Origin: an uncultured Lachnospiraceae bacterium
GTDB taxonomy: Bacteria; Bacillota; Clostridia; Lachnospirales; Lachnospiraceae
Length of the DNA: 64,000 bases
Direction of reading: 5' to 3'
Assembly (NCBI GenBank): GCA_946537305.1
Contig: CAMNFR010000002.1
Coordinates: 48,564 to 112,563, forward strand
Below the pieces are notes generated by a model. That model did not search any database. It saw only the letters and a program-made list of their open reading frames with translations, and was not told where the DNA came from. A program made the translations under genes and the position numbers. This document shows, one piece after another, positions 1-64,000 of this stretch; positions within the stretch are counted from its first letter, which is position 1; each line of letters opens with the position of its first letter.

Positions 1-200
1 ATGAATTCTTCGCCCTTTTGTGTCAATTCCACCCGGCGCAATCCTTTCCCCCGCACCAGAAGAGAGATGCCCAACTCTTCCTCCAACTCTTTCAGGCGAT
101 GACTTACGGTAGGCTGTGATACATACAAGATCTCTGCCGTTTTCGTCAGGCTGCCCGTCTTGGTAAGTGTCAGAAAAGTTTCAATATCTTGCTGATTCAT
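1..200 (-). CDS. LysR-family transcriptional regulator, N-terminal part (gene continues beyond left edge)
   Basis: The reverse complement from ATG (198-200) reads MNQQDIETFLTLTKTGSLTKTAEILYVSQPTVSHRLKELEEELGISLLVRG..., the canonical LysR winged-HTH N-terminus. The ORF is open-ended, so it is absent from the ORF track. It is divergent from the downstream operon. Confidence 0.8.
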   Translation of the reverse strand, partial: MNQQDIETFLTLTKTGSLTKTAEILYVSQPTVSHRLKELEEELGISLLVRGKGLRRVELTQKGEEF

Positions 201-439
201 AGGTATTCCTCCGCTCAAACGTTTTTTAAAATATGTTGGTTTCCAATGCCTTGTGTATTTTATATATGATAGCATGCCTAAAAAATATAAGCAATATAAA
301 TGATTTGAGAAAATAATATTCATTTTACTTCCTATTATGTTTGTGCTATTTATAATAACAGAACGAAACGGATGGCATCGGACCTTCGCATGGGCCCAGG
401 CGGAGATGATGTCATAGCAAGCATTAAAGGAGTTCAGCT

Positions 440-1126
440 ATGTTTGATATTATTAAGCATTATGATAAAGTATCCCCGGAACTGGTAGCAAAATTTGCAG
501 AGTTTGAAGAGAGTGCTTCCCTGCATGAGTGCATGGGCAGAAAGAACGCTTTCGGCGGCAAAGTACATCCTGTTTGGCCCGGATCCAAGGTCTGCGGGAC
601 AGCCTTCACCGTAGAAGCCCGCCCCGGGGACAATGTGATCCTGCACAAGGCCATTTCCATGCTGAAGCCCGGTGATGTACTGATGGTCGCCTACTCTGGA
701 GATACCCGCACCGGCGGTATGTGGGGCGGCATGATGAGCGCCTCCGCCAAGGCGCAGGGTTGCCTGGGACTGATTACCGATGGAGCCGTCCGTGATACCA
801 TGTTGATGAAAGAGCTGGATTTCCCGGTATTCTCCGCGGCTGTGAACGTGTGCGGAACCACCAAGGCATTCCCCGGTACCATCAATCATCCGGTCGTGAT
901 GTGTGGTGTAACGGTACATCCCGGCGATCTGGTCTTCGCGGATAACGATGATGTGGTCGTGGTTCCTAAGGAAATCGCCCAGGAGGTATACGACAAGACC
1001 TACGCCAGAGAGAAGAAGGAAGAGATTCTGCTGAAGCGGATCCTGAACCACGAAGGTACCACTTACGATCTGAGCGGATTTAACAAGATCGTGGAAACCC
1101 TGGATCTGACGGAAGAGCCCGACTAA
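440..1126 (+). CDS. RraA / 4-hydroxy-4-methyl-2-oxoglutarate aldolase-like family protein
   Basis: 228-aa ORF with an SD (aaaggag) upstream. The core PGDVLMVAYSGDTRTGGMWGGMMSASAKAQGCLGLITDGAVRD matches the conserved RraA-like family pattern. Confidence 0.85.
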   Translation: MFDIIKHYDKVSPELVAKFAEFEESASLHECMGRKNAFGGKVHPVWPGSKVCGTAFTVEARPGDNVILHKAISMLKPGDVLMVAYSGDTRTGGMWGGMMSASAKAQGCLGLITDGAVRDTMLMKELDFPVFSAAVNVCGTTKAFPGTINHPVVMCGVTVHPGDLVFADNDDVVVVPKEIAQEVYDKTYAREKKEEILLKRILNHEGTTYDLSGFNKIVETLDLTEEPD

Positions 1127-1239
1127 ACGGACAGAAGAAACATATGATCAGTCAGCACAAGAAGTAGGCTTAATAAGTGCACTGCTGCCATTAAAACGGA
1201 ACTTGCCGTAGAGGCCAAGGCTCATGGAGGAGAAGCACC

Positions 1240-1959
1240 ATGGATGAGATCAAAATTCTGATATCCGGAGATAAAGCAGTTTCCGTGCAGATGGGAGAGG
1301 AGATCAGCCTGGAGGTCAACCGCAGGGTATTGATGCTGCGGGCGGAAATGGACAGAAATCCCATTCCCGGCGTGACAGAGACCATGCCCACCTACGCCAG
1401 CCTGATGGTACATTATAATCCGGAGGTGATCCGTTATCGGGATCTCTGCAAAGAAATCAAAGTCCGGGCGGCTGCGATGCAGCCTCTCCCGGAGGGTGAA
1501 AAACGTATCGTAGAAGTACCGGTCTGTTACGGCGGTGAATATGGTCCGGATCTGGAACTGTGTGCAAAGCTGGAAAAAACCACGCCGGAGGAGATCATCC
1601 GGAAGCATTCTCAGCATGATTATTATGTTTACATGCTGGGGTTCGCACCGGGACATCCTTACGCAGCGCGGTTTGCAGAGCCCTACAGCTTCAAACGAAG
1701 AGAGACAGCCCGGGTCATGATTCCCGGAAGGTCCGTGGTCGTTCAGCAGAATCTGTCGGATCTGATTCCTTTTGACCAACCCTGCGGCTGGAACATTATT
1801 GGGCAGACGCCCTGTGATATCTGCAATTATAAAAAAGAAGATCCTTTTCTGGTGCATGCCGGAGAATGGATCCGCCACCGGCCGGTGACGCCGGAGGAAT
1901 ATCAGGAAATCCGCGCTCGGGTGGAAGAAGGAACCTGGGAGCGTACAATTATTTCGTAA
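1240..1959 (+). CDS. pxpB: 5-oxoprolinase subunit B family protein (KipI/PxpB-like)
   Basis: 239-aa ORF. GDKAVSVQMGEEISLEVNRRV and YMLGFAPGHPY fit the KipI/PxpB family. The gene order B-C-A matches known pxpBCA operons. Confidence 0.8.
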   Translation: MDEIKILISGDKAVSVQMGEEISLEVNRRVLMLRAEMDRNPIPGVTETMPTYASLMVHYNPEVIRYRDLCKEIKVRAAAMQPLPEGEKRIVEVPVCYGGEYGPDLELCAKLEKTTPEEIIRKHSQHDYYVYMLGFAPGHPYAARFAEPYSFKRRETARVMIPGRSVVVQQNLSDLIPFDQPCGWNIIGQTPCDICNYKKEDPFLVHAGEWIRHRPVTPEEYQEIRARVEEGTWERTIIS

Positions 1960-1972
1960 AGAGGAGGAAGTC

Positions 1973-2923
1973 ATGGGAATACTGGTAAAGGAACCGGGTA
2001 TTTTTACCACGGTACAAGACGGGGGCCGGGTCGGTTTCCAGCAGTATGGCGTGACCCCTTCCGGTCCTATGGATGAGAGGGCGTTTGCCCAGGCCAACCT
2101 GTTGGTGGGCAATCTGGAAGGAACGGAAGAGCTGGAGATGACATTTTCCGGCGGAAGATACCTCTTTGAAGAAGCGGCCGTGATTGCTCTGACAGGGGCA
2201 GACATGAAGCCGACCGTAAACGGAGAGCCGATTCCTATGTACCGCGCCGTGAGCATCGCGGCAGGACAGGAACTGGTGTTAGGATTTGCGGTGAACGGCT
2301 GCCGCACATACATGGCAGTGACCGGTGGACTGGAGGTAACTCCGGTCATGGGATCAAAGGCAACCCTGGCGGGCAAGCACCTGGGAGGAATAGATGGAAG
2401 AAAAATTATGGCGGGGGATAACATCGGCCTCACGGCTTCGGTGCCCGCGCTGAAAGACCAGGCAAAAAGAGTGTTTTCCCGCACCTCTTACCCTCGGAAG
2501 GAGATCACGCTCCGCGTGGTTCCCGGGCCGCAGAACAACGGCTTTTCCAGAGAGGAATACCGGAAATTCTTCTGGTACGGTGCGGAAATCACCAATGAAT
2601 GTGACCGCCAGGGATGCCGCCTCCAGCGAAAAGAACCGGTCCGGCATATCGGAGACGGCAACATTATCAGCGATGGTATTGCGTTCGGCTCCATTCAGAT
2701 TCCCCCGAACGGTCAGCCGATCATCATGATGGCTGACCGGCAGACGGTGGGAGGATACCCGAAAATAGGAACAGTGATCTCTGTGGACCTGCCGCTGCTG
2801 GCCCAGGCCAGGCCCGGCATGAAGGTGCGGTTCGTAGAGGTTGGCATAGAGCTTGCGCAGGAGCTTTATCTGCGAGAAAAGCAGACAAGAAAGCAGATCG
2901 CGGAGCGTTGGGGCAATGCCTGA
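1973..2923 (+). CDS. pxpC: 5-oxoprolinase subunit C family protein (KipA/PxpC-like, biotin-independent carboxyltransferase-like)
   Basis: 316-aa ORF. KEPGIFTTVQDGGRVGFQQYGVTPSGPMD and DRQTVGGYPKIG are hallmarks of the KipA/PxpC family. Confidence 0.8.
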   Translation: MGILVKEPGIFTTVQDGGRVGFQQYGVTPSGPMDERAFAQANLLVGNLEGTEELEMTFSGGRYLFEEAAVIALTGADMKPTVNGEPIPMYRAVSIAAGQELVLGFAVNGCRTYMAVTGGLEVTPVMGSKATLAGKHLGGIDGRKIMAGDNIGLTASVPALKDQAKRVFSRTSYPRKEITLRVVPGPQNNGFSREEYRKFFWYGAEITNECDRQGCRLQRKEPVRHIGDGNIISDGIAFGSIQIPPNGQPIIMMADRQTVGGYPKIGTVISVDLPLLAQARPGMKVRFVEVGIELAQELYLREKQTRKQIAERWGNA

Positions 2924-3006
2924 GACGGCGGCTCCGGAAATCATCAACAAGCAGTAAATAAGCCGGAAATGCGAGCGCGCGGCATAGGCGGCTGAAGGAG
3001 GAACCC

Positions 3007-3765
3007 ATGTTTTGTGTAGACCTGAACAGTGATGTTGGGGAAAGCTTTGGCGCTTACACCCTGGGAGATGACGAAGAGATCCTGAAACATGTGACGGCGG
3101 TGCAGGTGGCCTGCGGCTGGCACGCGGGAGATCCAATGGTAATGGATAAGGTTGTCAGGATGGCAGCGGAACGCGGCATTGCCGTAGGCGCACATCCCAG
3201 CTTCCCGGACCTGATGGGATTCGGAAGACGGAAGATGATGCTGTCCTTTGCTGAAGCCAAAAACTATGTGAAATATCAGATCGGAGCGCTGTCCGCCTTT
3301 ACGAAGACCTACGGCATCCCGATCCATCACATGGCGCCGCACGGAGCCATGGGCAACATGGTCCAGGACGATGTACAGCTGGCGCGCGCTATCTGCGAGG
3401 CGGTCTATGAGATCGATCCGGAAATCATTGTTTACTACTGCGCCGGAGCGGTGCTGGGAGAAGAGGCAGAAAAGATCGGCCTGCGCACGGCCTGCGAGAT
3501 CTTCGCGGACCGCGCCTACGAGGATGACCTTTCCCTGCGCTCCCGCAAGCTTCCCGGTGCCATGATCACCGATGAAGAAGAGTCTATCAAGCGTTGTATC
3601 CGGATGGTCAAAGAAGGGAAAGTGACATCCTATTCCGGAAAGGATCTGGACATCAAGGGAGATACGCTCTGCGTTCACGGGGATGGTCCCAAGGCCATTG
3701 CTTTCGTAAAACGCATTCACGAAGAATTCACCAAGGAAGGCATCGCAATACAGGCGTTCCGATAA
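3007..3765 (+). CDS. pxpA: 5-oxoprolinase subunit A family protein (LamB/YcsF)
   Basis: 252-aa ORF. DLNSDVGESFGAY, ACGWHAGDP and GAHPSFPDLMGFGRR are LamB/YcsF signatures. Confidence 0.88.
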   Translation: MFCVDLNSDVGESFGAYTLGDDEEILKHVTAVQVACGWHAGDPMVMDKVVRMAAERGIAVGAHPSFPDLMGFGRRKMMLSFAEAKNYVKYQIGALSAFTKTYGIPIHHMAPHGAMGNMVQDDVQLARAICEAVYEIDPEIIVYYCAGAVLGEEAEKIGLRTACEIFADRAYEDDLSLRSRKLPGAMITDEEESIKRCIRMVKEGKVTSYSGKDLDIKGDTLCVHGDGPKAIAFVKRIHEEFTKEGIAIQAFR

Positions 3766-3783
3766 TCTAAGAGGAGAAAAATC

Positions 3784-5130
3784 ATGAATCAGAAAAAAGG
3801 CGGAATGAGCATTTCCAAAAAAATGCTGATCGCTCTGGTGAGCGGACTGATCGTAGGTATTGTTTTTATGATGATCCATCGCAGCATGGTGACATCCGGC
3901 AATGAAGCAGGATGGAACATGATCAATAAGCTGCTGTTTCAGGATATCACCGTGCCGGACGGCGTGGGTGCCATCGGTCTCTTTTACATCATCGGTCAGA
4001 TCTTTATGAAGGGTCTGCAGGCAGCCGTTGTACCGCTGGTGCTGGTATCCCTGAGCCTGGCGCTCTGCAGTATTTCCAATTCCACCAAGCTGGGCCGCAT
4101 TGCCGGCAAGACGTTGGCTGGATTCTTTATCTTCTACTGTGTAGGCGCACTGATCGCCTGCGTGGTAGCGTTCCTGATCAAATCTGCCGGTCTGTTCAAT
4201 GTGACCATCGCCGGTGAAGGATTGGGCGAAGCCGCCACCATCGACGCCTTCAACCCGCTGGCCGTTATTGTAAATGCGGTTCCGAACAATATTACATCTG
4301 CTTTCAGCACCAACAACAGCATCCTGGCGGTCGTCTTCACTGCCGTTGTTATCGGTATCTGCATGAACGCCCTGGGCGAGAAGGCAGAACCGCTGAAGAA
4401 GGTGTTCGAAAGCGCCAATGAGATCATCCAGATGTACCTGAACTTCCTGATCGAGAAGGTCGGCCCCATCGCCATCTTCTGCCTGGTCACCCGCACCTTC
4501 GCCATCTACGGCGTAGAGTATCTGGCGCCTGCGGCTACGTATGTGATTTCCGCTATGGCGACCTTGCTGATCACCTGCTGCGTGATCTACCCGCTGGGCA
4601 TTATGATAACCACGGGCCTGAATCCTATGCAGTTCCTGAAGAAGATTGCCAAGGTTGGCGTTTTTGGTTTCTCCGTGAACTCCTCCGCCGCCACCCTGCC
4701 CCTGAATACTCGCACCAACCTGCAGGAGCTCGGCTGCGGCGAGGAGATCACCTCTTTCGTACTGCCTACCGGCATGACCATCAATATGAACGGTACCACC
4801 ATGATGCATATGTTCGCCGTTACCTTTATTGCGACGGCCGCCGGCATCGAGGTGACTCCGGCCAACATGATCGTTATGGCACTGCTTTCCATCTGCGCGG
4901 CAGCCGGCACACCGGCCATCCCGATTGCAGGTACAACGATGATTTTTACCGTTCTCTCCGGCATGGGCTGGACGACAGACGCCTGCCTTCTGGGTTATGC
5001 ACTGGTCGTGGCTATTAACCGGCCGGTGGAAATGGCACTGCTGCCTCTGAACGTTATCGGTGATGCGGCGGTCAACGTAATCGTCAACGCCAGCGAGGGC
5101 GAGCTGAACAAGGAAATGTACAATTCATAA
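3784..5130 (+). CDS. Dicarboxylate/amino acid:cation symporter (DAACS family)
   Basis: 448-aa polytopic membrane ORF. SSAATLP and NMNGT motifs are characteristic of GltP/SstT-type symporters. Confidence 0.88.
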   Translation: MNQKKGGMSISKKMLIALVSGLIVGIVFMMIHRSMVTSGNEAGWNMINKLLFQDITVPDGVGAIGLFYIIGQIFMKGLQAAVVPLVLVSLSLALCSISNSTKLGRIAGKTLAGFFIFYCVGALIACVVAFLIKSAGLFNVTIAGEGLGEAATIDAFNPLAVIVNAVPNNITSAFSTNNSILAVVFTAVVIGICMNALGEKAEPLKKVFESANEIIQMYLNFLIEKVGPIAIFCLVTRTFAIYGVEYLAPAATYVISAMATLLITCCVIYPLGIMITTGLNPMQFLKKIAKVGVFGFSVNSSAATLPLNTRTNLQELGCGEEITSFVLPTGMTINMNGTTMMHMFAVTFIATAAGIEVTPANMIVMALLSICAAAGTPAIPIAGTTMIFTVLSGMGWTTDACLLGYALVVAINRPVEMALLPLNVIGDAAVNVIVNASEGELNKEMYNS

Positions 5131-5193
5131 GAAAATACCGGACGCGCCGGGGGACGACTCCGGCGCGCCTTTCAGAAGAGTGAGGATATTACA

Positions 5194-6378
5194 ATGAGCT
5201 TTGAGACTGCAAAAAGAATGGAGGCACTGCCGTTTTCCGGAATCCGTGTAATGATGGAGCGGGCGAACCGCATGCAGAAAGAAGGAGCCGATATCATTCA
5301 TATGGAGATCGGACGGCCGGATTTTGATACTCCGGAGGTGATCAAGCAGGCGGCCTATGACAGCCTGGCCAAAGGGCACGTTTTCTACACCTCCAACTAC
5401 GGCATCCCTGCCCTGCGGGAGGCCATTGCCGAAAAGCTGACCAAGGAAAACGGCGTAGCCTATGCCCCGGAGGAGATTTTGGTAACCATCGGCGTGGGTG
5501 AGGGTACCTATGCGGCGGTGGCTGCTTTCTGCAACCCCGGCGAGGAGATCCTGGTCCCCAATCCTGTGTGGCTGAACTATATCCACGTGCCGAACTTTTT
5601 TGGCGCGGTTCCGGTGGCTTATGATCTGAAGGAAGAAAGAGACTATCAGATTGATGTAGAAGAGCTGGAAAGCAAGATCACAGACAAGACCCGCATGCTG
5701 GTCATCAATACCCCCGGCAATCCGACCGGCGCCGTGCAGACACGGGAGACGCTGGAGCAGCTGGCAGATCTGGCAAAACGGCATGACCTGATCGTGGTAT
5801 CGGATGAAATCTACGAGAAACTGGTCTACGGGGATACAAAGCATGTCAGCATCGCTTCTCTTCCCGGCATGAAGGAGCGGACCATCACGCTGAACGGCTT
5901 CTCCAAGTGCTATTCCATGACCGGCTGGCGCCTGGGCTACGCCGCGGCGCCGGTATCCATGATCCAAGGCATGGTCAGGGTCCATCAGTATATCAATACC
6001 TGCGCCTCTTCCTTTGTACAGGAGGCCGGCGTGGTGGCGCTGAAAAAAGCGGAGCCGGATGTTCAGATCATGGTGAAAGAATACGAACGCCGCAGAAACT
6101 ACGCCGTTAAGGCGCTGAATGCCATGGAGGGAATCAGCTGCAGAACACCCGGCGGCGCCTTCTATATCTTTGTGAATGTAAAATCACTGGGAAAGACCTC
6201 TGCAGAGGTGGCGGATTATCTGTTGGATCACGCTCATGTGGCTACGGTCCCGGGATCCGCATTCGGCGAGGGCGGCGAAGGCTACATCCGTCTGTCCTAT
6301 GCGACTGCATATGATCAGATCGTAGAAGCTATGAAACGTATGGAAAAGGCCTTTAATGAACTCAGGGAGGATAAATAA
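5194..6378 (+). CDS. Pyridoxal-phosphate-dependent aminotransferase, class I (aspartate aminotransferase-like)
   Basis: 394 aa. NTPGNPTGAV, SDEIYEKLVY and SKCYSMTGWRLGY (PLP-lysine context) are present. Confidence 0.9.
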   Translation: MSFETAKRMEALPFSGIRVMMERANRMQKEGADIIHMEIGRPDFDTPEVIKQAAYDSLAKGHVFYTSNYGIPALREAIAEKLTKENGVAYAPEEILVTIGVGEGTYAAVAAFCNPGEEILVPNPVWLNYIHVPNFFGAVPVAYDLKEERDYQIDVEELESKITDKTRMLVINTPGNPTGAVQTRETLEQLADLAKRHDLIVVSDEIYEKLVYGDTKHVSIASLPGMKERTITLNGFSKCYSMTGWRLGYAAAPVSMIQGMVRVHQYINTCASSFVQEAGVVALKKAEPDVQIMVKEYERRRNYAVKALNAMEGISCRTPGGAFYIFVNVKSLGKTSAEVADYLLDHAHVATVPGSAFGEGGEGYIRLSYATAYDQIVEAMKRMEKAFNELREDK

Positions 6379-7344
6379 ATGAAGATCGTTGTATTGGACG
6401 GATATACGGAAAACCCCGGGGATCTTTCCTGGGAGAGACTGGAAGCACTGGGCGAGTGTGTGGTCTACGACCGCACCTCCTATGAGGAATCTCCGCTGAT
6501 CGCAGAGCGCATCGGGGATGCACAGATTGCTGTCATCAACAAAACACCCATCAGCCGAGCCACCATGGATGCCTGCCCCAATCTGAACGCGATCGCCGTG
6601 CTTGCGACCGGCTACAATGTGGTAGATGTGGAAGCTGCGAAAGAAAAGGGAATCGTAGTTATGAACGTGCCCACCTACGGCACCCAGATCGTAGGACAGT
6701 ATGCGGTCGGCCTGCTGCTGGAGATCTGCTCTCACTACGCCCATCATGACGCAGCCGTGAAGGAAGGCCGTTGGGAGCACAACGATGACTGGTGCTTCTG
6801 GGATTACCCCATGATCGAGCTCTACGGTAAGACCGCCGGTGTGATCGGGCTGGGCCGCATCGGTCAGGCTACCGCGAAGATCTTGAATGCATTGAACATG
6901 AAGGTGCTTGCGTATGATGCATATCAGAGCGAGGCAGGAAAGGCTGTGGCAGAGTATGTCCCTCTGGATGAGCTGTATGCCCGCTGCGATGTCATCTTCC
7001 TGCACTGCCCGCTGTTCCCCTCCACTGAGGGAATGATCAATAAGGAAAGCATCGCCAAAATGAAGGATGGCGTGATTCTGATCAACAACAGCCGCGGCCA
7101 GCTGGTCGTGGAGCAGGATCTGGCGGATGCTCTGAATTCCGGCAAGGTCTATGCAGCGGGTCTGGACGTTGTTTCCACAGAGCCCATCCGCGGGGACAAC
7201 CCTCTGCTGACGGCAAAGAACACCATCATTACACCCCACATTTCCTGGGCCGCACAGGCCGCCAGACAGCGAATCATGGATATCACGGCGGATAACCTGG
7301 AGGCTTACCTGGCAGGAAGCCCGGTAAACGTGGTAAACAAGTGA
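6379..7344 (+). CDS. D-isomer-specific 2-hydroxyacid dehydrogenase (glycerate/hydroxypyruvate reductase-like)
   Basis: 321 aa. It has the GVIGLGRIGQATAK Rossmann motif plus NNSRGQLV, DVVSTEP and ITPHISW. The ATG directly abuts the upstream stop. Confidence 0.9.
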   Translation: MKIVVLDGYTENPGDLSWERLEALGECVVYDRTSYEESPLIAERIGDAQIAVINKTPISRATMDACPNLNAIAVLATGYNVVDVEAAKEKGIVVMNVPTYGTQIVGQYAVGLLLEICSHYAHHDAAVKEGRWEHNDDWCFWDYPMIELYGKTAGVIGLGRIGQATAKILNALNMKVLAYDAYQSEAGKAVAEYVPLDELYARCDVIFLHCPLFPSTEGMINKESIAKMKDGVILINNSRGQLVVEQDLADALNSGKVYAAGLDVVSTEPIRGDNPLLTAKNTIITPHISWAAQAARQRIMDITADNLEAYLAGSPVNVVNK

Positions 7345-7371
7345 TAGAATCGAAAGGACTTGGGAAGGCCT

Positions 7372-7880
7372 GAAAAATCTGAAGAGATGCCGTCGATTCT
7401 CCGGGGCTAACCGATTGCCTTGGGAGCGGCTGTGATGCAGGTCGCGGGACAGTACGCCCCATGCCTAAAGGTAAGATTTCGAATTTACACCACATTCAGG
7501 ACATGTCTTTCAGGACTCGGCTCGACACATGCCGCGGTGCATGGTGTGGCGCAAGTGGTACATGTCGTGACACATGTCGCGGTGCAAAATCTAGGGTAGC
7601 GATAAATTTTTAATACCTCGGAATTTGCACAACATACCATTTATGACCTTTGAAAAGAGTGAAATGTGCAATATTCAAGGTCGTACAATAGATTTGCTAC
7701 CCTTTTTGATCCTTTCTGCTTGATTCAGAGACGAAAAAAGGGTGGCAAATCTTGTTTATTTCCCGGGTTATTGCACAAATCAATTTTGATATAGGAGTCC
7801 TGTGTCCGGGATGTGCAAAAATCCGGAGTCGCAAAGATCGTTTGCTACCCCTGGTTTTTGCACAGAAATTCTTTCGGCTC
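7372..7880. repeat. Left palindrome-rich repeat mosaic (inverted copy of 56400-56775)
   Basis: The reverse complement of 7620-7880 aligns by eye with 56400-56650. Shared strings include tgtgcaaaa, (a)gatttgctaccctttt..aaaagggt(a/g)gcaaatct, ccttgaatattgcaca and cataaatggtat(a/g)ttgtgcaaa. Weaker similarity continues to about 7372 / 56775 (ttagccccggagaatcgac vs ttaagccccaaagaatcgac). No credible ORF. Confidence 0.6.
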
Positions 7881-8449
7881 CGCACCTGTGCCAAACTGGT
7901 CTATTTGATTCGTAACCTGACACTAATGCAGTCATATGGCACAAAACAAGTGCCAGGCGCCTGAAAAATGACATTCTGAGCAGGTGGATGGGGAGACATA
8001 TTTAGTGGGTATAGGCAAAATAGCACAAACGCGGAGCCGGAAGTTTTTCTGTGACAGATTGTGCCATTGCGGAAAGGATCATGGCAATTCTATTTTATGC
8101 TGTTCGTTAATTAACTAAATCTTCGTTCCAGTACCCATAACCTTTAGCGATTATCCTTGTTTGTCATGTGATTTTGATCCGTTTTGACTTTTGATTGTTC
8201 GTGTTGCAAGCATTTCCTGATAACAGTTCCCCTGTTTTGTTCTCGTTGAGGGTCCTGACAAGGGTACTGTTTTTGACTTGCCGGTGATATACGAACATTT
8301 TCGACCTAAAGCCTCACAAAAGCATTAAAAACCGGTCTATTTCGGGGGTACTGAAATTTAGCAACATTGAAATTACGAACGTAGCCAAGAGATATCCATA
8401 ATTTCTGGTCAGCAGCGGTGATTCAATACGGGAATAACAGAGCTCCCAG

Positions 8450-8650
8450 CTGCCGGAATGATATCTCCAAAGAAAACGGTAGGCCGGCGCAGGGTTTCTT
8501 CACAGCGAACTTCGACGTGTTGGAGCGCTGATCGTCTATTAAAGCAAGTCCCCATGGCATTTATAAAGCCCGCGCGGAAACACGTTCGGATAAGTTCGCC
8601 GCGAAGAGGCCCGGAGTGGCCGTGTTTTCGTGGAGATATCATTCCGGCAG
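8450..8650. repeat. 201-bp element bounded by perfect 20-bp terminal inverted repeats (MITE-like or structured RNA)
   Basis: ctgccggaatgatatctcca (8450-8469) is the exact reverse complement of tggagatatcattccggcag (8631-8650). Imperfect pairing extends about 10 nt further inward. Confidence 0.5.
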
Positions 8651-8678
8651 CGGCAGTTGTCGATACATCCCACGTATC

Positions 8679-8830
8679 GTCCATGCCGCCATCTCACGTC
8701 CGCATCCGCGGGCGCTCGCTGTCGCGGCTTTCGCCGTATGCCAAGAAAACATTAAGCAGTCCCGGATGAGCAAGCTCCTCCGTGTCTGCTTAATGTTTCT
8801 TGGCGCATGGACTCAATGCTAACGCGCAAA
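8679..8830. repeat. Direct-repeat copy L (same orientation as 56881-57032), contains a ~19-bp stem-loop
   Basis: gtccatgccgccatctc...tcgctgtcgcggctttcgccgtatgccaagaaaacattaagcag...ctgcttaatgtttcttggcgcatggactcaatgct is near-identical to 56881-57032. It has the internal hairpin gccaagaaaacattaagcag / ctgcttaatgtttcttggc. Confidence 0.7.
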
Positions 8831-8918
8831 CCTATAGTTGTCATCTGCAATAAAGGCCCTCTTGACTTCTGCGCCATTCCATGGTTTAGTTATGGCTGTG
8901 CATGGGAGGTTATGATAC

Positions 8919-9935
8919 ATGCTGGCAGTATTTCAATATGCTTTTAACGCGGTAAGTCCGATTCTTATATTAGGTGCCATCGGCTATCTGGCCCGGCAGA
9001 TGGGCTGGTTCACAAAAGACGCCCTGAAGGCAATGAACCGGTTCAATTTTCGCTTCTGCCTGAGCTGTTTAATGTTTGTGAACGTATATGAAGCAGAAAA
9101 CTCTATGGGGCTTGTACCTTCACTGCTTCTGACCTTGTTTGCTGCGCTGATTCTGCTGACGGTCGTGGGGGTTGCGGCGGCGAACCTGGTCACGAAGGAT
9201 GGCAGCCGGAAGGCTATTCTGGTGCAGGCGGCGTTTCGCTCTAACTACGCCATCATTGGGCTTCCGGTGGTCGCTTCCCTGGCAGGGCAGGAAGCCCTGG
9301 GCTTGGCTAGCCTGTTCCAGATCCCTTGCGTCATGTACTACAATGGAATGTCAGTATTCCTGCTTTTGCACTATGCCGGGCAGCATAGTGATTCAGAAAA
9401 TCCTGTCCGCAAGGTAGTGACGGGCATTCTGACCAATCCGCTGATCGACGGCCTGCTGGTCGGGACCGCGGTTCTCCTGCTGCGTCCTCTGATTCCGACC
9501 GGTGCGGACGGACAGATGCTCTTCACCATTTCCGGGAGCCTTCCCTGGGCCTATCAGGTCGTCAAATACCTGGCCAATATGTCCACACCGCTGGCACTGA
9601 TCGTACTGGGCGGGCAGATGGATTTTAAGAGCATTGCTGGTTTTCGGCGTGAGCTGATCACCGGGGTCTTTCTGCGTCTGGTCGTCGCGCCGGCACTGGG
9701 TTTTCTGGTGCTTTTTGTGTCCTACGGATTGGGGCTGGTGGATCTTCCCCGGGCTGTTGTGGCCTTGGTGACCGCCGTCTTTTCATCGCCCCTGGCGGCG
9801 GCTTCGGTAGTAATGGCTGCGGAGATGAACGGAGATGATCAGCTCTGCGGGCAGATCGTGGCCTGGACCAGCGCACTGGGTATGTTCTCGCTGTTTGTTG
9901 TGATCTCGCTGCTAAGAGCGACCGGCTGGCTGTAA
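8919..9935 (+). CDS. AEC-family (auxin efflux carrier-type) membrane transporter
   Basis: 338 aa with about 10 hydrophobic segments. The N-terminus FNAVSPILILGAIGYLARQ and overall pattern are typical of the AEC/membrane transport protein family. Confidence 0.8.
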   Translation: MLAVFQYAFNAVSPILILGAIGYLARQMGWFTKDALKAMNRFNFRFCLSCLMFVNVYEAENSMGLVPSLLLTLFAALILLTVVGVAAANLVTKDGSRKAILVQAAFRSNYAIIGLPVVASLAGQEALGLASLFQIPCVMYYNGMSVFLLLHYAGQHSDSENPVRKVVTGILTNPLIDGLLVGTAVLLLRPLIPTGADGQMLFTISGSLPWAYQVVKYLANMSTPLALIVLGGQMDFKSIAGFRRELITGVFLRLVVAPALGFLVLFVSYGLGLVDLPRAVVALVTAVFSSPLAAASVVMAAEMNGDDQLCGQIVAWTSALGMFSLFVVISLLRATGWL

Positions 9936-9985
9936 GATATCGTCTCTGCAAAAGCCTGCTCAAAAAGTATTCGGCAATTTCACGG

Positions 9986-10021
9986 AAAGTCCCCGGCGGT
10001 TGACGTGGGGGACTTTTTTTC
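9986..10021 (+). terminator. Rho-independent terminator after AEC transporter
   Basis: The stem aaagtcccc/ggggacttt has a 12-nt loop and is followed by a T-run (ttttttt). Confidence 0.6.
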
Positions 10022-10135
10022 GTATACTCAGAAGAAGATGCCGGTATGACCGGCGGGCAGCCAGACACAAATAACAGCTTGTGTAGGGCTTCACCAGAAC
10101 CTGCGTGATAATGGAATGCAGAACGGGAGAATACT

Positions 10136-12442
10136 ATGGGATATGGATTTCTTGTCTTTCTGTGCAGTGCATTGATCCTGGCCGCTCTGGGCGGCTTGTT
10201 TTACGTGCTGCGGAAAAAATTCCGGTGGAACACGAAAGTGTCTCTGCTGCTGTACATTTTTATCCTGATCTGGAGCGCCCGCTTTGCGGTTTGCTTTGCA
10301 GGAAACGTGGAAGGATCAGCTGGTCTCAGCGCCGGTGAAAAGCTGATGGACAGTCTGGTACACACCCTGCAGACATTCAGTATGGATGAAAGCTATACGG
10401 CGTTTACCCTGGAGGGAAAACGTCTGTTGGCAGATGTTTATGGGTACTCCTTCCTGGCAGAGGTCTACGGCGTGGTCATTTCCGCCCTGGACATCTTTGC
10501 GCCGATCATGGGAGGAGCTATATTATTGGAGATCCTGACCAGTGCATTCCCCAGACTGTATCTGGCCGTACGGCCCTTCCGCCGGAAATTTGTCTTTTCA
10601 GAGATGAATGAGGCGGCCGTTACACTGGCGGAGGACATCTGCCGCGGGGATCATTTTCAGACCATTCTCCGTCAGGGCGCGCTGGAGTTCCGGCCGCTGA
10701 TCGTCTTTACGGATGCCTATCCGGATCAGGAATCCGAGGCGAAATCTGAGTTGTTCGGCCGCGCAAGAGCGATGAAGGCCGTCAGCATCAAAACAGACCT
10801 CACGCATCTTCGGTTTGTGAGATCTAAATCGGTCTACTATTTCCTGATGGATGAGGACGAGGATAAGAGTATTACAGCACTCGCGGGACTGTTGGACGGC
10901 ACCGCGGAGGGTGAAATTATGTGGCCGGAGGGCACCGAAGAGGACGGCGGCGAGCCGCGCACCAAGGTGTTTGCCTTCTGCCGCAGCCGCATGAGCGCTA
11001 CGATGATCCGCAACCTGGTGGAAAGCAGTCCCCGGGGAGCAAAGATGATGGTACGTCCCATCCGTGACTATGCGAATACTGCCATCAGCCTGATGTATGA
11101 AGTGCCGCTGTTCACGGCGCTTGCGGGGCGGACGGAGGCGGAAGCGAATGCAGCGCAGACAGATGAAAAAGCGGAAGCTGCACAGACAAAGGAAAAAACG
11201 ACGGCAGAACGCCCGGGAAAAACGATCATAGTAGATGGATTTGCTACGGAAAAGGATGCCGAGGGGAGAATCGGCGGTCTGGTTCCTGTCCGGGAGCTTC
11301 ATGTGGCGATCCTTGGGAGCGGCAGCATCGCCGAGGAAGTAATGAAGGCCGTATACTGGTGCGGCCAGATGGGCGGCATTCAGCTGTATATCCACGTGCT
11401 GTCACAGGAGGCGCCTGCGCTGATGGAACGCCTGAAGCGGGTGTGTCCGGAAATGATAGCTGTGTGCGAAGCCGATTCCGACCTGCTGAAGATCTATCCG
11501 AAGAGCGATTCGTCCCTGAAGAATCCTCCGTATGCCATTCTTTCCGGTCTGGATACGTCCGTGGATGTGGAAGATCTTACCTCTTATCCGGCCGGTCTTC
11601 TGGAGAAGACCGATTACTTTGTGGTAGCGCTGGGATCGGATGAGAAAAACATTTATGTGGCCACGGAGCTGCGCCGGGAACTGACGCGCCGCGCGCTGCT
11701 TAGCGGAGCGGACCGGCATCCGGTCATTGCACCGGCCATCTTTGAGGATCGTCTGGCAGAGTCTATTACGATCAAGGTCCCCGGAGCTTATGAGCCCTAT
11801 CTGGTGCCGTTTGCCACGCTGGAAAAACGCTTCAGCTGTCAGAATGTGTTCATGGTAGATGTGACCGCGGAGGCGCTGGCCGGTGCGGATCTCTACGATG
11901 CCAAGCATCACGAAAAACAGAAAAAGGATGAATACTACGACTGGGCCAATACAGCCCGCGCCGTGCATGCGCCGTACAAGCTCTTTGCCATGGGTGCCGT
12001 CACGGGGGTAGATTTGACCGCGCCTGCGTCTAAGCGTTTCCTGGGGACAAAGACAGACATCCGCCCGGATGACGCCGCGTTTTCCTGGATGGAGCATCGC
12101 CGGTGGAATGCCTTCCAGCGTACCCAGGGTTTCCGCGCCCCCACAAAGGAGCAGCACGACCGTTATTATAAGGAAACATTATCCCACAAGCATGTGGAGC
12201 TGAAGCTGCATCCCTGCCTGGTGGAAAGCAGCCTGCGCGGCAAAGACATGCCGAAGGAGATTCCCTTTGATGAAAGCGTTTACGACGCACTGGATCTTGT
12301 GTCTGCCTATGACTATCACCTGATGTGTGAGACAAAGCGGAAGGAGGAGACAGCCGAAGGGCGGCAAGGCGGCGAGTACAAACAGTGGGATGATTATGAG
12401 AACGATGAGGCAGCAAGGGCCCTGATGGATAGGCTGGCATAG
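10136..12442 (+). CDS. Membrane protein with central Rossmann-like domain and C-terminal RyR-like module
   Basis: 768 aa. It has 3-4 N-terminal TM segments and VAILGSGSIAEEV (GxGxxA after a beta-strand). The C-terminal ARAVHAPYKLF...WMEHRRWNAFQRTQGF...KLHPCLVES resembles the RyR-domain pattern (..HE.W....GW....HP.LVP). Confidence 0.7.
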   Translation: MGYGFLVFLCSALILAALGGLFYVLRKKFRWNTKVSLLLYIFILIWSARFAVCFAGNVEGSAGLSAGEKLMDSLVHTLQTFSMDESYTAFTLEGKRLLADVYGYSFLAEVYGVVISALDIFAPIMGGAILLEILTSAFPRLYLAVRPFRRKFVFSEMNEAAVTLAEDICRGDHFQTILRQGALEFRPLIVFTDAYPDQESEAKSELFGRARAMKAVSIKTDLTHLRFVRSKSVYYFLMDEDEDKSITALAGLLDGTAEGEIMWPEGTEEDGGEPRTKVFAFCRSRMSATMIRNLVESSPRGAKMMVRPIRDYANTAISLMYEVPLFTALAGRTEAEANAAQTDEKAEAAQTKEKTTAERPGKTIIVDGFATEKDAEGRIGGLVPVRELHVAILGSGSIAEEVMKAVYWCGQMGGIQLYIHVLSQEAPALMERLKRVCPEMIAVCEADSDLLKIYPKSDSSLKNPPYAILSGLDTSVDVEDLTSYPAGLLEKTDYFVVALGSDEKNIYVATELRRELTRRALLSGADRHPVIAPAIFEDRLAESITIKVPGAYEPYLVPFATLEKRFSCQNVFMVDVTAEALAGADLYDAKHHEKQKKDEYYDWANTARAVHAPYKLFAMGAVTGVDLTAPASKRFLGTKTDIRPDDAAFSWMEHRRWNAFQRTQGFRAPTKEQHDRYYKETLSHKHVELKLHPCLVESSLRGKDMPKEIPFDESVYDALDLVSAYDYHLMCETKRKEETAEGRQGGEYKQWDDYENDEAARALMDRLA

Positions 12443-12460
12443 TGAAAAGAAAAGACAGAA

Positions 12461-12506
12461 AAAGGGATCTCTGGATGAAAAAGCCAGGGTATCCCTTTTT
12501 CTTTGC
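12461..12506 (+). terminator. Rho-independent terminator candidate
   Basis: aaagggatctctgg ... ccagggtatcccttt forms an imperfect hairpin followed by ttctttg. It separates 10136-12442 from the big cluster. Confidence 0.5.
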
Positions 12507-12569
12507 CTGAAGTGAATAATTTATCACAATGCTTCCGCACAAACGTAGTAAGGAAGAGTATCGTATTAC

Positions 12570-12598
12570 TTGAAGTGTCGTCAGTTTTGGGCTAAGAT
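12570..12598 (+). promoter_or_regulatory. Sigma-A-type promoter candidate for the large cluster
   Basis: TTGAAG (12570-12575), a 17-nt spacer, then TAAGAT (12593-12598). It lies about 25 nt upstream of the first cluster ORF, which has an SD (aaggaagg). Confidence 0.4.
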
Positions 12599-12622
12599 AT
12601 ATCCTAAGGAAGGTGACAGGGC

Positions 12623-13048
12623 ATGAATAATACCAGAAATGATTTTGATATGTTCCGGATGACGGAGGAGGAAGAGGGCGGTCAGAACTTTACGCAGTCG
12701 GATCCGGGGAAAGCGCAAAAAGGCTTCCGCCTGGAGGAGGAGCCTCTTTTGGTCCGCGACCGCAAAAAGATCATACAGTGCGCTGTCATTCTTGCGGCGG
12801 TATTTATTGTAAGCTATGTGATCTGGCCGATGGATATTTCTAATTTTTATCTGACAAATGCGGCTGTGGAGAAGTTTGTACAGGGACTGTTCTCTATGAA
12901 CGGAACCCTTCTTGCGGAGGGCGGAAAGGAAATGCTGCTGTGTATGCTGCAAGACCTTGCTCAGATTGGCCGGGCTTTTCTTACGGTAATTGTGTCTCTT
13001 GTGATCATGAAACTGACGGTTCTGCGAAAGAAAAAAACGAGGAGATAG
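12623..13048 (+). CDS. Small 2-TM membrane protein, no recognised family
   Basis: 141-aa ORF with an SD. It has two hydrophobic segments (AVILAAVFIVSYVIWPM; FLTVIVSLVIMKLTVL) and ends 8 nt before the next ORF. Confidence 0.55.
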   Translation: MNNTRNDFDMFRMTEEEEGGQNFTQSDPGKAQKGFRLEEEPLLVRDRKKIIQCAVILAAVFIVSYVIWPMDISNFYLTNAAVEKFVQGLFSMNGTLLAEGGKEMLLCMLQDLAQIGRAFLTVIVSLVIMKLTVLRKKKTRR

Positions 13049-13055
13049 AAGTGCT

Positions 13056-16000
13056 ATGAGTCGAGTGATCCGCTTGTTTGTCAGCTCTACCTTTAAGGAT
13101 TTTGCGGATGAGCGCGATGCGCTGATGCAGCACACATTTTCCACACTTCAGGAGGAATGCCGGAGAGATGGAATATCCTTCCAGGTCCTGGACCTTCGGT
13201 GGGGGATTTCCGAGCAGTCTGCTTTGAATAACGACACGCTCCGGATCTGTCTGGAAGAAATCGAACGGTGTCAGCGAATTTCTCCCGATGTGAATTTCCT
13301 CCTTATGGTGGGGGAGCGTTCGGGCTGGCACCCTCTGCCGACAGAAATATCCCGCGGGGAATGGGAACTCTTGATGCAGGCCGGTGAACATGCCGCGGCA
13401 AAGGATGTCGGTTGGCCCCGCTTGAAAAGCCTGATGGAAGCCTGGTATGCAGTGGATGAAAACGACATGGAGTGCCCAAGATGCCTGCGCCCGAGGGAGG
13501 GGATCTACGCTGAGGATCCAGCGGCGTTTCACACAGCAGAGAAGGAATTGAGGGAAGGGCTGGTCTGGCTGGTGGAACAAGCAGGCCTCCCGTCGGAGGA
13601 GATGGGAAAATATCAGGATTCAGCGACCACACAGGAAATCGTGAGAGGGCTGCTGCGCAATCCCGACCGGCTGCGCGGGCAGACTTTTGCCATGTTTCAG
13701 GATGATCCGGACAGTGTGGAAGATGAAATCAGCCGCGCGGAATGTCGCAGACTCCGGGAACGGATTCGACAGAATCTCCCGGACAGCCAGATTCATACCT
13801 ACCGAGTGGGCGACAATGCATACCTGGCTGCGGTAGAGGCCTTTTTACGTCAAAAAATTCAGGAAGAGAAAGAACGGTACCAGGCGATTGGCGCCTTTGA
13901 AGAGACACTGCGCAGCGAGGAGCGGGAGCAGCATTATCTGGAGCGGGGATATAGCAGCAGAGGGGAGCTGGAAGAGGCGTTTGCACGTTTTCTGGAGAGC
14001 CATGCCGGAGAGACGTTGCTGCTGACCGGCCCTTCGGGGAGCGGGAAAAGCTGGCTGATCCGTTATTTTTTGCGGGAGGCAGGCGAAAACATAACGGCAG
14101 CTGTCTTTACGGATGTGCAGCCAGCCTGTCGCCGAATGCAAAATATATACGCCTATCTGCTGTACAGGCTGGGCATCTCCGTCGGAAAAGCACCCGCAGA
14201 CAATGCCGAACTGAGGAATTGGTTCGAAAAAGCACTGCAATCTCTGCCGGAAGATCGGCCGGTCCGTATTTTTGTGGACTGTGTGGAAGGGATTGAGGAT
14301 TGGCGGGAGCAGGCGGACAGTCTGCTGGGTATCACGGTGCCCCGGAATGTAACGCTTATCGTAAGCGCCATCAGCCAAAACGCACTGAAGAGGCAGGAGC
14401 GGGAGATGAAAATCCCCTGTTTCAGCATGCCGCCTCTTTCGCGAGCGGGGGCTGTCCGTCAGATCCTGGAATACCTGGAAAAAGGTGGACGGCGGCTGAC
14501 GGCGCATCAACAGGAGATTCTTTCGGAAAATATCCCGGAGACGCCGATCCCGCTGCAGGCTGCGGTGATTGCCGAAGGGCTGATGCGCCAACGCAGCTTT
14601 ACAGCTTTTGTGCCGCAGGATTCGCTGTATTCGTTAGAGGATACCTTGCGGTATTTCTGCCTTCGGACAGGACAAAAAGAATATACGGTGCTGCGGCGTC
14701 ATATTCTGGGATATTTTGCGCTGGTGCATGTCGGGTTACAGGAAGAAGAACTGCTCCGATTATTGACAGTTGATGAAGCAGTGCAAAAAGAGATCCGGAA
14801 TATTCACGGCGATGATAACAGAAGGCTGCAGAATGCGCTTGCGATTTCGTTTCCCCCGGCACTCTGGGCCAGGGCATATTATGAGATACGTCCTGTGCTG
14901 ACGGAGATCCGTCAGGATGGAATGATATTGCTTTCCCTTCGTCATAATCGTCTGAGAGAGGCAATCCTACGTCTCCTGGAAAAAACAGAAGTGCGGGCTC
15001 TGCAGGAAAATCTGGTGCGGTATTTTCAGGACGAAGAGAGAAATCCATGGGCTTGGATTTCAGGGAAGGGAGAGATCCATCCCAACCGCAGAAAATATGA
15101 GGAGCTGGAGCCTCTGCTCCGGACGTCGGACCGGGAGGAGGACAGGCGCCGCTTCCTGGAAGATGTTAGATATGCAGACTGCGCCCTTCGCTTTGGCGGC
15201 CTTCTTTCTTTGGTGAAGATTTATGAGCAGTGGGTCCGCAGGAAAAAAGAGAGCGGGACGCCGGCGGAAATTCTGTTCCTGCTGCAGGAAAAGCCGGAAC
15301 TTTTTTCGCTGTTCCCGGATTCCTTTCTGCCGGCAGTGGTATCGCGTGGGCTGGCATCTGACAGGCTGCTCAGAGAATATCGCCTTCCGGGTTATATCAA
15401 AGGACAGGAAAAGAGCCGAAAAGCCGGAAGATATCATTTTCATGATATGGAACAAGGGCGGATGGCCCTGCGTGCCGATGGTATTCTGGCAGTCCTCTCC
15501 CGGGGAATGATTCATATGGCTGATCTTAGACTGGGAATCACACTTCCGGTGTATTGCAGGGTGCCGATGGAGGATGGCTGGATCTACTGGAATCGAGAAG
15601 ACTTATGCGTGCGGGATGAAAGCCGGCGGGTGGTCCTGTGTTTCGACGGAGAGGAATTGTTCGTGCGTGCTGTAATGCCTGCGACCCCGTATGAAAAGAT
15701 AGAGGCCCCGGACCGGCTGCAGCCGACAGATCCCTATGCCTGGCCGGAGTATGAGGTCATGTTCTCCCCGTATTACCGGCATCTGTCCTTCCGTGGGCGA
15801 AATGGCGTTACGAGAGCTGCACTTCCTTATGAGGAGGATGAATCGCCCCGGGTGCGGTTCCGCGCACATACAGTCTGCATAGAGACCAAGGGACGATATT
15901 TGGATATTATTGACGCGCAGGCAGGCCGTCTGCGTGGGAAGAGAAGAAGTTATTTTGCCATCGATGAATATACGGTTACATCCGACGGAAGGTTTGTGCT

Positions 16001-16970
16001 TGTCCGCCTGCTGGACGGCAGTATGACGTTGGTGGATACCGAAGTGCTCCCCGCTGGGGAAGCGGTCGATCTTCGGGAAAATATCGGAGGTGCGTCCGGC
16101 TTGCGGAGAACACTGGCGGAAGTGGGGAAAATGTTCTTCGCAGGCGCCAGGTCGGCCATCAATACGGATATCGCCGTAAAAGACGGATATACCGCACTTC
16201 ACAGGGGCGATGCAGATAAGGGAACAGATCTTTTGCCGCAACGGATGGTGTTTTCTCTTCGGTACGGATATGCAGCCTGCTATTATCGCAGGGGAAGTTC
16301 CAGTATGCTTGGCATTTATTCTCTGAAGGATCATCAGCTGCTCCGTATGGAGGAAGATATTCCCGAAATGTTTGAGAGCGATCAGGTACGGCTGCCCATG
16401 TACACGGTCCGGAACGGAAGATGCGTTGTTCTGTGCCTGGGTGGAGCCTGGCATCTGTATGATATAGAAAGCGGCGCGCACGAAGTTTGTGCGGAACGTC
16501 CGAAGGAGGATGCAGATGAAAAACTATCGGCGATGATCCGGGAACAATATGCGTCCGGGATCATGGAATACCGCACACAGTCGGAGGGAAGCGTGAGCCG
16601 GCACACGGCGGATCTGTCCGGCGTGGAAGGAAGGAGCGCGCTGGGAAAAATATCAGATGACGCGCTGGAAGCGGTAATTAAATCCTTACGGGTAGTGCTG
16701 TTCCGCGGAGAACGAAAATTCCGGGATGCAGGGATGCTGTATGAGGAATTAAGACATCTGCCGGTATGTTTCGATCCGGAAAAGGGATATTTCTGGCTGA
16801 TCGATCCTGTCCATGATATGATCCATGTTTATGACGTCCACGGAAGGTGCCTGGCCCGGGATCAGATTGATATGGATGCCACATGGGCGGATATAGATGA
16901 ATACGGAAGACTGGTAGTGATGTCCGGCGACAGCGGGCAGTCTGTGATCAGAGAGCTGATTACAGTATAA
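13056..16970 (+). CDS. DUF4062 (TIR-like) - STAND/NACHT-like P-loop NTPase - beta-propeller-like repeat protein
   Basis: 1304 aa. The N-terminus IRLFVSSTFKDFADERDALMQHTF...LDLRWGI is the DUF4062 pattern. Walker A is LLLTGPSGSGKSWL (14028-14051) and Walker B-like is VRIFVDCVEG. The C-terminal ~550 aa holds repeated blade-like strings (VVLCFDGEELFV, FVLVRLLDGSMTLVD, CVVLCLGGAWHLYD, FWLIDPVHDMIHVYD, RLVVMSGDSGQSVI). Confidence 0.82.
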   Translation: MSRVIRLFVSSTFKDFADERDALMQHTFSTLQEECRRDGISFQVLDLRWGISEQSALNNDTLRICLEEIERCQRISPDVNFLLMVGERSGWHPLPTEISRGEWELLMQAGEHAAAKDVGWPRLKSLMEAWYAVDENDMECPRCLRPREGIYAEDPAAFHTAEKELREGLVWLVEQAGLPSEEMGKYQDSATTQEIVRGLLRNPDRLRGQTFAMFQDDPDSVEDEISRAECRRLRERIRQNLPDSQIHTYRVGDNAYLAAVEAFLRQKIQEEKERYQAIGAFEETLRSEEREQHYLERGYSSRGELEEAFARFLESHAGETLLLTGPSGSGKSWLIRYFLREAGENITAAVFTDVQPACRRMQNIYAYLLYRLGISVGKAPADNAELRNWFEKALQSLPEDRPVRIFVDCVEGIEDWREQADSLLGITVPRNVTLIVSAISQNALKRQEREMKIPCFSMPPLSRAGAVRQILEYLEKGGRRLTAHQQEILSENIPETPIPLQAAVIAEGLMRQRSFTAFVPQDSLYSLEDTLRYFCLRTGQKEYTVLRRHILGYFALVHVGLQEEELLRLLTVDEAVQKEIRNIHGDDNRRLQNALAISFPPALWARAYYEIRPVLTEIRQDGMILLSLRHNRLREAILRLLEKTEVRALQENLVRYFQDEERNPWAWISGKGEIHPNRRKYEELEPLLRTSDREEDRRRFLEDVRYADCALRFGGLLSLVKIYEQWVRRKKESGTPAEILFLLQEKPELFSLFPDSFLPAVVSRGLASDRLLREYRLPGYIKGQEKSRKAGRYHFHDMEQGRMALRADGILAVLSRGMIHMADLRLGITLPVYCRVPMEDGWIYWNREDLCVRDESRRVVLCFDGEELFVRAVMPATPYEKIEAPDRLQPTDPYAWPEYEVMFSPYYRHLSFRGRNGVTRAALPYEEDESPRVRFRAHTVCIETKGRYLDIIDAQAGRLRGKRRSYFAIDEYTVTSDGRFVLVRLLDGSMTLVDTEVLPAGEAVDLRENIGGASGLRRTLAEVGKMFFAGARSAINTDIAVKDGYTALHRGDADKGTDLLPQRMVFSLRYGYAACYYRRGSSSMLGIYSLKDHQLLRMEEDIPEMFESDQVRLPMYTVRNGRCVVLCLGGAWHLYDIESGAHEVCAERPKEDADEKLSAMIREQYASGIMEYRTQSEGSVSRHTADLSGVEGRSALGKISDDALEAVIKSLRVVLFRGERKFRDAGMLYEELRHLPVCFDPEKGYFWLIDPVHDMIHVYDVHGRCLARDQIDMDATWADIDEYGRLVVMSGDSGQSVIRELITV

Positions 16971-16998
16971 AAACGATAGGGTGAAAGGGGGAGAAAAC

Positions 16999-19452
16999 AT
17001 GGCATTGACACAGGAAAACCGGAGGAAGCTGGAAGACTTAGCTTTGGAGAAGGGGGGACTTTTCCCGCAGGCGGAGCTGTTCGGCGATATGCCTGTGCTT
17101 TTTGTAGGACTGGGCGGCTTGGGAGTGCGCACGCTGCAGGTGATCCGGCGGAATATACAAGGGAGAGAAGGCGCCGCCGAGAAGGCTTTCTTTTTAGCCA
17201 TTGACAGCGATGAACATGATCTCCAGGCATATCGCGATGGCATTCATGTCGCAGATGCCGGAATGAATGAGGTGATATCCATATTTGCGCCTGGTATTGT
17301 ACCAGGGCTTTTCGGCCCCAATGGGGCTGGTGGCATACGGAAAAACGGACGTTTATTGCTGACAGCAGGCCACAAATATGAAGCAATACAGAATTATCTG
17401 AGCAGATGTGTTATGCGGATTGAATCTATACTGCATGGGATGGGGAAATTTCAGGTCATCCTAATTTCCGGTACGGGCGGCGGAACGGGCGGCGGAATTG
17501 TGGTCGATGTGGCTTATATAATCCGAAATGCAATGATGCATCTGGGAGTAGCAGCGGATCGCTATCTGCTGCAAGGGTTTCTGTTCCTGCCGGATGTAAT
17601 GTCCGGAATACCAGGGCTGATGATGGATTATGCGCAGCGGAAGATGATTGCCGCAAACGGTTATGCTGCGCTGAAAGAAATAGATTACTACCTACAGCCG
17701 CTCGCGGAACGTGAGCCTTATGTGCTGGAATTGCCGGGGCAGACGGTGACTTCAGAGGCAGCTGTACTGGACCAGTGCAAGCTCATCTCTGGGAAGACGG
17801 CTGCAGGGAACTTTCGCAGTACAGATCGGACCGTGCAGATGGTCGGGGATTGTCTGGCAGAACTAACGGCGGAAATCCATATGCCGCCCGGAAACGAAAT
17901 GCCGCTGCAATATTTGTCCGGGAATGGCTATCAAATGCTTCTCTTCGAAAAAAAGGAGATACCGGAGCGGGAAGTGCTCACGTGGACTGCGAGTCAGATC
18001 TGGCAGCAAATGATGGAGGCGTGGAGTGTCCAGGGACATCAACTGGAGCAGGCAGGGCGGCATGTGCTGGCAGGAATCCTTATGAACGACGGTCCCTCCC
18101 TTATGAACTTTGCCTTGCATAGGCTGGGGTATGATGGACAGGCTTTTCGGGCGGAGGCTATAGAGGCAGAGCCGTTTCCTACACGGGCACAACTGTTAGA
18201 TGATCCGGAATATGGTTTTAGACGGGCGGCAGAAGTGGCGGAAGTATGGAGAGGACGTATCCTGAAAAGGCTGCCTGAGCTGGAAACGGATATTCGAACG
18301 ATCATCCGGGAGAGGCTGAACAACTGCCTGGATAGGGGACCGTTCTTCGTGGCCGCCTTGCTGGATGGGAATCGTTCACACCTGTATAATAGAGGAGAAC
18401 GAGCCTGGCCGGGAATCATTCATTTCTTGAACGTGATGCGGGAATCAATGAATGAGATGGCACAGAACGCGATGCGTCGTTTTGAAATTGAGCGGCACCA
18501 GTTGCCGGAGCTGGCTGTCCGGGCATCTTCTCCTTTCGCCGGCAGAGCAGTAAAAAGTGCGTATATGGAGGAATGCTGCAATATAGCAGAGGGCCTCATC
18601 ATATATGAACTTCTGTCACGGGTCATGATCGATGTGCTGGGGCGTCTACAGAGAGAGCTGACAGGGGATCTAATAGTTAGGTGGGAGCCATATCAGGAGA
18701 TTGTTGAATATGTGGAACGAATTCTGAAGGATGATGCGGAAGCGGTTTACAACGCAGGTGTCGGAATACCGAATGAGGACGCTTTGATTGATCTGCCGGA
18801 GGCAACCGGTCAGCGGATCCGAGCGGTTCTGCACGAAATAGCAAATCCGAATCAGGTGAAATTGATTTCACATTGTATCAGTAATTCCATGCGCCTTCAT
18901 CCGGGTTGGTGGGGGGATGTCCGGGAAAATGAGGAATTCCGGGCAGCCTCTGAGATACGGGATATATTCCAGGGATATCTCCAGGGTTCATTGGAACCTC
19001 AGTTGCCGGAGAAGCTGATTATGATCTCCCGGTTTCCCGGTCATCTTGATGTCCAACAGGTAAATAACGAGTGGAACATGAACGGAACTGTTCGGCACAA
19101 TGCGCTGCAGCAGGCTGCTGATGAGATCATAGCTGCTTTTTCAGGAACGATGGCTGCGCTGCTGCCGGGTGGAGTAACACAGAAAACGTTATTCCTGGCG
19201 CCGGCGAGCACACCGGATCTTACGTCAAGAGTGACTGTGCTGCTGCCGCCGGATACCCTGAGAGGGGTGTATATGGGCGGTGCGCCAAGATATACATTGG
19301 CAGGCATACGTTATCCGGTTGCATTTTCGACGATTCCGGATATCGAAGAATACGCAAGGTTCTATCAGCAGGAACCGACAATGCCTGGGCTTCATCTGGA
19401 TGAAGAGACTCAGCGCTGGCACGATTATCATCCTTCGGGGATGTCAGTATAG
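16999..19452 (+). CDS. Tubulin/FtsZ-superfamily GTPase-like protein (Tubulin_2 / FtsZl-1-like), paralog 1
   Basis: I prefer ATG 16999 (SD aaggggga) over GTG 16981. VLFVGLGGLGVRTL is a T1-like loop. ISGTGGGTGGGIVVD (17470-17496) matches the GGGTG[ST]G signature. NGYAALKEIDYY is shared with paralog 2, and both start MAL..(6)..KL..L.L.KGG. Confidence 0.8.
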   Translation: MALTQENRRKLEDLALEKGGLFPQAELFGDMPVLFVGLGGLGVRTLQVIRRNIQGREGAAEKAFFLAIDSDEHDLQAYRDGIHVADAGMNEVISIFAPGIVPGLFGPNGAGGIRKNGRLLLTAGHKYEAIQNYLSRCVMRIESILHGMGKFQVILISGTGGGTGGGIVVDVAYIIRNAMMHLGVAADRYLLQGFLFLPDVMSGIPGLMMDYAQRKMIAANGYAALKEIDYYLQPLAEREPYVLELPGQTVTSEAAVLDQCKLISGKTAAGNFRSTDRTVQMVGDCLAELTAEIHMPPGNEMPLQYLSGNGYQMLLFEKKEIPEREVLTWTASQIWQQMMEAWSVQGHQLEQAGRHVLAGILMNDGPSLMNFALHRLGYDGQAFRAEAIEAEPFPTRAQLLDDPEYGFRRAAEVAEVWRGRILKRLPELETDIRTIIRERLNNCLDRGPFFVAALLDGNRSHLYNRGERAWPGIIHFLNVMRESMNEMAQNAMRRFEIERHQLPELAVRASSPFAGRAVKSAYMEECCNIAEGLIIYELLSRVMIDVLGRLQRELTGDLIVRWEPYQEIVEYVERILKDDAEAVYNAGVGIPNEDALIDLPEATGQRIRAVLHEIANPNQVKLISHCISNSMRLHPGWWGDVRENEEFRAASEIRDIFQGYLQGSLEPQLPEKLIMISRFPGHLDVQQVNNEWNMNGTVRHNALQQAADEIIAAFSGTMAALLPGGVTQKTLFLAPASTPDLTSRVTVLLPPDTLRGVYMGGAPRYTLAGIRYPVAFSTIPDIEEYARFYQQEPTMPGLHLDEETQRWHDYHPSGMSV

Positions 19453-19492
19453 AACAATCCGTTGACAGATTTCTAAGACAGGGGGAGAGAAA

Positions 19493-20143
19493 ATGTTTGG
19501 AAAAATTATATTTACGGCGGTGGTTGCAGCCGTCCTTGGGAGTATTGGGATATTTTGCAATGCCAGGTGGAAAAACAGTGACCCGGAGATACGAGCACTG
19601 GCTCCTTGGGGAATAATGACGCTGATTGGATTGTTTGGCTGGATCGCTCTTCTACTGTTTTTGTTTGGAGGACTGGGGGGAGCCTGCTTTTTGTTTATTC
19701 TGTTAACGGCTGCATTGCTGGCCCTTACAGGTAATAAGGCTCTAAAGGCCGGTATGGACAGGGGTGAACTGCCGAAGCTTCTGGGAATTGTTTTATTATC
19801 AGGCTTGGGAAAATGGATGGGAACACTTCTTCGCTATACCATTATAGGTATTCCAGCTGTCAGATATCTGGAGGGTGCCGGAAAATATGGTCTGGAAGCA
19901 ATGGGAGAAGAATTATTAAGAATAGCAGAGGAGGAGGCAAAGAAGCCCCGGCAGGAGGAACCACAGCAGAGTGTCTGGGATACATACGATACATACGCTC
20001 GACAGGAGCCTGAACCCGAACCGGAAAAAAAGGTGGAAGTATGGAGGCCCAACGGACTTGTGAATGAATATCTGAAAGTAAATAGTGATAATACCATGTA
20101 TTACGATCCCGATGACGGTGAATGGCACAGAATACCGGATTAG
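19493..20143 (+). CDS. Polytopic membrane protein with acidic cytoplasmic tail, no recognised family
   Basis: 216 aa with a strong SD (gggggagag). It has 4-5 hydrophobic segments followed by a charged tail (EEEAKKPRQEEPQQ...EPEPEPEKK). Confidence 0.65.
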   Translation: MFGKIIFTAVVAAVLGSIGIFCNARWKNSDPEIRALAPWGIMTLIGLFGWIALLLFLFGGLGGACFLFILLTAALLALTGNKALKAGMDRGELPKLLGIVLLSGLGKWMGTLLRYTIIGIPAVRYLEGAGKYGLEAMGEELLRIAEEEAKKPRQEEPQQSVWDTYDTYARQEPEPEPEKKVEVWRPNGLVNEYLKVNSDNTMYYDPDDGEWHRIPD

Positions 20144-20205
20144 AGTGTGTGACGATCGGTAGTGGAATTGTCACATAAAAAACACAAAAAATATTACGGA
20201 AATGT

Positions 20206-20234
20206 TTGATAAATTGTGCAAACTACGATAGAAT
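20206..20234 (+). promoter_or_regulatory. Internal sigma-A-type promoter candidate upstream of the giant acidic protein gene
   Basis: TTGATA (20206-20211), a 17-nt spacer, then TAGAAT (20229-20234). It sits in the largest intergenic gap inside the cluster (141 nt). Confidence 0.4.
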
Positions 20235-20283
20235 AGTCTTATTATGGATTTGCGAATGATGTCGCAAAAGATCGGGGGATCAT

Positions 20284-23200
20284 ATGGGTTTTGATGAAAT
20301 GGGAGGCGGCTTTGATGGCGGGATGGAAAGTGTCAGCGAAGCACCTTCCATTTCTGAGGTTCCGGAGATCAGTGAAAGCATAGAAGAACCGGCTGAGGTG
20401 GATTTCGGAGATCTGGAGGTCCCGGAAGAGATGCCGGCGGAAGTCGGGGAGATGGAAGAAATCGGGGAGTCTGATTTTGAGGATCTGGACTTCGGCGAAC
20501 TGGACGAAATGCCGGAAGAAGGATTGGAAGATATCCCGGAAGACAGTCTGGACTTCGAAATGGAAGATGATTTCGAAGACATTCCGGAGGAGGATATCGA
20601 GGACATTCCAGAAGATATCGAGGATATTCCTGAGGATATTGAGGACGTTCCAGAGGAGATCGAGGATATTCCGGAGGAAGAAATCGAAGAGGAGATCGAG
20701 GACATTCCAGAAGAAGAGATCGAAGATATCCCTGAGGAAGAGCTTGAAGAAGAAATCGAGGATATCCCTGAGGAAGAACTCGAAGATATCCCAGAGGAGG
20801 AACTCGAAGAGGAAATAGAAGATATTCCAGAGGAGGAACTCGAAGAAGAGATCGAGGACATTCCAGAAGAAGAGATAGAAGAGGAGCTCGAGGATATCCC
20901 TGAGGAAGAGCTCGAAGAAGAGATCGAGGACATTCCAGAGGAGGAACTCGAAGAAGAGATCGAGGACATTCCAGAAGAAGAGATAGAAGAGGAGATCGAG
21001 GATATTCCTGAGGAAGCGCTTGAAGAAGAGATCGAGGACATCCCTGAGGAAGAACTCGAAGATATCCCCGAGGAGGAACTCGAAGAAGAGATCGAGGACA
21101 TTCCGGAAGAAGAGATAGAAGAGGAAATCGAGGATATTCCTGAGGAAGCGCTTGAAGAAGAGATCGAGGACATCCCTGAGGAAGAACTCGAAGATATCCC
21201 CGAGGAGGAACTCGAAGAAGAGATCGAGGACATTCCAGAAGAAGAGATCGAAGAGGAGATCGAGGATATCCCAGAGGAGGAGATCGAAGAAGAGATCGAG
21301 GACATTCCAGAGGAGGAGATCGAAGAAGAGCTCGAGGATATTCCTGAGGAAGAACTCGAAGAGGGGATCGAGGATATCCCTGAGGAGGAACTTGAAGAGG
21401 AAATAGAAGATATCCCCGAGGAAGAACTCGAAGAGCAAGCTGAAGAAGAGCTCGAAGAACAAGCCGAGGAAGAACTCGAAGAGCAAGCTGAAGAAGAGCT
21501 CGAAGAACAAGCCGAGGAAGAACTCGAAGAACAAGCTGAAGAAGAACTCGAAGAGCAAGCTGAAGAAGAGCTCGAAGAGCAGGAAGAGCTCGAAGAGCAA
21601 GAAGAACTCGAAGAGCAGGAAGAGCTCGAGGAGCAGGAAGAGTTAGAAGAACAGGAAGAACTCGAGGAGCAGGAAGAACTCGAAGAGCAAGAGGAACTCG
21701 AGGAGCAGGAAGAGCTCGAAGAGCAAGAAGAGCTCGAGGAGCAGGAAGAGCTCGAAGAGCAGGAAAAACTCGAAGAGCAGGAAGAGTTAGAAGAGCAGGA
21801 AGAGCTCGAAGAGCAGGAAGAGTTAGAAGAACAGGAAGAGCTCGAAGAGCAGGAAAAACTCGAAGAGCAAGAAGAGTTAGAAGAGCAGGAAGAACAGGAA
21901 GAGCTCGAAGAGCAGGAAGAACTCGAGGAGCAGGAAGAACTCGAGGAGCAGGAAGAGTTAGAAGAACAGGAAGAGCTCGAAGAGCAGGAAAAACTCGAAG
22001 AGCAGGAAGAGTTAGAAGAGCAGGAAGAGCTCGAAGAGCAGGAAGAGTTAGAAGAACAGGAAGAGCTCGAAGAGCAGGAAAAACTCGAAGAGCAAGAAGA
22101 GTTAGAAGAGCAGGAAGAACAGGAAGAGCTCGAAGAGCAGGAAGAACTCGAGGAGCAGGAAGAGTTAGAAGAACAGGAAGAACTCGAGGAGCAGAAAGAG
22201 TTAGAGGAACAGGAAGAGCAGGAAGAACTTGAAGAACAGGAGCGTGAGGAAGAGATTCTGGAATTGAAAAAAGTGTCGGAGGAAACAGAAGAAGTCTCCG
22301 AGCAGGAAATGTTCCTCCCCGCTGAAATGCAGGAACACTTCCAGAAAGAAAACGTGACTCTGGATGAGCATCTGGCTATGTACAACGAAGTACAGCAGCA
22401 GATGTCTGCTTTGGATGCAGAAAAAACTGCGATGGCGGAAAGCCGCGCAGAGGCAGAGGCCCTTCTGTCTGATGAAAACCTGACTGATGAGCAGCGTGCC
22501 ATCCTGGAGGAGTCGCTGGAGACGATGGATGCCCGGACCGCTGAAATGGAGCAGCAGCAGGAAGATTGCGACAAGCAGATGCAGATGCTTCAGACAGAGC
22601 GCTATGAAATGGAGCAGATCAGCAGTGCGGAAATGCGGGAGAACGAGGGCACCAGAGAAGCTCTTCTCGAGCAGGCTGCGGAACAGCATGAAAAGTTTGA
22701 AGATGCTCTGGACGGGAAGGACAGCGAAGCGTTCGTAGAAGAATGTAAAGACACGGTGGAGCAGCTGCAGGAGCAGGAAGCGGTCGTTAAGGACGCCAAA
22801 GAACTGAAATTCCAGGAAATCTACGAGTATGTGACCTCTCACAATATGGACCGGTTCGATACAGCGAATGATCCATATTACCGGCATTTGATGGAAGAAT
22901 ACCGCGCCCTTTCTGAACAGGAGAGCGCCGTTCACGGCGAAGCCGCCCGTCTGGATGCTCAGGCCATGTCGGTAGCTCTGACGCAAGAACTGCCCTACCA
23001 GTCTGCGCCGACAGAGCTGCCGCCTCACGAATTCCATACTAGTGTGTATTCCGATGAAGAATTGATGCGTGAAAAGCCGGAGAAGACCGGAACAAACATA
23101 GAAGAACTGTCGGAAGCGGAGGATGAAGCGGCCGAAGAAGCAGAGACAGATGCGGTGGCGGAAATTCCTGAGAAGGAAGTGCAGGAGTCTCTCTCGGAAG

Positions 23201-25224
23201 TGCAGGAGAGCAAGGCACAGGAAGTACAAGAGGCCATCGAGAACGGAACGGATGATCCGGAAAAAACGGATTATTTTGTAGACGAAGTCCGTGCAAAAGA
23301 AGCGCTGGAAGGTTTTTCCCGGGAAACATGGGAAAAGATGACAGTGGAGGAGAAGCAGGAGCAGATCCAAAAACTGGCAGAGTACAACAAGGAAATTCTT
23401 GGAATAGATCCGGATATCCGGGTAGAGTATTATCACAGTCAAGAGCCGGGAGACTGTGGGCATTACTCCGAAAAAGACGGCGTGGTCTATATCAATGCGG
23501 ACAACCTGGAGGACGGTGCGGAGACCGCAGATACGATTGCACACGAACTCCGTCATGCTTATCAGTATGAAAGAGCCAAGAAGCTGGAAAATGACAGAGA
23601 TGTTGCCTTTGCGCAGAATCTGAGACCGGGCGGATATATATCACCGGAAACAGATCTGGATGCATATTATGACCAGCCGGTAGAGGCGGATGCATTTGCC
23701 TATGGAGAACGTTTTGGCGATTATGTAAAGTCGATGGATTCGTCTGCGGCGGCGGAAGTGACGGCCCGGCCTGTGGAAAAAACGGATGCCCCCGAAAAGA
23801 AGGAAGTCGAAAAGGAGCAGACGCCGGAGGGTCTTTCCAAAGTGGAAAAGAGTCCGGAACGGCTGGAGCAGGAAAAGCTACATAAACGGCTGGAAGGAGA
23901 AGAGCTTCGGGAAATCAAGGAAACCATCCGTCCGATCTATGAGAATGCCCGGGAAGTGGGTGAAGCAGATCAGGCACTGGAGTACTACAAGGAGCACTTT
24001 GACATCGAAAGCGGTCATATTGAGAAAGTGGCGGAGAAATCGCTGGAAGCGGCCGACTCTTTTGAGGAATTGTTCAGGGCGGAGGATTATGATGGTCTTT
24101 ATTCTCCGGACATTGATCGCAGAACGCTTCAGACAATGGCGTACTTTCATGATACAGGCATGGACGGCGGGATTGAGGCGGCCAATTATGCTGAAGAACG
24201 AGCTTCTTATATAGAAAAACACGCCGGTGAACTATCAGAAAAGACCGGAGCAGAGAAGACCGAGGAAGAGCGCGGTGCGGAATTTGATGAGAGCATCCGC
24301 AAAAATCATTCACTGCAGTCAGCGGTCCATGTCCTGGAACACCGGGAACAGCTGGAAGCCATGGGCGTCGATCCGGATACCGTAGCGGTCGGATGTTTTA
24401 TGCACAGCAAGAGCTGTTCCGGAATGAAGAATCTGGCTGGCGGCGGAAAAGAATGGGGCACCTCCCTGGAGAAAATAGAGGCGGCCGTTAAAGAACATAA
24501 TGAGAAACATCCGGAGGAACCGATTACCTTCGACCGCGGCTGCCTGTTTAACGAAGACGGTACAGCGGATGAAAAGAAACTGGCACAGATGAGAAGCTAC
24601 TGTGCCTGCCTGCGTGTAGGTGATGCTTACGGACATGATTATCAATCGGTGGAGACACAGGGAGGAAAACGCGTTGATATAGAAAAAACAACGCTTTCTG
24701 TGCCCCCGGAGGATACCGCGAAGAAGGTACAGGCAGAGGAACTTCGGCAGCGCCTGGAAGGTATTCCTGAAGATGACAAAGTACAGGCATATCGGAAAGC
24801 AGCGTACTATCAGGAAGTTCAGGGCATGAAGATTTCCGTGGACGGCGTGGAACTGACGAATGAGAATGACCCGAAGGGCATAGCCCGGATGTATGCTGCC
24901 GGAGAAAAGAATTTCCGTGAACTAAAGACGGAGACGGCATCCAAAGAAGGTACGGCTGAAATGACGCATTCCATCACACTGGTCGATGGCAATGACAGTG
25001 TATACTGTACCCAGGAATGTATCGATGAGCGAATCAAGGAGTTGAATACGATTTGCGTGGAGGCGCCTCAAAGCGGGAAAAAGCCGGAGGATCTGAAGAA
25101 AGCAAATATGAAGGTCGTTCTGCACATCGGGAAAAACTGCGATGAGCGGGTTTTGAAAAGCTATGAGAAGTACGCAGACCGTGTAGAAGCAACGTATAAT
25201 ATTAAAATGGAGATTCGGGAATGA
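20284..25224 (+). CDS. Giant hyper-acidic tandem-repeat protein with HExxH zincin-like motif and HD-domain-like region
   Basis: 1646 aa. Residues ~80-650 are almost pure E/D/I/L/P/Q repeats. AHELRHAYQYE (HExxH at 23542-23556) is followed by QPVEADAFAYGERF. The HD-like pattern is SGHIEKVAEKS...(about 45 aa)...MAYFHDTGMDG (HD at 24148-24153), followed by further His/Asp clusters. Confidence 0.85.
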   Translation: MGFDEMGGGFDGGMESVSEAPSISEVPEISESIEEPAEVDFGDLEVPEEMPAEVGEMEEIGESDFEDLDFGELDEMPEEGLEDIPEDSLDFEMEDDFEDIPEEDIEDIPEDIEDIPEDIEDVPEEIEDIPEEEIEEEIEDIPEEEIEDIPEEELEEEIEDIPEEELEDIPEEELEEEIEDIPEEELEEEIEDIPEEEIEEELEDIPEEELEEEIEDIPEEELEEEIEDIPEEEIEEEIEDIPEEALEEEIEDIPEEELEDIPEEELEEEIEDIPEEEIEEEIEDIPEEALEEEIEDIPEEELEDIPEEELEEEIEDIPEEEIEEEIEDIPEEEIEEEIEDIPEEEIEEELEDIPEEELEEGIEDIPEEELEEEIEDIPEEELEEQAEEELEEQAEEELEEQAEEELEEQAEEELEEQAEEELEEQAEEELEEQEELEEQEELEEQEELEEQEELEEQEELEEQEELEEQEELEEQEELEEQEELEEQEELEEQEKLEEQEELEEQEELEEQEELEEQEELEEQEKLEEQEELEEQEEQEELEEQEELEEQEELEEQEELEEQEELEEQEKLEEQEELEEQEELEEQEELEEQEELEEQEKLEEQEELEEQEEQEELEEQEELEEQEELEEQEELEEQKELEEQEEQEELEEQEREEEILELKKVSEETEEVSEQEMFLPAEMQEHFQKENVTLDEHLAMYNEVQQQMSALDAEKTAMAESRAEAEALLSDENLTDEQRAILEESLETMDARTAEMEQQQEDCDKQMQMLQTERYEMEQISSAEMRENEGTREALLEQAAEQHEKFEDALDGKDSEAFVEECKDTVEQLQEQEAVVKDAKELKFQEIYEYVTSHNMDRFDTANDPYYRHLMEEYRALSEQESAVHGEAARLDAQAMSVALTQELPYQSAPTELPPHEFHTSVYSDEELMREKPEKTGTNIEELSEAEDEAAEEAETDAVAEIPEKEVQESLSEVQESKAQEVQEAIENGTDDPEKTDYFVDEVRAKEALEGFSRETWEKMTVEEKQEQIQKLAEYNKEILGIDPDIRVEYYHSQEPGDCGHYSEKDGVVYINADNLEDGAETADTIAHELRHAYQYERAKKLENDRDVAFAQNLRPGGYISPETDLDAYYDQPVEADAFAYGERFGDYVKSMDSSAAAEVTARPVEKTDAPEKKEVEKEQTPEGLSKVEKSPERLEQEKLHKRLEGEELREIKETIRPIYENAREVGEADQALEYYKEHFDIESGHIEKVAEKSLEAADSFEELFRAEDYDGLYSPDIDRRTLQTMAYFHDTGMDGGIEAANYAEERASYIEKHAGELSEKTGAEKTEEERGAEFDESIRKNHSLQSAVHVLEHREQLEAMGVDPDTVAVGCFMHSKSCSGMKNLAGGGKEWGTSLEKIEAAVKEHNEKHPEEPITFDRGCLFNEDGTADEKKLAQMRSYCACLRVGDAYGHDYQSVETQGGKRVDIEKTTLSVPPEDTAKKVQAEELRQRLEGIPEDDKVQAYRKAAYYQEVQGMKISVDGVELTNENDPKGIARMYAAGEKNFRELKTETASKEGTAEMTHSITLVDGNDSVYCTQECIDERIKELNTICVEAPQSGKKPEDLKKANMKVVLHIGKNCDERVLKSYEKYADRVEATYNIKMEIRE
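20575..22240 (+). repeat. In-frame three-tier coding tandem repeat array (about 24-36-bp EDIPEE-type units, 24-bp EELEEQAE units, 18-bp EELEEQ units)
   Basis: Read directly from the sequence. IEDIPEEE(L/I)EEE-type units span ~20575-21420. EELEEQAE x6 spans ~21421-21570. EELEEQ (occasionally EKLEEQ / EEQ) spans ~21571-22240, with higher-order periodicity marked by the EKLEEQ variants. Confidence 0.9.
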
Positions 25225-25934
25225 TCATACAAAAGAAAAACGAAAAGAAGCGGACAGGTTATCTTTCGGTATTTGATCTGAACCAAAGCCTGCCGCGGCC
25301 GGATGGACAGGCGGGAGCGGAGATTCTTTTTGCCATCATCGAAAAAGAATCGATTCCGATCAGCCGTATCACGCTGGAGTATGAAAAGGACATTCATGGC
25401 GGGTACGGCAAGGAACACTTTAGCAGGCAGGGATTTTTGCAGAAATACGCATCCTGTGACTGGTTTCGGCAGAGTGGGCGCCTGCAGGCCTTGGAAATCT
25501 GGGAGATAGAACTCTCGGAGGGAAGTCTGCTGATCGGGAACATGGGCTCTGTGGTGAAAGTCCTGAGCGAAAACGAAGCAATGGATTTCACACGGTTCTT
25601 CACGAATATAGAAGAGGACACCTTCCGGTATCATTCCTTCCCGCAGCAGCTGGCAGATGATCTGATACAAAAAGAAGGTATGAATCTCCGGAGAGCGGTA
25701 GAATCTCTTCAGAAACTGAGTGAATATCCGGATATCTATCAGGAATATATCGCCGGTGGAAAAGATGGCGCGGCAGGACATTCGAACCCTGTTACAGTGG
25801 AAGGATATACGGCAGAAAGAATCATGCAGGAAGTGAAACTGCATCCCATCGGAGCTTATCTGATGCTGGTAAAACTGAGGAAGGATCCGGAAAAGGCCAA
25901 AAAGACCCTGGCAAGGGGAATTGTCCGGAAATAA
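25221..25934 (+). CDS. Hypothetical protein, translationally coupled to the giant acidic protein gene
   Basis: 237-aa ORF. Its ATG (25221) overlaps the upstream stop (ATGA junction). No recognised family. Confidence 0.65.
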   Translation: MIIQKKNEKKRTGYLSVFDLNQSLPRPDGQAGAEILFAIIEKESIPISRITLEYEKDIHGGYGKEHFSRQGFLQKYASCDWFRQSGRLQALEIWEIELSEGSLLIGNMGSVVKVLSENEAMDFTRFFTNIEEDTFRYHSFPQQLADDLIQKEGMNLRRAVESLQKLSEYPDIYQEYIAGGKDGAAGHSNPVTVEGYTAERIMQEVKLHPIGAYLMLVKLRKDPEKAKKTLARGIVRK

Positions 25935-25973
25935 TACCAAGTCTTTCAGAGGCGGAACAGGAGAGACAGCAAG

Positions 25974-27350
25974 ATGTTATATCAGACGACAGACACGCCG
26001 GAACCTTCTCCGGAAAACATGCGGGATCCGATTCTCTGTTATATCCGGGAGCGTATTCTGGCGAAAGGATCTGTAAGCGCCGGACAGGCACAGGAATTCC
26101 TTCACTATATTGGCCTGGATGCCAAAAATCTGCGGACGATGCTGGAACTGGAAGAGCCGTATGTGCCGCTGACAGATCAGGAATATACGTGGGATCAGGT
26201 CTGCGGAAAGCATGCGGAGCTGGATCTGAATGATTATATGAAACAGGGTGTCAGCCGTATTCAGAAGGCGCTGGGGGAAAAGCAGGAAGAAGTCATTAAT
26301 CGCGCTGCGGACTGCATTGTACAGGGCCTGCGGGAAAAAGGAGATGCCGCATTTGCCTGCTTTATACTGGAACCGGAGGCAGAGAACGGTCTCGGACGCC
26401 TGCTGCAGCAGGAAAAACAGATAGATTACGGATTTCTGATCGATATCAACAAGAACACTTTTCAGCAGATCAAGGAAAAGGATGAGTCGGCCAGAAGAGA
26501 GCGCCCCGGTATTTTCGGACACCGGCAGGAGGCACTGGATGATCTGCTGGAGACCGTGGATCTTTTCCTGAGCCAGCGCTATGAGATGTATCGTTATAAA
26601 GCTGTGGAAACTGTGTGCGACCAGCTGACGGAAAACTTTGTCTCCCATGCACCGGTTTTTCCGTCGGGTAGCTGTCCGCCTGTATGGGCGTCAGTCTTTG
26701 AGCAGATGAATCTGTACAGTATCTTTGAACGGGAATATCTGCGATCTTTCCTGACAGATTCCTTCCTGACTTCGGATATGCTGTGGGAGGCAGCGGAGCG
26801 ATGCAAGGCACTTGCTGCTCCGCCGAAGCCGGCAGAACCCGAACCGGAACCGGCGCCGATGCCTGCACCGGAGCCAGTGCCTGTACCAGAGCCGGAGCCA
26901 GTGCCCGAACCGGAACCTGCCGCTGACTGGGATTGGGACGATGACTGGTCGGTTCCGCAGGAGACAGTACCCCAGGTACCGGAGGCAGAGGAAGAAAAGG
27001 AGGCTCCCGGGAACGCAGAGGAACGGCCTGACCTCTCTCTGCTTGAAGAGGGGGTGGAAAATCAGTGCATTATTATTCAAAATGACCAGATTATTTTGAA
27101 TGTTTATGATATAATGACACCGGTGGACACTTCGGGAATGACGCTTCTTCAGGGAATGGATAAGCTTAAAGAGATGCAGAGGGAAGGCCTGAAGCCGGTT
27201 TTTTCGAGGACCTATGAACTTCGGGACCAGGAAGATCTGCTGATCCTGTTGAAGAACGAAGCGTTCGTTCAGCAGCTGAAGAAGAGCATAGAAGCGGTAA
27301 AACAGCGCCGGCAAACCATTGAAAAGCTGACGGAATGGCTGTTGTCATAA
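25974..27350 (+). CDS. Hypothetical protein with Pro/Glu-rich linker and acidic-Trp motif
   Basis: 458 aa with an SD (aggaga). The central linker is PPKPAEPEPEPAPMPAPEPVPVPEPEPVPEPEPAADWDWDDDW (motif at 26925-26948). No recognised family. Confidence 0.7.
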   Translation: MLYQTTDTPEPSPENMRDPILCYIRERILAKGSVSAGQAQEFLHYIGLDAKNLRTMLELEEPYVPLTDQEYTWDQVCGKHAELDLNDYMKQGVSRIQKALGEKQEEVINRAADCIVQGLREKGDAAFACFILEPEAENGLGRLLQQEKQIDYGFLIDINKNTFQQIKEKDESARRERPGIFGHRQEALDDLLETVDLFLSQRYEMYRYKAVETVCDQLTENFVSHAPVFPSGSCPPVWASVFEQMNLYSIFEREYLRSFLTDSFLTSDMLWEAAERCKALAAPPKPAEPEPEPAPMPAPEPVPVPEPEPVPEPEPAADWDWDDDWSVPQETVPQVPEAEEEKEAPGNAEERPDLSLLEEGVENQCIIIQNDQIILNVYDIMTPVDTSGMTLLQGMDKLKEMQREGLKPVFSRTYELRDQEDLLILLKNEAFVQQLKKSIEAVKQRRQTIEKLTEWLLS

Positions 27351-27366
27351 AGGAACGAATAAGATC

Positions 27367-28908
27367 ATGGATAATATCAGACAGGTAAAGTATAATAAGA
27401 TCAATTGCACCGGATGCGGTGACTTTACAGAGGCGGATCTGGTAGCGTTTGATTTGGGGAAAGTATTCGCGGATGCTGTACGGGAAACAGCGGTGGACCC
27501 TGTCTGGGAGCCGCTGGCACAGTTGGATCTCCGCTTCTACTACACGATGCGGGATATTTGCCAGGAACTGGAATACCGGAGGCACCCGAACCTGCCTACG
27601 GAGCTGACGCTGGAGGTGCGGGATGTGACCCGTCAGATGGAATTTTTGATGGATGATTATCCCTTCGCGCAGATGAGCCGGGAATCCCGAAATTCCATGC
27701 AGTACAACAAGCTCTTTGAGCAGGTCCGCTCTTCCTTTGATTCGATCTCGGAGAAAGCGGAGGCATTGGAGGCGTTGATCCGGGCACTGACTACGTATTC
27801 CGGAGAGACAGTCATTCTGAAAGTGCCGATCTTTATATCGCTGGGATCTGATGAGGATGGAAACGAGATGATCCATGGCCTGGATTATTTCATTAACGGC
27901 GAAAAAAGAAGTATCCGGGAAAGAGTCTGCCCGTCCTGCGGCATGCCGATGGACAGTCAGGCGGGCTACCGGAACGAATTTATTATCGGGCTGGCAGGAT
28001 TGCCGCGGGTCGGCAAATCGGCTTATCTGGCCTCGTTGGTGCATCAGCTGAAGAAACTGCCGCAGGATGGATTTATTCATGTCAAACAGAATGACAGCGA
28101 AAGCCTGGAGAAATTTGAAAAGGATATCGTAGCGCCGTATGAGCGGGGAGAGACGATTCAGAAGACAGCGGTAGAGCACGAGGATGCCATTCCGCTGGTC
28201 TATCTGCCACTCCAGATCGGAAGCCGTGAATATAACTTTATATTTGTAGATATGCCGGGCGAGGTGTACGGAAGTATGGATAGTTCCGGCCTGGATTTTA
28301 TCAGCAACCGCCGTTCCATTCTGAAGAATGCGGATGTTATCTGGTGCTGTATAGAACCGTCCATGGTAGATCCGAAATATACCAATAAGAATGTGCCTGC
28401 CAAAACACAGGATGCCTCCAGACAGCTTTCCAGTCTGATCAACATCCTGAACATGATCTATATTACCAAGATTCCTTCCGGTATCATACTGACACAGTCA
28501 GATCTTGTGGATAGCGAGTACCGCCTCTTCCGGCCGGAGGTTTCGGTCATGGATGAATATGTTCTGGAGGACCATTCGCTGGATCTTTTGCGGATGAATG
28601 ATTTTGTGGAAGATACCCGCCGGTTCATCGATAAAATGAGCAATTTCCGGCTGTCTATCGAAGGAACGTTTGAAGGATTTTCCATGTTTGGGGTGGCTTC
28701 CTACGGCTTTGATGTCAGTGATAAGGTGCTGCTTTCCAATAAGACGATCCAGCCGTCCATGGTAGAGCTTCCTTTCCTGTGGACCCTGGCGAAGCTGGGA
28801 CTGCTGAAGGTAACAAAGGCAACCCAGACCAAGACGCTGTTGGGCAAAGAAAAGTGGAAGCTGGAGGAAGTGGAAGATGAGAACGCCCTTTACATGCAGG
28901 AAGACTGA
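27367..28908 (+). CDS. Zinc-ribbon-containing P-loop GTPase-like protein, paralog A
   Basis: 513 aa. CTGCG ... CPSCG are split by a ~170-aa insert. Walker A is GLAGLPRVGKS (27988-28020), G3-like is FVDMPGE, and the G4 position reads ILTQSD. The C-terminal PFLWTLAKLGLL is shared with paralog B. Confidence 0.8.
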   Translation: MDNIRQVKYNKINCTGCGDFTEADLVAFDLGKVFADAVRETAVDPVWEPLAQLDLRFYYTMRDICQELEYRRHPNLPTELTLEVRDVTRQMEFLMDDYPFAQMSRESRNSMQYNKLFEQVRSSFDSISEKAEALEALIRALTTYSGETVILKVPIFISLGSDEDGNEMIHGLDYFINGEKRSIRERVCPSCGMPMDSQAGYRNEFIIGLAGLPRVGKSAYLASLVHQLKKLPQDGFIHVKQNDSESLEKFEKDIVAPYERGETIQKTAVEHEDAIPLVYLPLQIGSREYNFIFVDMPGEVYGSMDSSGLDFISNRRSILKNADVIWCCIEPSMVDPKYTNKNVPAKTQDASRQLSSLINILNMIYITKIPSGIILTQSDLVDSEYRLFRPEVSVMDEYVLEDHSLDLLRMNDFVEDTRRFIDKMSNFRLSIEGTFEGFSMFGVASYGFDVSDKVLLSNKTIQPSMVELPFLWTLAKLGLLKVTKATQTKTLLGKEKWKLEEVEDENALYMQED

Positions 28909-28932
28909 TAAGAGCGGTAAAATGGCGGGAGG

Positions 28933-29178
28933 ATGCAGACAATGAAAACATTGGAAGAAGAGATCAAAGCCCAGAAAATAGAAACTATACGAAAAGACGG
29001 GATGTTCCGCCTGCTTGGAATCGTGGTGGTGGTGGCAGCAGTATATTTTGCCATACAGTTTGTTCATGCAGATTTTAAGATACTGACGTTCCTGAATCCG
29101 TGGGCGAGCGCAGTTATGCAGCTGATCGGCGATCTGCTGTATCCCATCAGTGATCTGCTGCGTGAACTGATACCGTAA
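28933..29178 (+). CDS. Small single-TM protein between the two GTPase genes
   Basis: 81-aa ORF with one hydrophobic segment (FRLLGIVVVVAAVYFAIQF). The start is ambiguous (ATG 28933 or 28942). Confidence 0.5.
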   Translation: MQTMKTLEEEIKAQKIETIRKDGMFRLLGIVVVVAAVYFAIQFVHADFKILTFLNPWASAVMQLIGDLLYPISDLLRELIP

Positions 29179-29250
29179 CACCGTGCGGCAGACTGCAAAA
29201 TAATTAGCATGATATAAAGTGTAACATAATAACTGTCGGGAGGAAAGAAT

Positions 29251-31002
29251 ATGAGCGATAACGGCGGCAGTAATGCCAAGAAGATGGAGTTTCACAGAGT
29301 CCACTGCCCGCGCTGCGGAAGAACCATGCTCGCCAATGAGCTGGCATTTGATTTCGGAGAAATCATAAATGTGGCACTGGAGAAGGCGAAGAACCGGAAA
29401 TTCGGGCATAATGAGGAATGGTACGATCTGACCAATCTGAACCTCTGCCTGTACCTGGACCTGCGGGATCTGATGACTTCATATGGTCTCTCTCAGGCTC
29501 CGAACGGAACGTACCAGGGCATGTTTACCTTTACCACCAAGGATCTGGGCGATCAGCTTCTGCGTCTTGCCGATTCCGCCAACCCCAACATGTCCATTGC
29601 AATCCTGGGCTCCAGCAATAATCTGATTGAATATGAAAAGCTGACCCGCTTTATGAGCAAATCCAGCGATGTGGATGTGATGGAACTGGCAGAGCGTATT
29701 CAGGAACTTGCCATTCGGATTCAGAAGAACCCCAACGCCGTGATCGCCAGTTTTCATGTAACAGTCAATCTGCAGAAGGATGATCGGGGAAATTATTTTG
29801 CCAACCGACTGCTTATAAAATTTGATGACGGTCAGCTGCAGAATGTGACACGCTTTATCTGCAAGGGTGAAAAAGGAGCGCCTTGCGGTAAAGTGCTCTA
29901 CGGCCACGCGGGTCAGTTTAAAGAGATTATTATTGGCCTGGCCGGTACAGCCCGTGTTGGTAAGACCGCGTACCTGGCGTCGCTGCTGGCCAGCATTCTG
30001 CGGCAGGGCAACGGTATACAGAAGCTGGGACACGATCAGAATGTGATCACTAATATTGCTTATGTAGATGAGGCATATGACCGGTTCAAGAAGGACCTGC
30101 TGGATCCGTATGCCAACTGTACCAAGATTACGAAGACCCAGTACATCTTTGATAAGGTGGGAGATACCGAGGCCATTTCCCTCTTCTCCCTGACCTTTGC
30201 CATCAACAACCGGAAAAAATATATTTTTACCTTCATCGATATGCCCGGTGAAGTATACGATGACGGAGCAGAAGGCGCTAACGTGGTCATCAATAACCGC
30301 CAGATCATCTCAGATGCCAGCATGATCTGGCTGTGCATCGCGCCGGCACAGATTGCAGGCGGGGCGGTAGTGGCCGGCGGAGACCAGGTAAATACAGATC
30401 TGGGCAACGCCTTTGCCAACCTGGAAAAGACCATGCAGGCAATCAACCGCTCAAGACAGATCCCGACCGCAGTGCTGATCACCTGCAGCGATCTGATCGA
30501 AGATAAATACGAGCTGTTTGATTCTACATTCAATCCTTTTGCTTCACAGGAAAATCCGATCCGTACCATGGATAGCAAGAATAAAAAGACGCCCTGGGTC
30601 AGCGAGGCCGGGGCACTGTTCTACACCAACATGGAATGGTTCATTCGGAATGCGTTCTCTTACCTGAAGACCAATCCGGGACTGCCCGCCAGTATCGAAA
30701 ATATCTTTGGCGGATTTACCCCCTTTGCGGTGGCTTCCTACGGAAAGCAGATCGATAACCCGCTGGCGGTAAAGGCCGGATTTGACATTCCTACGCCTTC
30801 TATGATCGAGGGGCCGTTCCTTTGGACGCTGGGTATTCTGGGACTGATTCCGGTCTGCAAGGAGGAATTGGTCACACGTACCCGCCGGGTCAGAAAAGGC
30901 CTCTTTGGGCACCGGGATGAGACGTATCAGGAAACAGAGATCGTAAATGTTGAGGGAAGAGAGCGCAGACGTCTCTTCTACTATTCGGGACAGGAGGATT
31001 GA
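29251..31002 (+). CDS. Zinc-ribbon-containing P-loop GTPase-like protein, paralog B
   Basis: 583 aa. It starts with an N-terminal CPRCG and the second half-ribbon is degenerate (CKGEKGAPCG). Walker A is GLAGTARVGKT (29935-29967), G3-like is FIDMPGE, and the G4 position reads LITCSD. LAFDFGE and PFLWTLGILGLI are conserved with paralog A. Confidence 0.8.
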   Translation: MSDNGGSNAKKMEFHRVHCPRCGRTMLANELAFDFGEIINVALEKAKNRKFGHNEEWYDLTNLNLCLYLDLRDLMTSYGLSQAPNGTYQGMFTFTTKDLGDQLLRLADSANPNMSIAILGSSNNLIEYEKLTRFMSKSSDVDVMELAERIQELAIRIQKNPNAVIASFHVTVNLQKDDRGNYFANRLLIKFDDGQLQNVTRFICKGEKGAPCGKVLYGHAGQFKEIIIGLAGTARVGKTAYLASLLASILRQGNGIQKLGHDQNVITNIAYVDEAYDRFKKDLLDPYANCTKITKTQYIFDKVGDTEAISLFSLTFAINNRKKYIFTFIDMPGEVYDDGAEGANVVINNRQIISDASMIWLCIAPAQIAGGAVVAGGDQVNTDLGNAFANLEKTMQAINRSRQIPTAVLITCSDLIEDKYELFDSTFNPFASQENPIRTMDSKNKKTPWVSEAGALFYTNMEWFIRNAFSYLKTNPGLPASIENIFGGFTPFAVASYGKQIDNPLAVKAGFDIPTPSMIEGPFLWTLGILGLIPVCKEELVTRTRRVRKGLFGHRDETYQETEIVNVEGRERRRLFYYSGQED

Positions 31003-31003
31003 T

Positions 31004-33262
31004 ATGCAGCTTTTGTATGGAAATGACGGCGTCAATTACAGGGTGATCGATAAATCCGCCGAAATGACGGACGGCGTGCAGAAAACGCTGCTGGGATCCT
31101 ACTCCCGCTACGATTTTGTGACGGATCCGAAGGTCTATTCCTCCGTGGCGCAGGAGCCGGAAGCGATAACCTATGTTTCCACTAACCTGGACAATCAGCT
31201 GAAAAGCGACCAGGTGGTGGTCTGCAAAATGGGGCACATGCGTAATTTTTCCTCTCCCAGCTATTATTTCCACGGTCTGGTGAAGGAAGTCCCTGCGGAT
31301 TATTATAAGAAGGACTTTTTTGAACTTTTCGGCTATCAGTTCATTCCGGATGTGGAGGCCAATTCCGCACATTACAGCGGGGGAACGGTGGATGGATATC
31401 AGTTTCCCGTACAGCCGGTCAACCAGAAAGCATTGACCGACGAACAGCTGATCGTGATTCTGGCAAGCTTTCTGTCCAATGACAAAAAGGGACAGAAAAC
31501 AAAGATCCTGTGCGATGCTTCCGGGGATGATTATAACCGTCGCAGCCGCGAGATCCTGGCGTCGATCTATCATTATCTCCCCTATGAACTTCGCAAACGC
31601 TATGGCTTCAAATCTTACAGCCAGGATGAGAAGAATCTTCCGGCGCGTGTTGCCTTTGTGGTTTTCCCGAAGGAAGAAGTACACGATGTGACTGGATTTG
31701 TCACCCTGCAGGAATCCCGGGGAGACATAGCGCATTCTGTGGAGCGCGAATACCTTGATTACGCAGCCTATCTGGTGGAAAAACTGGATGATTCACAGCG
31801 TACGGAACATTTTGAGACCATGTCCAAGCTGGCGAGTAACGGATATCTCCGGATCAAGGACTGCGTGGATTATTACAACAACCTGAAGAACTGGTCCAAC
31901 GGGACGCAGGAAGCGCTGCTGCCGGACTGGATTCAGTATATCGATCAGAACAGCTTCCGCAAAGGGCCGCTCTATGAGATGCTGCTGAAGATCATTGTCG
32001 CTAAGGTGGATAACGCATATTACAATGATTACCTGTTTGATCAGACATTGAGGCTGTATCAGGAGAACGTATACAATCTGTCTCCCCAGGCGGCCAAGAC
32101 CATGCGCTTCGCGGACTGCCTGGATGAGATCTTTATCGAACCTGCCCGGTTCCATGAGTGGTATCAGGAGCAGCTGCAGGCAAAGATCAATATGCTTCGA
32201 CCGGAACAGAAGGAATCTCCGGTCTATATGGCAGGCTTTTATGAGGAAGAGATCCGCGCCTTGGAACAGGTAGATATCATGAGCGAGGAGCTGAAGGAGC
32301 TTCTTCAGACAGAGGTGCAGAATCTTCGGGCAAAGATCCGCAGCAACGCGGCCAATGTGGAAGAGCAGAAGGACCGGGAGGTTGAGGAACTGCATCGCCA
32401 GGTCAGCAAGATCGGCAGAGTGGAGGATCTGGTGTCGATGGTCGAGATCCTGCGCCGCAATATTCAGTTTGCTGAAAATAAAGAAGTGCTCACGGCGAAT
32501 GTGGAAGAGTGGCTGGCGGAACATATCCCGGACAGAATCACTTCCGAAAGCGAGTTGCGGATCTGGAAAGAACAGGTGGAGAAGCTTGGTGGAAATATTT
32601 CCGCGGAAATGCAGGAAAACATCCTGAGGGAGCTGGCGAGAGAAGAACAGCTTCAGATCCAGGCGAGAGAGTCTCGCAAATGTGTCATCCGGCCGGGGGA
32701 GGTCCTGAGATCCTATCGGAACCTGGTGGAATATCTGGCTAAAGGCGTGCTGCAGCCAGAGGATAAGGTGATAGCTGAGATCGGGAAAAGAGCACCGAGT
32801 GAATATAAAGCTTCTACCATGTTGAAAATGCTTAGCTTTATCCTCTATCCGGAGGATGAGTCCCAGGGCAGTGTCTCGATTGCATGGAAGCGCGTGTTCC
32901 TGGAAGAGAAGCTGATGACGGCGGAACATGCTGAATATCTGCTGAAGGATCCGGAAGCAGAGGAGGAGTTTGTTAAAAGAGTAGTGCACTTCTTCCTGAA
33001 GGAAGATTCCGTCAGGATCTCCGGCATCTATCTGGCAAGACTGATTCAGCGGTATCATCCCGAGCTGAATGCCATGTTCCGAAAACTCTATGAAAAGGGA
33101 GAGGACGAGGAGTACTTCTTCTCGGATGAACTGAAAACGCTGTCAGCATCTGCCCCCAAACGGAGCAACTGGGCTTATGAGACAGAGTCGGAGCCCCAGG
33201 AGGATCATTCCAAACAAGGAAAGAAAGGATCACTGGGGGGCCTGTTCGGAAGGAAATGGTAA
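31004..33262 (+). CDS. Large hypothetical protein (coiled-coil-rich C-terminal half)
   Basis: I prefer ATG 31004 (SD ggacaggagg; 1 nt after the upstream stop) over the ORF-track start 30947. That gives 752 aa with no recognised family. The N-terminus MQLLYGNDGVNYRVIDKS is worth testing against GTPase-associated (GAP1-type) N-domains. Confidence 0.7.
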   Translation: MQLLYGNDGVNYRVIDKSAEMTDGVQKTLLGSYSRYDFVTDPKVYSSVAQEPEAITYVSTNLDNQLKSDQVVVCKMGHMRNFSSPSYYFHGLVKEVPADYYKKDFFELFGYQFIPDVEANSAHYSGGTVDGYQFPVQPVNQKALTDEQLIVILASFLSNDKKGQKTKILCDASGDDYNRRSREILASIYHYLPYELRKRYGFKSYSQDEKNLPARVAFVVFPKEEVHDVTGFVTLQESRGDIAHSVEREYLDYAAYLVEKLDDSQRTEHFETMSKLASNGYLRIKDCVDYYNNLKNWSNGTQEALLPDWIQYIDQNSFRKGPLYEMLLKIIVAKVDNAYYNDYLFDQTLRLYQENVYNLSPQAAKTMRFADCLDEIFIEPARFHEWYQEQLQAKINMLRPEQKESPVYMAGFYEEEIRALEQVDIMSEELKELLQTEVQNLRAKIRSNAANVEEQKDREVEELHRQVSKIGRVEDLVSMVEILRRNIQFAENKEVLTANVEEWLAEHIPDRITSESELRIWKEQVEKLGGNISAEMQENILRELAREEQLQIQARESRKCVIRPGEVLRSYRNLVEYLAKGVLQPEDKVIAEIGKRAPSEYKASTMLKMLSFILYPEDESQGSVSIAWKRVFLEEKLMTAEHAEYLLKDPEAEEEFVKRVVHFFLKEDSVRISGIYLARLIQRYHPELNAMFRKLYEKGEDEEYFFSDELKTLSASAPKRSNWAYETESEPQEDHSKQGKKGSLGGLFGRKW

Positions 33263-33265
33263 ATC

Positions 33266-34405
33266 ATGAGGTATAAATATGTTTCACACCTGACAGATCT
33301 GAAGGATCTGAAACACATAGAGTGGTTCGTTCTTCACAGTCAGGAATATGAATTTGCAACAGACCGGGCCAGAACGCTCCGGGATCGCCTGCAGAAAAAT
33401 ATTCATAAGAAAAACATTCTGTACTCGGAGATCGTCACGGACTATGAGGAGCTGGTGCGGCATTTTGACAATGATCTTTACCATTACCAGTTTGAACTGA
33501 CCGGTGAGGACCCGGACAAATGGCTGTTCAGCAATATTCCGGTAAACTATTTTGTGCCTGCCGAGGATAAGGATGGAGGCCAGTACACGGTTCCCTATCA
33601 GTATATCGTGGAAAACCGCATCAATTATGATTTTGTGGAAATGAGCAAACGTCACACGCAGCTGCTCTCGGACAGCCAGAAACGGGCCGAAAGTACCTTC
33701 CAGGCGGTGCAGGATCATTACATGAGATACTGGGTAGGCGGCGGTGTGCGGGATGCGCTGGACCGCTATCAGGGGATTCGTTACGGAAGTGATTATCACA
33801 TCCTGCGCACCGTACTCCTCTTTGTGCTCTACAACATCCTGTTGGGCATTGCCCTGCAGGAATCTCAGTTCATCGGGATCCTTACACATCCCTGGCAGCT
33901 GATATCCACAGAGGCAACGGCACAATTTGCGCCGTATAATCTGTTTACCGGACACAGAGTTCTTGGGATCATCGCGTTCCTTCTGGTGCTGTATTTTGTC
34001 TTTATGGATGCGGTCTATGCCTACGGCATTTACTACATGATCTATATGAAGCAGAAATACGGTATGGTAAAGAAGTATCACGAAGAAGTGCTCCGGCTGT
34101 TGGAACCCTTCCAGAAAGACTTTGAACAGTGCCGAAAGGGAATCACCGGTCCCGTCAGTAAAATCAGGAACAGGGACAGCGTGTATATCCCTCTGATCCG
34201 GAAGGTCAGCCGCGGATATGATTTTACCTCCGGGAAAATGGCACCGGCAGAAAAGGGAGAAACGCCGCAGCCACTGCTGCAGTCTGTGCGGGTGCCTGTT
34301 CCGGGATTTTACACCAGGCCGATTCATAAGTGCCTGATCGGGCTGGTGATCGCGCTGATCTTTATCACCGCGATATGCAATCCGTATAATATGATACTTT
34401 TCTGA
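33266..34405 (+). CDS. Membrane protein, no recognised family
   Basis: 379 aa, starting 3 nt after the upstream stop. The soluble N-terminal half is followed by at least 3 hydrophobic segments. Confidence 0.7.
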   Translation: MRYKYVSHLTDLKDLKHIEWFVLHSQEYEFATDRARTLRDRLQKNIHKKNILYSEIVTDYEELVRHFDNDLYHYQFELTGEDPDKWLFSNIPVNYFVPAEDKDGGQYTVPYQYIVENRINYDFVEMSKRHTQLLSDSQKRAESTFQAVQDHYMRYWVGGGVRDALDRYQGIRYGSDYHILRTVLLFVLYNILLGIALQESQFIGILTHPWQLISTEATAQFAPYNLFTGHRVLGIIAFLLVLYFVFMDAVYAYGIYYMIYMKQKYGMVKKYHEEVLRLLEPFQKDFEQCRKGITGPVSKIRNRDSVYIPLIRKVSRGYDFTSGKMAPAEKGETPQPLLQSVRVPVPGFYTRPIHKCLIGLVIALIFITAICNPYNMILF

Positions 34406-34460
34406 TTCTCTTCGGAGAGTTATGAGATAGATTACAAAAAGAGAAAATGAGGAGACTGCC

Positions 34461-36722
34461 ATGAAGAAGCGAATTCTGATATTGGGAATGGTCCTGGCCA
34501 TGCTTGGCTCCGTTTTCAGCTTCCCGACGTCCAATGTTCGCGCGGAAGATGAAAACAAAAATAAGAAGCTGGATCTGGTCATGGTTCTGGATAAATCCGG
34601 TTCCATGAAGGGAAACGACCCCAATGGTTTAATGAAGACAGCGGCCAATATGCTGACGGCCATGATGCCCGCCAAATCCGGGCGCGTGGGCGTGGTTGCC
34701 TTTAACATTAAATCGGAACAGGTGGTAGGCCTGACCGAGCTGACCGACGTGACGTCTGTGAATGATATCATGGGCAAGGTCAGCACCATCAAGTATAAAG
34801 GGGATACCAACATCGGCGACGCTGTTTCCGATGCAGTGGATATGTTCGACTTAAACGATGACCACGTGCACGCGGTGCTGGTGCTCTCCGACGGCAAACC
34901 GGATTTCGGTCTGGATAAGAACGCGGAGCAGGCCAGTGATGAACGGCTGAACGATACGCTGGCCAAGATCAAGGGTAAGGAGTGCTACATCTATGCCCTG
35001 GGATTCGGCAAGGACATGGCGGATACCAATGATGTTCCGTACAAAAAGCTTTCAAGTATTGTCACTTCCCCGGAGACCATATCCACGGAAACCGATCCCG
35101 CAAAGATTCACGAATTCTTTGTGAAGATGCTGCTGGATCTGATCGGGGCCAAGATCCCGGAGATCTATGACAATAAGATCCCTATCGAGCCGAATGTAAA
35201 GGAAGCCAATATTTACATCAGCTCCGCGGAGGACATGACGGATGTGACAGTGGGACTGACGGATCCCTCCGGGAATAGCATTCCCATGGAAAACAGTGAA
35301 AAGGTGTGGTTCTTTAAGGACAGCTATTCTGCTGTGATCAAGCTGTTTGACCCCGCGCCGGGGGAATACGTCATCAGTACGTCCCGTGAGGATATCAACA
35401 TCACGGTCGGCTATGTGCCGTTCTATGATTATACGCTTCGCAGTGAGATCGTGGACGAGACCGGCGTACCGGTGGAGAAACTGGATAACGGCAAGACAGT
35501 GGAGATCCGCACCTGCCTCAGCCAGGAGGAGCAGGACGTGACCGAGCCGATGGCTTACGATAATGTGACTGCTATGGCTACGGTAACGGCGAAGGACACC
35601 GGCGAGAGCGTAGAAGTGCCGCTGACATTCCGGGATGGGATGCTGCGCGGCAATATGAGCTTTGAGCGTGTGGCCGCCTACACGGTGGATATCCGCGTGG
35701 AGTCAGAGACCTTCGACCTGAAGGATCAGCTTACGGTGGAGACCAACCAGCGCGGTTTTGGCTGGGCACCCGGACAGACCGGCGTGGATCTGATCGAAAA
35801 GAAGATCCTGGATAAGACCCTGAAAAAAGAAGTGACCCTGCTGGTGGATAATCAGGAGCTGATGGGGGCTATTGAAGATCCCGACGGCGTGGGCGTAGCT
35901 CTGGATCAGGTGACTTCCAGTGATGAGGAAAAGGTTACGGCGGAGATCACCAATGACGGAATACTGCTGACCGGTAAAAAGTGGGGGTCTTCTCTGATTA
36001 CCGTTACGTACCGGGATGGTCTGGGCAACACGCTGGAGACTTCCTTCACCACCAGCGTGAAAGATAAGATGCTGATCGCGTTCTTTGCCGCGCTGCCGGT
36101 GCTGCTGGGCCTGATCGCCGCGCTGGTCGTTTATCTGATCATGCGGCAGTCCCGTATGATCCGCGGAGATTTTGAGATCACCCGTGTGACGATTGACCGC
36201 GGTGACAGCGATGTATCCATCATCTCCATTCCCAAGAGTTACAAGGGCAAGACCTTTGTGGGGCGGAAGAAGACGCTGGGCAACGGCGTGTCCCGATACG
36301 CACAGGATGTATATTCTACAGACGGCACCCTGCTGCAGGTACAGCAGCTGTACCAGATGTTCTCCAACACCCAGTCCGAGATGCGCCAGAACCTGGATAC
36401 CTTCCAGTTTATCGGCAGCTACCTGGGCCGCAATGGCTGCAGCATCAAGGTGAAGAAGGGATCTCCTGTGTCCCTGTCCAATAACCGCAGCTACCGCCAG
36501 GCTGTCAAGATGAAGTGGCCGCAGAAGGCGACGTTCAAGGTGTTCACCAAGGATGCTTCCGGGACGGAGATCTGCGTGGAAGGCCGCTACGCCATGGGCC
36601 GCAAGGCCGGTGCCTCCGCCGCGAAGGGCGGAAAAGGAGGAAGAGGCGGACGTCAGAATGCCGCTCCCACGCCGCCGCCTGTACAGAATAACAACGATTT
36701 TGACGAGGATTTCTTCAGTTAA
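34461..36722 (+). CDS. Secreted/type-I membrane vWA-domain protein with cytoplasmic tail
   Basis: 753 aa. It has a signal peptide (MKKRILILGMVLAMLGSVFSF..VRA) and a vWA MIDAS motif (LDLVMVLDKSGSMKGND). A single TM (MLIAFFAALPVLLGLIAALVVYLIM) lies near residue ~540. A ~190-aa tail follows, ending in a Gly/Lys-rich stretch plus NNNDFDEDFFS. Confidence 0.85.
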   Translation: MKKRILILGMVLAMLGSVFSFPTSNVRAEDENKNKKLDLVMVLDKSGSMKGNDPNGLMKTAANMLTAMMPAKSGRVGVVAFNIKSEQVVGLTELTDVTSVNDIMGKVSTIKYKGDTNIGDAVSDAVDMFDLNDDHVHAVLVLSDGKPDFGLDKNAEQASDERLNDTLAKIKGKECYIYALGFGKDMADTNDVPYKKLSSIVTSPETISTETDPAKIHEFFVKMLLDLIGAKIPEIYDNKIPIEPNVKEANIYISSAEDMTDVTVGLTDPSGNSIPMENSEKVWFFKDSYSAVIKLFDPAPGEYVISTSREDINITVGYVPFYDYTLRSEIVDETGVPVEKLDNGKTVEIRTCLSQEEQDVTEPMAYDNVTAMATVTAKDTGESVEVPLTFRDGMLRGNMSFERVAAYTVDIRVESETFDLKDQLTVETNQRGFGWAPGQTGVDLIEKKILDKTLKKEVTLLVDNQELMGAIEDPDGVGVALDQVTSSDEEKVTAEITNDGILLTGKKWGSSLITVTYRDGLGNTLETSFTTSVKDKMLIAFFAALPVLLGLIAALVVYLIMRQSRMIRGDFEITRVTIDRGDSDVSIISIPKSYKGKTFVGRKKTLGNGVSRYAQDVYSTDGTLLQVQQLYQMFSNTQSEMRQNLDTFQFIGSYLGRNGCSIKVKKGSPVSLSNNRSYRQAVKMKWPQKATFKVFTKDASGTEICVEGRYAMGRKAGASAAKGGKGGRGGRQNAAPTPPPVQNNNDFDEDFFS

Positions 36723-36747
36723 AGTAGTATGCATTTATAATATATTG

Positions 36748-36756
36748 TGCTATAAT
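36748..36756 (+). promoter_or_regulatory. Extended -10 promoter candidate (TGcTATAAT) upstream of tubulin-like paralog 2
   Basis: tgtgcTATAATtatg lies in the 96-nt gap between 36722 and 36819. The -35 is poor. Confidence 0.3.
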
Positions 36757-36818
36757 TATGATGTTGGCCTGTGATGGCCGTAAGATCGAAGTAAAACAGC
36801 GAAAGGAGAACTTAGGAA

Positions 36819-39800
36819 ATGGCTTTAAGTCCGCTGAAAAAAGAAAAGCTGGCGCAGCTGGAGCTGAATAAGGGAGGTGTGGCGTTCGTATCGCAGAAAT
36901 CCTCTGTGACGCCGAATCCCACGGTGATCATCAGTCTGGGCGGCCTGGGTGGAAAGACCCTGAATGCCCTGAAGGGCAAATTTGTGCGTGAGATCGGGGA
37001 GAGCGATCATATTTATTTCCGAATGATCGATACGTCTCTTCCGGACATGGATGATCTGTGTAAGGTAAAGTCGGACGGAACCATGAATACTTCTCCGAAC
37101 GCGCATCTGGAACAGATAGAGGCGGTGCCGATCTTTGATCCTGCGATCGCAAATATCCTGAAGGCCGGCTCCATTCCGCCCAACATCAAAAACTGGCTGA
37201 ATCCGGCGCTGATCGGTACGGAACTGGATAACTCCGGTGCCCAGCAGATCCGCCAGATCGGCCGCGCGATGCTGACCAACGACACCGTGTATTTCAATGT
37301 CCGCACCAAGCTGAGCTCTGCAATTCTGAGTGCCATCGGCCAGATGCCGTTTGGCGGCAATGTGGACGTCATCCTGATCGCCGGTGTATCCGGCGGTACC
37401 GGCAGCGGCACGGTGATCGACCTCAGCTATATGATACATGACATCTTCAAATCTGCGGGAAGCACCAGCTATAAGCTGGCGGGCTATATCTTTACCCCGG
37501 ATGCTCAGTTCATGATTCCGCAGATCAAGAATAACCCTACGACGCTGCTGAATCTGAAGAAGAACGGATATGCGGCCCTGAAGGAAATCGATTACTTCAT
37601 GAATATCCAGGAGACACAGAGTGTCTATAAGCTGGAGCTCGGCTCTTCGGCGGTCACCTCCACCAAGAACATCTTCAGCAGCTGCACGCTGGTCTCCGGC
37701 TATGCCTCCGGCGGCGGCATGAACGATACCGATGTGACTATCGGCCGTCTGACCGATCAGCTGATGGATATGCTGACGGATATTACCATCACGGACAAGG
37801 GCGGCATGCCGCAGCAGATGTCCGCCTCCATTTTGAGCAATGAGAACGCCAACCTGAATTCCTGGTTCGGACTTCATCCGGCGCGCCGGATCTATCACCG
37901 CTATGCTTCTTACAAATATCAGGTGCTGGGGTACAATTCCATCGTGATTCCCCGGGATGAGATCCTTGCGTACTGCGTGAACAAAATCTATGCCGGCGTG
38001 CTGCAGGAGTTCCAGAATTTCTCGCTGGTGAACAAGCAGATGATGCAGAAGGTGTTCGCGCAGACGAATGTGATCAACCCGGATACCTTTGTGCAGTTTG
38101 CGACAACCATCAACGCGAATAACCCGATCAACCGCACGCTGGTCATGGACGGCGGCTACACCAAGTCTATGATCAAAAATGATCCCATGATCGCCTATAA
38201 CGATGCGGTGGATCTGGCGCATGCGGAGCGCGTGAAAATCAATGGCGGCTTCCAGGCCATGGTGGAGGATCATGTTTATAAGGCACTGTCCCAGGAAGTG
38301 GATAAGATCTTCAATCAGTTTGGTCCGTACGTGGCCATGAAGGCCATTGAGCATAAGCACACGGAACTGAGCGTGGGAGATCCCAAGGAACCCTTCCCCG
38401 GTATTATTGAAATGCTGGAGCGGCAGAGCGAAAAGCTGATGGCCCGCGCCAATGCGGCGAACAACGCATTTAACAATGGCGGGCATCAGCAGATCCAGGC
38501 GGCGGCCAATGAGGCTATGGGCGGTCTGTTCGGGACCAACCACGCCGCGGTGAACAACTATGTGGAGATCTGCTGCAACCAGGCGGTGACCTCTCAGATT
38601 GATGTGGTCCTGTTTAAGACCCTGTCCGATGCGCTCTACAATGTGGCGGTCCGCATGAACAAGCTGAATTCCGACCTCTTTGAGGTGTATACCAGCATCC
38701 TGACCGAAATCCAGAAAATCCTGAACCAGGACGGCCAGTACTTCTCGAATTCCAATATGTCCCAGGTGGGCAATAACCGCTACTTCTCCATCGATATCAT
38801 TAAGAGCGGCAAGGGGAAAGCTGACCGGCTGGAAAAATACCTCGATAGCTTTATCTCTACAGTATCCGTACAGGAGCTGGCGCAGAACTTCATTAAGAAG
38901 ATGCGTGATAACCGTGACAAGTGGGTGGCCCAGAACAGCGAAAATGATTTCGACGTGGTGGCCGAGGTCCGCGATCTGATGGATGACTGCTTGAATTCCA
39001 ACAAGATGACCACGGATATTGTAGAAAAATTTGTGACGGTCGCCTACAGCACCAAGGACATGAAGCCGGAAGAACTGGATGCCATCTGGGATGACAACAC
39101 GCCGACCGGTCCTAAGATGCAGGCACTGGCCTCCGCCGCGAATGAGATCTACCAGCAGCTCTCCAACGGAGCGCAGCCCATGGCGAATTCCACGGGTCAG
39201 ATCCCGCTGAACAGCTTTGCTGGACAGCTGTTTATCAGTACGCTGAAGGATACGCCGCAGCTGACAAATATCCTGAATAATCTGGTCAAGGGGGCGCAGG
39301 GATTTACGCCGGCGACCAGTGATTCCAAGAATAAATTCATCTTTACCCGTCAGTATATGAGCCTTCCCATGTATATTCTGTTGGGCATGGGTGAGTACAA
39401 CCAGGTATACGTGGAAAACCCGAGCGCGGGACGCCACATGGACGAGAACAACCAGAACTGGGGCCGGTTCCCGAACCCCTACACCATCGATTCCGTGGCG
39501 ATCGATCTGGCGACTGCCCAGCGGCCGGCAGAGGATATCGAATCGTATCCGGATTACAAGGTGCTGACCGATGTGAAGGCCAAAGCCACGGACGGCGTAA
39601 AGAAGTATGGGTTCATCAATGTGCAGGTGGATGCCACCGGTATGGGACATATGTATCTGAATGACATTACAAATACGCCGGCGGATATGGAAGCCTTTAA
39701 AGAGGGATTCTACAATGCGCTGATGAAAAAGAAGAATCTGGATGTCATTGAGTACATGAAGCAGAACGGGTTTATTATCAATCCGATTGAGGTGACACGC

Positions 39801-40481
39801 GGTCAGACCGATGTGGATCTCTCTCTGCTGGATTTTGCCGATGCCGCACCGGCGGATCTGTCCGGAATGTATAAGGATATCCCCGTGAACATCCCGGATG
39901 TATACAAGTGGCTGAGAAAATCCATCAAATACATGGACATTCTGGATAAGGACACGGCTATCTTTGAAGAATTGCAGGAAGTCATTGACAGGGCAGAAAT
40001 AAATCGCCATGCCAAATCAAAATTCATTGATGATGTGGAAACCTTTGCGTTTGCGCTTCGCACCGGCATGGTGAAGCAGAACGAAAAGAACCCGAAGATC
40101 TGGAATTACATGGACGGCAAGGAGCCGGTGGCCGTGAACTTTGGCCGCGCCAAAGCGTTTGACCGGAAGTATTTCCTGTACCACGTGTTCGTGAGCTTCC
40201 AGCAATTGGATGATAAGCGGCTGCAGGCATATAACGCACAGGCGGGCAAGAAGATTGACGAAGGCGCGGAGATCGATTACGAATTCCTGAGCGACCACAT
40301 CAGCGAGATGCTTTCCGACAGCGAGCTGGGGGATGTATTCAACAGTGAGGTCGTGAATGAAGAAGCTGAGGAACAGGGCGTCACGGATAACTATCAGGTC
40401 ACGGACCGAGCGGAAGACAAGGGCAACCCCTACAAGGTGCTGAAGCGCTTCTATGAACTGATCCAGACAAGCTTCGAATAA
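36819..40481 (+). CDS. Tubulin/FtsZ-superfamily GTPase-like protein (Tubulin_2 / FtsZl-1-like), paralog 2
   Basis: 1220 aa with a strong SD (gaaaggaga). It carries VIISLGGLGGKTL, ILIAGVSGGTGSGTVIDL (37383-37412; GGTGSG tubulin signature) and KKNGYAALKEIDYFM. The ~900-aa C-terminal extension has no family I recognise. Confidence 0.85.
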   Translation: MALSPLKKEKLAQLELNKGGVAFVSQKSSVTPNPTVIISLGGLGGKTLNALKGKFVREIGESDHIYFRMIDTSLPDMDDLCKVKSDGTMNTSPNAHLEQIEAVPIFDPAIANILKAGSIPPNIKNWLNPALIGTELDNSGAQQIRQIGRAMLTNDTVYFNVRTKLSSAILSAIGQMPFGGNVDVILIAGVSGGTGSGTVIDLSYMIHDIFKSAGSTSYKLAGYIFTPDAQFMIPQIKNNPTTLLNLKKNGYAALKEIDYFMNIQETQSVYKLELGSSAVTSTKNIFSSCTLVSGYASGGGMNDTDVTIGRLTDQLMDMLTDITITDKGGMPQQMSASILSNENANLNSWFGLHPARRIYHRYASYKYQVLGYNSIVIPRDEILAYCVNKIYAGVLQEFQNFSLVNKQMMQKVFAQTNVINPDTFVQFATTINANNPINRTLVMDGGYTKSMIKNDPMIAYNDAVDLAHAERVKINGGFQAMVEDHVYKALSQEVDKIFNQFGPYVAMKAIEHKHTELSVGDPKEPFPGIIEMLERQSEKLMARANAANNAFNNGGHQQIQAAANEAMGGLFGTNHAAVNNYVEICCNQAVTSQIDVVLFKTLSDALYNVAVRMNKLNSDLFEVYTSILTEIQKILNQDGQYFSNSNMSQVGNNRYFSIDIIKSGKGKADRLEKYLDSFISTVSVQELAQNFIKKMRDNRDKWVAQNSENDFDVVAEVRDLMDDCLNSNKMTTDIVEKFVTVAYSTKDMKPEELDAIWDDNTPTGPKMQALASAANEIYQQLSNGAQPMANSTGQIPLNSFAGQLFISTLKDTPQLTNILNNLVKGAQGFTPATSDSKNKFIFTRQYMSLPMYILLGMGEYNQVYVENPSAGRHMDENNQNWGRFPNPYTIDSVAIDLATAQRPAEDIESYPDYKVLTDVKAKATDGVKKYGFINVQVDATGMGHMYLNDITNTPADMEAFKEGFYNALMKKKNLDVIEYMKQNGFIINPIEVTRGQTDVDLSLLDFADAAPADLSGMYKDIPVNIPDVYKWLRKSIKYMDILDKDTAIFEELQEVIDRAEINRHAKSKFIDDVETFAFALRTGMVKQNEKNPKIWNYMDGKEPVAVNFGRAKAFDRKYFLYHVFVSFQQLDDKRLQAYNAQAGKKIDEGAEIDYEFLSDHISEMLSDSELGDVFNSEVVNEEAEEQGVTDNYQVTDRAEDKGNPYKVLKRFYELIQTSFE

Positions 40482-40499
40482 GGAGCAGAGGAACTATTT

Positions 40500-42305
40500 A
40501 TGAAACTTTTACAGAGAGAGACCGTGAATAAAGCAGGGGTCAAGGCGGAGATCGATGCGGTCTGCCGGAACCTGCTGACGGAAAGCGTGCATGAGTATAT
40601 CAGCACACCGGTGGTCATGGTGATCTATCTGGGAGAGGAATCTTACCGCGTTGTAAACGCATCTCTTCGGGATGCGTTTACAACTTCTTTTAAGGTAGAA
40701 CCCAGTGTTTATGAGATCACACTGGAGGATTCCTGTGCTGGGCCGGAGGTCATCTACGAAAGGATCACGGAACAGATCGCGGAGGCTGCCAATAACGGGA
40801 AAAATTACGAGGATACCCGTTTTGTCTTTGTGTCTGTGATGGATGATCCCATTTTTGAATCAGGCGGAGAGGCGTTGATCGAGGGGCTTCGCGGTGCCTT
40901 TGAGGAGCTGTCGAATGTTTCCGTGAGCACCAAAAAGACTTCCTTCTATGGTATTTTCCGGCAGGCCAGGCGCAAGGTGACCCGGAATGCATCCTTTGCC
41001 TTTGTGAATGCGGGAAAGGATCTGTGGCGGAGCATCTACCACATGGAGGTTCCCTTCTTCGCGAAGGAAATCAATTTGTACACACAGCTGATTGCCATTC
41101 ACTGTATCGGGGAAGATTACACCATGGTGCAGGAACCCGGCACGGCAGAGTATGCCTGGAAATCCCTGAATCTGAAGCAGCTGAAACTGCCGGAGCTGAT
41201 GATTGCCCGCGTGCTGCGGGAGATCTATGCCAGGCAGATGAACGGCAAGAATATCAATTATGATGAGTGGACCGAAAATATCGGCGCGGAGCTGGAGAGC
41301 CTGTTCGATCAGCTGCTCTCACAGCCGGAACATGGGTATGAACAGTTCATTCCTCTGAATTACCGGCCGGAGGAGCCGGTGCAGGAAGTGCGGACGGGGC
41401 TGTTCGGGAAATCCCGGCAGCAGGAGGTAAAAACTTCTTTCCATGGTGATGTGATCAGGGATGAAGCCTCTCTTGACCGGCTTCTGCAGGAGCTTCTGGG
41501 CGATATTTCGCTCACGGAGGAAGAGTGTGACGATATGCTGGAGACCATTACCAGCTCTGCGACCTCCATTGATAACGACCATAACCGCATCTCCCAGTTC
41601 GTAAGGGAGTACCTGACCCGTCAGATCGGGGAAGTCAGGACCAGGGCGGAAAATCTGCGGTCCCGTAATCAGCGCAGCAGTGCCGAGGCGGACAGTGTTT
41701 CTGCGCTGCTGGCACAGACCTATCAGCGCAAAAAGGAGCTGATGGTGCTGCAGAAGAAGGCGGAGATCCTGGAGTTCCTGGTACAGCAGCTTTCTTCCGG
41801 CAATACTATGAGCCGCATTGTGTCGGACATCTATAAGAAAAACAAAGAATGTACCGATATTCTGGATGAACTCAGCAAGAACCAGTACGGCGGCACGCTG
41901 GAACATGTATCTGTGAGCGGTCTCCCTGCCTTCCGGGTGAATCAGACGGTCCACGCCATCTTAAAGGGCATGGAGAACAGCAAGCTGTATGAGATCATCA
42001 ATAATGAAGAAGCTATTCTGCAGCAGCTGGAGCGGTTCCTGGCCGCGAGCACGAACGCCGTCGGAGGCCCGAAGGAACACAATTTGGGAGAGATCAACGG
42101 CATTTACAATCAGTTGGAAAACATTCAGCGAGAGCTTTTAATGACACCAAACCAGGCGGCAGATCCTAAGGTAAGCGAGCTGGTGAAAAGATTCGCCGGC
42201 CTTTCCGTCAGGACCGGCAGTCTGTACCGGGAGAATACCTTTTATATTATCTCCTTCCGGAATTATACGAGCGACCGCTATATTTATCGTTACAGAGAGG
42301 AATAA
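40500..42305 (+). CDS. Hypothetical protein (possible degenerate tubulin-like partner; low confidence on that idea)
   Basis: 601 aa with an SD (taaggagc). It follows paralog 2 after 18 nt. VVMVIYLGEESYRV and FVFVSVMDDPIFESGGEALIEG sit where T1 and T4 loops would be, but the glycines are lost. Confidence 0.7.
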   Translation: MKLLQRETVNKAGVKAEIDAVCRNLLTESVHEYISTPVVMVIYLGEESYRVVNASLRDAFTTSFKVEPSVYEITLEDSCAGPEVIYERITEQIAEAANNGKNYEDTRFVFVSVMDDPIFESGGEALIEGLRGAFEELSNVSVSTKKTSFYGIFRQARRKVTRNASFAFVNAGKDLWRSIYHMEVPFFAKEINLYTQLIAIHCIGEDYTMVQEPGTAEYAWKSLNLKQLKLPELMIARVLREIYARQMNGKNINYDEWTENIGAELESLFDQLLSQPEHGYEQFIPLNYRPEEPVQEVRTGLFGKSRQQEVKTSFHGDVIRDEASLDRLLQELLGDISLTEEECDDMLETITSSATSIDNDHNRISQFVREYLTRQIGEVRTRAENLRSRNQRSSAEADSVSALLAQTYQRKKELMVLQKKAEILEFLVQQLSSGNTMSRIVSDIYKKNKECTDILDELSKNQYGGTLEHVSVSGLPAFRVNQTVHAILKGMENSKLYEIINNEEAILQQLERFLAASTNAVGGPKEHNLGEINGIYNQLENIQRELLMTPNQAADPKVSELVKRFAGLSVRTGSLYRENTFYIISFRNYTSDRYIYRYREE

Positions 42306-42308
42306 ACA

Positions 42309-43724
42309 ATGGCAGCCAGAGGTACCAGAAATACAACCAATTCCCTGAATAAAGGTGTACTGGTCATCAGTGCGGCGGCTGGCGTCGTGGGCAGCTTTGT
42401 GTCCGGTCTGATTTACCGGATCATCAGCCCGATGATGTGGAGTCCGCTCGCTGTGGGCATCAGCTTTATGATCTTCGCAGCTGTGCTGATCGGGATTATG
42501 GTGGTGGTGAACCTGCTGAATGATAATCTGGGATTTCATGTCAGCAAATTTCATGACGGCGGGCAGATCATCCTTACACTCATCGGCTTTATTCTGGGAG
42601 CGCTGATTTTGGGGACGCTCTTTGAATTCATCTATGAGATGAACTTCTTTGAGGGAAAGAAGGGGTATCAGGAGCCGACTTCCTATGTATTCCTGATCGA
42701 CAATTCAGGATCCATGGACAGCAGTGATCCCGAAAATGTCCGCTACGCCGCTATAACTCAGATTATCAGCGGCAAAGAAGACAGTTTCCCGTACGCGGTA
42801 TATGGATTCAGCAACGGGGTAGAGGTTATGCGGGAGCTGGCACCTATATCTGCCGGCAACAATGAATTGACCGGGATAGCCTCCGGCGGCACCGAAATCC
42901 GCGGTACGCTCACCCGTCTGTACGAGGAGTATGAGAATGGGCTGAAGGACCAGCTGGGCGAAGCCCCCAAGTTCCTGCTTCTTTCAGACGGCTATGCCAC
43001 GGATATCGGCTGGTTTAGTTCTATCAATAAGATTCTGAAGGAATACGCCAAAACAAATATAGAGATTTCTACGGTAGGTCTGGGGGAAGCAGATGATGAA
43101 TTGATGCAGCAGATCGCGGATGATACCGGCGGCGTGTATATCAGTGTCAACGATGTGAACCAGCTGGAACAGTCCATGTCGCAGGCAATCTCCAAATCCG
43201 GCGCGAATAAATATGCCAGAACGCTGTATACCCTGCGAAATGTTCCTTCGCTGAACTTCCTGTATGCTCTGATGCGTATTGTGTTTACGGCCATTCTGGG
43301 CGTGGGCATTTCCTGCTCTATGCTGTTTGCTACCGGCAAGGGAGATGACAGCGATAAGATCGTTACGACCTCCATCATCACCGGTGTGCTTGCAGGCTTG
43401 GCATTGGAACTTCTGATCAACGGTATCCCGCTTCCGCCGAATCTTGTACGTTACCTGTACTTTATTCTGGTAGCGCTTACCTTTATTACTGAGATGGGCT
43501 TTGGCGGAAACGGCAGAGGCGCAAAGTATAAGGATGCGGACGATATGCTGGGAGGCGGCGGACGCATGCAGATGGGCGGGAAACAGAACCTGCGCAATAC
43601 CGGCGCCGGAAATACCGGCGGAGATATGGATGATCTGATGGGCGGCGGCACATCCGGGGGACGATCCGGCGGTGCATCTTCCGGTGGTTCATCCTATGAC
43701 GATGATTTCTTCAATGACTTCTAG
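42309..43724 (+). CDS. Polytopic membrane vWA-domain protein with Gly-rich tail
   Basis: 471 aa. About 3 TM segments come first, then the vWA MIDAS motif (YVFLIDNSGSMDSSDPEN), then about 3 more TM segments. The tail is Gly-rich and ends SSYDDDFFNDF. Confidence 0.85.
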   Translation: MAARGTRNTTNSLNKGVLVISAAAGVVGSFVSGLIYRIISPMMWSPLAVGISFMIFAAVLIGIMVVVNLLNDNLGFHVSKFHDGGQIILTLIGFILGALILGTLFEFIYEMNFFEGKKGYQEPTSYVFLIDNSGSMDSSDPENVRYAAITQIISGKEDSFPYAVYGFSNGVEVMRELAPISAGNNELTGIASGGTEIRGTLTRLYEEYENGLKDQLGEAPKFLLLSDGYATDIGWFSSINKILKEYAKTNIEISTVGLGEADDELMQQIADDTGGVYISVNDVNQLEQSMSQAISKSGANKYARTLYTLRNVPSLNFLYALMRIVFTAILGVGISCSMLFATGKGDDSDKIVTTSIITGVLAGLALELLINGIPLPPNLVRYLYFILVALTFITEMGFGGNGRGAKYKDADDMLGGGGRMQMGGKQNLRNTGAGNTGGDMDDLMGGGTSGGRSGGASSGGSSYDDDFFNDF

Positions 43725-43733
43725 GAGGCGCGT

Positions 43734-44315
43734 ATGATTACCGGATTACAGGTAGAGACAAAACATGATGATACCCGGGTGCTGCGCGCGATCAAGGAAA
43801 ACCGCAACGACCAGAACCAGTATCTGGTGTATCTGAATCCTAATAAAAACGGACTTTTGGCCGGAGGCGCCGAAAAGGGGCAGGCAATCCTGATTTCCGC
43901 CGGCGCCAACAATCCCAATCTGATTTCCTACGATTTCCGCCTGAAACGCGGACTGTATGATGTGGTGATTGAGCGTATTGAAAGCATTGCGGGAGGAGAA
44001 ATTCACACGGACCCGGAATCCCGATACGAGTATCCGGACCCCGTGATGGTGGGACAGCGTTATCTGGTGCGTTCCAAGGTGGAAGATACCGTCTGCTATG
44101 GCGAAGCCGGCGTGCGGGTCCGCATCCAGAGCGTGGAGGTCCCGCTGGGGCCGGAAATGGTCTATTACGTGATCGACAGAGATGAACTGAAAGACATAAA
44201 ATATTATGTTCCCTTTCACGATGAGAAGAAGATTGATTTCTTCGTCAAAGGGGTACAAAGCGGTGAGATGCAGCTGTATCTCGGCAATCCGAGCTTTCAG
44301 ATCGAACGGATATAG
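43734..44315 (+). CDS. Hypothetical soluble protein
   Basis: 193-aa ORF with an SD (aggagg) and tight spacing. No recognised family. Confidence 0.65.
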   Translation: MITGLQVETKHDDTRVLRAIKENRNDQNQYLVYLNPNKNGLLAGGAEKGQAILISAGANNPNLISYDFRLKRGLYDVVIERIESIAGGEIHTDPESRYEYPDPVMVGQRYLVRSKVEDTVCYGEAGVRVRIQSVEVPLGPEMVYYVIDRDELKDIKYYVPFHDEKKIDFFVKGVQSGEMQLYLGNPSFQIERI

Positions 44316-44336
44316 TATGTAGAGGGGGAAAAGAGT

Positions 44337-45257
44337 ATGGGTTCATTTGACAGCTGGGACGACTGGGACGATGATTTCAGTGATACCGGCACAGGAAGCC
44401 AGAATCAGAATACAGGAGGCCGTCGGAGCAGCTTTGATGATGATTACGGCAATCAGGGCGGCGGCGATTTCGGAGGCAGCGGAGGCAGCCGCAAGGGCGG
44501 CAGCTACCCCGTGCCACGGGATGAGGACCAGTACGGTGTGCGGCCGCAAGGCCCCGGCCGCGGCGGTTACACACCACCCGCGCAGCAGACAAGTGATGAT
44601 TCAGGCGTCTATGTGATCCGCAGCATCTCGGAAGTGCCGCTCTCCGGACAGGGAGCACTGAGTAAGATCTTCCGGGGCATCCCCTTCACGGCGAATAATC
44701 AGATCAATATTTCTCTGCAGGAAGCCGGGAGCCTTGGCCACGGAGGCGGCGCTATTAATGGCATCATTTACGGTAAGATTGAAAATCAGGCGTTAGGGCC
44801 CGGTATGCGGGTGAAGATCCGGGGAACGGTCAAGCGCGGCCAGATCATCATCAAGGACCTGTATGATGTAGACAGCGGCGGCCTTCCGATTGGCATCAAT
44901 CCCTACTGGGTGGATCCGATGTATCAGCAGAGCTCATCCAACCGAAGGGGAAATCCGGCTGCGATGGCAGCGGTCCTGGCAGTGATCGCTATACTGGCTG
45001 TTGCGTTTTTCCTCCTTCGAGGCGGAATCGATCCTTCAACATTGAATAAGATCAAGATAGCGGCGATCATTATCGGAGCACTGGTCTTCATCAAAGTGTT
45101 CAACATCAACATTTTTAACAACTCGTTTGTGCAGAAGGTGATACTGATCGTGGTGCTATGCGCCATCGCCTTGTACGTCCCCGGCGGGGACAGTGTGATG
45201 GTGTGCGCCATCATGATTTTTGGTCTGTATATCATGCTGAAGGGAATCATAAAATAG
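44337..45257 (+). CDS. Membrane protein with N-terminal acidic-Trp motif and Gly-rich linker
   Basis: 306 aa. The N-terminus is MGSFDSWDDWDDDFSD (44346-44378), followed by a G/S/N-rich region. The C-terminal third has 3 hydrophobic segments. Confidence 0.65.
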   Translation: MGSFDSWDDWDDDFSDTGTGSQNQNTGGRRSSFDDDYGNQGGGDFGGSGGSRKGGSYPVPRDEDQYGVRPQGPGRGGYTPPAQQTSDDSGVYVIRSISEVPLSGQGALSKIFRGIPFTANNQINISLQEAGSLGHGGGAINGIIYGKIENQALGPGMRVKIRGTVKRGQIIIKDLYDVDSGGLPIGINPYWVDPMYQQSSSNRRGNPAAMAAVLAVIAILAVAFFLLRGGIDPSTLNKIKIAAIIIGALVFIKVFNINIFNNSFVQKVILIVVLCAIALYVPGGDSVMVCAIMIFGLYIMLKGIIK

Positions 45258-45301
45258 ATACAGCGGTTCGTGTAAGGTACTTTAAAAAGGAATAGTGTAA
45301 T

Positions 45302-47989
45302 ATGGCGAATGGAAATTATGGATCATTGCTGCGGGAGGATTATTCCAACGACTATGTCGTGACCCACAAGAATGACATTATTTCCCGGAATGCGCTGGAT
45401 GATCCCTTTTATCAGGGACGTCAGGTGGATCTGCCCCATATTCAAAAAGGCCAGCTTTGTCGGGTTTCCAACCAGGAGATGGCCTTTTTTCAAATACGGG
45501 GAATTTCCCGCTTCTGGGGAGAACAGGAAGACTTTGATATTAATGGAGTGATGTCGGATCTGCTCTGCGGCCTGAACAAGGAAAAAATGGGCTATGCCTA
45601 TATTCTCCGGGGAGATCGCAGCGGCATTCGGATATGCATTGGCATCGATTCATATCTGATCGAGTCTCTGAAAAGCTCGCTGATGTCCCTGTTCCCGAAT
45701 ATAAGTCTGGAACCGGTGGGGCTGGGGGACGTGGTCCCGCAGAGTATGACGGACGGCGGCATAGTTACGGGCATTCCCACGAACAAGCTTTCCGGAGACA
45801 AGCCGGGCGATGTGCAGATCGATCACATCATCCGCGGCATGGTGGGAAAAGATTTTGTCTATGTGGTATATGCTTCGGGAATCGCGCCTTACCAGGTGAC
45901 GGGATGGCATAATGCGCTGCTGCAGGAAATGTCCCATGCCTTCGAATACCAGAAAAGCGGTATCAGTGACAGCGGTACCACCATCGATAAGCAGAGCTTT
46001 GTGCACACCCGCTACTTTGAGAATCTGGAAGAACTGGAACGCACCTATCATGTAGGTCTGGAGCGTGGCATGTGGTATTACACTGCCTATTTCGGGGTAA
46101 ATGATGATGCCTCCGGAGAGGTGTTCGGCAATCTGATCCGTTCTACGTTTTCCGGGACGGAATCCCGACCGGACAAGGTCCGCACGCTGTACCATGCGAA
46201 GCCTCAGGTGATCCTGCGCCTCATCCGGAGCGGCATGCAGCTGCTGGATACCCTGGAAGACGGGATGTCTCATCCGCTGGGGGAGAGCGCCGCATATAAA
46301 TATCAGTCCATTATCAACAGTGATCAGCTGGGCGTGATCAGTGCGCTTCCTATGAAGGAGTACCCCGGGTATTATATTGATAACTACGTGGAATTTGATG
46401 TATCCAACCGACCTCGCTATAAGATTGAAGAACCGGTGCCCATCGGGGATATCATGAACGCCGGGCGTGCCGTCCCTACCGGGGTGCGAAACAGGTATTC
46501 TATCGAAAAGAATGATTACACCAGGCACTGCCTGATCATAGGCATCACGGGCGGCGGCAAGACCAATACCAGTAAATCTCTGCTGCGGACGCTGTGGCGG
46601 CAGCCGCCGGAAAAGAGGATCCCTTTCCTGGTCATCGAATCCGCTAAGCGGGAATACTGGGAGCTGCGCAATCTGGAAAACTTTGAGGATCTGATGGTCT
46701 ACACATTAGGGTCCGAGGATCCGGAAAAGGCTGTGCGGTACCGTCTGAACCCCTTTGAGACGCTGCCTGGGATTTCGCTGCAGAGCCACATCGATCTTCT
46801 GCTGGCCACCTTCAAAACGGCCTTTGAGATGTACCCGCCCATGCCGTATGTGCTGGAAACGGCGGTGTATGAGGTCTATAAGGATCGTGGCTGGAATATT
46901 GTGACCAACAAGAATGATTACGGGCTGACGCGCTACCCCACGCTGAGCGATCTGTACGACAAAATCGGCTATACCGTAGAGAACATGGGCTATGATAAGG
47001 AAGTCTCCTCCAATATCCGGTCGGCTTTGGAGGCACGCATCAATTCGCTGATGATCGGCGGTAAAGGGGCCATGCTGAATACGCCCAAATCGATCCCCAT
47101 CGAATCTCTGCTGAGCTATCCAACGGTGCTGGAGCTGGAAGACATCGGAGATGATGAGACCAAATCCTTTGTTATCGGCATTCTGCTGGTCCAGCTGTAT
47201 GAGTACCGGAAATACCAGAAGGATAAGATCAACGGTGCCAAGAAACTGCAGCATATCCTGATGGTGGAGGAGGCGCATCGCCTGCTGAAAAATGTTTCCG
47301 AATCAGCGAATCCGACGCAGGCCAAGTCTGTGGAATTTTTCTGCAACATGCTGGCAGAGATCCGTACGTATGGGCAGGGAATCTTTATTGCGGATCAGAT
47401 TCCCACCAAGCTTGCTCCGGATACCATCAAGAACACCAACCTGAAGATCGTGCACCGCACGGTGGCAAGGGAAGACCGGGAGACCATCGGTATGGCCATG
47501 AACATGACGCCGGAGCAGATCGAGTATCTGAGCTCGCTGCCCCGTGGGTTTGCTGCGGTCTATGCCGAAGGAGATAACCGGCCGAAATGTGTGAAGCTGC
47601 CGCTGGTAAAGGACAAGTATTCCCTGACCAGAGAGCAGGTGATCGGTCCTATCCGCAGCAAGGTGGATAACCAGTTGATTGATGATTTTAAAGAGATGCA
47701 CTGCGGCTGTACCTACTGCGAGCAGCGCTGCCGCTTCGGCGAAGCCATAAAGAAGAATCTTTCGGCGGTTAATATGGCCGGAGGGATTGCGGAAATTGAA
47801 AAACATAAGTATAATGTAACCGTAATCGATAAATTTATCTCCTTCCTGGAGCAGAAAAAAGTGATTTCCTGCGAAGGAATTCACGGCCGGCTGTGTGCGG
47901 CGGGATTCCTGTTGGAAAGATGTAAGTTAGATCGTGGTTATAAAAAGAAAATTCTGGCAGGGTATGTCCGCTATCTGTCAGAGAAATAG
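45302..47989 (+). CDS. HerA/FtsK-like (DUF87-type) P-loop ATPase
   Basis: 895 aa. Walker A is IIGITGGGKTNTSK (46541-46564) and Walker B is HILMVEEAHRLL. GIFIADQIPTKL and KIVHR follow downstream. The C-terminal region has a Cys cluster (CGCTYCEQRC). Confidence 0.8.
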   Translation: MANGNYGSLLREDYSNDYVVTHKNDIISRNALDDPFYQGRQVDLPHIQKGQLCRVSNQEMAFFQIRGISRFWGEQEDFDINGVMSDLLCGLNKEKMGYAYILRGDRSGIRICIGIDSYLIESLKSSLMSLFPNISLEPVGLGDVVPQSMTDGGIVTGIPTNKLSGDKPGDVQIDHIIRGMVGKDFVYVVYASGIAPYQVTGWHNALLQEMSHAFEYQKSGISDSGTTIDKQSFVHTRYFENLEELERTYHVGLERGMWYYTAYFGVNDDASGEVFGNLIRSTFSGTESRPDKVRTLYHAKPQVILRLIRSGMQLLDTLEDGMSHPLGESAAYKYQSIINSDQLGVISALPMKEYPGYYIDNYVEFDVSNRPRYKIEEPVPIGDIMNAGRAVPTGVRNRYSIEKNDYTRHCLIIGITGGGKTNTSKSLLRTLWRQPPEKRIPFLVIESAKREYWELRNLENFEDLMVYTLGSEDPEKAVRYRLNPFETLPGISLQSHIDLLLATFKTAFEMYPPMPYVLETAVYEVYKDRGWNIVTNKNDYGLTRYPTLSDLYDKIGYTVENMGYDKEVSSNIRSALEARINSLMIGGKGAMLNTPKSIPIESLLSYPTVLELEDIGDDETKSFVIGILLVQLYEYRKYQKDKINGAKKLQHILMVEEAHRLLKNVSESANPTQAKSVEFFCNMLAEIRTYGQGIFIADQIPTKLAPDTIKNTNLKIVHRTVAREDRETIGMAMNMTPEQIEYLSSLPRGFAAVYAEGDNRPKCVKLPLVKDKYSLTREQVIGPIRSKVDNQLIDDFKEMHCGCTYCEQRCRFGEAIKKNLSAVNMAGGIAEIEKHKYNVTVIDKFISFLEQKKVISCEGIHGRLCAAGFLLERCKLDRGYKKKILAGYVRYLSEK

Positions 47990-48045
47990 AAGGCTGTACA
48001 GCTTTCGAAACATCGCGGAAAAAGGGGAAAAGGGAGTCGCAGGTT

Positions 48046-49695
48046 ATGGCAAATTTCTGTAATCACTGTGGAAATAAGGTGCCGGATGGGTTGGACCGCT
48101 GCCCGTATTGTGGCAAGAAAATCAAATGGCCCACGGAAAAGGGCGGGAAACATGAGATTGGCGATAATATCAGCGGCGGCGGAAAAAAGATCCTGCTTTT
48201 TGCAGGTATCGCCGTGGTAGCCGTGGCCGCCCTGGCGGGCATCGGGATGTTTGTTGAGCATAAGCCGGGGCCTGGGCCGCAGCCTACCATGGAAACTCTT
48301 GCGATTGAGCCGGAAACGGCCGTAGACTCCGGGGTGGATCATTCTGCGGAAGTACAGGTACTCCAGGATCAGTACAATCAGTTCCTGTCTGATTATCAGA
48401 GCGGTCTGGTGGAAGTGGACATGCGGGATAACGGTGCCTCCTATTACCAGGACGGAGAGCTGAGAAGTGAAGATGCAAACGCGGATGAGACCTCTGTCTA
48501 TAACCGGGAATACTATTATAAAGATGGCGATCTGTATATTATGATTCTTCGTGATCCGTCGACCGGACAGGAGAATGATGTTTATGTGCAGAACGGACAG
48601 ATCCTCCGGTGGAGAGATGTATCCGGCACAAATCACGATGATTTTTCCGCAGATTCCGATGCCATGGACACGTTGAACACGTATCTGCAGGAGGGCTATG
48701 ATCTGTACGCAGCCCATCAGGATCGCGCGTCGGCGGCCCTTGAGACCATGGCACCGGCCACACCTACAGAAGCGGCCACGCTGGCACCCACCGAAGCGCC
48801 TACAACGGTTCCGCCTACGACTGTGACAGCAGACGGATTCATCTTCCCGGATAGTGATTCGCGTTATCTTTCAGAGTCCGAACTGGCCGGTCTTAGTGAC
48901 TGGGAACTTCGGGTCGCGCGGAACGAACTGTATGCGCGTCACGGCCGGAAATTTAAAGACACGGAACTGCAGAATTATTTTAACGGCTGCAGCTGGTATA
49001 ACGGTACCATCAATCCGGATGATTTCCAGGATGAGACCATGTTCAATAAATATGAAATGGCCAACAGGGATCTGATCCGCGGATATGAAAAATCCCGCTC
49101 CGGATCGGACAACGGGGTGAATTATTCCGTGGTCAATGCATCTGGTGCGGACGACATAACCCGCTATACAGCCATGGGAAATTATCGACAGGTTACCAGT
49201 GGGGACGGCACATTTTCATTTGCCGTCCCTACTGATTTATTTAATGTTGAAGTAAGCTCAGACACACAGTATTCCTATTATTATCGGGACAGTTCCGATC
49301 AGCTGCAATACGCGCTTTTCGTGGGCCGGTTGGATGATGCGGGAGACGCTTTGTCCCGCGCGGATGCCAGGTACCGGGAGTACAGAAACTACTTTTCTTC
49401 GACCTATTTTGACAGCGCGCCAACAGAGATCAATGACAGTGGTTCAGCCCGCGGTCTGATCGGCGGATATTATGACAGCAGCAGGACCCGCGGTGCCTAT
49501 GTGATTGTCCGGAACGACGGACGTTCCACCTATTATCTGGAGTTTGATTACTATACATCTGATCCGGACAACGAACATTCCGCTGAGCGATATATGGAAG
49601 ATTATCTGTACCGAAGCTGTTCTTTCAGCGGAACGTCGTATCTTCCGAGAAATTTTGAGCTGTTCAGAACGAACGACATGGGATCAAAGAAATAA
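48046..49695 (+). CDS. Zinc-ribbon / single-TM / YARHG-domain protein
   Basis: 549 aa. It has an N-terminal CNHCGNKVPDGLDRCPYCG, a TM segment (ILLFAGIAVVAVAALAGIGMFV), and ARNELYARHGRKFKDTELQNYF, which is the YARHG-domain signature. Confidence 0.8.
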   Translation: MANFCNHCGNKVPDGLDRCPYCGKKIKWPTEKGGKHEIGDNISGGGKKILLFAGIAVVAVAALAGIGMFVEHKPGPGPQPTMETLAIEPETAVDSGVDHSAEVQVLQDQYNQFLSDYQSGLVEVDMRDNGASYYQDGELRSEDANADETSVYNREYYYKDGDLYIMILRDPSTGQENDVYVQNGQILRWRDVSGTNHDDFSADSDAMDTLNTYLQEGYDLYAAHQDRASAALETMAPATPTEAATLAPTEAPTTVPPTTVTADGFIFPDSDSRYLSESELAGLSDWELRVARNELYARHGRKFKDTELQNYFNGCSWYNGTINPDDFQDETMFNKYEMANRDLIRGYEKSRSGSDNGVNYSVVNASGADDITRYTAMGNYRQVTSGDGTFSFAVPTDLFNVEVSSDTQYSYYYRDSSDQLQYALFVGRLDDAGDALSRADARYREYRNYFSSTYFDSAPTEINDSGSARGLIGGYYDSSRTRGAYVIVRNDGRSTYYLEFDYYTSDPDNEHSAERYMEDYLYRSCSFSGTSYLPRNFELFRTNDMGSKK

Positions 49696-49723
49696 CAGCA
49701 TCTTTTGGCGAAAGGGTATAACG

Positions 49724-50809
49724 TTGGATATTAGAGGGATTTTTGGGGGGAAAAGCAGTACAGTGGCCGGCGGCAAAAAGAAGCCATCCGAGGATGATGC
49801 CATATATTATTACGGTCGTCAGCTTTCAGGCGTGGATCATATTGTGTATTCTCAGCTGGTCATGGGCCTGAAAAAGATGGAACCCAAAATCGGCCTGTAT
49901 GGGGGAGACTTTGATTCCGTCAGCCGTATTTCCCAACTGGTGTTGGCGGATCATCCGGAAATATTCTGGTTTGCCGGCGCCGGACAGGTGACGCAGAAAG
50001 GAAGCCAGCTGTTCTTTTCTCCGTTTTATACCATGAGCGAAGGCGTAAAGAACAACCGGCAGAAGCAGTTGGAACAGGCAGCAAAGAACTTTAAACGTTC
50101 CGTACGGGGACGTAAAACTTCTTATGACCGGTTGCAGGCGGCTTTTACCTGGCTGGTAAAAAACACCACCTATGTGGACGGTGCGCCGGATAATCAGAAT
50201 ATCTGCAGTGTGTTTCTTAACCACAAGAGTGTCTGCGCCGGTTATGCCAAATCCTTACAGTATCTGCTTCAATCGGTGGGGATCGAATGCCTGTATGTAT
50301 GGGGAGATGTCATAGGAAAAGGAAGGCACGGCTGGAATATCGTGAATCTTGATGGGGCCTATTATCAGACAGATGTGACCCTGGGGGATCGCTCCTTTTC
50401 AGACGGGACATCCGTAGGAAACGGACTTCCTGCTGAACTGGAAGCGGAGTACGGCTACATGTGCATGACCGATGAAGAGGCCCGACGCGACAGGATCGAA
50501 AATGTTACAGAGCTGGGGGTGACACTTCCGGCGTGCATATCAACGGCCATGAATTATTACCGGAGGAACAATCTGTTTTTTGCGGGCGGGGCACAAGGTG
50601 CCTGGATAAACATGGAGCAGAGACTGTCTAAGGGGGAGACCTCTTGGTGCTATCAGTTTGCGTCCGAATATGAATATGATATGTTCCTGCAGGATATAGA
50701 CGGTGGACGTTATACCGATCTGGCGCTGCGGCACCTGAAGAAGAACCGGATAAGTACCTGTACCAGCCGTATTCCTTCTTTGTACGTGGTCATCGGCTGG
50801 GTCAGGTGA
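49724..50809 (+). CDS. Transglutaminase-like (Cys-His-Asp) domain protein, paralog of 52548-54236
   Basis: CAGYAKSLQYLLQSVGIECLYVWG...GRHGWNIVNLDGAYYQTDVT is a transglutaminase-core pattern. The start is uncertain. TTG 49724 (SD aaaggg) is the first start after the upstream stop that retains the region homologous to the paralog (AIYYYGRQL..ADHPEIFW). Confidence 0.7.
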   Translation: MDIRGIFGGKSSTVAGGKKKPSEDDAIYYYGRQLSGVDHIVYSQLVMGLKKMEPKIGLYGGDFDSVSRISQLVLADHPEIFWFAGAGQVTQKGSQLFFSPFYTMSEGVKNNRQKQLEQAAKNFKRSVRGRKTSYDRLQAAFTWLVKNTTYVDGAPDNQNICSVFLNHKSVCAGYAKSLQYLLQSVGIECLYVWGDVIGKGRHGWNIVNLDGAYYQTDVTLGDRSFSDGTSVGNGLPAELEAEYGYMCMTDEEARRDRIENVTELGVTLPACISTAMNYYRRNNLFFAGGAQGAWINMEQRLSKGETSWCYQFASEYEYDMFLQDIDGGRYTDLALRHLKKNRISTCTSRIPSLYVVIGWVR

Positions 50810-50826
50810 TTTTCGGGAGGCAGCCT

Positions 50827-51282
50827 ATGAAACGGGTTCTGGTCAAGTCCGTGTACGATGCTTTTGATTATGTGATGGCACATTACTATCCCGCAGGACT
50901 GGAAGACCTGTCGGAAAAGAAGGATAGCTATGCCGTGATTTCTATTCAGGACACTCACACGGGCGGGTTTGGCTTTGCTTTTCAGGAAAATAAGTTTTGT
51001 CAGGGCGTCCTTAGCCTGTATTTTGATGATATCGAGAAAGAGGTGGATGGAGCGGTCCTGTTCACACGGCGACAGGCAGAACAGATCATAGAATTTGTAA
51101 ATTCACACCGACAGGCAGAAACGCTTCTTGTTCATTGCTACGGCGGAGAGTCTCGTTCCAGAGCGGTAGGCGCTTTTGCAGTAAAGTTGTTGGGTGGAGA
51201 TAACAGACGTTTGCTGGAAGGTGGGAATGCGAATCGTCATGTATATGACACGCTAATAGGCGCCTGGCAAAAACAGATGTGA
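50827..51282 (+). CDS. Cys-based phosphatase-like protein (CX5R motif)
   Basis: I prefer ATG 50827 (SD gggagg). LLVHCYGGESRSRAVG fits HCX5R(S/T). LSLYFDDI upstream resembles the predicted protein-tyrosine-phosphatase (COG5350-like) pattern. Confidence 0.6.
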   Translation: MKRVLVKSVYDAFDYVMAHYYPAGLEDLSEKKDSYAVISIQDTHTGGFGFAFQENKFCQGVLSLYFDDIEKEVDGAVLFTRRQAEQIIEFVNSHRQAETLLVHCYGGESRSRAVGAFAVKLLGGDNRRLLEGGNANRHVYDTLIGAWQKQM

Positions 51283-51308
51283 TGATAACAATTATAAATG
51301 AGAAAATT

Positions 51309-51362
51309 ACAACCCAGATAGCAGCGTGAAATACCTGATTTCGTGCTGAATCTGGGTTGTAA
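51309..51362 (+). terminator. Long imperfect hairpin ending the + strand cluster (terminator candidate, no clear U-run)
   Basis: tacaacccagat ... atctgggttgta forms a 12-bp outer stem with additional inner pairing. Confidence 0.35.
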
Positions 51363-51536
51363 ATTCTTAGATTACCAGACAAGGCTTCCGGTGGTTCCGC
51401 TATCAGTTATTCACATGGCATATTCGCAGAACTCAGTCATAAAATGAAAAAAGATGGAATCCTTTCACACTTTCTGCTAGAATAGCGGTATGTCGGCATT
51501 TTTTGCAAATGATGTCACCCCTGACAGGAGGTCACG

Positions 51537-52547
51537 ATGCCAGATAAAAGATGTTCGCTCGATCCTGAAGCTTCGCTTATGGGCAAGAACCATGAGCAGA
51601 CTACCCTTCGCCCTGAAGTTACGGTCATCGGTGCGGCAATCATGGATATGGTCGTAGGTCCGGTGAGCGAGGCAGTTTTTCGGACAGGCTCCCAGCCCAT
51701 GCAGTATTCCCGCCTGACCTACGGAGGCGACGCCCTGAATGAATCCTTGATTCTGTCAAAACTGGGCGTGCGGACGGAGCTGATCACGAAGGTGGGAAAC
51801 GATGAGACCGGCGAACGCATTCTGGCACATGCAGCAAAGAGCGGTATTATTCTGAATCATGCAATAAAGGAAGACGGACTGACCACGGGCATCAATGTGG
51901 TATTGGTAGATTCGTCCGCTGAACGCTATTTCCTGACAAATCCGGAGAGCAGTCTGCGGAAGCTTTCGGAGGAAGACATTCTGCCCGCGCTGGACGAGGC
52001 GGCGGATATCGTAAGCTTTGCCAGCCTGTTCGTATCTCCCCTGCTGGACATTCCGGCGATGGAACGGGTATTCCGGAAGATCAAGGAAAAACCAGGACGG
52101 ATTTTGACGGCGGACATGACCAAGGCAAAAAATGGGGAGACCCTTCGGGATCTCGCGCCGTTGATCCCCCATATCGATGTTCTGCTGCCCAACCGGGAGG
52201 AGGCCTCTCTGCTGACCGGGGAGGCAGATCCGTACCGCAGCATGCAGTGCATGCTGGAAGCAGGCTTTTCCTGCGTAGTCATGAAGATCGGAGGGGATGG
52301 CTGTCTGGTAGGACGGGGCGGAAAGATCACTCGCGTTGCAGCCTGTCCTGTAACAAACGTATCGGATACCACCGGTGCCGGGGACAGCTTTGTAGCGGGC
52401 TTCCTGTACGGACTGACACAGGAGCTTTCCGCAGAAAAATGCGCGGGCCTTGGCAGCGCGACGGCGGCCTGTACCGTGGAAGCCGTAGGTGCAACGGAGG
52501 GGAAAATCACTCCGGAAGAGATTATGAGACGATTCGAAAGGAATTGA
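51537..52547 (+). CDS. PfkB-family carbohydrate kinase (ribokinase-like)
   Basis: 336 aa with an SD (aggagg). It has VIGAAIMDMV near the N-terminus and the DTTGAGDSFVAGFLYG PfkB signature 2. Confidence 0.9.
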   Translation: MPDKRCSLDPEASLMGKNHEQTTLRPEVTVIGAAIMDMVVGPVSEAVFRTGSQPMQYSRLTYGGDALNESLILSKLGVRTELITKVGNDETGERILAHAAKSGIILNHAIKEDGLTTGINVVLVDSSAERYFLTNPESSLRKLSEEDILPALDEAADIVSFASLFVSPLLDIPAMERVFRKIKEKPGRILTADMTKAKNGETLRDLAPLIPHIDVLLPNREEASLLTGEADPYRSMQCMLEAGFSCVVMKIGGDGCLVGRGGKITRVAACPVTNVSDTTGAGDSFVAGFLYGLTQELSAEKCAGLGSATAACTVEAVGATEGKITPEEIMRRFERN

Positions 52548-54236
52548 ATGTATAGAGAAGATGACTTCCCGGAAGAGAACTACCGGGAAGAAGATTACTG
52601 GAATGAGAATTCCTGGGACGACGATTTCCGGGAAGAACGATACAGAGACGAGCCTTACAGAGACGAATCCTACAGAGACGAGCCTTATAGAGACGAGCCT
52701 TACAGAGATGAACCTTACAGAGGCGAATCATATAGAGACGAGTATCACAGAGACAACGCCTATGGGCAGGGAGATAACAGTGCTGGATACAGGAGCAGGA
52801 GAGAGGAACGGAAAAGGCGGCAGCGCAGACGCAGCGTCTTTCACCGCCTGCTGTTCCTGGTCGTTCTGGTGGTCGTCTTGGCTGCGGCTGTCTATATAGG
52901 CGGCTCGCGGCTTGGTCTGCACCTGCAGGTTCCTTCATGGCAGAGCGTCGAGGAGGATGCATCCTCGCTGACACAGCAATTCATCGACGGCGTGCAGGAG
53001 CTGATCGGCGGGAAATCAGAGAGCAGTGAGGATAATAAGGCTGCCGGACAAGAAGAAAATAACGCGGCTGCGCAGGAAGATAGTAATGCGTCCGTGCAGG
53101 GAGATAGTGCGGCAGCACAGTCGGGAGGCGACGCGGCCGCAGAACAGTCAGATGCTGCGGCTGCCGCACAGACGGCGGCAGAGGACGGATCGGATGAAGC
53201 CCTGCATCAGGCGCTGACATCCGGACCCTATTATTTCTATCGTCAGCTCAACGAAGACGATCAGGAAATCTATCGCCTGATCTACGCCGGCGTCACAAAT
53301 ATGGAGAAAGAGATCAGCTGTCCCACGCGGGATTACGAATATGTCTACCGCATAGAGGATCTGATGCTGGCGGATCATCCGGAAATCTTCTGGTATGAGG
53401 GCCGCGGCAACTCCCTGCAGTACGCCTACAAGCTGGTGCTGCAGCCGGAATACACGGTGGATGCCGTTACAAAAGCGGAGCGGGAAAAGAAGATCGCGGA
53501 GGAGACGGCAGAGTTTATGTCGCACGTCGGCCCGGATGAAACCTCCTACGAGCGTCTGGCGACAGCCTTTAACTTTATCACCAACCGGGTGTCATATCAG
53601 GCAAATTCCCCGGATGACCAGAATCTTGTCAGCGCGATGATCCACCACCAAAGCGTGTGCGCGGGTTATGCCAAGGGCGTGCAGTACCTGCTGCAGCAGC
53701 TGGGCATAGAGTGCCTGTATGTATGGGGCAGTGTGGACGGCCGCGGAGATCATGCCTGGAATATCGTTAATCTGGACGGCGTCTACTATCACTCGGACGC
53801 TACCTTCGGCGACCGTTCCTTCACGGATGGCAGCACGGAGGATCATGGCCTACCGGCGGCGCTGGCACAGGAATACGGATATCTGTGCATGAGCGATGAA
53901 AAAGCCCTGCGCGACCGGACCATTTCCATGGACCTGCCGGAGGGCGTCAGCGTGCCGGTCTGCAGTTCAGAGGACCAGTCCTACTACCGCCGGCACGGAT
54001 GGTATTTTGAAACCTATTCCGAGGCCGTCTGGGACGATATGCGTCAGACCCTGGCCTCCGGACAGACATACTGGCGCTACCAGTTCGGAAGTAAAGAAGC
54101 CTACGAAAGCTTCCTGGAAGAGATCGCCGACAACCGGTTCGCCCGGATGGCCCTGGAAGAACTGGGGCTCTCCAGCGTCCGCAGCTATACCAGCCCCAAC
54201 GACACCCTCTGGATCGTCGCCGGTTGGGTGCCGTGA
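52548..54236 (+). CDS. Membrane-anchored transglutaminase-like protein with N-terminal YRDEP repeats
   Basis: 562 aa. N-terminal acidic/aromatic repeats are followed by a TM (LLFLVVLVVVLAAAVYI). The core is CAGYAKGVQYLLQQLGIECLYVWG...GDHAWNIVNLDGVYYHSDAT. It is collinear with 49724-50809. Confidence 0.8.
   Translation: MYREDDFPEENYREEDYWNENSWDDDFREERYRDEPYRDESYRDEPYRDEPYRDEPYRGESYRDEYHRDNAYGQGDNSAGYRSRREERKRRQRRRSVFHRLLFLVVLVVVLAAAVYIGGSRLGLHLQVPSWQSVEEDASSLTQQFIDGVQELIGGKSESSEDNKAAGQEENNAAAQEDSNASVQGDSAAAQSGGDAAAEQSDAAAAAQTAAEDGSDEALHQALTSGPYYFYRQLNEDDQEIYRLIYAGVTNMEKEISCPTRDYEYVYRIEDLMLADHPEIFWYEGRGNSLQYAYKLVLQPEYTVDAVTKAEREKKIAEETAEFMSHVGPDETSYERLATAFNFITNRVSYQANSPDDQNLVSAMIHHQSVCAGYAKGVQYLLQQLGIECLYVWGSVDGRGDHAWNIVNLDGVYYHSDATFGDRSFTDGSTEDHGLPAALAQEYGYLCMSDEKALRDRTISMDLPEGVSVPVCSSEDQSYYRRHGWYFETYSEAVWDDMRQTLASGQTYWRYQFGSKEAYESFLEEIADNRFARMALEELGLSSVRSYTSPNDTLWIVAGWVP
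52641..52757 (+). repeat. 15-bp in-frame tandem repeat (YRDEP/YRDES/YRGES units, about 8 copies)
   Basis: tacagagacgagcct and close variants are repeated head-to-tail. Confidence 0.85.
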
Positions 54237-54260
54237 GAAATCGGGGACAGGTACCGTTTC

Positions 54261-55235
54261 TCATTTCCGAATACTATAGTATTTCGTACCTTTCTTCAGC
54301 TTGCCGCGGCATTCGGCCATCTCGCTGACCGTGACCAGCTGATATCCCTGGTCCACAAGCCAGGGAACGATGGTCTTCGCGGCCTCGGCCGTGGGCTTGT
54401 GAATATCATGCATCAGGATGATATCCCCGTCCCGGACCTCCCGTTTGATGCAGGAAATCGTTGCAGAAGTGCTGCGGGTCTTCCAGTCCAGCGTATCAAT
54501 GGACCAGAGGATCAGCGGCATTTTTGCATTGGAAGCCACGGTGCTGTTAGAGGAACCATACGGCGGCCGCAGCAGCACGGGCTTTTTACCGGTGATTTTT
54601 TTGACCGCTTTATTGGTACGGTTAAGCTGGCTGCGCAGGGAGGAGGCACTGAGCTTGCTCAGATTGCTGTGATCCCAGGAATGATTGCCGATCTCACAGC
54701 CCATCTTATAGGCCTGCTTCAGCTGCTTCTTATACTGGTTCACCCGGTTCCCGACCACGAAGAACGTCGCCAGACCGTCATTTTTCTTCAGGGCGCTCAG
54801 GATAATGGGGGTATAGACAGAGGGGCCGTCGTCATAGGTCAGCGCCACCATCTTGCCCTTTTTATTGATGGATCGGGTCAGAACGCCTTTCTTGCTGAAA
54901 TAGCAGAGCTTCTTGCCGATGGTCTTCTTGCCGGTGACCATATAGCCCTTCTTGTCAAAATAATATTTCTTTTTCTTGACCGTGATCCACTTTTTCTTCA
55001 CCGGGACGCCGTTCTTATAATATTGCTTCCCTTTGGCGGTCTTTACAAAACCATCCGGGTGCGTAACGGCAGCAGCCTTGGTTTCCACGGCGCCGGCGGC
55101 GCTTTCCGAAGAAGACGATTCCGCGGCTAAGGCAGCGGAAGGCAGGACCATCAGCAGAAGAACAGAGAGTAAAACGGACAGCAGAATTCCGGAAAATGTG
55201 GAACCGGAAAGTATATTGCGATAAGATTTTTGCAT
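54261..55235 (-). CDS. Polysaccharide/peptidoglycan deacetylase (NodB domain) with cell-wall-binding repeats
   Basis: 324 aa. It has a signal/TM segment and CW_binding-type repeats (KGKQYYKNGVPV.., KKKYYFDKKGYMVTG, KKLCYFSKKGVL). The NodB motifs are ALTYDDGP, HSWDH and LLRPPYG. Confidence 0.9.
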   Translation of the reverse strand: MQKSYRNILSGSTFSGILLSVLLSVLLLMVLPSAALAAESSSSESAAGAVETKAAAVTHPDGFVKTAKGKQYYKNGVPVKKKWITVKKKKYYFDKKGYMVTGKKTIGKKLCYFSKKGVLTRSINKKGKMVALTYDDGPSVYTPIILSALKKNDGLATFFVVGNRVNQYKKQLKQAYKMGCEIGNHSWDHSNLSKLSASSLRSQLNRTNKAVKKITGKKPVLLRPPYGSSNSTVASNAKMPLILWSIDTLDWKTRSTSATISCIKREVRDGDIILMHDIHKPTAEAAKTIVPWLVDQGYQLVTVSEMAECRGKLKKGTKYYSIRK

Positions 55236-55472
55236 GGCAGCCTCCGGGAAAGATCTGGTGCGGTGTAAATAGATGCGGAAAAGAATCTTTTATTTACAAT
55301 AGTAATATACCATGCCGAAGAAATGAAAACAAGCGGACGAGATAGTTTATGTCAATTTTGCAGCCAGTCTACTCGTATTTCACCTGTATTCTTTCTCAAC
55401 TCTACATCCAGGAGGTGGGAACATGGCTGTTTTTGTGCTATTATAACCTCATCAATCAAAGGAGTAAAAACA

Positions 55473-56381
55473 ATGGATCAGAAGAAGACAGGACAGTACA
55501 TAGCAGAAAAAAGGAAGGCACTCGGTCTTACGCAGGCAAAGCTGGCAGAAATACTGGGCATGAGCGATAAATCCGTTTCCAAATGGGAACGTGGTGTGTG
55601 CCTTCCGGACGTGTCAGTCTATCAGCCGCTGTGCGATATCCTTGGCATCAGTATCAATGAATTTATTGCCGGTGAGGATATCGACGAAGGAAGTCTTGCT
55701 CAAAAATCAGATGAAAATCTGATCCTGGTCTCCGCCGATTCGCTGAAGAGGAGAACGAGACTGAAAAGAGCTGTTGCCGCCGTGACGGCGGCTGCGGTCC
55801 TGCTCTGCGCGACGCTGGGATATGTGCTGGTAAAAGAAGGATACTTTGACCGGAATTATGTGATTCCTTTTTCGATGGGGAGCCCTCAGATGCAGGTGGT
55901 CCAGACGATGTCTGAGGCAGAGGCTTATGTCTTCCAATACGACGCCGATCGATCGTTTCAGAAAATGACCGTCTATGTGACAGAATATAAAAACGGACAG
56001 GAAATTTCCCGTGAACCGTTCATAGAGTTTAATGCGAATGAGCATGACGGGAAATTAAATGGAACGCTCTGCATCACACGGGACAAAAGTACGTATGATA
56101 TGAAGCTGAGCGGGATCCGCGAATTTGAAGATCACAGCGGAACAGCCACTGTGGAGGGCCCTTATCCCGTTAAGGAAAAAATCGGGAACCCGGAAAATTA
56201 CAGTTCCGGTGTCAGCCATGTGGAGGATAAAATAAAAATAATAAATGATCAGGAAATCCGGTTGGTTGCTTTTTCATATCAGAATAACGGAGAGGATCTG
56301 ATCGTAGGTACTGCCGACAGTGAAGAAGATACAGCAGCTTTCAGATTTGTGGTTTCTGTTGTGTTCAGTTCCGATGATTGA
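55473..56381 (+). CDS. XRE-family HTH regulator with TM segment and extracytoplasmic domain
   Basis: I prefer ATG 55473 (SD aaaggag). The sequence begins MDQKKTGQYIAEKRKALGLTQAKLAEILGMSDKSVSKWERG (Cro/C1 HTH), followed by a TM (AVAAVTAAAVLLCATLGYVLV). Confidence 0.8.
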   Translation: MDQKKTGQYIAEKRKALGLTQAKLAEILGMSDKSVSKWERGVCLPDVSVYQPLCDILGISINEFIAGEDIDEGSLAQKSDENLILVSADSLKRRTRLKRAVAAVTAAAVLLCATLGYVLVKEGYFDRNYVIPFSMGSPQMQVVQTMSEAEAYVFQYDADRSFQKMTVYVTEYKNGQEISREPFIEFNANEHDGKLNGTLCITRDKSTYDMKLSGIREFEDHSGTATVEGPYPVKEKIGNPENYSSGVSHVEDKIKIINDQEIRLVAFSYQNNGEDLIVGTADSEEDTAAFRFVVSVVFSSDD

Positions 56382-56399
56382 GATGGTGAGAAACGGGGA

Positions 56400-56775
56400 T
56401 CTGTGCAAAATCCCGGGGCAGCAAATAATCTTTGCTACCCTGGAATTTGCACATCCCAGAGATAATAATCCTGTGCCAAAATTGATTTGTGCAATATTCA
56501 GGATAAATTACAAGATTTGCTACCCTTTTTTCGCTTTTGGATCAAGCAAGAAGGATCAAAAAGGGTAGCAAATCTATTCTACGACCTTGAATATTGCACA
56601 AATCACTCTTTTCAAGAGTCATAAATGGTATATTGTGCAAAATCCGGGGTAGTATATATATTTTACTACCCCGGATTTTGCACTGTGACATGTACCACGA
56701 TCTGTGTCCACGCCCGCCTCCTGGAGGGGGACGCTTAAGCCCCAAAGAATCGACTGCGCCTCTTGCTGGCAATAA
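56400..56775. repeat. Right palindrome-rich repeat mosaic (inverted copy of 7372-7880)
   Basis: See the left copy. It contains a perfect 20-bp hairpin (56635-56654 / 56664-56683, gtgcaaaatccggggtagta) and a perfect 18-bp hairpin (56513-56530 / 56558-56575, agatttgctacccttttt). Confidence 0.6.
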
Positions 56776-56792
56776 TAAGCATCCTACGTATT

Positions 56793-56924
56793 GTCCATGC
56801 CGCCATCTCGTGCCCGCTTCGCGGTCACTCGGTACCGTCCATGCCGCCAACTCGTGCCCGCTTCGCGGGTACTCGGAACCGTCCATGCTGCCAGCTCGTG
56901 CCCGCTTCGCGGTCACTCGCTGTC
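56793..56924. repeat. 44-bp tandem repeat, 3 units (gtccatgc(c/t)gcca.ctcgtgcccgcttcgcgg..actcg.....)
   Basis: Units start at 56793, 56837 and 56881. Only one unit is present in the left copy (8679-). Confidence 0.8.
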
Positions 56925-57032
56925 GCGGCTTTCGCCGTATGCCAAGAAAACATTAAGCAGCCCCGGATGAGCGAGCTCCTCCGTGGCTGCTTAATGTTTT
57001 CTTGGCGCATGGACTCAATGCTTACGCGCAAA
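56881..57032. repeat. Direct-repeat copy R (same orientation as 8679-8830) with 20-bp stem-loop
   Basis: It is near-identical to 8679-8830. The hairpin is gccaagaaaacattaagcag (56941-56960) / ctgcttaatgttttcttggc (56987-57006). Confidence 0.7.
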
Positions 57033-57124
57033 AAGGGTATTTACATTATCATCATTTGCCTATAGAATAGGGTGGATGCGCGTTATAGAACGTGCAAGAA
57101 AGCGAAACGGAGAATCTTAGTATC

Positions 57125-58360
57125 ATGAAAATTTTTCAGCGCGCGGATATCCTGCTTCCGAAGGTGGATTCCATGGGAGACTGGGCTGTCATTGCCTGTG
57201 ATCAGTTCACTTCTCAGCCGGATTACTGGGAGCGTGTCCAGGCCAGAACAGCCGGAAAGCCCTCTGCGGGACACCTGATCATGGCAGAGGTCGATCTGGA
57301 GACCCGCACTGAGGAGCGCATTCGCTCCGTGCAGGAAGCGATGATCGACTACCGCAAGCGCAAACTGTTCACCAAGTATTCCAACTGCTACATCTACGTA
57401 GAGCGCACACTGCTAAACGGCATGGTCCGCCGGGGCATCGTAGGCGTGATCGATCTGGAGTCCTACGACTACAGTACCGATTCCGTATCCCCCATCCGTG
57501 CTTCTGAAGAAACTGTCCTGGGACGCATCCCGATCCGTAAAAAAATCCGAGAAAAAGCGTCGCTGGAATTGTCCCATGTTCTTATGCTGGCCGATGACGA
57601 TCAGATGAGCCTGATCGCTCCGATTACCGAGATCAAAGACGAGCTGCCTCTGCTGTATGACTTCGATCTGATGGAAGGTGGCGGACATATTGCCGGCTAC
57701 CTGGTGTCCGGGGAAGAGGCGGATGCCTTTGATGAGCGCCTGGATGAATACGCGGAGCGCCAGACGGAGGAATACGAGAACCTGGCCGGCACGCCCCTGC
57801 TGTTCGCCGTGGGAGACGGCAACCACTCCATCGTGACCGCCAAGGATGTTTATGAACATGAAAAGGCTGCGCATCCGGAAAAGGATTACTCCAAAAGTCC
57901 GCTGCGCTATACCATGGTAGAGCTGGAAAATCTGTACGATGACGTGCAGGAAATTGACTCCATCTACCGCATTATCAAGCACACCGACCCCGAAAATCTG
58001 CTTTCTGCGATTCAGAGCTACTGCGCAGAAGATGGCTACCCGGTGACCTGGTGTGTCGGCGACAAAGAAGGCGTTATTAAGCTGGATCCCGCCCGTGGTC
58101 CGCTGGCGGTCAGCGTTTTGCAGGATTTTCTGGATTATTATCTGTCGGAGGAAGCCGGAGAGATCGATTACATTCACGGTGCGGATGTGCTGCGGGAGCT
58201 TTCCCGTCAGGAAGGCTGTATTGGTTTTCTGATGTCCCCCATTCGTAAAGAGGACTTGTTCCCCAGCCTGCAGGCCGGCGGTCCGCTGACAAGAAAGGCC
58301 TTTTCCATGGGACAGGCCCGGGAAAAAAGGTACTATCTGGAAGCACGGCGAATCCGGTAA
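57125..58360 (+). CDS. DUF1015-like protein
   Basis: I prefer ATG 57125 (ggag 12 nt upstream) over GTG 57092. LLFAVGDGNHSIVTAK resembles the DUF1015 ..DG.HR..tA motif. The assignment is tentative. Confidence 0.65.
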   Translation: MKIFQRADILLPKVDSMGDWAVIACDQFTSQPDYWERVQARTAGKPSAGHLIMAEVDLETRTEERIRSVQEAMIDYRKRKLFTKYSNCYIYVERTLLNGMVRRGIVGVIDLESYDYSTDSVSPIRASEETVLGRIPIRKKIREKASLELSHVLMLADDDQMSLIAPITEIKDELPLLYDFDLMEGGGHIAGYLVSGEEADAFDERLDEYAERQTEEYENLAGTPLLFAVGDGNHSIVTAKDVYEHEKAAHPEKDYSKSPLRYTMVELENLYDDVQEIDSIYRIIKHTDPENLLSAIQSYCAEDGYPVTWCVGDKEGVIKLDPARGPLAVSVLQDFLDYYLSEEAGEIDYIHGADVLRELSRQEGCIGFLMSPIRKEDLFPSLQAGGPLTRKAFSMGQAREKRYYLEARRIR

Positions 58361-58441
58361 ATTTTTCTTGCCTTTTCAAGCAGAATATACTATTCTATAA
58401 GGTGATAAAACAGCTTTTAATATGCTACGGGAGGGACAACC

Positions 58442-59290
58442 ATGGCAGAACCGAGAGCCTCCAGAGAAGGCTATCGCACCCGTTCATCCGAAAACCGAAC
58501 ACCCTCAAGGCGGCCGAGAAGGCGTCGTCGCAGATACTCTTATCGCCTTTATGTGATGATAGGCGTACTGATCCTGCTGCTTTTGCTGCTGGTCTTTCTG
58601 CTGTCGAAGCTTTTTGGCGGCGGAGGAGATAAAAAGGCCGCAGAGACCACGATGGCTCCGGAAAGTGCCATTGAGACTACTGCTGCAGAGACAACAGCGG
58701 CCGCTATACCGGCTCCGACAGCTGCGCCGGCGGCAGCCAATGAATGGTACCTGATCCTGGTGAACAAGGACAATCCTGTTCCGGAGGATTATCAGGTGGA
58801 ACTGACCAGTCTCCGCAATGATCAGTCCGTGGACTCCCGTATTTATCCGGACCTTCAGGCCATGTTCGATGAAATGCGTGCGCAGGGCCTCTCCCCCATG
58901 ATCACCTCCTCCTACCGCTCCGCGGAAGATCAGCAGAAGATCATGGATAACAAGATCGCCGAGTACAAGGAGCAGGGCTACACCGATGAGGATGCCCGCG
59001 AGCTGGCCGAAGAATGGGTGGCCAAGCCCGGTACCAGCGAGCATCAGCTGGGCATCTGCATTGATATCTCCTCCACCGACAGCGAAGATAGCGACATGAA
59101 GGTGAACGTGTGGAACTGGCTGATCGACAACAGCTACAAATACGGGTTCATCCAGCGCTATCCAGAAGACAAAACGGAAATCACCGGGATCATCAACGAG
59201 CCCTGGCATTACCGTTATGTAGGAAAAGAAGCAGCAAAGGAGATCTTCGACCAGAACATTACCCTGGAAGAATATCTGGGCGTATATTGA
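58442..59290 (+). CDS. M15B-family D-alanyl-D-alanine carboxypeptidase (VanY-like), membrane anchored
   Basis: 282 aa. A basic N-terminus and a TM segment are followed by SYRSAEDQ, GTSEHQLGICIDI and EPWHYRYVG (VanY/M15 zinc-ligand motifs). Confidence 0.9.
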   Translation: MAEPRASREGYRTRSSENRTPSRRPRRRRRRYSYRLYVMIGVLILLLLLLVFLLSKLFGGGGDKKAAETTMAPESAIETTAAETTAAAIPAPTAAPAAANEWYLILVNKDNPVPEDYQVELTSLRNDQSVDSRIYPDLQAMFDEMRAQGLSPMITSSYRSAEDQQKIMDNKIAEYKEQGYTDEDARELAEEWVAKPGTSEHQLGICIDISSTDSEDSDMKVNVWNWLIDNSYKYGFIQRYPEDKTEITGIINEPWHYRYVGKEAAKEIFDQNITLEEYLGVY

Positions 59291-59369
59291 TGTGACAAGG
59301 GGACGTACCTTCTGTCACACATTGCAAGCGATGTGTGTGTGACAGAAGGTACGTCCCCTTGTCACATCA
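59288..59369. terminator. 34-bp perfect inverted repeat (hairpin) immediately at the VanY-like stop codon
   Basis: tgatgtgacaaggggacgtaccttctgtcacaca (59288-59321) is the exact reverse complement of 59336-59369, with a 14-nt loop. No canonical U-run follows, so the terminator function is uncertain. Confidence 0.55.
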
Positions 59370-59625
59370 TTGTGTTTACAAAAAAATAACGAACAAATTT
59401 GGAAGACTTTCTGTGCGCCGTGATCATACGGCTCACGGGAGGTCTTTCTTTTATTAATGCTCCCCGGATTTTACCGGATCGTGTAACAAAAACCGGCCGG
59501 AAACGTCTTCCGAAAGCCTTTAACCGTGACAAAAAGTGATGGTTACCCTCACTTTTAGTTTGTGGACAATCGGGAAGGAATGGGGTATCCTGTGATTCAC
59601 CGCGGGAGGAACGGAGGATCGGCAG

Positions 59626-61023
59626 ATGACGGAACGTGAACGGGAACGGGAACAGGAACTGCGGGAGGCGGTGATGAGCCGCCTGTCCCCGGTCCGTGAG
59701 ATGGAGGATGAGGAGATCCTGGCACAGATCGATGACGTGCTGCGGGAGAACGGGAGGAGAGACCGCCTTTCGGTCGAGAGCAAAAGCAGGCTCAGAAAGC
59801 ACCTGTTTGATTCTCTGCGCCGTCTTGATTTGCTGCAGGAGCTTTTGGAGGATGACAGTATTACCGAAATCATGGTGAACGGAAAAGACTGCATTTTCCT
59901 GGAACGGAACGGCCGTACGGAGCACTGGCCCGGCTCTTTTTCCGCGCAGGAACGCCTGGAGGACGTAATCCAGCAAATCGTCTCCCGGGTCAACCGCGTG
60001 GTCAATACGGCCTCCCCCATTGTGGACGCCCGACTGGCAGACGGATCACGCGTGAACGTGGTTCTGCCGCCGGTAGCCCCGGACGGCCCGATTCTGACCA
60101 TCCGAAAATTTCCCGCCGATCCAATTACCATGGAGCAGCTGATCGAATGGGGCAGCATCCCCCGGGAGGCTGCGGATTTTCTGGCGTGTCTGGTCCGCAC
60201 CGGCTATAACCTGTTTATTTCCGGCGGCACCGGCTCCGGGAAGACGACCTTCCTGAACGCATTGTCCGCTTATATACCCTCGAGTGAGCGTGTGATTACC
60301 ATTGAGGATTCCCTGGAACTGCAGATCCTTGGCATTCCGAACCTGGTCAGATTGGAGACCCGGAACGCCGGAGCCGAAGGAACAGGGGCCGTGACCATAC
60401 GGGATCTGATACGCACGGCGCTGCGGATGCGCCCGGATCGGATCATTGTCGGCGAGGTGCGCGGGGCGGAGGCGTTGGACATGCTACAGGCTTTCAATAC
60501 TGGGCATGATGGGAGTTTATCAACGGCTCACGCCAACAGCACCGCGGACCTGTTATCACGTCTGGAGACCATGGTATTGATGGCGGGAGAACTCCCGCTG
60601 GCTGCCATACGGCAGCAGATCGCATCCTCCGTAGAGATCCTGGTGCATCTTGGGAGGCTGCGCGGCGGCAGACGAAAGGTGCTGGAAATTGTGGAGGTGC
60701 TGGGGTATGAAGCAGGAGAGATCAGGCATCAGACACTTTTTCACTACGATGAGAACCGGGGCTGCCTCCGCGCGGACGGGCATCCCCTCCGCCGGATCCG
60801 CAAATGGGAGATGGCGGAGGGACCCGGAAGCGGAGCCCGATTACAGGCGATGCTTGCTGACACTTCCGCAGAGGATCCTGTTCATGATGGCAGGAGCGCT
60901 GCTGGCGGCGGGGATCGGAGCATTGTTCTACCGGAGCCGCCTGGCCATGCTGGCGTTCTCGCCCCTGATATGGATCATTCCGAGGCGAATGGAGACAGCG
61001 CTGGCACAGACGCGGCGGGATAA
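59626..61023 (+). CDS. cpaF: CpaF/TadA-family type II/IV secretion ATPase (Tad pilus); 3' end probably artefactually extended
   Basis: It has Walker A (LFISGGTGSGKTT), VITIEDSLEL, RPDRIIVGEVRG and TGHDGSLST. Homology-like sequence ends near ..GHPLRRIRKWEMAEG (~60820). The remaining ~65 codons are low-complexity and overlap the tadB frame. Confidence 0.85.
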   Translation: MTEREREREQELREAVMSRLSPVREMEDEEILAQIDDVLRENGRRDRLSVESKSRLRKHLFDSLRRLDLLQELLEDDSITEIMVNGKDCIFLERNGRTEHWPGSFSAQERLEDVIQQIVSRVNRVVNTASPIVDARLADGSRVNVVLPPVAPDGPILTIRKFPADPITMEQLIEWGSIPREAADFLACLVRTGYNLFISGGTGSGKTTFLNALSAYIPSSERVITIEDSLELQILGIPNLVRLETRNAGAEGTGAVTIRDLIRTALRMRPDRIIVGEVRGAEALDMLQAFNTGHDGSLSTAHANSTADLLSRLETMVLMAGELPLAAIRQQIASSVEILVHLGRLRGGRRKVLEIVEVLGYEAGEIRHQTLFHYDENRGCLRADGHPLRRIRKWEMAEGPGSGARLQAMLADTSAEDPVHDGRSAAGGGDRSIVLPEPPGHAGVLAPDMDHSEANGDSAGTDAAG

Positions 61024-61573
61024 GCTGGCCCTGCAGTTTCGGGACGGTATCCTGTCTGTGGCGGCAGCTCTTTCTGCCGGTTACGCCATAGATAACGCCT
61101 GGTGGGAGGCCGCCCGGGAGATGGCGGTGATCTACGGAGAGGACGGTGAGATCACCCGCGAATTTACCATGATCCGTCGAAAGATCCGTCGTAACATGAC
61201 CTCAGAAGAGGCGGTGGAGAGCTTGGCGGAGAGGAGCGGCATCCCGGAGATCCGGCAGTTTTCCGATGTTTACGCGGCGGCCCGCCGCACCAGTGGGAAC
61301 CTTGGGCCCATCCTGAAGGATACCGCGGAGCTTTTGAACCGAAAGCTTCAGGTGCGCGAAGAGATCCGCACACAGGCGGCAGCCAAGCGCATGGAACAGC
61401 GCATTATGACGGTCATGCCGGCAGCTATCCTGCTGTACGTGAACCTGGGAAATCCCGGCTTCACAGATCCGCTGTACCAGGGACTCGCAGGCCGTCTGAT
61501 CATGACCATCTGCCTGGCGGTCTACGCGGCAGCCATCCGGATGGGCGAACGGATCCTGGCGGTGGAGGTATGA
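60884..61573 (+). CDS. tadB: TadB-like type II secretion system F-family membrane protein (start uncertain)
   Basis: The frame contains PDYRRCLLTLPQRILFMMAGALLAAGIGALFYRS, a typical TadB N-terminus. The first in-frame ATG after that segment is 60884, so the conserved PDYRR segment lies upstream of any plausible start. Confidence 0.65.
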   Translation: MMAGALLAAGIGALFYRSRLAMLAFSPLIWIIPRRMETALAQTRRDKLALQFRDGILSVAAALSAGYAIDNAWWEAAREMAVIYGEDGEITREFTMIRRKIRRNMTSEEAVESLAERSGIPEIRQFSDVYAAARRTSGNLGPILKDTAELLNRKLQVREEIRTQAAAKRMEQRIMTVMPAAILLYVNLGNPGFTDPLYQGLAGRLIMTICLAVYAAAIRMGERILAVEV

Positions 61574-62925
61574 GAATGCGGAAAAAAGAGAAGAAGGCCT
61601 CTTATCCGCTGGGGGATCTGGCAAGGCGTCTGCGGCGGCGAATGGGCCAGCCCGAATATCCGGCTGCCCGGCTGGAGACACAGCAGATCCTGTATCCGGA
61701 GGAGGATGCACGGGAGGCGCTGTGCCGGGAGGATGAACAGCGTTTTCGTCGGGCTATTCTATGCGTGCTGGCGGGGATTGTACTGACGATGGCGGCAGCG
61801 CTGATGGTCGGAACGGATACCTTTACGGTGCTGACGCGCCCGGATTACGGACAAAACGCCCGTCAGGAACTGCTGGATGTGTCTCTGGGGGAAGAGGAAT
61901 ACCAGATTCCCCTGACCGTCGAGTCCCGGCGATACACGGAGGAAGAATGGGAACGCCTGAGAGAAGAGGTCTGGAAGCAGGCCGAAGAGAAGGCGTTGGG
62001 AGAAAACGACAGTTGGGAACACATCACCACAGATCTGGTGCTCACGGAGGACAGCGGTATTCCGGGTATCGATCTGATCTGGGAGAGTTCAGACCCGGAG
62101 GTGATCGACTACGATGGCATGTTGGGCAAGGAAGGTCTCCGGGAAGAGACGCCGGTGACGCTGACCGTTTACATACGCAGCGAGGAACGGGTCTGGGAAA
62201 AGTCTCTGACAGCGGTGGTGGACCCGCGGCCGCAGAACGAGACGGAGCGGAAACAGCAGATGCTTTCCGATCGTCTGCGGGAAGCCGCTTCCGACCGGGA
62301 ACAGGCCGAGATACGTCTCCCGCAGGAAAGCGGAGGACAGCAGATCCTGTATCACGGGGAAGATGATCTGCCGCCGGTCTTGTTTCTGCTGCTGGGCCTG
62401 CTGGCGGCGGGCGCATTGCTGTATCTGCCGATACAACAGAGGCAGGAAGCGCTGAAAAACCGGGAGCGGGAGCTGATGATCGCCTACCCGGAGCTGGTGA
62501 GTACCCTGACGGTGCTGATGGGCGCGGGCCTGACCGTTCGCGGCGCATTTGAGCGAATGGCGGTTTCCTACCGCAGACAGCGGGAGGCCGGGGCGCCGGT
62601 CATGACCGTCTATGAAGAGGTACTGCTTTGCGTGAATTCCCTGCGGCAGGGAGCTTTTGAGGAGCAGGTCTATGTAGAATTCGGAAGACGTTGCGCCTTG
62701 CAGCCCTACCTGCGGCTAGGAAGTCTGCTAGCCGCCAATCTGAGGAAAGGAAGCGGAGGCCTGCTGATCCTCCTTCGCGAAGAATCGGAAGCGGCTCTGT
62801 CCTCCAGACTTCGGCAGGCCAGAAAGAAAGGAGAGGAAATCTCCTCCAAGCTGCTTCTTCCCATGCTGATGCTGTTTGCCCTGGTGCTGGTACTGCTGAT
62901 GGCACCGGCCATGATGTCCTTTTGA
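61570..62925 (+). CDS. tadC: TadC-like type II secretion system F-family membrane protein with large N-terminal extension
   Basis: 451 aa. ATG 61570 overlaps the tadB stop (ATGA). The C-terminal YPELVSTLTVLMGAGLTVRGAFERM...LLLPMLMLFALVLVLLMAPAMM fits the T2SSF pattern. Confidence 0.75.
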   Translation: MRMRKKEKKASYPLGDLARRLRRRMGQPEYPAARLETQQILYPEEDAREALCREDEQRFRRAILCVLAGIVLTMAAALMVGTDTFTVLTRPDYGQNARQELLDVSLGEEEYQIPLTVESRRYTEEEWERLREEVWKQAEEKALGENDSWEHITTDLVLTEDSGIPGIDLIWESSDPEVIDYDGMLGKEGLREETPVTLTVYIRSEERVWEKSLTAVVDPRPQNETERKQQMLSDRLREAASDREQAEIRLPQESGGQQILYHGEDDLPPVLFLLLGLLAAGALLYLPIQQRQEALKNRERELMIAYPELVSTLTVLMGAGLTVRGAFERMAVSYRRQREAGAPVMTVYEEVLLCVNSLRQGAFEEQVYVEFGRRCALQPYLRLGSLLAANLRKGSGGLLILLREESEAALSSRLRQARKKGEEISSKLLLPMLMLFALVLVLLMAPAMMSF

Positions 62926-62943
62926 CAGGAGAGGAGAAGAAAG

Positions 62944-63198
62944 ATGCTGCATGCACAAGAAGAACTGTATATGATCCCGGAGACCTTCCCGGATAGATGT
63001 CTTCCGGCAGAATATGAAAATGAGAAAAAGGAAAAGTATTCCTTCTGGGGGGATGAACGAGGTGTCGGGACGGTGGAAATTATCCTGATTCTGGTGGTGC
63101 TGATCGCGCTGGTGATCATCTTTAAGACCCAGTTGACCAGTCTGGTTAATACCATTTTCAGTACCATTACCAGAAACGCGAATAATGTACTCAAGTAA
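62944..63198 (+). CDS. Flp-family type IVb pilin candidate
   Basis: 84 aa with an SD (ggagaggag). GDERGVGTVEIILILVVLIALVIIFK resembles an Flp prepilin G/xxxxE(I/Y) cleavage-site region plus a hydrophobic helix. The leader is long, so the start is uncertain. Confidence 0.6.
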   Translation: MLHAQEELYMIPETFPDRCLPAEYENEKKEKYSFWGDERGVGTVEIILILVVLIALVIIFKTQLTSLVNTIFSTITRNANNVLK

Positions 63199-64000
63199 AA
63201 TGCGCGGGAGCATGACCGTTTTCCTGGCCCTGACGCTTTCACTCTTTCTGGGCGTGACCGGGGTGCTGATGGATTATGCCCGGGCACAGATGCTTTCCTA
63301 CCAGGCGGAGGCGGCCGCTGCGGCCGCCGCGGAGTCCGTTTTTGCTGGATATTTTGCGCCGCTGTGGGGAGAGTACGAGCTCTTCGGCCGCCTGGTGCCG
63401 GAGGACAGCCTGGAAAAGCTTTCAGAGGAGACATGCACCTACGCAAAGGCCTGGGGCGGCGGCTCCCGGGGGACCTTTACGGCTTTCTCCCGGCTGGAGG
63501 CATCCTGGGACCAGGTAGTCTTTCTGACCGATGAAAACGGCGCCGTGTTCCGTGAACTGGCCACCCGTGCCATAGGGAGCGAGGCGGGTGAAATACTTCT
63601 TTCAGAATGGAAAGAACGCCTGGGGCTCTCTCGGGGGGATACTGCCGGGAAGCTTACGGAGGGCGCGGCCCGGGATGAGATCCGGCAGGATGATGTCCTT
63701 CCGAACTATGACGAAATGAAAGAAGCCTTGACAGAGGCGGAGAAGGAAGAGGAAGAAGCCAGAAAGGCCGCGGAAGAGGCCAGGAAAAAGGCGGAAGAAG
63801 CCAAGAAAAAGGCGGAAGAAGCCGGTGAAGAGCCGGCAGAGGAAACACCAGCTGAAGAAAGTACGGAGGAAATGCCGTCCGGGACAGCTGCAGCGGCGGG
63901 AGAGACAGAGACGCCGGTCCCGGTCGTACGGGATACAAGGACCCCGGAGGAAAAGGCGAAGGCCAGGAAATATCTGCAGCTGATCGATACCGTGCGGCGG
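63185..64000 (+). CDS. Tad-locus membrane-anchored protein, partial (TadE/pseudopilin-like N-terminus; runs off right edge)
   Basis: This is my own translation, because the ORF is open-ended and absent from the ORF track: (MYSSK)MRGSMTVFLALTLSLFLGVTGVLMDYARAQMLSYQAE... followed by the Glu/Lys-rich EEARKAAEEARKKAEEAKKKAEEAG. The start is 63185 or 63200. Confidence 0.55.
   Translation, partial: MYSSKMRGSMTVFLALTLSLFLGVTGVLMDYARAQMLSYQAEAAAAAAAESVFAGYFAPLWGEYELFGRLVPEDSLEKLSEETCTYAKAWGGGSRGTFTAFSRLEASWDQVVFLTDENGAVFRELATRAIGSEAGEILLSEWKERLGLSRGDTAGKLTEGAARDEIRQDDVLPNYDEMKEALTEAEKEEEEARKAAEEARKKAEEAKKKAEEAGEEPAEETPAEESTEEMPSGTAAAAGETETPVPVVRDTRTPEEKAKARKYLQLIDTVRR

Follow-up and report, generated by a model that had tools for sequence, protein, structure and literature searches.

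A DO-GTPase/GAP1 gene core with Tubulin_2 and vWA proteins in a 39-kb gene row of a gut Firmicute

Described systems and the gene row

The core of the locus has its described counterpart in the GAP1-N2-type DO-GTPase systems; Kaur et al. (eLife 2020) predicted a system of the present core type computationally, gene for gene, and gave an FNIII-repeat protein as a defining component. A neighbourhood of FtsZl1, vWA and GTPase genes had been described by Makarova & Koonin (2010; PMC2875224), with membrane remodelling as the hypothesis. We found no experiment in the literature on any DO-GTPase/GAP1/Tubulin_2 system. The first-pass annotation of this DNA had pointed to the latter neighbourhood, correctly as checked in PMC2875224, and also to the NTP-gated conflict systems of the Aravind group; this pointer was right too, and DO-GTPase and GAP1, both proposed there for testing, are present. 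Whether the locus is an already characterised system has a divided answer: every gene of the core appears in the description of Kaur et al. 2020, which is computational only. The additions made here are a fold model of g3, the predicted outward vWA domains with cytoplasmic peptides, and a GTPase-less variant with toxin/immunity cassettes; the core itself was already known by prediction.

The window, i.e. the whole stretch of 64,000 nucleotides that was analysed, contains a 39-kb row of 22 ORFs, all on the + strand, in an unbroken chain with short gaps (Table 1). Junctions range from −4 to 140 nt and most gene starts have a purine-rich RBS. The co-directional chain of the first-pass annotation is confirmed, and the coordinates of its tight junctions (25221/25224, 31002/31004, 33262/33266 and 42305/42309) are exact. 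Both flanking hairpins are real, the upstream one with an RNA fold of −25 kcal/mol (z −3.8) and the downstream one with −33.3 kcal/mol (z −8.6). The promoter-like pair placed upstream did not hold up: the hexamers at 12570–12598 match at 8/12 positions only and consensus scans were no richer than in shuffled sequence. Also, a promoter-like site with a 10/12 match lies in the 140-nt gap 5' of g5.

Table 1. Features of the gene row, with positions in the window
Feature	Position	Strand	Description
Hairpin	12457–12503	+	Terminator-like, followed by T-run; 3' of an upstream 768-aa ORF; left edge of row
g1	12623–13048	+	141 aa; two predicted TM; no family match; this species only
g2	13056–16970	+	NIR(DUF4062)-STAND: TIR-like NIR, P-loop STAND NTPase (GPSGSGKS at 325), ~750-aa C-terminal region
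g3	16999–19452 (ORF 16981–19452)	+	817-aa Tubulin_2 (FtsZl1)
g4	19493–20143	+	216-aa membrane protein; species-specific
g5	20284–25224	+	1646 aa; putative effector; acidic repeats, helical region, zincin, HD
g6	25221–25934	+	237 aa; no family match; start overlaps g5 stop by 4 nt
g7	25974–27350	+	458 aa, soluble; internal DWDWDDDW motif
g8	27367–28908	+	DO-GTPase; C14, C17, C188, C191; P-loop GLPRVGKS; Walker B DMPGE; TQSD
g9	28933–29178	+	81-aa single-TM protein; conserved between both GTPase genes; in 10 loci
g10	29251–31002	+	Second DO-GTPase; C19, C22, C204, C212; GTARVGKT; DMPGE; TCSD
g11	31004–33262 (ORF opens at 30947)	+	GAP1 (GTPase-associated protein 1)
g12	33266–34405	+	379 aa; cytoplasmic helical N-domain, three TM; conserved core member, in 15 loci
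g13	34461–36722	+	Exported vWA protein; Sec signal peptide VRA/EDE (cleavage at the slash); MIDAS DKSGS
g14	36819–40481	+	1220-aa Tubulin_2, conserved tubulin of the system; GGTGSG 192–197; NGYAALKEIDY 249–259
g15	40500–42305	+	601 aa, soluble, conserved; in 15 loci
g16	42309–43724	+	Polytopic vWA protein; three TM, external vWA (MIDAS DNSGS), three TM, tail
g17	43734–44315	+	193 aa, conserved; in 12 loci; looks beta-rich by sequence
g18	44337–45257	+	306 aa; variable twelfth position of core
g19	45302–47989	+	HerA/FtsK-superfamily ATPase; GITGGGKT at 414; accessory, in a subset of systems
g20	48046–49695	+	Zn-ribbon, one TM, extracellular YARHG (Pfam 3.5e-23)
g21	~49763–50809 (ORF opens at 49505)	+	Transglutaminase-like (cysteine-protease fold); Pfam Transglut_core 3.9e-9
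g22	50806–51282	+	158 aa; no family match; species-specific
Hairpin	~51307–51363	+	Long, near-perfect; end of gene row

The conserved core

At least 12 further loci, from Erysipelotrichaceae, Thomasclavelia and other Firmicutes, share the gene order g8–g17 (27367–44315) plus a variable twelfth gene. What flanks it changes with every lineage: PFL, a sigma factor or an ECF transporter lies upstream, MutS2 or MetRS lies downstream; most related loci lie in housekeeping-gene surroundings and not in obvious defence islands. The distribution of GAP1 is sporadic (51 clusters in 5.8 billion proteins; 117 representatives in 1.84 billion). No homologue of g1, g2, g4, g5, g6, g20 or g22 was found in any fetched related locus. 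Comparative genomics thus reduces the single expanded 'operon-scale supercluster' of the first-pass annotation to a conserved unit of g8–g17/18, which g19 joins in a subset; gene co-occurrence in other genomes holds for the g8–g17 order but not for the genes just named, and internal duplication for g8/g10 and g3/g14 only. Every domain call stands (two Tubulin_2, two vWA, two DO-GTPases, DUF4062-STAND, HerA/DUF87 and, in a giant hyperacidic protein, HExxH together with HD).

Concerning the GTPases, g8 and g10 match Pfam DO-GTPase2 (1.9e-8 and 3.3e-6), are paralogous (29% identity, 5e-56) and have their motifs conserved in 11/11 and 12/12 orthologues, respectively. All four cysteines are found in the same orthologues; the 'Zn-ribbon' of each GTPase is one split 4-Cys site (two knuckles ~170–190 residues apart). 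The GAP1 protein g11 consists of an N-terminal alpha/beta domain, GAP1-M, a ~470-aa helical solenoid and a disordered polar tail (residues 717–752 in the AF2 model, pLDDT 86), which ends in the basic-aromatic LGGLFGRKW, a motif also present in orthologues. GAP1-M is matched by 31/33 members of the g11 family, and Pfam GAP1-N2 by a distant member, a weak transitive link to g11.

The conserved tubulin g14 matches Pfam Tubulin_2 (1.9e-49), with motifs conserved in 18/18 sequences and identities of 45–61% across 15 core-type loci, down to ~23% in distant variants. Its divergent, shorter, species-specific paralogue g3 (Tubulin_2 2.2e-33; BLASTP against g14 2e-48, 23% identity over ~880 aa) probably starts at ATG 16999, because the alignment with g14 begins there. 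Only one close homologue of g3 was found, a 98% strain variant; the next relative is 22% identical. In the AF2 model of g3 (pLDDT 85, pTM 0.78), the FtsZ-like core is joined by a long-helix domain and, at the C-terminus, by a small alpha/beta domain. Foldseek gave 61 PDB matches at E<1e-3 and all 50 of those listed are CetZ, FtsZ, TubZ or tubulin; on this model g3 is assigned the FtsZ/CetZ/TubZ fold. For g15, similarity to tubulin was not detected (hhalign against the tubulin family, probability 0.3%), nor was any PDB or Pfam match. Elsewhere, Tubulin_2-TIR fusions adjoin other TIR proteins and HipA.

The vWA protein g13 (Pfam VWA 4.2e-14; MIDAS conserved 15/15) continues after the vWA domain with a ~300-aa beta-sandwich-like ectodomain with weak Ig-like matches, one TM and a 195-aa cytoplasmic tail; the tail ends in NDFDEDFFS, a motif found in orthologues. 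In g16 (Pfam VWA 3.1e-12) the cytoplasmic tail is G-rich and ends in YDDDFFNDF, and most orthologues (P0052–P0088) have an acidic-aromatic C-terminal motif. The g16 topology is read from sequence; judged by their sequences, the vWA of both proteins would face the cell exterior, with the conserved acidic-aromatic ends in the cytoplasm. The last core protein, g18, is acidic-aromatic at its N-terminus (DSWDDWDDDF), from where a G-rich linker leads to a small beta domain and four TM; homologues are found in L022 and L025, and analogues in L026 and L079.

By gene content, the 11-gene core g8–g18 (27367–45257) can be assigned to the GAP1-N2-type DO-GTPase system of Kaur et al. 2020. It agrees in the two DO-GTPases with DxxGE and in GAP1-M, and the row agrees in two Tubulin_2, two vWA (one polytopic, with external vWA) and the polar GAP1 tail. 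Two points differ from the published systems: TM helices, given there as usual for the second GTPase, are missing from it here, and no FNIII-repeat protein was identified with confidence.

We regard the region, with about even confidence, as a composite conflict (defence) island, in which g8–g18 would form a GAP1-N2-type DO-GTPase system with a tubulin theme, and not as a single machine; the best reading of the core is an envelope-spanning, GTP-gated conflict system, a function that we infer. This is consistent with the point-by-point match to the published gene content, the fixed g8–g17 order between variable flanks, the sporadic distribution, signs of an exchange between two strains (see below), the tubulin fold of g3 and the acidic-aromatic peptides of g13 and g16 orthologues. 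The immune context points the same way: the NIR-STAND protein g2, the Tubulin_2-TIR fusions, a ZorA/ZorB-like pair beginning 12 nt past the HerA homologue in L026, and a PDC-S20 candidate adjoining the system in L034. However, the GAP1-N2 match is weak and transitive, the two differences from the published systems count against the assignment, most related loci lie amid housekeeping genes, the literature yielded no experiment, and the core is covered by no PADLOC v2 model and none of its proteins is named in NCBIfam.

In the proposed conflict mechanism, the vWA/MIDAS domains of g13 and g16 and the Ig-like ectodomain of g13 would be displayed outside the cell, while the conserved tail ends could dock a cytoplasmic partner. 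Conserved linkage and motifs suggest that g8, g10 and g11 act as a GTP-dependent threshold switch at the membrane. Once thrown, it would let g14 polymerise to a scaffold, a step suggested by the FtsZ fold together with conserved motifs of GTP-binding and T7-like type; g3 may join in this species. The scaffold might then concentrate or activate variable effectors, and the invader would be blocked or the infected cell killed; our guesses for the effectors here are g5, with its hyperacidic repeats, zincin and HD, and the HerA-type ATPase g19.

The same proteins could instead shape or repair the membrane or wall (e.g. in division, sporulation or vesicles) without a conflict role, as in the hypothesis stated in PMC2875224. 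The FtsZ fold of g3, the many TM components, the external vWA and Ig-like domains, the recurrence of transglutaminase-like and YARHG envelope proteins nearby and the housekeeping surroundings all suit this. We consider it very improbable, given a distribution that is sporadic even inside families, an insertion site that changes with lineage, variable accessory content, TIR fused to tubulin in places, NIR-STAND, ZorAB-like and PDC-S20 neighbours, and signs of recombinational exchange between two strains; division is presumably handled by canonical FtsZ.

Upstream genes

Two strains compared over the region are 87–92% identical up to ~16.4 kb and 98–99% onward, a step that fits recent horizontal exchange of a block. 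The breakpoint is within the 3' end of g2, so g1–g2 have a different history from g3 onward. The protein g1 has ~90% aa identity to its strain variant (L077). Pfam finds DUF4062 (2.8e-9), AAA_22, AAA_16 and a weak NPHP3_N in g2, and its residues 3–74 align with the solved human TEP1 NIR domain (11gz_A, E 6e-13); it is an NLR/Avs-like protein. Experiments in 2026 preprints show that the NIR domain is an anti-phage NADase and that one gene of NIR(DUF4062)-STAND architecture suffices for such defence; g2 is for this reason probably an autonomous NADase defence gene. Most likely g2, with g1, is a separate NIR-STAND NADase sensor lying beside the core by chance.

The genes g3–g7 appear to be a lineage-specific extension. 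Residues 1–660 of g5 are hyperacidic tandem repeats (EDIPEEELEEEI, EELEEQ; D+E 39% overall), followed by a Q/E-rich helical region, a DUF6782 zincin and an HD domain. Searched against Pfam as a whole protein, g5 gave nothing; without the acidic repeats it matched DUF6782 around HELRH 1087 (1.1e-6, 28.6 bits, cutoff 27) and HD (3.9e-5, 24.3 bits, cutoff 22). Its neighbour g6 is possibly a partner or immunity protein. The N-domain of g7 (~aa 29–228) recurs beside the core elsewhere (tblastn 31–36% in L006, L011, L014–16 and L023), in varying positions.

If g1–g22 were co-transcribed and all their products, from the STAND NTPase and the two tubulins to the giant acidic protein and HerA, were subunits of one expanded system, this would account for the co-directional genes, the short or overlapping junctions and the hairpin at each end. 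The g3–g14 paralogy and the recurrent g7 N-domain indicate that the upstream block is not wholly foreign, and the TIR-Tubulin_2 fusions make a functional g2–g3 link conceivable. Nevertheless we judge a single machine quite improbable: g3 is species-specific, g1, g2, g4, g5, g6, g20 and g22 are missing from all fetched related loci, NIR-STAND proteins act as single genes, the breakpoint separates g1–g2, and the gap with the 10/12 promoter-like site precedes g5.

HerA, toxin cassettes and the downstream genes

The ATPase g19 matches Pfam DUF87 (6e-9), PADLOC HerA/mad8 and NCBIfam models including CedD and VirB4. A homologue lies 3' of the g18-like gene in L022 (53%), L025 (65%), L026 (36%) and L079 (37%); among the fetched loci, HerA follows the core in only three others of core type, and is found also in the GTPase-less variant L079/L080. 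This variant lacks the DO-GTPase/GAP1 pair, carries ICE-type genes and has the order AAA, YbjN, vWA, Tubulin_2, vWA(TM), ZnR/TM protein and HerA (37% to g19), directly followed by LHH toxin, SUKH_5 immunity, TNT toxin, a small ORF and Transglut_core. The N-terminal halves of the LHH and TNT proteins are acidic and of low complexity, like g5.

These cassettes speak for another kind of conflict, namely export. The vWA, Tubulin_2, polytopic vWA, g18-like TM protein and HerA/FtsK would form an envelope-spanning machine delivering antibacterial toxins, gated by DO-GTPases/GAP1, with acidic low-complexity regions in the cargo (here g5, for which g6 would be the immunity protein or the chaperone). 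T4SS and T7SS are powered by FtsK/HerA/VirB4-class ATPases, the vWA domains are predicted to face outwards, and the 4-nt g5/g6 overlap is the usual toxin-immunity layout. We hold export to be unlikely: the cassettes are in one lineage only, the one without the GTPase/GAP1 pair; HerA is absent from Erysipelotrichaceae/Thomasclavelia core-type loci with a fetched downstream flank; 20 kb separate g5 from g19 further downstream, and neither a secretion signal nor a known trafficking domain is recognisable in g5; no component that could form a channel was identified; and we know of no precedent for a tubulin-driven secretion system.

The genes g20–g22 appear only loosely associated with the core, and the membership of g20 is uncertain. 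ZnR-TM or YARHG proteins are also found downstream of the related systems L024, L034 and L043, and homologues of g21 adjoin the system in L009/L010 (37%), Pseudoflavonifractor loci (~31%) and L079 (23%).

Gene row, boundaries and domain content

The row consists of 22 successive + strand ORFs (g1–g22) and is as unbroken and co-directional as claimed in the first-pass annotation, whose tight junctions are exact. Junctions range from a 4-nt overlap up to 140 nt, and a purine-rich RBS is found before most of the starts. Hairpins lie on both sides of the row (see table). The promoter-like pair reported upstream of it is weak, with 8/12 positions matched, and consensus promoter and terminator scans gave results no better than those from shuffled sequence. 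The widest gap in the row is the 140 nt 5′ of g5; judging from the DNA, g5–g7 may have their own promoter. A Pfam search upheld all the domain assignments made earlier.

Features of the gene row, its surroundings and selected related loci (window positions, or positions in the related locus where one is named)
Feature	Position	Strand	Description
Upstream ORF	10136–12442		768 aa, directly 5′ of the terminator-like hairpin; 94% aa identity in the strain variant L077; no match in Pfam, NCBIfam or PADLOC
Upstream hairpin	12457–12503		Terminator-like, with T-run; −25 kcal/mol, z −3.8
g1–g22	12623–51282	+	Gene row
g2			DUF4062 + STAND-type P-loop (Pfam)
g3, g14			Tubulin_2 (Pfam), 2.2e-33 and 1.9e-49
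Putative recombination breakpoint	16350–16650		Parts g1–g2 from the rest
Promoter-like match	20206–20234		Top match of the region, TTGATA-17-TAGAAT, 10/12; inside the 140-nt gap preceding g5
Core, g8–g18	27367–45257	+
g8, g10			DO-GTPase2 (Pfam)
g11			GAP1-M (Pfam), weak for g11 alone
g13, g16			VWA (Pfam)
g13 tail end	36700–36722		NDFDEDFFS
g16 tail end	43700–43724		YDDDFFNDF
g19			DUF87/HerA (Pfam)
g20			Zn-ribbon + YARHG (Pfam)
g21			Transglut_core (Pfam)
Downstream hairpin	~51307–51363		Long; −33.3 kcal/mol, z −8.6
Second transglutaminase-like protein	52548–54236		562 aa, 1.3 kb past the cluster, after a PfkB kinase; clusters with g21 (ORF clustering)
ZorA/ZorB-like pair	L026, 21306–23599		Starts 12 nt after the HerA homologue
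TIR-linked tubulin region	L078, 227–9486		Tubulin_2 with C-terminal TIR_2
Toxin-linked variant	L079, 5203–22465		vWA–tubulin–vWA–HerA module

The GTPase–tubulin core and its published counterpart

GTPase-centric systems based on double GTPases (DO-GTPases) and GAP1 were defined by Kaur, Burroughs, Iyer & Aravind (eLife 2020; PMC7159879). In their description the GAP1-N2 type with a tubulin theme occurs only in Firmicutes and Actinobacteria; in its Firmicutes version there are two tubulins, each extended by a coiled coil, two vWA genes (one encoding a polytopic protein whose vWA is external) and a GAP1 that ends in a highly polar tail. A second vWA protein fused to YtkA and a rapidly evolving FNIII-repeat protein are also described and, usually, one GTPase carries two N-terminal Zn ribbons and the second has four TM helices at the N-terminus and one at the C-terminus (PMC7159879). 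Judged by sequence, the core of the row is a gene-for-gene match to this system. Both have two paralogous TRAFAC GTPases (here g8 and g10) whose N-termini contain Cys motifs and whose Walker B is DxxGE, and a GAP1 gene (g11) that lies directly 3′ of a GTPase and encodes a polar tail. Further shared traits are two Tubulin_2 genes (g3 and g14) in which the C-terminal part is long and helical, two vWA genes (g13 and g16), one of them polytopic with the vWA outside, many TM components, variable linked genes and a Firmicutes host. There are also differences: the second tubulin of the window (g3) is a species-specific paralogue 17 kb upstream which does not adjoin the first, both GTPases lack the usual 4+1 TM helices, and there is no clear FNIII-repeat protein or YtkA Pfam match, the g13 ectodomain giving a weak Ig-like signal. 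The HerA-like ATPase (g19), the hyperacidic zincin/HD protein (g5) and the NIR–STAND neighbour (g2) are absent from the published description. As regards mapping to a characterised system, the core has thus already been described (Kaur et al. 2020), but as a computational prediction: neither that paper nor Makarova & Koonin 2010 (PMC2875224) contains experiments, and a literature search found no later experimental work on DO-GTPase/GAP1/Tubulin_2 systems. The locus belongs to a known, purely predicted class, with species-specific additions, and is not a new category.

Concerning the GTPases, g8 and g10 are paralogous (5e-56), and both score above the Pfam cutoff for DO-GTPase2 (g8: 1.9e-8; g10: 3.3e-6, 27.4 bits vs a cutoff of 27). 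In the orthologues of both proteins, the DxxGE Walker B, the P-loop, TxxD and four Cys show little or no variation (each kept in at least 10/11); DMPGE is kept in 10/11 g8 orthologues (E299) and 12/12 g10 orthologues, and the four conserved Cys of each GTPase make up one split site. No TM helices are predicted in g8 or g10, only a conserved hydrophobic C-terminal helix. The GAP1 gene g11 starts 1 nt past the g10 stop. Its own match to GAP1-M is below the cutoff (E 7e-4), while 31 of the 33 family members match, the best with 4e-8. No match to Pfam GAP1-N2 was found for g11 and 33 relatives with the E limit relaxed to 1. The remote family member P0262, which matches the g11-family profile at E 3.7e-44, reaches E 1.4e-4 with GAP1-N2 (22.4 bits, below the cutoff of 24). 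GAP1-N1 is matched by no GAP1 family member, and no GASH protein is present. The family has roughly 117 representatives. In the AlphaFold model of g11 (pLDDT 86), residues 717–752 are polar and have pLDDT <50, as would be expected of a disordered tail. The best structural match of g11 in the PDB is TagF of the T6SS (9t0n; E 0.019, probability 0.99, TM 0.38), and C9orf72/SMCR8 appear lower down in the list. These matches may hint at a DENN/longin-like GTPase-regulator fold, which is not mentioned for GAP1 by Kaur et al. (PMC7159879); they are too weak for such a claim.

The MIDAS motif is intact in the vWA domains of g13 and g16. For the ectodomain of g13 only weak Ig-like matches were found (GBD_Hemicentin 1.7e-4, Big_2 0.022); fn3 and YtkA (Pfam, E up to 1) match no protein of the row, and g17 has no family match. 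In PADLOC-DB v2, g3–g18 have no match, g19 has only generic HerA/mad8 matches and g2 marginal ones; PADLOC and NCBIfam give no system-level identification of the locus.

Homologue searches were seeded with GAP1 (g11), with g16 as the polytopic vWA protein and with the g14 tubulin. We fetched the neighbouring DNA and compared all proteins of the row against 77 loci (tblastn and ORF clustering). The order g8-g9-g10-g11-g12-g13-g14-g15-g16-g17 is kept in at least 12 loci of Erysipelotrichaceae, Thomasclavelia spiroformis and other uncultured Firmicutes, with 30–66% protein identity. The twelfth core gene varies: it is similar to the TM protein g18 in L022 and L025, a soluble protein with the N-domain of g7 in Erysipelotrichaceae, and a ZnR–TM protein in the remaining loci. 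A homologue of g19 is found after the g18-like gene in L022 (53%), L025 (65%) and L026 (36%), and a transglutaminase-like protein related to g21 adjoins the system in three further lineages. Every lineage has its own flanking genes: upstream of the related systems lies pyruvate formate-lyase, a sigma factor or an ECF transporter, and downstream there is MutS2 or MetRS. The first-pass annotation treated the row as a single 22-gene supercluster. Of its genes, g1, g2, g4, g5, g6, g20 and g22 have no homologue among the 77 loci, and we consider it improbable that all 22 genes form one integrated machine.

Internal duplication, which had also been proposed, is limited to the paralogue pairs g3/g14 and g8/g10. 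Among 5.8 billion proteins the sole close homologue of g3 is a 98% strain variant, the next relative being 22% identical, and several close relatives of the system have just one tubulin gene. The gene g15 was considered as a second tubulin and rejected (g15 family vs tubulin family: hhalign probability 0.3%); PDB sequence searches with the g15 and g14 family profiles returned nothing meaningful. The best match in a tubulin search of the GTDB genome set is 55%. A prophage or plasmid origin is unsupported: g14 matches none of 50,697 phage records, IMG/VR contains no relative, and the only plasmid matches of g14 are two Meiothermus megaplasmids. A separate arrangement is seen in L032, L033, L036–L038, L040 and L046 (Lachnospiraceae and one Bacteroides MAG), where a conserved 531-aa protein lies directly 5′ of an ~840-aa Tubulin_2 protein; this tubulin is close to g3 in length and has no DO-GTPase or GAP1 nearby.

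Tubulin fold, membrane anatomy and the toxin-linked variant

The tubulin/FtsZ fold is upheld by an AlphaFold2 model of g3 built from 50 homologues (pLDDT 85, pTM 0.78). Its first ~310 residues match 61 PDB chains at E<1e-3 in Foldseek, and all 50 of those listed are CetZ, FtsZ, TubZ or tubulins; against FtsZ/CetZ the target-normalised TM is 0.45–0.52 over ~310 columns, with a probability of 1.00. After the FtsZ-like core the model predicts long helices, including one of 74 residues (516–589), and then a small alpha/beta domain. The nucleotide loop GGTGxG reads GGTGSG in g14 and GGTGGG in g3. Together with NGYAALKExDY, which resembles a T7-like motif, it is invariant in 18/18 g14 orthologues, and both motifs are present in g3.

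The kinship to the FtsZl1/vWA/GTPase neighbourhood of Makarova & Koonin 2010 (PMC2875224) proposed in the earlier reading was borne out, the core having the same theme: Tubulin_2 (FtsZl1) with a coiled-coil-like extension, vWA proteins with intact MIDAS, and a divergent P-loop GTPase whose N-terminus has Cys-rich motifs. Unlike that neighbourhood, the window contains no protein kinase and no OmpA partner, although the related L026 has a ZorB/MotB-like protein after the system. Makarova & Koonin (PMC2875224) proposed membrane remodelling, whereas the context found in this analysis favours conflict; a housekeeping role in membrane remodelling seems to us quite improbable here.

Based on the sequence, g13 has a Sec signal peptide, one TM helix and a 195-residue cytoplasmic tail; because of the signal peptide, its vWA and beta-rich ectodomain are placed outside the cell. 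The topology of g16 reads 3 TM – vWA (outside) – 3 TM – tail (inside). Both tails consist of a low-complexity linker followed by an acidic-aromatic end. Among orthologues P0052–P0088 and loci L004–L024, such C-termini are found in most proteins of the g16 type (DDFF, DDDF, DDWxxY) and also in the majority of close g13 orthologues (…DDFDDFTF). Similar motifs are carried by g18 (N-terminal, DSWDDWDDDF), g7 (internal, DWDWDDDW) and g5 (N-terminal). GAP1 orthologues have instead a basic-aromatic C-terminal peptide of the 'KKKxFGFFKK' type, which may be a membrane-targeting helix. The acidic-aromatic peptides would act as docking signals recognised by one shared receptor in the cytoplasm; they are not mentioned in PMC7159879 or PMC2875224.

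The HExxH/HD reading of g5 was confirmed only after its repeats were removed. Residues 1–660 are tandem repeats of EDIPEEELEEEI and EELEEQ, and the whole protein has no match in Pfam; the C-terminal part alone gives a DUF6782 zincin around HELRH-1087 (1.1e-6) and HD (3.9e-5), both above the curated cutoffs. Concerning g19, its DUF87 P-loop core resembles HerA-Sir2/DUF4297, MADS mad8, CedD and VirB4 (E 1e-7 to 1e-17), but every score against HerA/FtsK-type models is far below the family cutoff. It has its own N-terminal region of ~400 aa and, unlike HerA-type defence systems, no nuclease or Sir2 partner.

Two of the related loci, L079 and L080, contain the series AAA+ – YbjN – vWA – Tubulin_2 – polytopic vWA – ZnR/TM (g18-like) – HerA (37% to g19), followed directly by an LHH toxin, SUKH_5 immunity, a TNT toxin, a small ORF and a transglutaminase-like protein. 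The element carries ICE-type genes (DDE transposase, DUF4316, LPD25 and YodL). Based on this content, a vWA–tubulin–vWA–HerA module can exist without DO-GTPases/GAP1 and join polymorphic-toxin cassettes. The link to toxin/immunity cassettes, and the acidic low-complexity N-terminal halves of the LHH and TNT toxins, which are like g5, support an alternative, which we regard as unlikely, in which the module would export toxins. A more specific version, which is distinctly unlikely, would combine the exported vWA, Tubulin_2, polytopic vWA, g18-type TM protein and HerA/FtsK into a hitherto unrecognised machine that depends on tubulin and exports or delivers acid-tagged toxins. Its cargo would be g5 in the window and, in L079, LHH/TNT with SUKH immunity; docking would be signalled by the acidic-aromatic peptides that five components carry, and DO-GTPase/GAP1 or AAA+/YbjN would be interchangeable gates.

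Defence-type neighbours and the proposed conflict system

We give about an even chance to the locus being a composite defence island, with an envelope-spanning, GTP-gated conflict system as its core. In such an island the external vWA/Ig modules of g13 and g16 would sense or anchor, the g8/g10–GAP1 switch would set a threshold at the membrane, Tubulin_2 would polymerise into a scaffold and the variable effectors g5 and g19 would act, while g2 would be a separate NADase sensor. The analysis shows gene content, conservation, motifs, topology and the tubulin fold, and from these each functional step is inferred.

In g2, DUF4062 matches in Pfam with 2.8e-9 (37.5 bits vs a cutoff of 24.7), and the NIR/DUF4062 domain in the solved structure of human TEP1 (11gz_A) aligns to residues 3–74 at E 6e-13. 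This alignment covers residues 3–74 only, and in g2 the Pfam core is followed by an insert; the conserved catalytic Glu of tested NIR proteins is E97/E98/E108 (bioRxiv 2026). The STAND part matches AAA_22 (1.6e-7) and AAA_16 (1.1e-6), with weak NPHP3_N and nSTAND1 matches and a Walker A at 325, and the C-terminal ~750 aa have no family match and no recognisable repeat family. This architecture of N-terminal NIR, central STAND and long C-terminal region is shared with PsAvs2-type proteins and with eukaryotic proteins of the NWD1/TEP1/NPHP3 type; the Avs models of PADLOC give only marginal matches. According to 2026 bioRxiv preprints, DUF4062/NIR is a TIR-like NADase, and one gene alone is enough for abortive-infection defence in the case of NIR–STAND–repeat (Avs2-type) proteins and of further NIR proteins (Swarozyc, Evangelion, Vulcan, Vesta). 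By analogy with these single-gene defences, g2 is most simply read as an autonomous defence gene and a predicted NADase.

The comparison of the window with the strain variant L077 supports the autonomy of g2. The DNA of the two strains diverges by 8–13% over the left flank, g1 and the greater part of g2 (87–92% identical), but by 0.5–2% from ~16.4–16.6 kb on (g2 3′ end, g3, g4 and start of g5; 98–99% identical). This jump in identity places a recombination breakpoint between g1–g2 and the rest, and the pattern implies a probable recent horizontal exchange or sweep of the block from g3 onwards.

Immune-type genes are also found beside related systems. The pair in L026, which is joined to the operon there, is ZorA-like (606 aa, E 5e-17) and ZorB-like (E 1e-23); it echoes the OmpA/MotB association of Makarova & Koonin (PMC2875224). 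The proposed conflict system resembles Zorya (ZorAB) by conceptual analogy, as a membrane-embedded sensor coupled to a cytoplasmic effector; unlike Zorya, the window has no MotAB-like genes, and the ZorAB link is one of neighbourhood in a single relative, L026. The toxin-linked L079 and the ZorAB-linked L026 lead to differing predictions and could decide between immunity and export. The locus offers a compact, well-delimited test case for this predicted class: it has a defined 11-gene core with mutational targets (P-loops, GGTGSG, MIDAS and the acidic-aromatic tail peptides), g5 is a candidate effector, and the neighbouring g2 could act as an internal positive control in defence assays. The use of a tubulin homologue as a bacterial immune or conflict polymer would parallel the filament-forming immune assemblies of eukaryotes.

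A PDC-S20 (KAP NTPase) candidate lies beside the related system of L034. In L078, the Tubulin_2 protein with a C-terminal TIR_2 is located between a 533-aa TIR_2 protein and an FtsW/RodA–TIR_2 fusion, and adjoins a HipA toxin module. A second TIR–Tubulin_2–TIR_2 protein is P0123.

Follow-up and report, generated by a model that had tools for sequence, protein, structure and literature searches.

A NIR-NACHT-propeller gene with a conserved membrane partner, probably an independent neighbour of a tubulin/DO-GTPase cluster in a Lachnospiraceae genome

The 64,000-nucleotide stretch of Lachnospiraceae DNA analysed here (the window) contains a large STAND gene directly upstream of a cluster of tubulin-like genes, raising the question of whether the two form one system. 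The initial annotation suggested that the STAND protein might be the sensor or trigger of the whole locus. To place it, we analysed its domains, its relatives and the neighbourhoods of those relatives; the features of the locus are collected in Table 1.

Table 1. Features of the STAND gene and its upstream region (window coordinates).
Feature	Position	Strand	Basis
Terminator-like hairpin + U-tract	12457..12502	+	3' of upstream 768-aa gene; fold and sequence reading
Small membrane-protein partner gene, 141 aa	12623..13048	+	Conserved position next to STAND gene, predicted TM helices
NIR-NACHT-propeller (STAND) gene	13056..16970	+	ATG start, 1304 aa
NIR/DUF4062 TIR-like NADase domain, aa 1-260 (activity predicted)	13056..13835	+	Pfam, TEP1 match, conserved Glu
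NACHT-like STAND P-loop NTPase core, aa ~300-470	13953..14465	+	Pfam, Walker motifs
STAND helical/winged-helix region + helical linker, aa ~471-790	14466..15425	+	Alignment to NWD1-like homologues, HTH_NWD1
Divergent beta-propeller, putative sensor domain, aa ~791-1304	15426..16967	+	AF2 model, Foldseek

The short motifs on which the initial annotation was built are all present: IRLFVSSTFKDFADERDALMQHTF at aa 5-28 (nt 13068-13139), VLDLRWGI at aa 44-51, the P-loop GPSGSGKS at exactly 14028-14051 (aa 325-332) and, downstream of it, the Walker B-like VRIFVDCVEG at aa 403-412 (nt 14262-14291). Its assignment of the N-terminus to DUF4062 is confirmed by a Pfam match to PF13271 over aa 6-105 (37.5 bits vs. 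a gathering cut-off of 24.7, E 2.8e-9), and the same Pfam domain is matched in all 17 members of the target family. Residues 3-74 also align to the solved TIR-like domain of TEP1 (11gz_A, E 4.9e-13), a match covering a 72-residue stretch of the target. Experiments described in 2026 preprints established DUF4062, or NIR, as a TIR-like NADase that serves anti-phage systems as effector, with the catalytic Glu lying in an S-x-T-x-x-E motif (E1008 in TEP1, E108 in PsAvs2 and E97 in KpSwz).

The NIR core of the target spans aa 5-105, and an NWD1-type insert of ~98 aa separates the GxRxGW and SxTxxE elements, at roughly aa 92-188. The catalytic motif follows as S189-A-T-T-Q-E194-I-V-R-G198 (nt 13620-13649; E194 codon 13635-13637). 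E194 is kept in 111 of 112 homologues and is invariant within the propeller family, where the motif S-x-T-x-x-E-I-x-x-G is retained. We equated it to TEP1 E1008 by aligning a short-insert homologue (P0117) with 11gz_A (TEP1 'SVTEME'), residue 1 of this chain being, as we infer, TEP1 residue 894. Two other glutamates of the target at the end of the Pfam model ('PTEISRGEWE'), E97 and E102, were considered and rejected as the catalytic residue because they are poorly conserved (21 and 56 of the 112 homologues, respectively). Judged by its sequence, the target domain retains the catalytic Glu of the NADase family, and NADase activity itself is predicted.

The ATPase matches AAA_22 above the Pfam cut-off, along with AAA_16 and, weakly, NACHT, NPHP3_N and nSTAND1; since DUF4062 and AAA_22 both exceed their cut-offs, the domain matches are not due to chance. 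Pfam NACHT itself (PF05729) falls below its gathering score in the target (12.1 vs. 26.7 bits, E 0.18). Across the 17 family members, NACHT is matched in six at E<=0.01 (best 9.8e-6), NPHP3_N in seven and HTH_NWD1 in five. The Walker A motif GxxGxGK[ST] is present, with G325, G328, G330 and K331 invariant across the family. According to the bacterial STAND survey literature, the Walker B signature of NACHT proteins is D[GAS]hDE, where a small residue follows the Asp and two acidic ones come after it. The target has D408-C-V-E-G and the family D-[SCTA]-h-[DEN]-x, in which the small and one acidic residue are present and the second acidic residue is absent. Homology to NWD1-like proteins (DUF4062-NACHT-WD40/TPR) extends from aa 1 to ~720-840, with goose NWD1 at E 2.9e-29, and the target is assigned to the NACHT clade by transitive homology to these proteins, in agreement with the initial reading of a NACHT-like STAND ATPase. 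Its sequence places the ATPase among the NWD1-type NACHT-like STAND modules. PADLOC returned weak P-loop matches only, the Avs1b match (E 0.0045, 12.3 bits) being confined to the P-loop region, and no Avs profile model gave a significant match to the target. Residues 700-775 were modelled as helical in a three-sequence AlphaFold2 model (pLDDT 52).

No Pfam propeller family matches the target C-terminus, and ANAPC4_WD40 is matched marginally in six of 14 relatives. A profile search of the C-terminus against the PDB gave 20 weak matches, all WD40-type (best E 0.0043). We therefore rely on an AlphaFold2 model of aa 785-1304, for which a 14-sequence family alignment was used; it replaced the three-sequence model and reached a pLDDT of 74.2, with most beta-strand blocks at 80-93. 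The model has 33 strands in ~8 groups of four, plus two helical inserts (about aa 1015-1035 and 1155-1232). Searched with Foldseek against the PDB, it gave 1303 matches at E<=0.001; the 50 matches listed are WD40-type or other beta-propellers without exception. The best E was 6e-11 and the probability 1.0 to many propellers, but TM-scores were 0.14-0.27 and the model pTM was 0.47, which makes ring closure, blade number and ligand surface provisional. As modelled, the C-terminus is a very divergent beta-propeller. The initial count of at least six blade-like repeats in the last ~550 residues thus holds in substance, although the region is ~514 aa long (791-1304).

This propeller is rare: an exhaustive search of 1.84 billion proteins found just 20 or so cluster representatives that share it, and within this analysis the family was seen only in Lachnospiraceae and other Clostridia. 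Mean pairwise identity within the family is 56% in the NIR core and 24% in the propeller, and this combination of a conserved NIR core with a fast-evolving propeller resembles the pattern seen in immune receptors. Two family copies (L019 and L015) look frameshifted. Family loci, collected with the full-length protein alignment as query, lie in mutually unrelated genomic contexts; the closest homologue (L001, 50% identity), for example, has a radical-SAM-like gene next downstream. The flanks contain mostly housekeeping-looking genes, in a summary that leaves matches unassigned to ORFs, and a test of these flanks for defence islands found none that were recognisable, providing no guilt-by-association support.

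The sole conserved neighbour of the STAND gene across family loci is a small transmembrane (TM) gene immediately upstream. In the window its stop codon is 7 nt 5' of the STAND start codon, and a simple Kyte-Doolittle window predicts TM helices at aa 48-66 and 111-129 of the product, which ends in a basic tail (RKKKTRR). In 14 of 15 loci a small TM ORF on the same strand, with two to six predicted helices, stops 0-54 nt short of the STAND start. The gap in L001 is 70-108 nt, depending on ORF calling, and its copy is 47% identical to that of the window; L089 likewise has a small TM ORF upstream of its STAND gene, and the partner is also present in a sister gut clade. Partners are as short as 80-141 aa. 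Profile matches between partner subgroups are marginal (E 4.5e-4 to 0.1), yet other partners rank first; what is conserved is thus position and architecture, with homology not proven. No SLATT or other Pfam family was found in the 15 TM partners beyond scattered TM-composition matches, and PADLOC matched neither the partner nor the upstream 768-aa gene, nor any of the first eight genes of the tubulin cluster. In one subclade (L009, L011 and L089) a SLATT_1/DUF4231 gene lies directly 5' of the TM partner; SLATT_1 is a 2TM domain with a predicted effector role in conflict systems.

The hairpin upstream of the partner gene folds, over 12455-12510, to -25 kcal/mol (z = -4.26, with none of 200 shuffles as good). 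This terminator-like element marks the 5' boundary of a transcription unit beginning with the membrane-protein gene. Scans for consensus promoters and terminators gave results near shuffle expectation and were uninformative, Rfam found nothing in the window, and a PDB search with the upstream 768-aa protein found nothing significant.

Downstream of the STAND gene lie two Tubulin_2, two vWA and two DO-GTPase genes together with GAP1-M, a cluster that is the Firmicutes version of the already catalogued GAP1-N2 DO-GTPase/tubulin conflict system (Kaur et al. 2020, PMC7159879). As sensor or trigger of this cluster, the STAND protein would detect infection and activate the downstream tubulin machinery. 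The local arrangement is in keeping with such a role: only 28 nt, with a strong Shine-Dalgarno sequence and no terminator found by folding, separate the STAND stop from the first tubulin ATG (16999), making co-expression with the tubulin system likely here, and in this genome the STAND gene and the first tubulin gene probably share a transcript. Related conflict systems, moreover, commonly have STAND NTPases as accessory components (Kaur et al. 2020, PMC7159879), and the presence of Tubulin_2/vWA genes within 10 kb in two of 16 independent family loci exceeds expectation for a random gene, the second case being L009, where the STAND gene lies ~4.5 kb upstream of a vWA-Tubulin_2 pair with two unrelated genes between. 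Against this, no tubulin, vWA or DO-GTPase homologue occurs within 10 kb in the other 14 loci, including L001 and L089, a close relative of L009. Conversely, no DUF4062-STAND gene is found, within the sequence recovered, in four related tubulin systems (L003, L004, L085 and L086), even though the DO-GTPases of L004 are 56-70% identical to those of the window; the genes upstream of the first L004 tubulin are unrelated. DUF4062 is likewise missing from the published description of GAP1-N2 systems (PMC7159879), and the STAND protein has an effector domain of its own, with its catalytic motif intact. Conserved co-occurrence of the STAND gene with the tubulin-like genes was not observed. The initial annotation had itself named absence of the gene from most orthologous loci as a sign of an independent neighbour, and since this is what we found, the tubulin-sensor reading is unsupported; we regard it as decidedly unlikely. 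The broader suggestion of a defence function remains reasonable on domain grounds, and the reading we prefer for the STAND gene is that of an independent neighbour of the tubulin cluster.

One rival reading is a non-immune signalling or housekeeping STAND ATPase, for instance a regulator associated with the membrane, whose NIR domain would act as an adaptor or a metabolic enzyme and not as a suicide effector. The housekeeping-looking surroundings of the family loci and the conserved membrane partner, with no recognisable toxin domain, are compatible with this idea, as is the report that full-length NWD1 and NWD2, which have the same insert type, lack NADase activity in vitro, in contrast to TEP1, which is active (2026 preprint). 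However, patchy distribution, a fast-evolving C-terminus beside a conserved effector core, an invariant catalytic motif, a SLATT gene in one subclade and frameshifted-looking copies are together typical of conflict genes, and NIR genes are enriched near defence genes (2026 preprint). A non-immune role is unlikely in our view. We consider it quite unlikely, too, that the NIR domain makes a nucleotide signal, in the manner of Thoeris-type TIR proteins, that opens the membrane protein (with SLATT where present), so that membrane disruption kills the cell. The strict conservation of a TM partner that abuts the STAND gene and reaches the sister gut clade, and the SLATT_1 gene of one subclade, would be explained by this model. 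The DUF4062 papers considered here do not mention a membrane partner, so this clade differs from the characterised ones. On the other hand, the products of characterised NIR domains are ADP-ribose and nicotinamide only, with no additional ADP-ribose derivatives for TEP1 (2026 preprints), and the TM partner, with its small size, has no recognisable ligand-binding domain.

The analysis shows the three-part architecture, with the propeller as modelled, the conserved membrane partner and the absence of a conserved tubulin linkage; the explanation we favour, as reasonably probable, is that the target is an NLR-like (STAND) immune receptor which, with the upstream membrane protein, forms a self-contained two-gene conflict module beside a separate GAP1-N2 system. 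By analogy with Avs, bNACHT, APAF-1-type and characterised NIR systems, the propeller and helical domains would keep the ATPase closed at rest, and a ligand that derives from the phage, or is induced by infection, would bind the propeller and permit nucleotide-dependent oligomerisation of the NACHT module. The least certain step concerns the membrane partner (with SLATT in one subclade), which probably either anchors the receptor to the membrane or is a second, membrane-disrupting effector. We suggest tentatively, as a rather doubtful extension, that the gut-Firmicutes clade represents a multi-component type of NLR, in which the receptor acts at a dedicated, fast-evolving membrane protein or by way of it, joined in some members by SLATT, and activation is coupled to membrane disruption, or sensing occurs at the membrane, instead of or besides cytosolic NAD+ depletion.

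The favoured two-gene module would extend the NIR/DUF4062 NADase immune effectors, themselves a recent discovery, by a branch from gut commensals (Lachnospiraceae), and it shows that bacteria have an NWD1-type NIR-NACHT-propeller architecture accompanied by a membrane partner that looks obligate. Our analysis also clears away a misleading link: the tubulin/DO-GTPase system should be studied with no presumption that the STAND gene is its sensor. With regard to known systems, GAP1-N2 (PMC7159879) is a physical neighbour of which the target is not a described component, with no co-occurrence elsewhere beyond the proximity in L009. The SLATT 2TM effectors of nucleotide-centric conflict systems have counterparts in L009, L011 and L089, and none in the window. 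Bacterial bNACHT and APAF-1-like STAND proteins (Kibby et al. 10.1101/2022.07.19.500537; PMC13581612) combine, like the target, an N-terminal effector, a STAND NTPase and a C-terminal repeat or propeller sensor, and their Walker A lysine is required in characterised cases; the target matches the D[GAS]hDE signature in part only (D-C-V-E-G), and the name DUF4062 is not used in these surveys.

The animal proteins NWD1/NWD2 and TEP1 have the same DUF4062-NACHT-WD40 order as the target. NWD1 is homologous in sequence from target aa 1 to about 730-740 and shares the NWD1-type NIR insert, and HTH_NWD1 occurs in members of the target family. The target differs from these proteins in being bacterial and operonic with a membrane protein, in having no TROVE domain, and in a propeller that Pfam does not detect as WD40 and that carries two helical inserts. 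Since human NWD1 and NWD2 are of this subtype and inactive in vitro, a tractable bacterial homologue could reveal how it is activated. PsAvs2-type NIR NLR-like proteins (Le Mouellic et al. 2026, bioRxiv 10.64898/2026.09.04.749371) resemble the target in their N-terminal NIR domain with catalytic Glu, their STAND module and their C-terminal repeat sensor, and the same logic is proposed for both, with ligand binding leading to oligomerisation and NAD+ depletion. In PsAvs2 the STAND is of Avs2 type and the sensor, built of TPRs, recognises terminase (10.64898/2026.09.04.749371), whereas the target has an NWD1-type NACHT-like module, the ~98-aa NIR insert, a beta-propeller and a conserved membrane partner.

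The initial annotation of the STAND gene was correct in its extent, and the four motifs quoted from it all lie where they had been placed. Pfam confirmed the DUF4062 proposed at the N-terminus, placing it at aa 6-105 with an E of 2.8e-9 and a score that passes the gathering threshold. Among 5.8 billion proteins searched, about 240 homologues emerged, nearly all limited to aa 1 to ~720-840 of the target; in these, DUF4062 and NACHT or AAA_16 come first and WD40 or TPR repeats after them, and animal NWD1 (E 2.9e-29) is one of the homologues. Preprints of 2026 demonstrate that DUF4062, since given the name NIR, acts as a TIR-like NADase; its activity depends on one catalytic Glu and is also found in human TEP1.

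The solved structure of the TEP1 domain, 11gz_A, matches residues 3-74 of the target at E 4.9e-13, in an alignment that ends short of the catalytic site. The motif S-[AV]-T-x-x-E-I-x-x-G falls on S189-G198 of the target when 112 homologues are aligned, and 111 of these retain E194; in the target's own family (proteins sharing its full layout), neither E194 nor the motif around it varies. P0117, a homologue whose insert is short, aligns to 11gz_A via 'RSVTEMEVMQ'. Because the TEP1 crystal construct, residues 895-1113, sits in a chain of 220 residues (2026 preprint), E115 of this chain would be TEP1 E1008 (numbering inferred); as the second Glu in this motif, E115 is the counterpart of E194. Two other candidates for the catalytic Glu, E97 and E102, were ruled out, being conserved in just 21/112 and 56/112 homologues, respectively. 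An NWD1-type insert of ~98 aa separates GxRxGW from the catalytic motif in the target. In vitro, the purified full-length proteins NWD1, NWD2 and NPHP3 showed no activity (2026 preprint), and the insert type shared with NWD1 tempers the sequence-based reading of the target NIR as a putative NADase.

The ATPase module is recognized by the Pfam P-loop families AAA_22 and AAA_16 (aa ~305-407), with weak Pfam matches only to NACHT, NPHP3_N and nSTAND1, and weak P-loop matches only from PADLOC. Across family members, Pfam detects NACHT in 6/17, NPHP3_N in 7/17 and HTH_NWD1 in 5/17. The nucleotide-binding motifs are kept, as GxSGxGK[ST] for Walker A and hhhhD-[SCTA]-h-[DEN] for Walker B, the latter agreeing in part with the published NACHT signature D[GAS]hDE.

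No Pfam propeller family matches the target. With aa 740-1304 as query, HMMER run exhaustively over 1.84 billion cluster representatives recovered no more than 20 proteins at E<=1e-3; the majority are ~1260-1320 aa long and laid out like the target, to which they align end to end at 25-32% identity. One family copy (L013) is much longer, at 1667 aa. An AF2 model from 3 sequences was poor (pLDDT 52); 14 sequences gave a pLDDT of 74 (80-93 in most beta-strand blocks) and a predicted fold in which 33 strands form ~8 groups of four, together with two helical inserts. Foldseek returned 1303 PDB matches at E<=0.001 and, among the matches listed, 50/50 are propellers (Utp21, COPB2, Swd1, ODA16, BamB and YVTN among them), with TM-scores of only 0.14-0.27, so that closure into a ring is tentative. 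The family profile gave 20 weak matches to PDB sequences, every one a WD40-type protein, and ANAPC4_WD40 matched marginally in 6/14 family members. The blade-like repeats initially described at the C-terminus are thus upheld by the four-stranded groups of the model and the listed propeller matches. Mean pairwise identity is 24% in the propeller, the lowest of the protein, vs. 56% in the NIR core, a pattern that would be expected of a sensor in an arms race.

Each of the 16 family loci has, just upstream of the STAND start and on its strand, a small ORF with 2-6 predicted TM helices, at a distance of 0-54 nt in 14 measured loci and, varying with how the ORF is called, 70-108 nt in L001, the locus of the closest homologue. 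In the window, the STAND ribosome-binding site falls within the 3' end of this TM partner. The partners usually have an 'LP' motif and basic residues ahead of a TM hairpin, and a basic tail. None matched a known family among Pfam and PADLOC models, and similarity between subgroups is marginal, yet other partners rank first in each profile search. The closest relatives outside the family (L016, L017, L021, L022, L040 and L048), which come from gut Firmicutes and Coriobacteriales, likewise have multi-TM ORFs adjoining the STAND start. More distant loci checked number 64, and about five of the remainder have a 2-3-TM ORF of a similar kind. One subclade (L009, L011 and L089) has a three-gene module, with a SLATT_1/DUF4231 2TM-domain gene directly upstream of the partner. 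The 2026 preprints on DUF4062/NIR do not mention a membrane partner of any kind.

Coordinates of features in the window and in related loci (L numbers)
Feature	Location	Strand	Remark
768-aa protein gene	window 10136-12442	+	
TM partner	window 12623-13048	+	ends 7 nt before STAND start
STAND gene (target)	window 13056-16970	+	1304 aa
Tubulin/DO-GTPase gene array	window 16981-51282	+	~34 kb
1646-aa protein gene	window 20284-25224	+	repeats at about 20500-22235
Stretch with no ORF >=150 aa on either strand	window 7344-8919		~1.6 kb
Overlapping ORF calls	window 29251-31002 / 30947-33262		56 nt overlap
Overlapping ORF calls	window 48046-49695 / 49505-50809		191 nt overlap
SLATT_1/DUF4231 gene	L009 5792-6307; L011 153-656; L089 8864-9376		
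Apparently split STAND gene	L019 9071-13039; L015 774-5647		two or three ORFs

The left flank, in a host assigned as a Lachnospiraceae bacterium, holds ordinary metabolism genes. Downstream of the target come Tubulin_2, two DO-GTPases, GAP1-M, vWA, a second Tubulin_2 and a second vWA, then HerA-like (HerA/DUF87), zinc-ribbon+YARHG and transglutaminase genes, an array with the make-up of the GAP1-N2 GTPase-centric conflict system in its Firmicutes version (Kaur et al. 2020, PMC7159879). A strong terminator-like hairpin (-25 kcal/mol, z -4.3) lies 3' of the upstream 768-aa gene, and folding of the intergenic stretch between the target and the first tubulin gene found none comparable; the likely tubulin start is an ATG at 16999, 28 nt past the target, with a GGGGGAG Shine-Dalgarno ahead. 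The unit 12623-16970 therefore opens a transcript that, in this strain, probably extends into the tubulin cluster.

Such an arrangement would suit the proposal that the target is the sensor of the tubulin locus; comparison of 16 independent family loci (L087 and L088, from near-identical strains, counting as one) argues against it. Tubulin genes lie within 10 kb in 2/16 (the window and L009), more than chance would give and in keeping with the tendency of conflict genes to cluster. When every island protein was used as a tblastn query, L009 alone of the other family loci had tubulin and vWA homologues, ~4.5 kb downstream of the family gene with two unrelated genes between, and its close relative L089 had none. 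The closest homologue (L001, 50% identity) is flanked by an MFS-like fragment and a radical-SAM-like gene; in L002, peptide deformylase and a GlgB-like gene come after the family gene. Conversely, the recovered sequence of 4/4 related tubulin systems (L003, L004, L085, L086) has no DUF4062-STAND gene; L004 is the most telling, its DO-GTPases being 56-70% identical to those of the window and the genes before its first tubulin unrelated. The two comparisons agree in pointing to an independent neighbour, the outcome that the initial annotation itself would have taken as refutation, and a role as sensor for the tubulin system is unlikely. The initial annotation thus stands for the domains, and its sensor-of-locus proposal is not supported.

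Hydrophobic segments mark the N-terminus of the 768-aa protein, which also has a Rossmann-like GxGxxA stretch at aa ~387-392 and an 'EHRRW' motif in its C-terminal region; it matches nothing in Pfam, PADLOC or PDB. In L049 (Faecalibacterium sp. An122), a full-length homologue (E 4e-24) lies ~2 kb from another DUF4062-STAND gene, on the opposite strand, and the C-terminal region has marginal matches close to such genes in L019, L044 and L026; the pairing may be a recurrent association. Within the array, the 1646-aa protein, for which Pfam gives nothing, carries long acidic tandem repeats (periods 18-132 nt, units such as GAAGAGCTCGAAGAGCAG) that fall in the 20-24 kb region where GC and AT skew are strong, and its length varies between near-identical strains (1511 aa in L087 vs. 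1646 aa in the window). In both overlapping ORF pairs, the second ORF probably begins at a later start codon than its longest-ORF call. No Rfam RNA family was found anywhere in the window. A shorter core without DO-GTPases recurs in L085 and L086 (vWA, Tubulin_2, vWA, an unassigned gene and HerA, with transglutaminase further downstream), and that of L086 adjoins LHH, SUKH and TNT toxin/immunity-type genes.

The defence reading of the target is based on domain homology, patchy distribution, a sensor that evolves fast, the association with SLATT and a few copies that seem to be decaying (in L015 and L019), whose split ORFs could be frameshifts (pseudogenisation) or assembly errors. Defence-island context is no part of this basis, and the family flanks are otherwise housekeeping-like. 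Such flanks would sit comfortably with a non-immune regulator; weighed with the features just listed, we consider this unlikely. A variant signalling to the membrane would make use of the constant partner, and of SLATT where present; this too seems unlikely, the characterised NIR domains having yielded only ADP-ribose and nicotinamide. The target is best read as extending the known NIR-NACHT-repeat NLR-like receptors by a new variant that is membrane-partnered and of Lachnospiraceae type. In such a receptor, the propeller would bind a phage or infection cue, the NACHT module would then oligomerise, the clustered NIR domains would hydrolyse NAD+ and the infected cell would arrest; the membrane partner may localise the receptor or serve as a second effector.

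Among known proteins, human TEP1, with its active NIR, shares with the target a matching N-terminal domain and, by alignment, the catalytic Glu, while NWD1, inactive in vitro, has the same type of NIR insert. The target sits beside a separately catalogued conflict system and is not part of it. The description of the neighbouring GAP1-N2 DO-GTPase/tubulin system (Kaur et al. 2020, PMC7159879) makes no mention of DUF4062, the domain with which the target begins.

What the first reader, a model, noticed from the sequence alone, without database searches (positions are those of the whole stretch)
20284..25224. 1646-aa hyper-acidic protein combining ~570 residues of Glu-rich repeats with a zincin-like HExxH module and an HD-domain-like module
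SEEN: after a short acidic N-terminus (..ESDFEDLDFGELDE..), residues ~80-650 are pure repeats. A coiled-coil-like Glu/Gln-rich region follows. Next comes ..GHYSEKDGVVYINADNLEDGAETADTIAHELRHAYQYE.. (HExxH at 23542-23556), with QPVEADAFAYGERF about 40 aa downstream. The HD-like pattern follows: GHIEKVAEKS...MAYFHDTGMDG (24148-24153), then HSLQSAVHVLEH, CFMHSKS and LRVGDAYGHD.

ESTABLISHED: HExxH with a downstream E-x-x-A-x-x-F-type element is typical of minimal zincins (the ImmA/IrrE/DUF955-like arrangement). H..HD..D defines HD phosphohydrolases.

INFERENCE: the protein is a bifunctional effector or processing enzyme tethered to a giant polyanionic spacer. The polyanion could mimic nucleic acid, bind divalent cations, or interact electrostatically with basic surfaces of filament proteins. 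I know of no characterised protein with this combination.
Basis: partly seen in the sequence, partly recalled or inferred. Interest (0 to 1): 0.8.

Follow-up and report, generated by a model that had tools for sequence, protein, structure and literature searches.

The report
Hyper-acidic zincin–HD protein beside HerA-like ATPase
This is a real 1646-residue bacterial protein with a huge glutamate-rich disordered tail, a probable zinc protease and a probable metal-dependent phosphohydrolase. It belongs to an unstudied family that always sits near a HerA-type motor ATPase, here inside a predicted tubulin/GTPase immune island.

Summary
ORF 20284-25224 (+) encodes 1646 aa, 32% Glu, with net charge -359 across residues 81-650 in three tandem-repeat arrays.

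HExxH and HD are only chance-level as bare strings. They lie, however, in two conserved, confidently folded modules.
- Gluzincin-like peptidase, residues 990-1154: HExxH and E1134 are invariant. The best fold matches are minigluzincins and IrrE, and Pfam DUF6782 scores just under its cut-off.
- Histidine/aspartate-rich module, residues 1195-1646: it just reaches Pfam's HD threshold, but no solved structure resembles the model.

All roughly 300 relatives retrieved are unannotated. An acidic tail in front of the zincin is a family-wide trait, and this protein is the extreme case. The HD module is optional.

The gene is tied to a small downstream partner (25221-25934) and a HerA/FtsK-like DUF87 ATPase (45302-47989). 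Here this trio is embedded in the Firmicutes tubulin/DO-GTPase/GAP1/vWA island predicted by Kaur et al. (2020), whose text does not mention this protein.

The most likely role is the enzymatic effector or processing subunit of that NTPase machinery. The function of the tail is unresolved, and its repeat number differs between assemblies.

The parts
20284..25224 (+). Whole ORF, 1646 aa, hyper-acidic multi-domain protein
   Evidence: An identical gene lies on an independent contig, L033.
20284..20565 (+). Non-repeat acidic N-terminus (residues 1-94). No signal peptide or TM segment.
   Evidence: The opening MGxxGFxGxDGG..E.VSE motif is shared with close homologues P0006, P0027 and P0029.
20566..21438 (+). 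Proline-containing acidic repeat array built on EDIPEE(E/L)(I/L)EEEI (27 DIPE), residues about 95-385
   Evidence: TRF periods of 24/36/60/132 nt; motif counts. It holds one of the three in-frame copy-number differences against L034.
21439..21582 (+). Six EEELEEQA units (24-nt period)
21583..22233 (+). About 37 EELEEQ units (18-nt period), residues 434-650
   Evidence: Two further in-frame copy-number differences against L034 fall at or inside this array.
22234..23250 (+). Acidic, probably helical middle region (residues 651-989). It carries the family-wide motif YVxxHNMxRFDTxxDPYY at nt 22810-22917.
   Evidence: Nearly invariant columns lie upstream of the zincin in A5. The same motif occurs in zincin-only relatives P0218, P0154 and P0156. 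The structure of this region was not predicted.
23251..23745 (+). Gluzincin-like metallopeptidase module (residues 990-1154). HExxH at 23542-23556; predicted third ligand E1134 at 23683-23685.
   Evidence: Invariant H/E/H/E in 29 relatives. AF2 gives a sheet plus helices at pLDDT above 80. Foldseek hits IrrE, selecase and jannalysin. Pfam DUF6782 E 6e-6. PHROG_87 metallo-protease E 1.1e-5.
23746..23865 (+). Disordered K/E-rich linker (residues 1155-1194)
   Evidence: pLDDT below 50 for fragment residues 166-205. The alignment is variable here.
23866..25221 (+). HD-like metal-dependent hydrolase core (residues about 1230-1469; HD at 24148-24153) packed with a C-terminal alpha/beta subdomain (about 1470-1646)
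   Evidence: AF2 pLDDT 96.1, pTM 0.94. Invariant residues H1238, H1245, H1289, D1290, H1342, H1374, D1447, E1511, G1540, E1541, N1543 and T1576. Pfam HD 22.9 bits against a cut-off of 22. No structural neighbour was found.
25221..25934 (+). Conserved downstream partner, 237 aa. Its start overlaps the stop of the target (ATGA).
   Evidence: A homologue lies directly downstream of every zincin-bearing relative whose downstream sequence was compared: L001-L005, L009-L011, L014, L016, L018. Only the C-terminal ~95 aa is conserved. No Pfam or PDB match.
45302..47989 (+). HerA/FtsK-like DUF87 ATPase, 895 aa. It is the conserved genomic partner of the family.
   Evidence: Pfam DUF87; PADLOC and NCBIfam HerA models. 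Walker A is at residue 414 and Walker B at 652. A homologue lies directly upstream of the family member in L009, L013, L016, L017 and L018, and within about 5 kb in L001, L003, L010 and L014.
16981..19452 (+). Tubulin_2 protein 1 of the island
   Evidence: Pfam PF13809, 116 bits
27367..31002 (+). Two DO-GTPase2 genes (27367-28908 and 29251-31002)
   Evidence: Pfam PF19993, 34.7 and 27.4 bits against a cut-off of 27
30947..33262 (+). GAP1-like protein
   Evidence: Pfam GAP1-M, 20.2 bits, below the cut-off of 24. Orthologues sit in the same position in L004, L005 and L009.
36819..40481 (+). Tubulin_2 protein 2 (1220 aa)
   Evidence: Pfam PF13809, 169 bits

Best explanation
**What it is**
The ORF encodes a genuine cytoplasmic multi-domain protein of an uncharacterised family. 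From N- to C-terminus it has:
- a disordered polyanionic tail, enlarged here by in-frame tandem repeats;
- a conserved helical middle region;
- a gluzincin-type Zn-metallopeptidase;
- a flexible linker;
- an optional second enzyme, most likely an HD-superfamily metal-dependent phosphohydrolase with its own alpha/beta lid.

**Conserved unit**
The family's conserved unit is a gene trio: a HerA/FtsK-like DUF87 ATPase, the acidic zincin protein, and a small partner protein. In this window the trio is built into the Firmicutes tubulin/DO-GTPase/GAP1-N2/vWA island, which has been predicted to be an NTP-dependent conflict (immunity) system.

**Most likely role**
The protein is the enzymatic output or processing subunit of this machinery. 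It would be held or regulated by the NTPases and the small partner, perhaps through the acidic tail. When the system fires, it would cut proteins (zincin) and a phosphoester substrate such as nucleic acid or nucleotides (HD-like module).

**Shown versus inferred**
- Shown: the domains, the conserved catalytic-type residues, the family-wide acidity, and the synteny.
- Inferred: catalytic activity, substrates, the immune role, and any role of the tail.
For: **Conservation and folds**
- 33 full or partial homologues share 37-53% identity over the C-terminal 657 aa.
- 1007 cluster representatives score E<=1e-3, and each module also occurs on its own.
- Metal-ligand-type residues are invariant.
- AF2 models are confident.
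- Zincin-type fold and profile matches; Pfam HD at threshold.

**Acidity**
- In 95 representatives, the region in front of the zincin has median D+E 31% and median net charge -88. The window is the extreme at -459; the next is -282.

**Synteny**
- The gene order target, partner, ~400-aa protein, DO-GTPase, DO-GTPase, GAP1-like, ~380-aa protein, vWA recurs in L004, L005, L006 and L009.
- In L009 the same gene set has its two halves swapped, so that DUF87 directly precedes the family member.
- DUF87 followed by an acidic zincin and a 98-aa partner homologue occurs in L016, L017 and L018. DUF87 followed by an HD-only protein occurs in Olsenella L013.

**Defence-island flavour**
- A DUF4062-STAND NTPase lies upstream in the window.
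- GmrSD lies nearby in L018, and integrases or a relaxase in L001, L016 and L019.
- The island type is described as a conflict system in PMC7159879 section 29.

**Precedent**
- A HerA ATPase paired with an enzymatic effector is an established defence design (HerA-DUF4297, PMC11291478).
Against: - No activity, phenotype or interaction has been tested for any family member.
- The immune role of the island is itself only a computational prediction.
- PADLOC has no model for the target, the partner, the GTPases or the tubulins.
- The HD assignment lacks structural confirmation.
- In the window, DUF87 lies 20 kb from the target, and some loci (L002, L011) show no DUF87 within 10 kb.
- The window island is flanked by housekeeping genes, with no mobility genes seen.
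- HD-only relatives also occur as secreted proteins in ABC-transporter loci and on viral contigs. That module is therefore not specific to this system.
Confidence: 0.5

Rival explanations
1. Regulatory protease rather than terminal effector. As with ImmA/ImmR or IrrE/DdrO, the zincin's job would be to cleave a cognate neighbour (the small downstream partner, or a tubulin, vWA or GAP1 component) and so switch the system on. The HD module would be an add-on in some lineages.
For: The partner gene is strictly linked to the zincin module and not to the HD module. It is present next to zincin-only proteins (L009, L016, L018) and absent next to the HD-only protein in L013. The best fold match is PprI/IrrE, and PHROG_87 is a phage metallo-protease family. 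Kaur et al. propose peptidase steps that release effectors.
Against: No Peptidase_M78 Pfam hit was listed. The partner shows no HTH or any other recognisable domain. Nothing here explains the huge acidic tail.
Confidence: 0.2
2. The polyanionic tail is a nucleic-acid-like handle that the adjacent HerA/FtsK-type ring ATPase engages or threads. The ATPase would then unfold, activate, position or export the enzyme. The protein would be a client of a DNA-pump-like motor.
For: An acidic, lysine-poor N-terminal IDR is near-universal in the family. The DUF87 ATPase, with intact Walker motifs, is the most consistently linked gene. HerA/FtsK ATPases normally translocate polyanionic DNA (established knowledge).
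Against: This is pure inference and no complex was modelled. The HD-only protein next to DUF87 in L013 was not checked for an acidic tail. A classical AAA ATPase, also present in several loci, could equally be the unfoldase.
Confidence: 0.12
3. Cytoskeleton modulator. The acidic tail and zincin would act on the island's tubulin-like filaments, for example by trimming or capping them as tubulin carboxypeptidases act on eukaryotic tubulin.
For: Two Tubulin_2 genes lie in the island. There are weak Foldseek hits to MATCAP (probability about 0.2).
Against: The family also occurs in loci with no tubulin gene in the sequence retrieved (L001, L003, L016, L018). No basic partner surface is evident. 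The MATCAP match is not significant.
Confidence: 0.08
4. Counter-defence or polyvalent-type protein of a mobile element. An acidic DNA mimic would be fused to a peptidase and a phosphohydrolase, and it would act on a competitor's or host's defences.
For: Some loci lie beside integrases, a relaxase or a T4SS coupling protein. One relative carries a ParB-like DGRHR insert typical of polyvalent proteins. HD-only relatives sit on viral contigs next to a terminase-like ORF.
Against: No MPTase-PolyVal or ArdC/ArdA Pfam hit. The window island sits between housekeeping genes. The tight operon linkage is to cellular-type NTPase systems.
Confidence: 0.07
5. The HExxH and HD strings are chance motifs in acidic filler, and the protein is a purely structural or spacer protein.
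For: The bare motifs are expected at about 0.13 (HExxH) and 1.8 (HD) per protein of this composition.
Against: The motif residues are invariant across dozens of diverged relatives, and they lie in high-confidence folded modules.
Confidence: 0.02

Closest known systems
Firmicutes tubulin-type GAP1-N2 DO-GTPase systems (Kaur, Burroughs, Iyer, Aravind 2020, eLife, PMC7159879)
   Same: The island has two DO-GTPases, a GAP1-like protein, two tubulin-family proteins with long C-terminal extensions and two vWA proteins, one of them multi-TM. This matches the published description.
   Different: The paper's main text does not mention an acidic zincin/HD protein, its small partner or a HerA/DUF87 ATPase as components. 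The figures and source data could not be read. The system itself has not been tested experimentally.
HerA-effector anti-phage pairs (HerA-DUF4297, Sir2-HerA; e.g. PMC11291478)
   Same: A HerA-family ATPase gene sits next to a gene for an enzymatic effector. The PADLOC HerA models hit the window's DUF87 protein.
   Different: The effector here is an acidic zincin with or without an HD-like module, not Sir2 or the DUF4297 nuclease. The ATPase is about 300 aa longer than the PADLOC HerA models and matches them only over the ATPase core. A third small partner and many further genes are involved.
Minimal gluzincins and ImmA/IrrE-type regulatory proteases (selecase, jannalysin, PprI/IrrE; Pfam DUF6782)
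   Same: HExxH plus a downstream Glu on a helix, with a small sheet before the active-site helix. These are the best Foldseek and profile matches.
   Different: Scores are below family cut-offs (DUF6782 26.1 against 27; Foldseek E 0.2 or higher). There is no HTH substrate or partner. The module is always preceded by a long acidic IDR and a specific helical motif.
HD-domain phosphohydrolases (Pfam PF01966; PF24391 HD-CE)
   Same: The H..HD..H..H..D residue pattern is conserved. The Pfam HD model is matched at threshold, and many relatives also match.
   Different: Foldseek, the PDB profile search and hhalign detect no similarity to solved HD structures. The core is fused to a conserved alpha/beta subdomain that has no match.
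Acidic disordered DNA mimics and acidic repeat linkers (Ocr/ArdA-type DNA mimics; MamJ, HubP acidic repeats) - recalled from general knowledge, not tested
   Same: Extreme negative charge; repetitive; a possible role in competing with nucleic acid or tethering to filaments.
   Different: No sequence or fold relationship. Ocr and ArdA are folded mimics. The tail here is 570 residues of low-complexity repeat, and its length varies between assemblies.

Membership tests
Zincin / gluzincin metallopeptidases | HExxH on an active-site helix | tested here: met
   H1087, E1088 and H1091 are invariant in 29 relatives. They lie in helix 89-111 of the model.
Zincin / gluzincin metallopeptidases | Third zinc ligand Glu on a downstream helix | tested here: met
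   E1134 (fragment E145) is invariant and lies in helix 143-164, 43 residues after H1091. Its role as a ligand is inferred.
Zincin / gluzincin metallopeptidases | Zincin fold resembling solved members | tested here: inconclusive
   Foldseek's best hits are PprI 8sln (probability 0.90), selecase 4qhi (0.99) and jannalysin 4jix (0.98). E-values are 0.19-0.29, obtained with a two-module query.
Pfam DUF6782 (putative metallopeptidase) | Score at or above the curated cut-off (27 bits) | tested here: not met
   26.1 bits, E 6e-6 for the window. Some relatives score better, best E 2.5e-8.
ImmA/IrrE (Peptidase_M78, COG2856) | Profile match to the family and an adjacent HTH repressor substrate | tested here: not met
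   No M78 hit was listed at E<=1. The adjacent partner has no HTH or other Pfam match. Only a fold-level resemblance to PprI was seen.
HD-domain superfamily | Conserved H...HD...D metal-binding motif | tested here: met
   H1245, H1289-D1290 and D1447, plus H1238, H1342 and H1374, are invariant in 45 relatives.
HD-domain superfamily | Pfam PF01966 score at or above the cut-off (22 bits) | tested here: met
   22.9 bits, E 1.1e-4 for the isolated module. 16 of 45 relatives hit HD and 12 of 45 hit HD-CE. The margin is small.
HD-domain superfamily | Helical HD fold resembling solved HD proteins | tested here: inconclusive
   With a pLDDT-96 model, Foldseek against PDB gave a best E of 0.25; PDE10 and the 3irh HD protein reached only probability 0.02-0.05. 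BFVD gave nothing. The profile search of PDB sequences gave no hit. hhalign gave probability 1.5% against the YfbR family and 0.9% against SAMHD1.
HD-domain superfamily / zincins | Metal-dependent catalytic activity | not testable with these tools
   Needs a purified protein.
GAP1-N2 tubulin-type DO-GTPase system (context) | Paired DO-GTPases, GAP1, two tubulin-family genes and two vWA genes in one neighbourhood | tested here: met
   DO-GTPase2 34.7 and 27.4 bits; Tubulin_2 116 and 169 bits; VWA 53.6 and 47.5 bits. GAP1-M reaches only 20.2 bits against a cut-off of 24. The FNIII component was not checked.
GAP1-N2 tubulin-type DO-GTPase system (context) | The target protein is a described component of the system | tested here: not met
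   It is not mentioned in the paper's text. The source data could not be read.
HerA-effector defence pairs | A HerA-family ATPase encoded next to the effector across lineages | tested here: met
   Adjacent or within about 5 kb in 9 related loci, and in the same island in the window. Absent within 10 kb in L002 and L011.
HerA-effector defence pairs | Effector of a known type (Sir2, DUF4297) or a PADLOC system model | tested here: not met
   No PADLOC hit for the target.
Polyvalent proteins of phages and conjugative elements | MPTase-PolyVal / LPD domains and a location in a phage or conjugative element | tested here: not met
   No such Pfam hits. The window island is flanked by housekeeping genes.

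The most novel reading that the evidence does not exclude
The family defines a new kind of motor-client pair. A HerA/FtsK-type ring ATPase, normally a DNA pump, would grip or thread a protein through a DNA-mimicking polyglutamate leader, and so activate, unfold or deliver a dual peptidase/phosphohydrolase effector. The leader's length would be tuned by rapid repeat expansion and contraction.
Probability: 0.1. Interest if true: 0.85.

Novelty: new variant of a known kind. Interest (0 to 1): 0.6.

Why it matters
- **A testable enzymatic subunit.** The tubulin/DO-GTPase/vWA islands of gut Firmicutes are known only from one computational survey, and no output mechanism has been shown. This protein, with its strict linkage to a HerA-like ATPase and a small partner, supplies a concrete enzymatic candidate, and the mutations needed to test it are obvious.
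- **A large unannotated family.** An acidic disordered tail followed by a zincin appears in hundreds of clusters from gut metagenomes. This poses a general question: what does a polyanionic tail of hundreds of residues (about 570 here) do next to a DNA-pump-type ATPase?
- **A confident fold with no neighbour.** The second module is modelled at pLDDT 96 yet has no detectable structural neighbour. It is reused by cellular islands, secreted proteins and phages, so its substrate is probably something general and worth identifying.

Tried and rejected
**HD fold and profile tests (none significant)**
- Foldseek of the 657-aa model and of the isolated HD-like model against PDB, and of the latter against BFVD. 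There were no significant matches for the HD-like module.
- HMM profiles of the HD core, the zincin module and the partner against PDB sequences. Nothing real was found.
- hhalign of the HD core against a YfbR-family alignment gave probability 1.5%, in a different register. The YfbR sequence had been verified against 2PAQ. hhalign against an unverified SAMHD1 fragment gave 0.9%, covering only the HD motif.
- A third homologue search with the HD-core profile, intended to reach annotated HD proteins, returned only 10 close relatives.

**Database annotation**
- PADLOC, NCBIfam and PHROGs gave nothing for the target beyond a PHROG metallo-protease match to the zincin.

**Ideas about the acidic tail**
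- DIPE as a family-wide short linear motif: it is enriched overall (21 observed against 5.1 expected), but absent from the closest full-length homologues. Rejected as a defining feature.
- A strongly basic partner in the island for electrostatic docking: none found.

**Searches that failed or added nothing**
- The first genome-contig scans failed or found nothing. A trimmed alignment then found 6 MAG loci.
- Literature searches for DUF6782 and HD-CE were uninformative.
- The supplement of PMC7159879 held no relevant text.

**Artefacts set aside**
- The long antisense ORFs across the repeats (764 aa and 452 aa) were treated as by-products of the repeat composition.
Full report
**1. The observation**

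ORF 20284-25224 (+) is open for 4941 nt and encodes 1646 aa. A GGGGGA ribosome-binding-like site lies just upstream. The protein is 32% Glu. Residues 81-650 are 64% D+E and 0.9% K+R, with net charge -359. The whole protein has net charge -518.

Tandem Repeats Finder and motif counts resolve three arrays:
- a proline-containing EDIPEE-type array with 27 DIPE;
- six EEELEEQA units;
- about 37 EELEEQ units.

As bare strings they are not significant. About 0.13 HExxH and about 1.8 HD are expected from composition. The question was therefore whether they are conserved and lie in folded domains.

**2. The two C-terminal modules are real**

A search with the last 657 aa found 33 unannotated homologues, 26 of them covering both modules at 37-53% identity. 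An exhaustive HMMER scan of 1.84 billion cluster representatives found 1007 proteins at E<=1e-3. Each module also occurs alone many times.

AlphaFold2 with the family alignment gave pLDDT 88 for the 657-aa fragment. Only a 40-residue linker was disordered. The second module alone gave pLDDT 96.1 and pTM 0.94.

*Module 1 (residues 990-1154).*
- It consists of helices, a three-stranded sheet, the HExxH helix, and a later helix carrying E1134.
- H1087, E1088, H1091 and E1134 are invariant in 29 diverse relatives.
- The best Foldseek matches are PprI/IrrE, selecase and jannalysin (probabilities 0.90-0.99, E about 0.2-0.3).
- Pfam DUF6782 'putative metallopeptidase' scores 26.1 bits against a cut-off of 27. 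Weaker matches are to M76 and SprT-like.
- PHROG_87 'metallo-protease' scores E 1.1e-5.
- I conclude that this is a gluzincin-like metallopeptidase of an undescribed subfamily. Membership of ImmA/IrrE proper is not shown.

*Module 2 (residues 1195-1646).*
- It has a helical core with invariant H1238, H1245, H1289, D1290, R1339, H1342, H1374, K1376, S1379, R1444 and D1447. H1349 is invariant in the 17-sequence subset.
- It also has an alpha/beta subdomain with invariant E1511, G1540, E1541, N1543 and T1576.
- Scanned alone, it reaches Pfam HD at 22.9 bits (cut-off 22; E 1.1e-4). Of 45 relatives, 16 hit HD and 12 hit HD-CE.
- No structure-based or profile-profile test confirmed an HD fold.
- I therefore treat it as a probable, highly divergent HD-superfamily hydrolase, at roughly 70% confidence. 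A new metal-hydrolase fold remains possible.

**3. The acidic tail is a family trait, exaggerated here**

In 95 representatives that carry the zincin module, the preceding region has median D+E of 31% and median net charge of -88. K+R is often only 1-3%. The window protein is the extreme at -459; the next is -282.

Zincin-only relatives of 230-780 aa are essentially an acidic D/E/S/T-rich disordered region with periodic hydrophobic motifs, followed by the zincin. A mid-region motif, YVxxHNMxRFDTxxDPYY in the window, is shared across the family.

The DIPE motif is enriched in some small relatives but absent from the nearest homologues. It is not a defining feature.

The repeat number is unstable or assembly-dependent:
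- Contig L033 is identical to the window.
- L034, from another sample of the same subject, encodes 1511 aa. It differs only by three in-frame deletions of 44, 46 and 45 aa, one per repeat array.
- Four shorter contigs end inside the gene, 3' of the repeats.

**4. Genomic context**

The window's 10-51 kb region encodes the following:

| Coordinates | Product |
|---|---|
| 13056-16970 | DUF4062-STAND NTPase |
| 16981-19452 | Tubulin_2 |
| 19493-20143 | TM protein |
| 20284-25224 | the target |
| 25221-25934 | 237-aa partner (start overlaps the target's stop) |
| 25974-27350 | 458-aa acidic protein |
| 27367-28908, 29251-31002 | two DO-GTPase2 proteins |
| 30947-33262 | GAP1-like protein |
| 33266-34405 | 379-aa TM protein |
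| 34461-36722 | vWA |
| 36819-40481 | Tubulin_2 |
| 40500-42305 | 601-aa protein |
| 42309-43724 | multi-TM vWA |
| 43734-45257 | two small proteins |
| 45302-47989 | DUF87/HerA-like ATPase |
| 48046-49695 | YARHG protein |
| 49505-50809 | transglutaminase-like protein |

The flanks are housekeeping genes.

This matches the Firmicutes tubulin theme of the GAP1-N2 DO-GTPase systems predicted by Kaur et al. (PMC7159879, section 29). That paper's text does not mention an acidic zincin/HD protein, its partner or a HerA-like ATPase.

Related loci show that the target is a conserved component:
- L004, L005 and L006 keep the order target, partner, ~400-aa protein, DO-GTPase, DO-GTPase, GAP1-like, ~380-aa protein, vWA.
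- L009 has the full gene set with its two halves swapped. DUF87 there directly precedes a zincin-only family member.
- More distant members sit in smaller islands. One type runs HTH, 304-aa protein, DUF87, 580-aa protein, Zn-ribbon, 150-aa protein, AAA, target, partner (L001, L003, L010, L014).
- Another type runs Band7/Zn-ribbon protein, further genes, DUF87, acidic zincin, 98-aa partner homologue, further genes, AAA (L016-L018).
- In an Olsenella MAG, DUF87 is followed by an HD-only protein (L013).

The partner homologue follows every zincin-bearing member whose downstream sequence was compared, but not the HD-only protein. It therefore goes with the zincin or tail part. The window's DUF87 protein has intact Walker A and B motifs and matches HerA models over its ATPase core.

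The MAGs found carry labels from several groups: Phascolarctobacterium, Lachnospiraceae, Erysipelotrichales, Olsenella and Anaerofilum. Several loci lie beside integrases, a relaxase or GmrSD. This fits horizontally mobile islands, as seen for defence systems.

**5. Mechanism**

The best-supported reading is that this is the enzymatic output or processing subunit of an NTPase-driven, probably immune, machinery. It would form a unit with a HerA-like ATPase and a small partner. The zincin would cut protein, and the HD-like module would cut a phosphoester substrate.

Shown: the domains, the conserved residues, the family-wide acidity and the synteny. Inferred: the activities, the substrates, the immune role, and any regulation through the tail.

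The rival explanations, with rough weights:
- an ImmA-like regulatory protease acting on the partner or on system components (0.2);
- the tail as a DNA-like handle for the HerA/FtsK-type motor (0.12);
- a modulator of the tubulin-like filaments (0.08);
- a mobile-element counter-defence or polyvalent protein (0.07);
- chance motifs (0.02, contradicted by the data).

The island encodes no strongly basic protein.

**6. Comparison with known systems, and novelty**

At superfamily level the protein works like a zincin peptidase and an HD-type hydrolase. At system level it resembles HerA-plus-effector defence pairs such as HerA-DUF4297 (PMC11291478). It also resembles the effector-bearing NTPase systems of Kaur et al.

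It is not a demonstrated member of any curated family other than a threshold-level Pfam HD match. All relatives are unnamed.

I rate it a new variant of a known kind. It is an undescribed protein family and gene trio inside a predicted but uncharacterised class of system, and it carries an extreme, length-variable polyglutamate tail.

**7. Limits**

- No coordinates were available to inspect the metal sites.
- The middle region and the complexes were not modelled.
- The synteny rests on about 15 loci rather than a census.
- The immune function of the island type is itself untested.

Noticed in passing
window 20926-21057, 21517-21654, 21754-21888 (residues 215-258, 412-457, 491-535) versus L034: A second assembly from the same subject encodes a 1511-aa version. 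It is identical except for three in-frame deletions, one per repeat array. This is either repeat copy-number polymorphism or assembler collapse. Four other contigs break inside the gene.
   Followed up: yes
window 20284-25221: The exact 1646-aa product is reported as absent from the protein collection, although contig L033 encodes it identically and all tested neighbours are present. The reason is unknown; gene calling or filtering of the repeat protein may be responsible.
   Followed up: partly
L020-L032 (IMG/VR viral contigs), e.g. L020 7695-9146, L024 7491-9125: HD-module-only relatives (28-31% identity) occur on viral contigs near a terminase-like ORF. They and several neighbouring ORFs begin with a shared basic motif (..YRxRRxxRLxxRFD.., often followed by W.T..G.H). 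This looks like a common targeting or packaging leader.
   Followed up: partly
L007 6672-7886, L008 2561-3775 (P0032, P0030): Stand-alone versions of the HD-like module carry a Sec-type signal peptide. They sit inside an ABC-transporter-like operon, next to a 1731-aa protein.
   Followed up: no
window 20242-21600 (-) and 20280-22574 (-): Antisense ORFs of 452 and 764 aa (Ser/Cys-rich and Phe/Leu-rich) run across the repeat region. They are almost certainly by-products of the GAA/GAG-rich repeats, not genes.
   Followed up: partly
window 13056-16970: A 1304-aa DUF4062 plus STAND/AAA NTPase, with weak PADLOC hits to mad8 and Avs1b, lies immediately upstream of the first tubulin gene. It may be a separate defence gene or part of the island.
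   Followed up: no
window 25974-27350: A 458-aa acidic protein (pI 4.45) has a PEPEPEPAPMPAPEPVPVPEP linker that gives spurious TonB hits. It is conserved after the partner gene in L004, L005 and L009.
   Followed up: partly
window 48046-49695, 49505-50809, 52548-54236: A Zn-ribbon/YARHG protein and two transglutaminase-core proteins lie at the distal end of the island. A YARHG protein also lies near the family member in L003.
   Followed up: no
P0154 (zincin-only relative, 1172 aa): It carries a ParB-like DGRHRIAAA insert between the acidic tail and the zincin, and a further C-terminal domain. This suggests that the family swaps accessory enzymatic modules.
   Followed up: no
L001 / L002: The same seven-gene block (target homologue plus six downstream genes) occurs in two different contexts. 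One is next to DUF87/AAA and a relaxase; the other lies between recG and peptidase genes with no DUF87 within 10 kb.
   Followed up: partly
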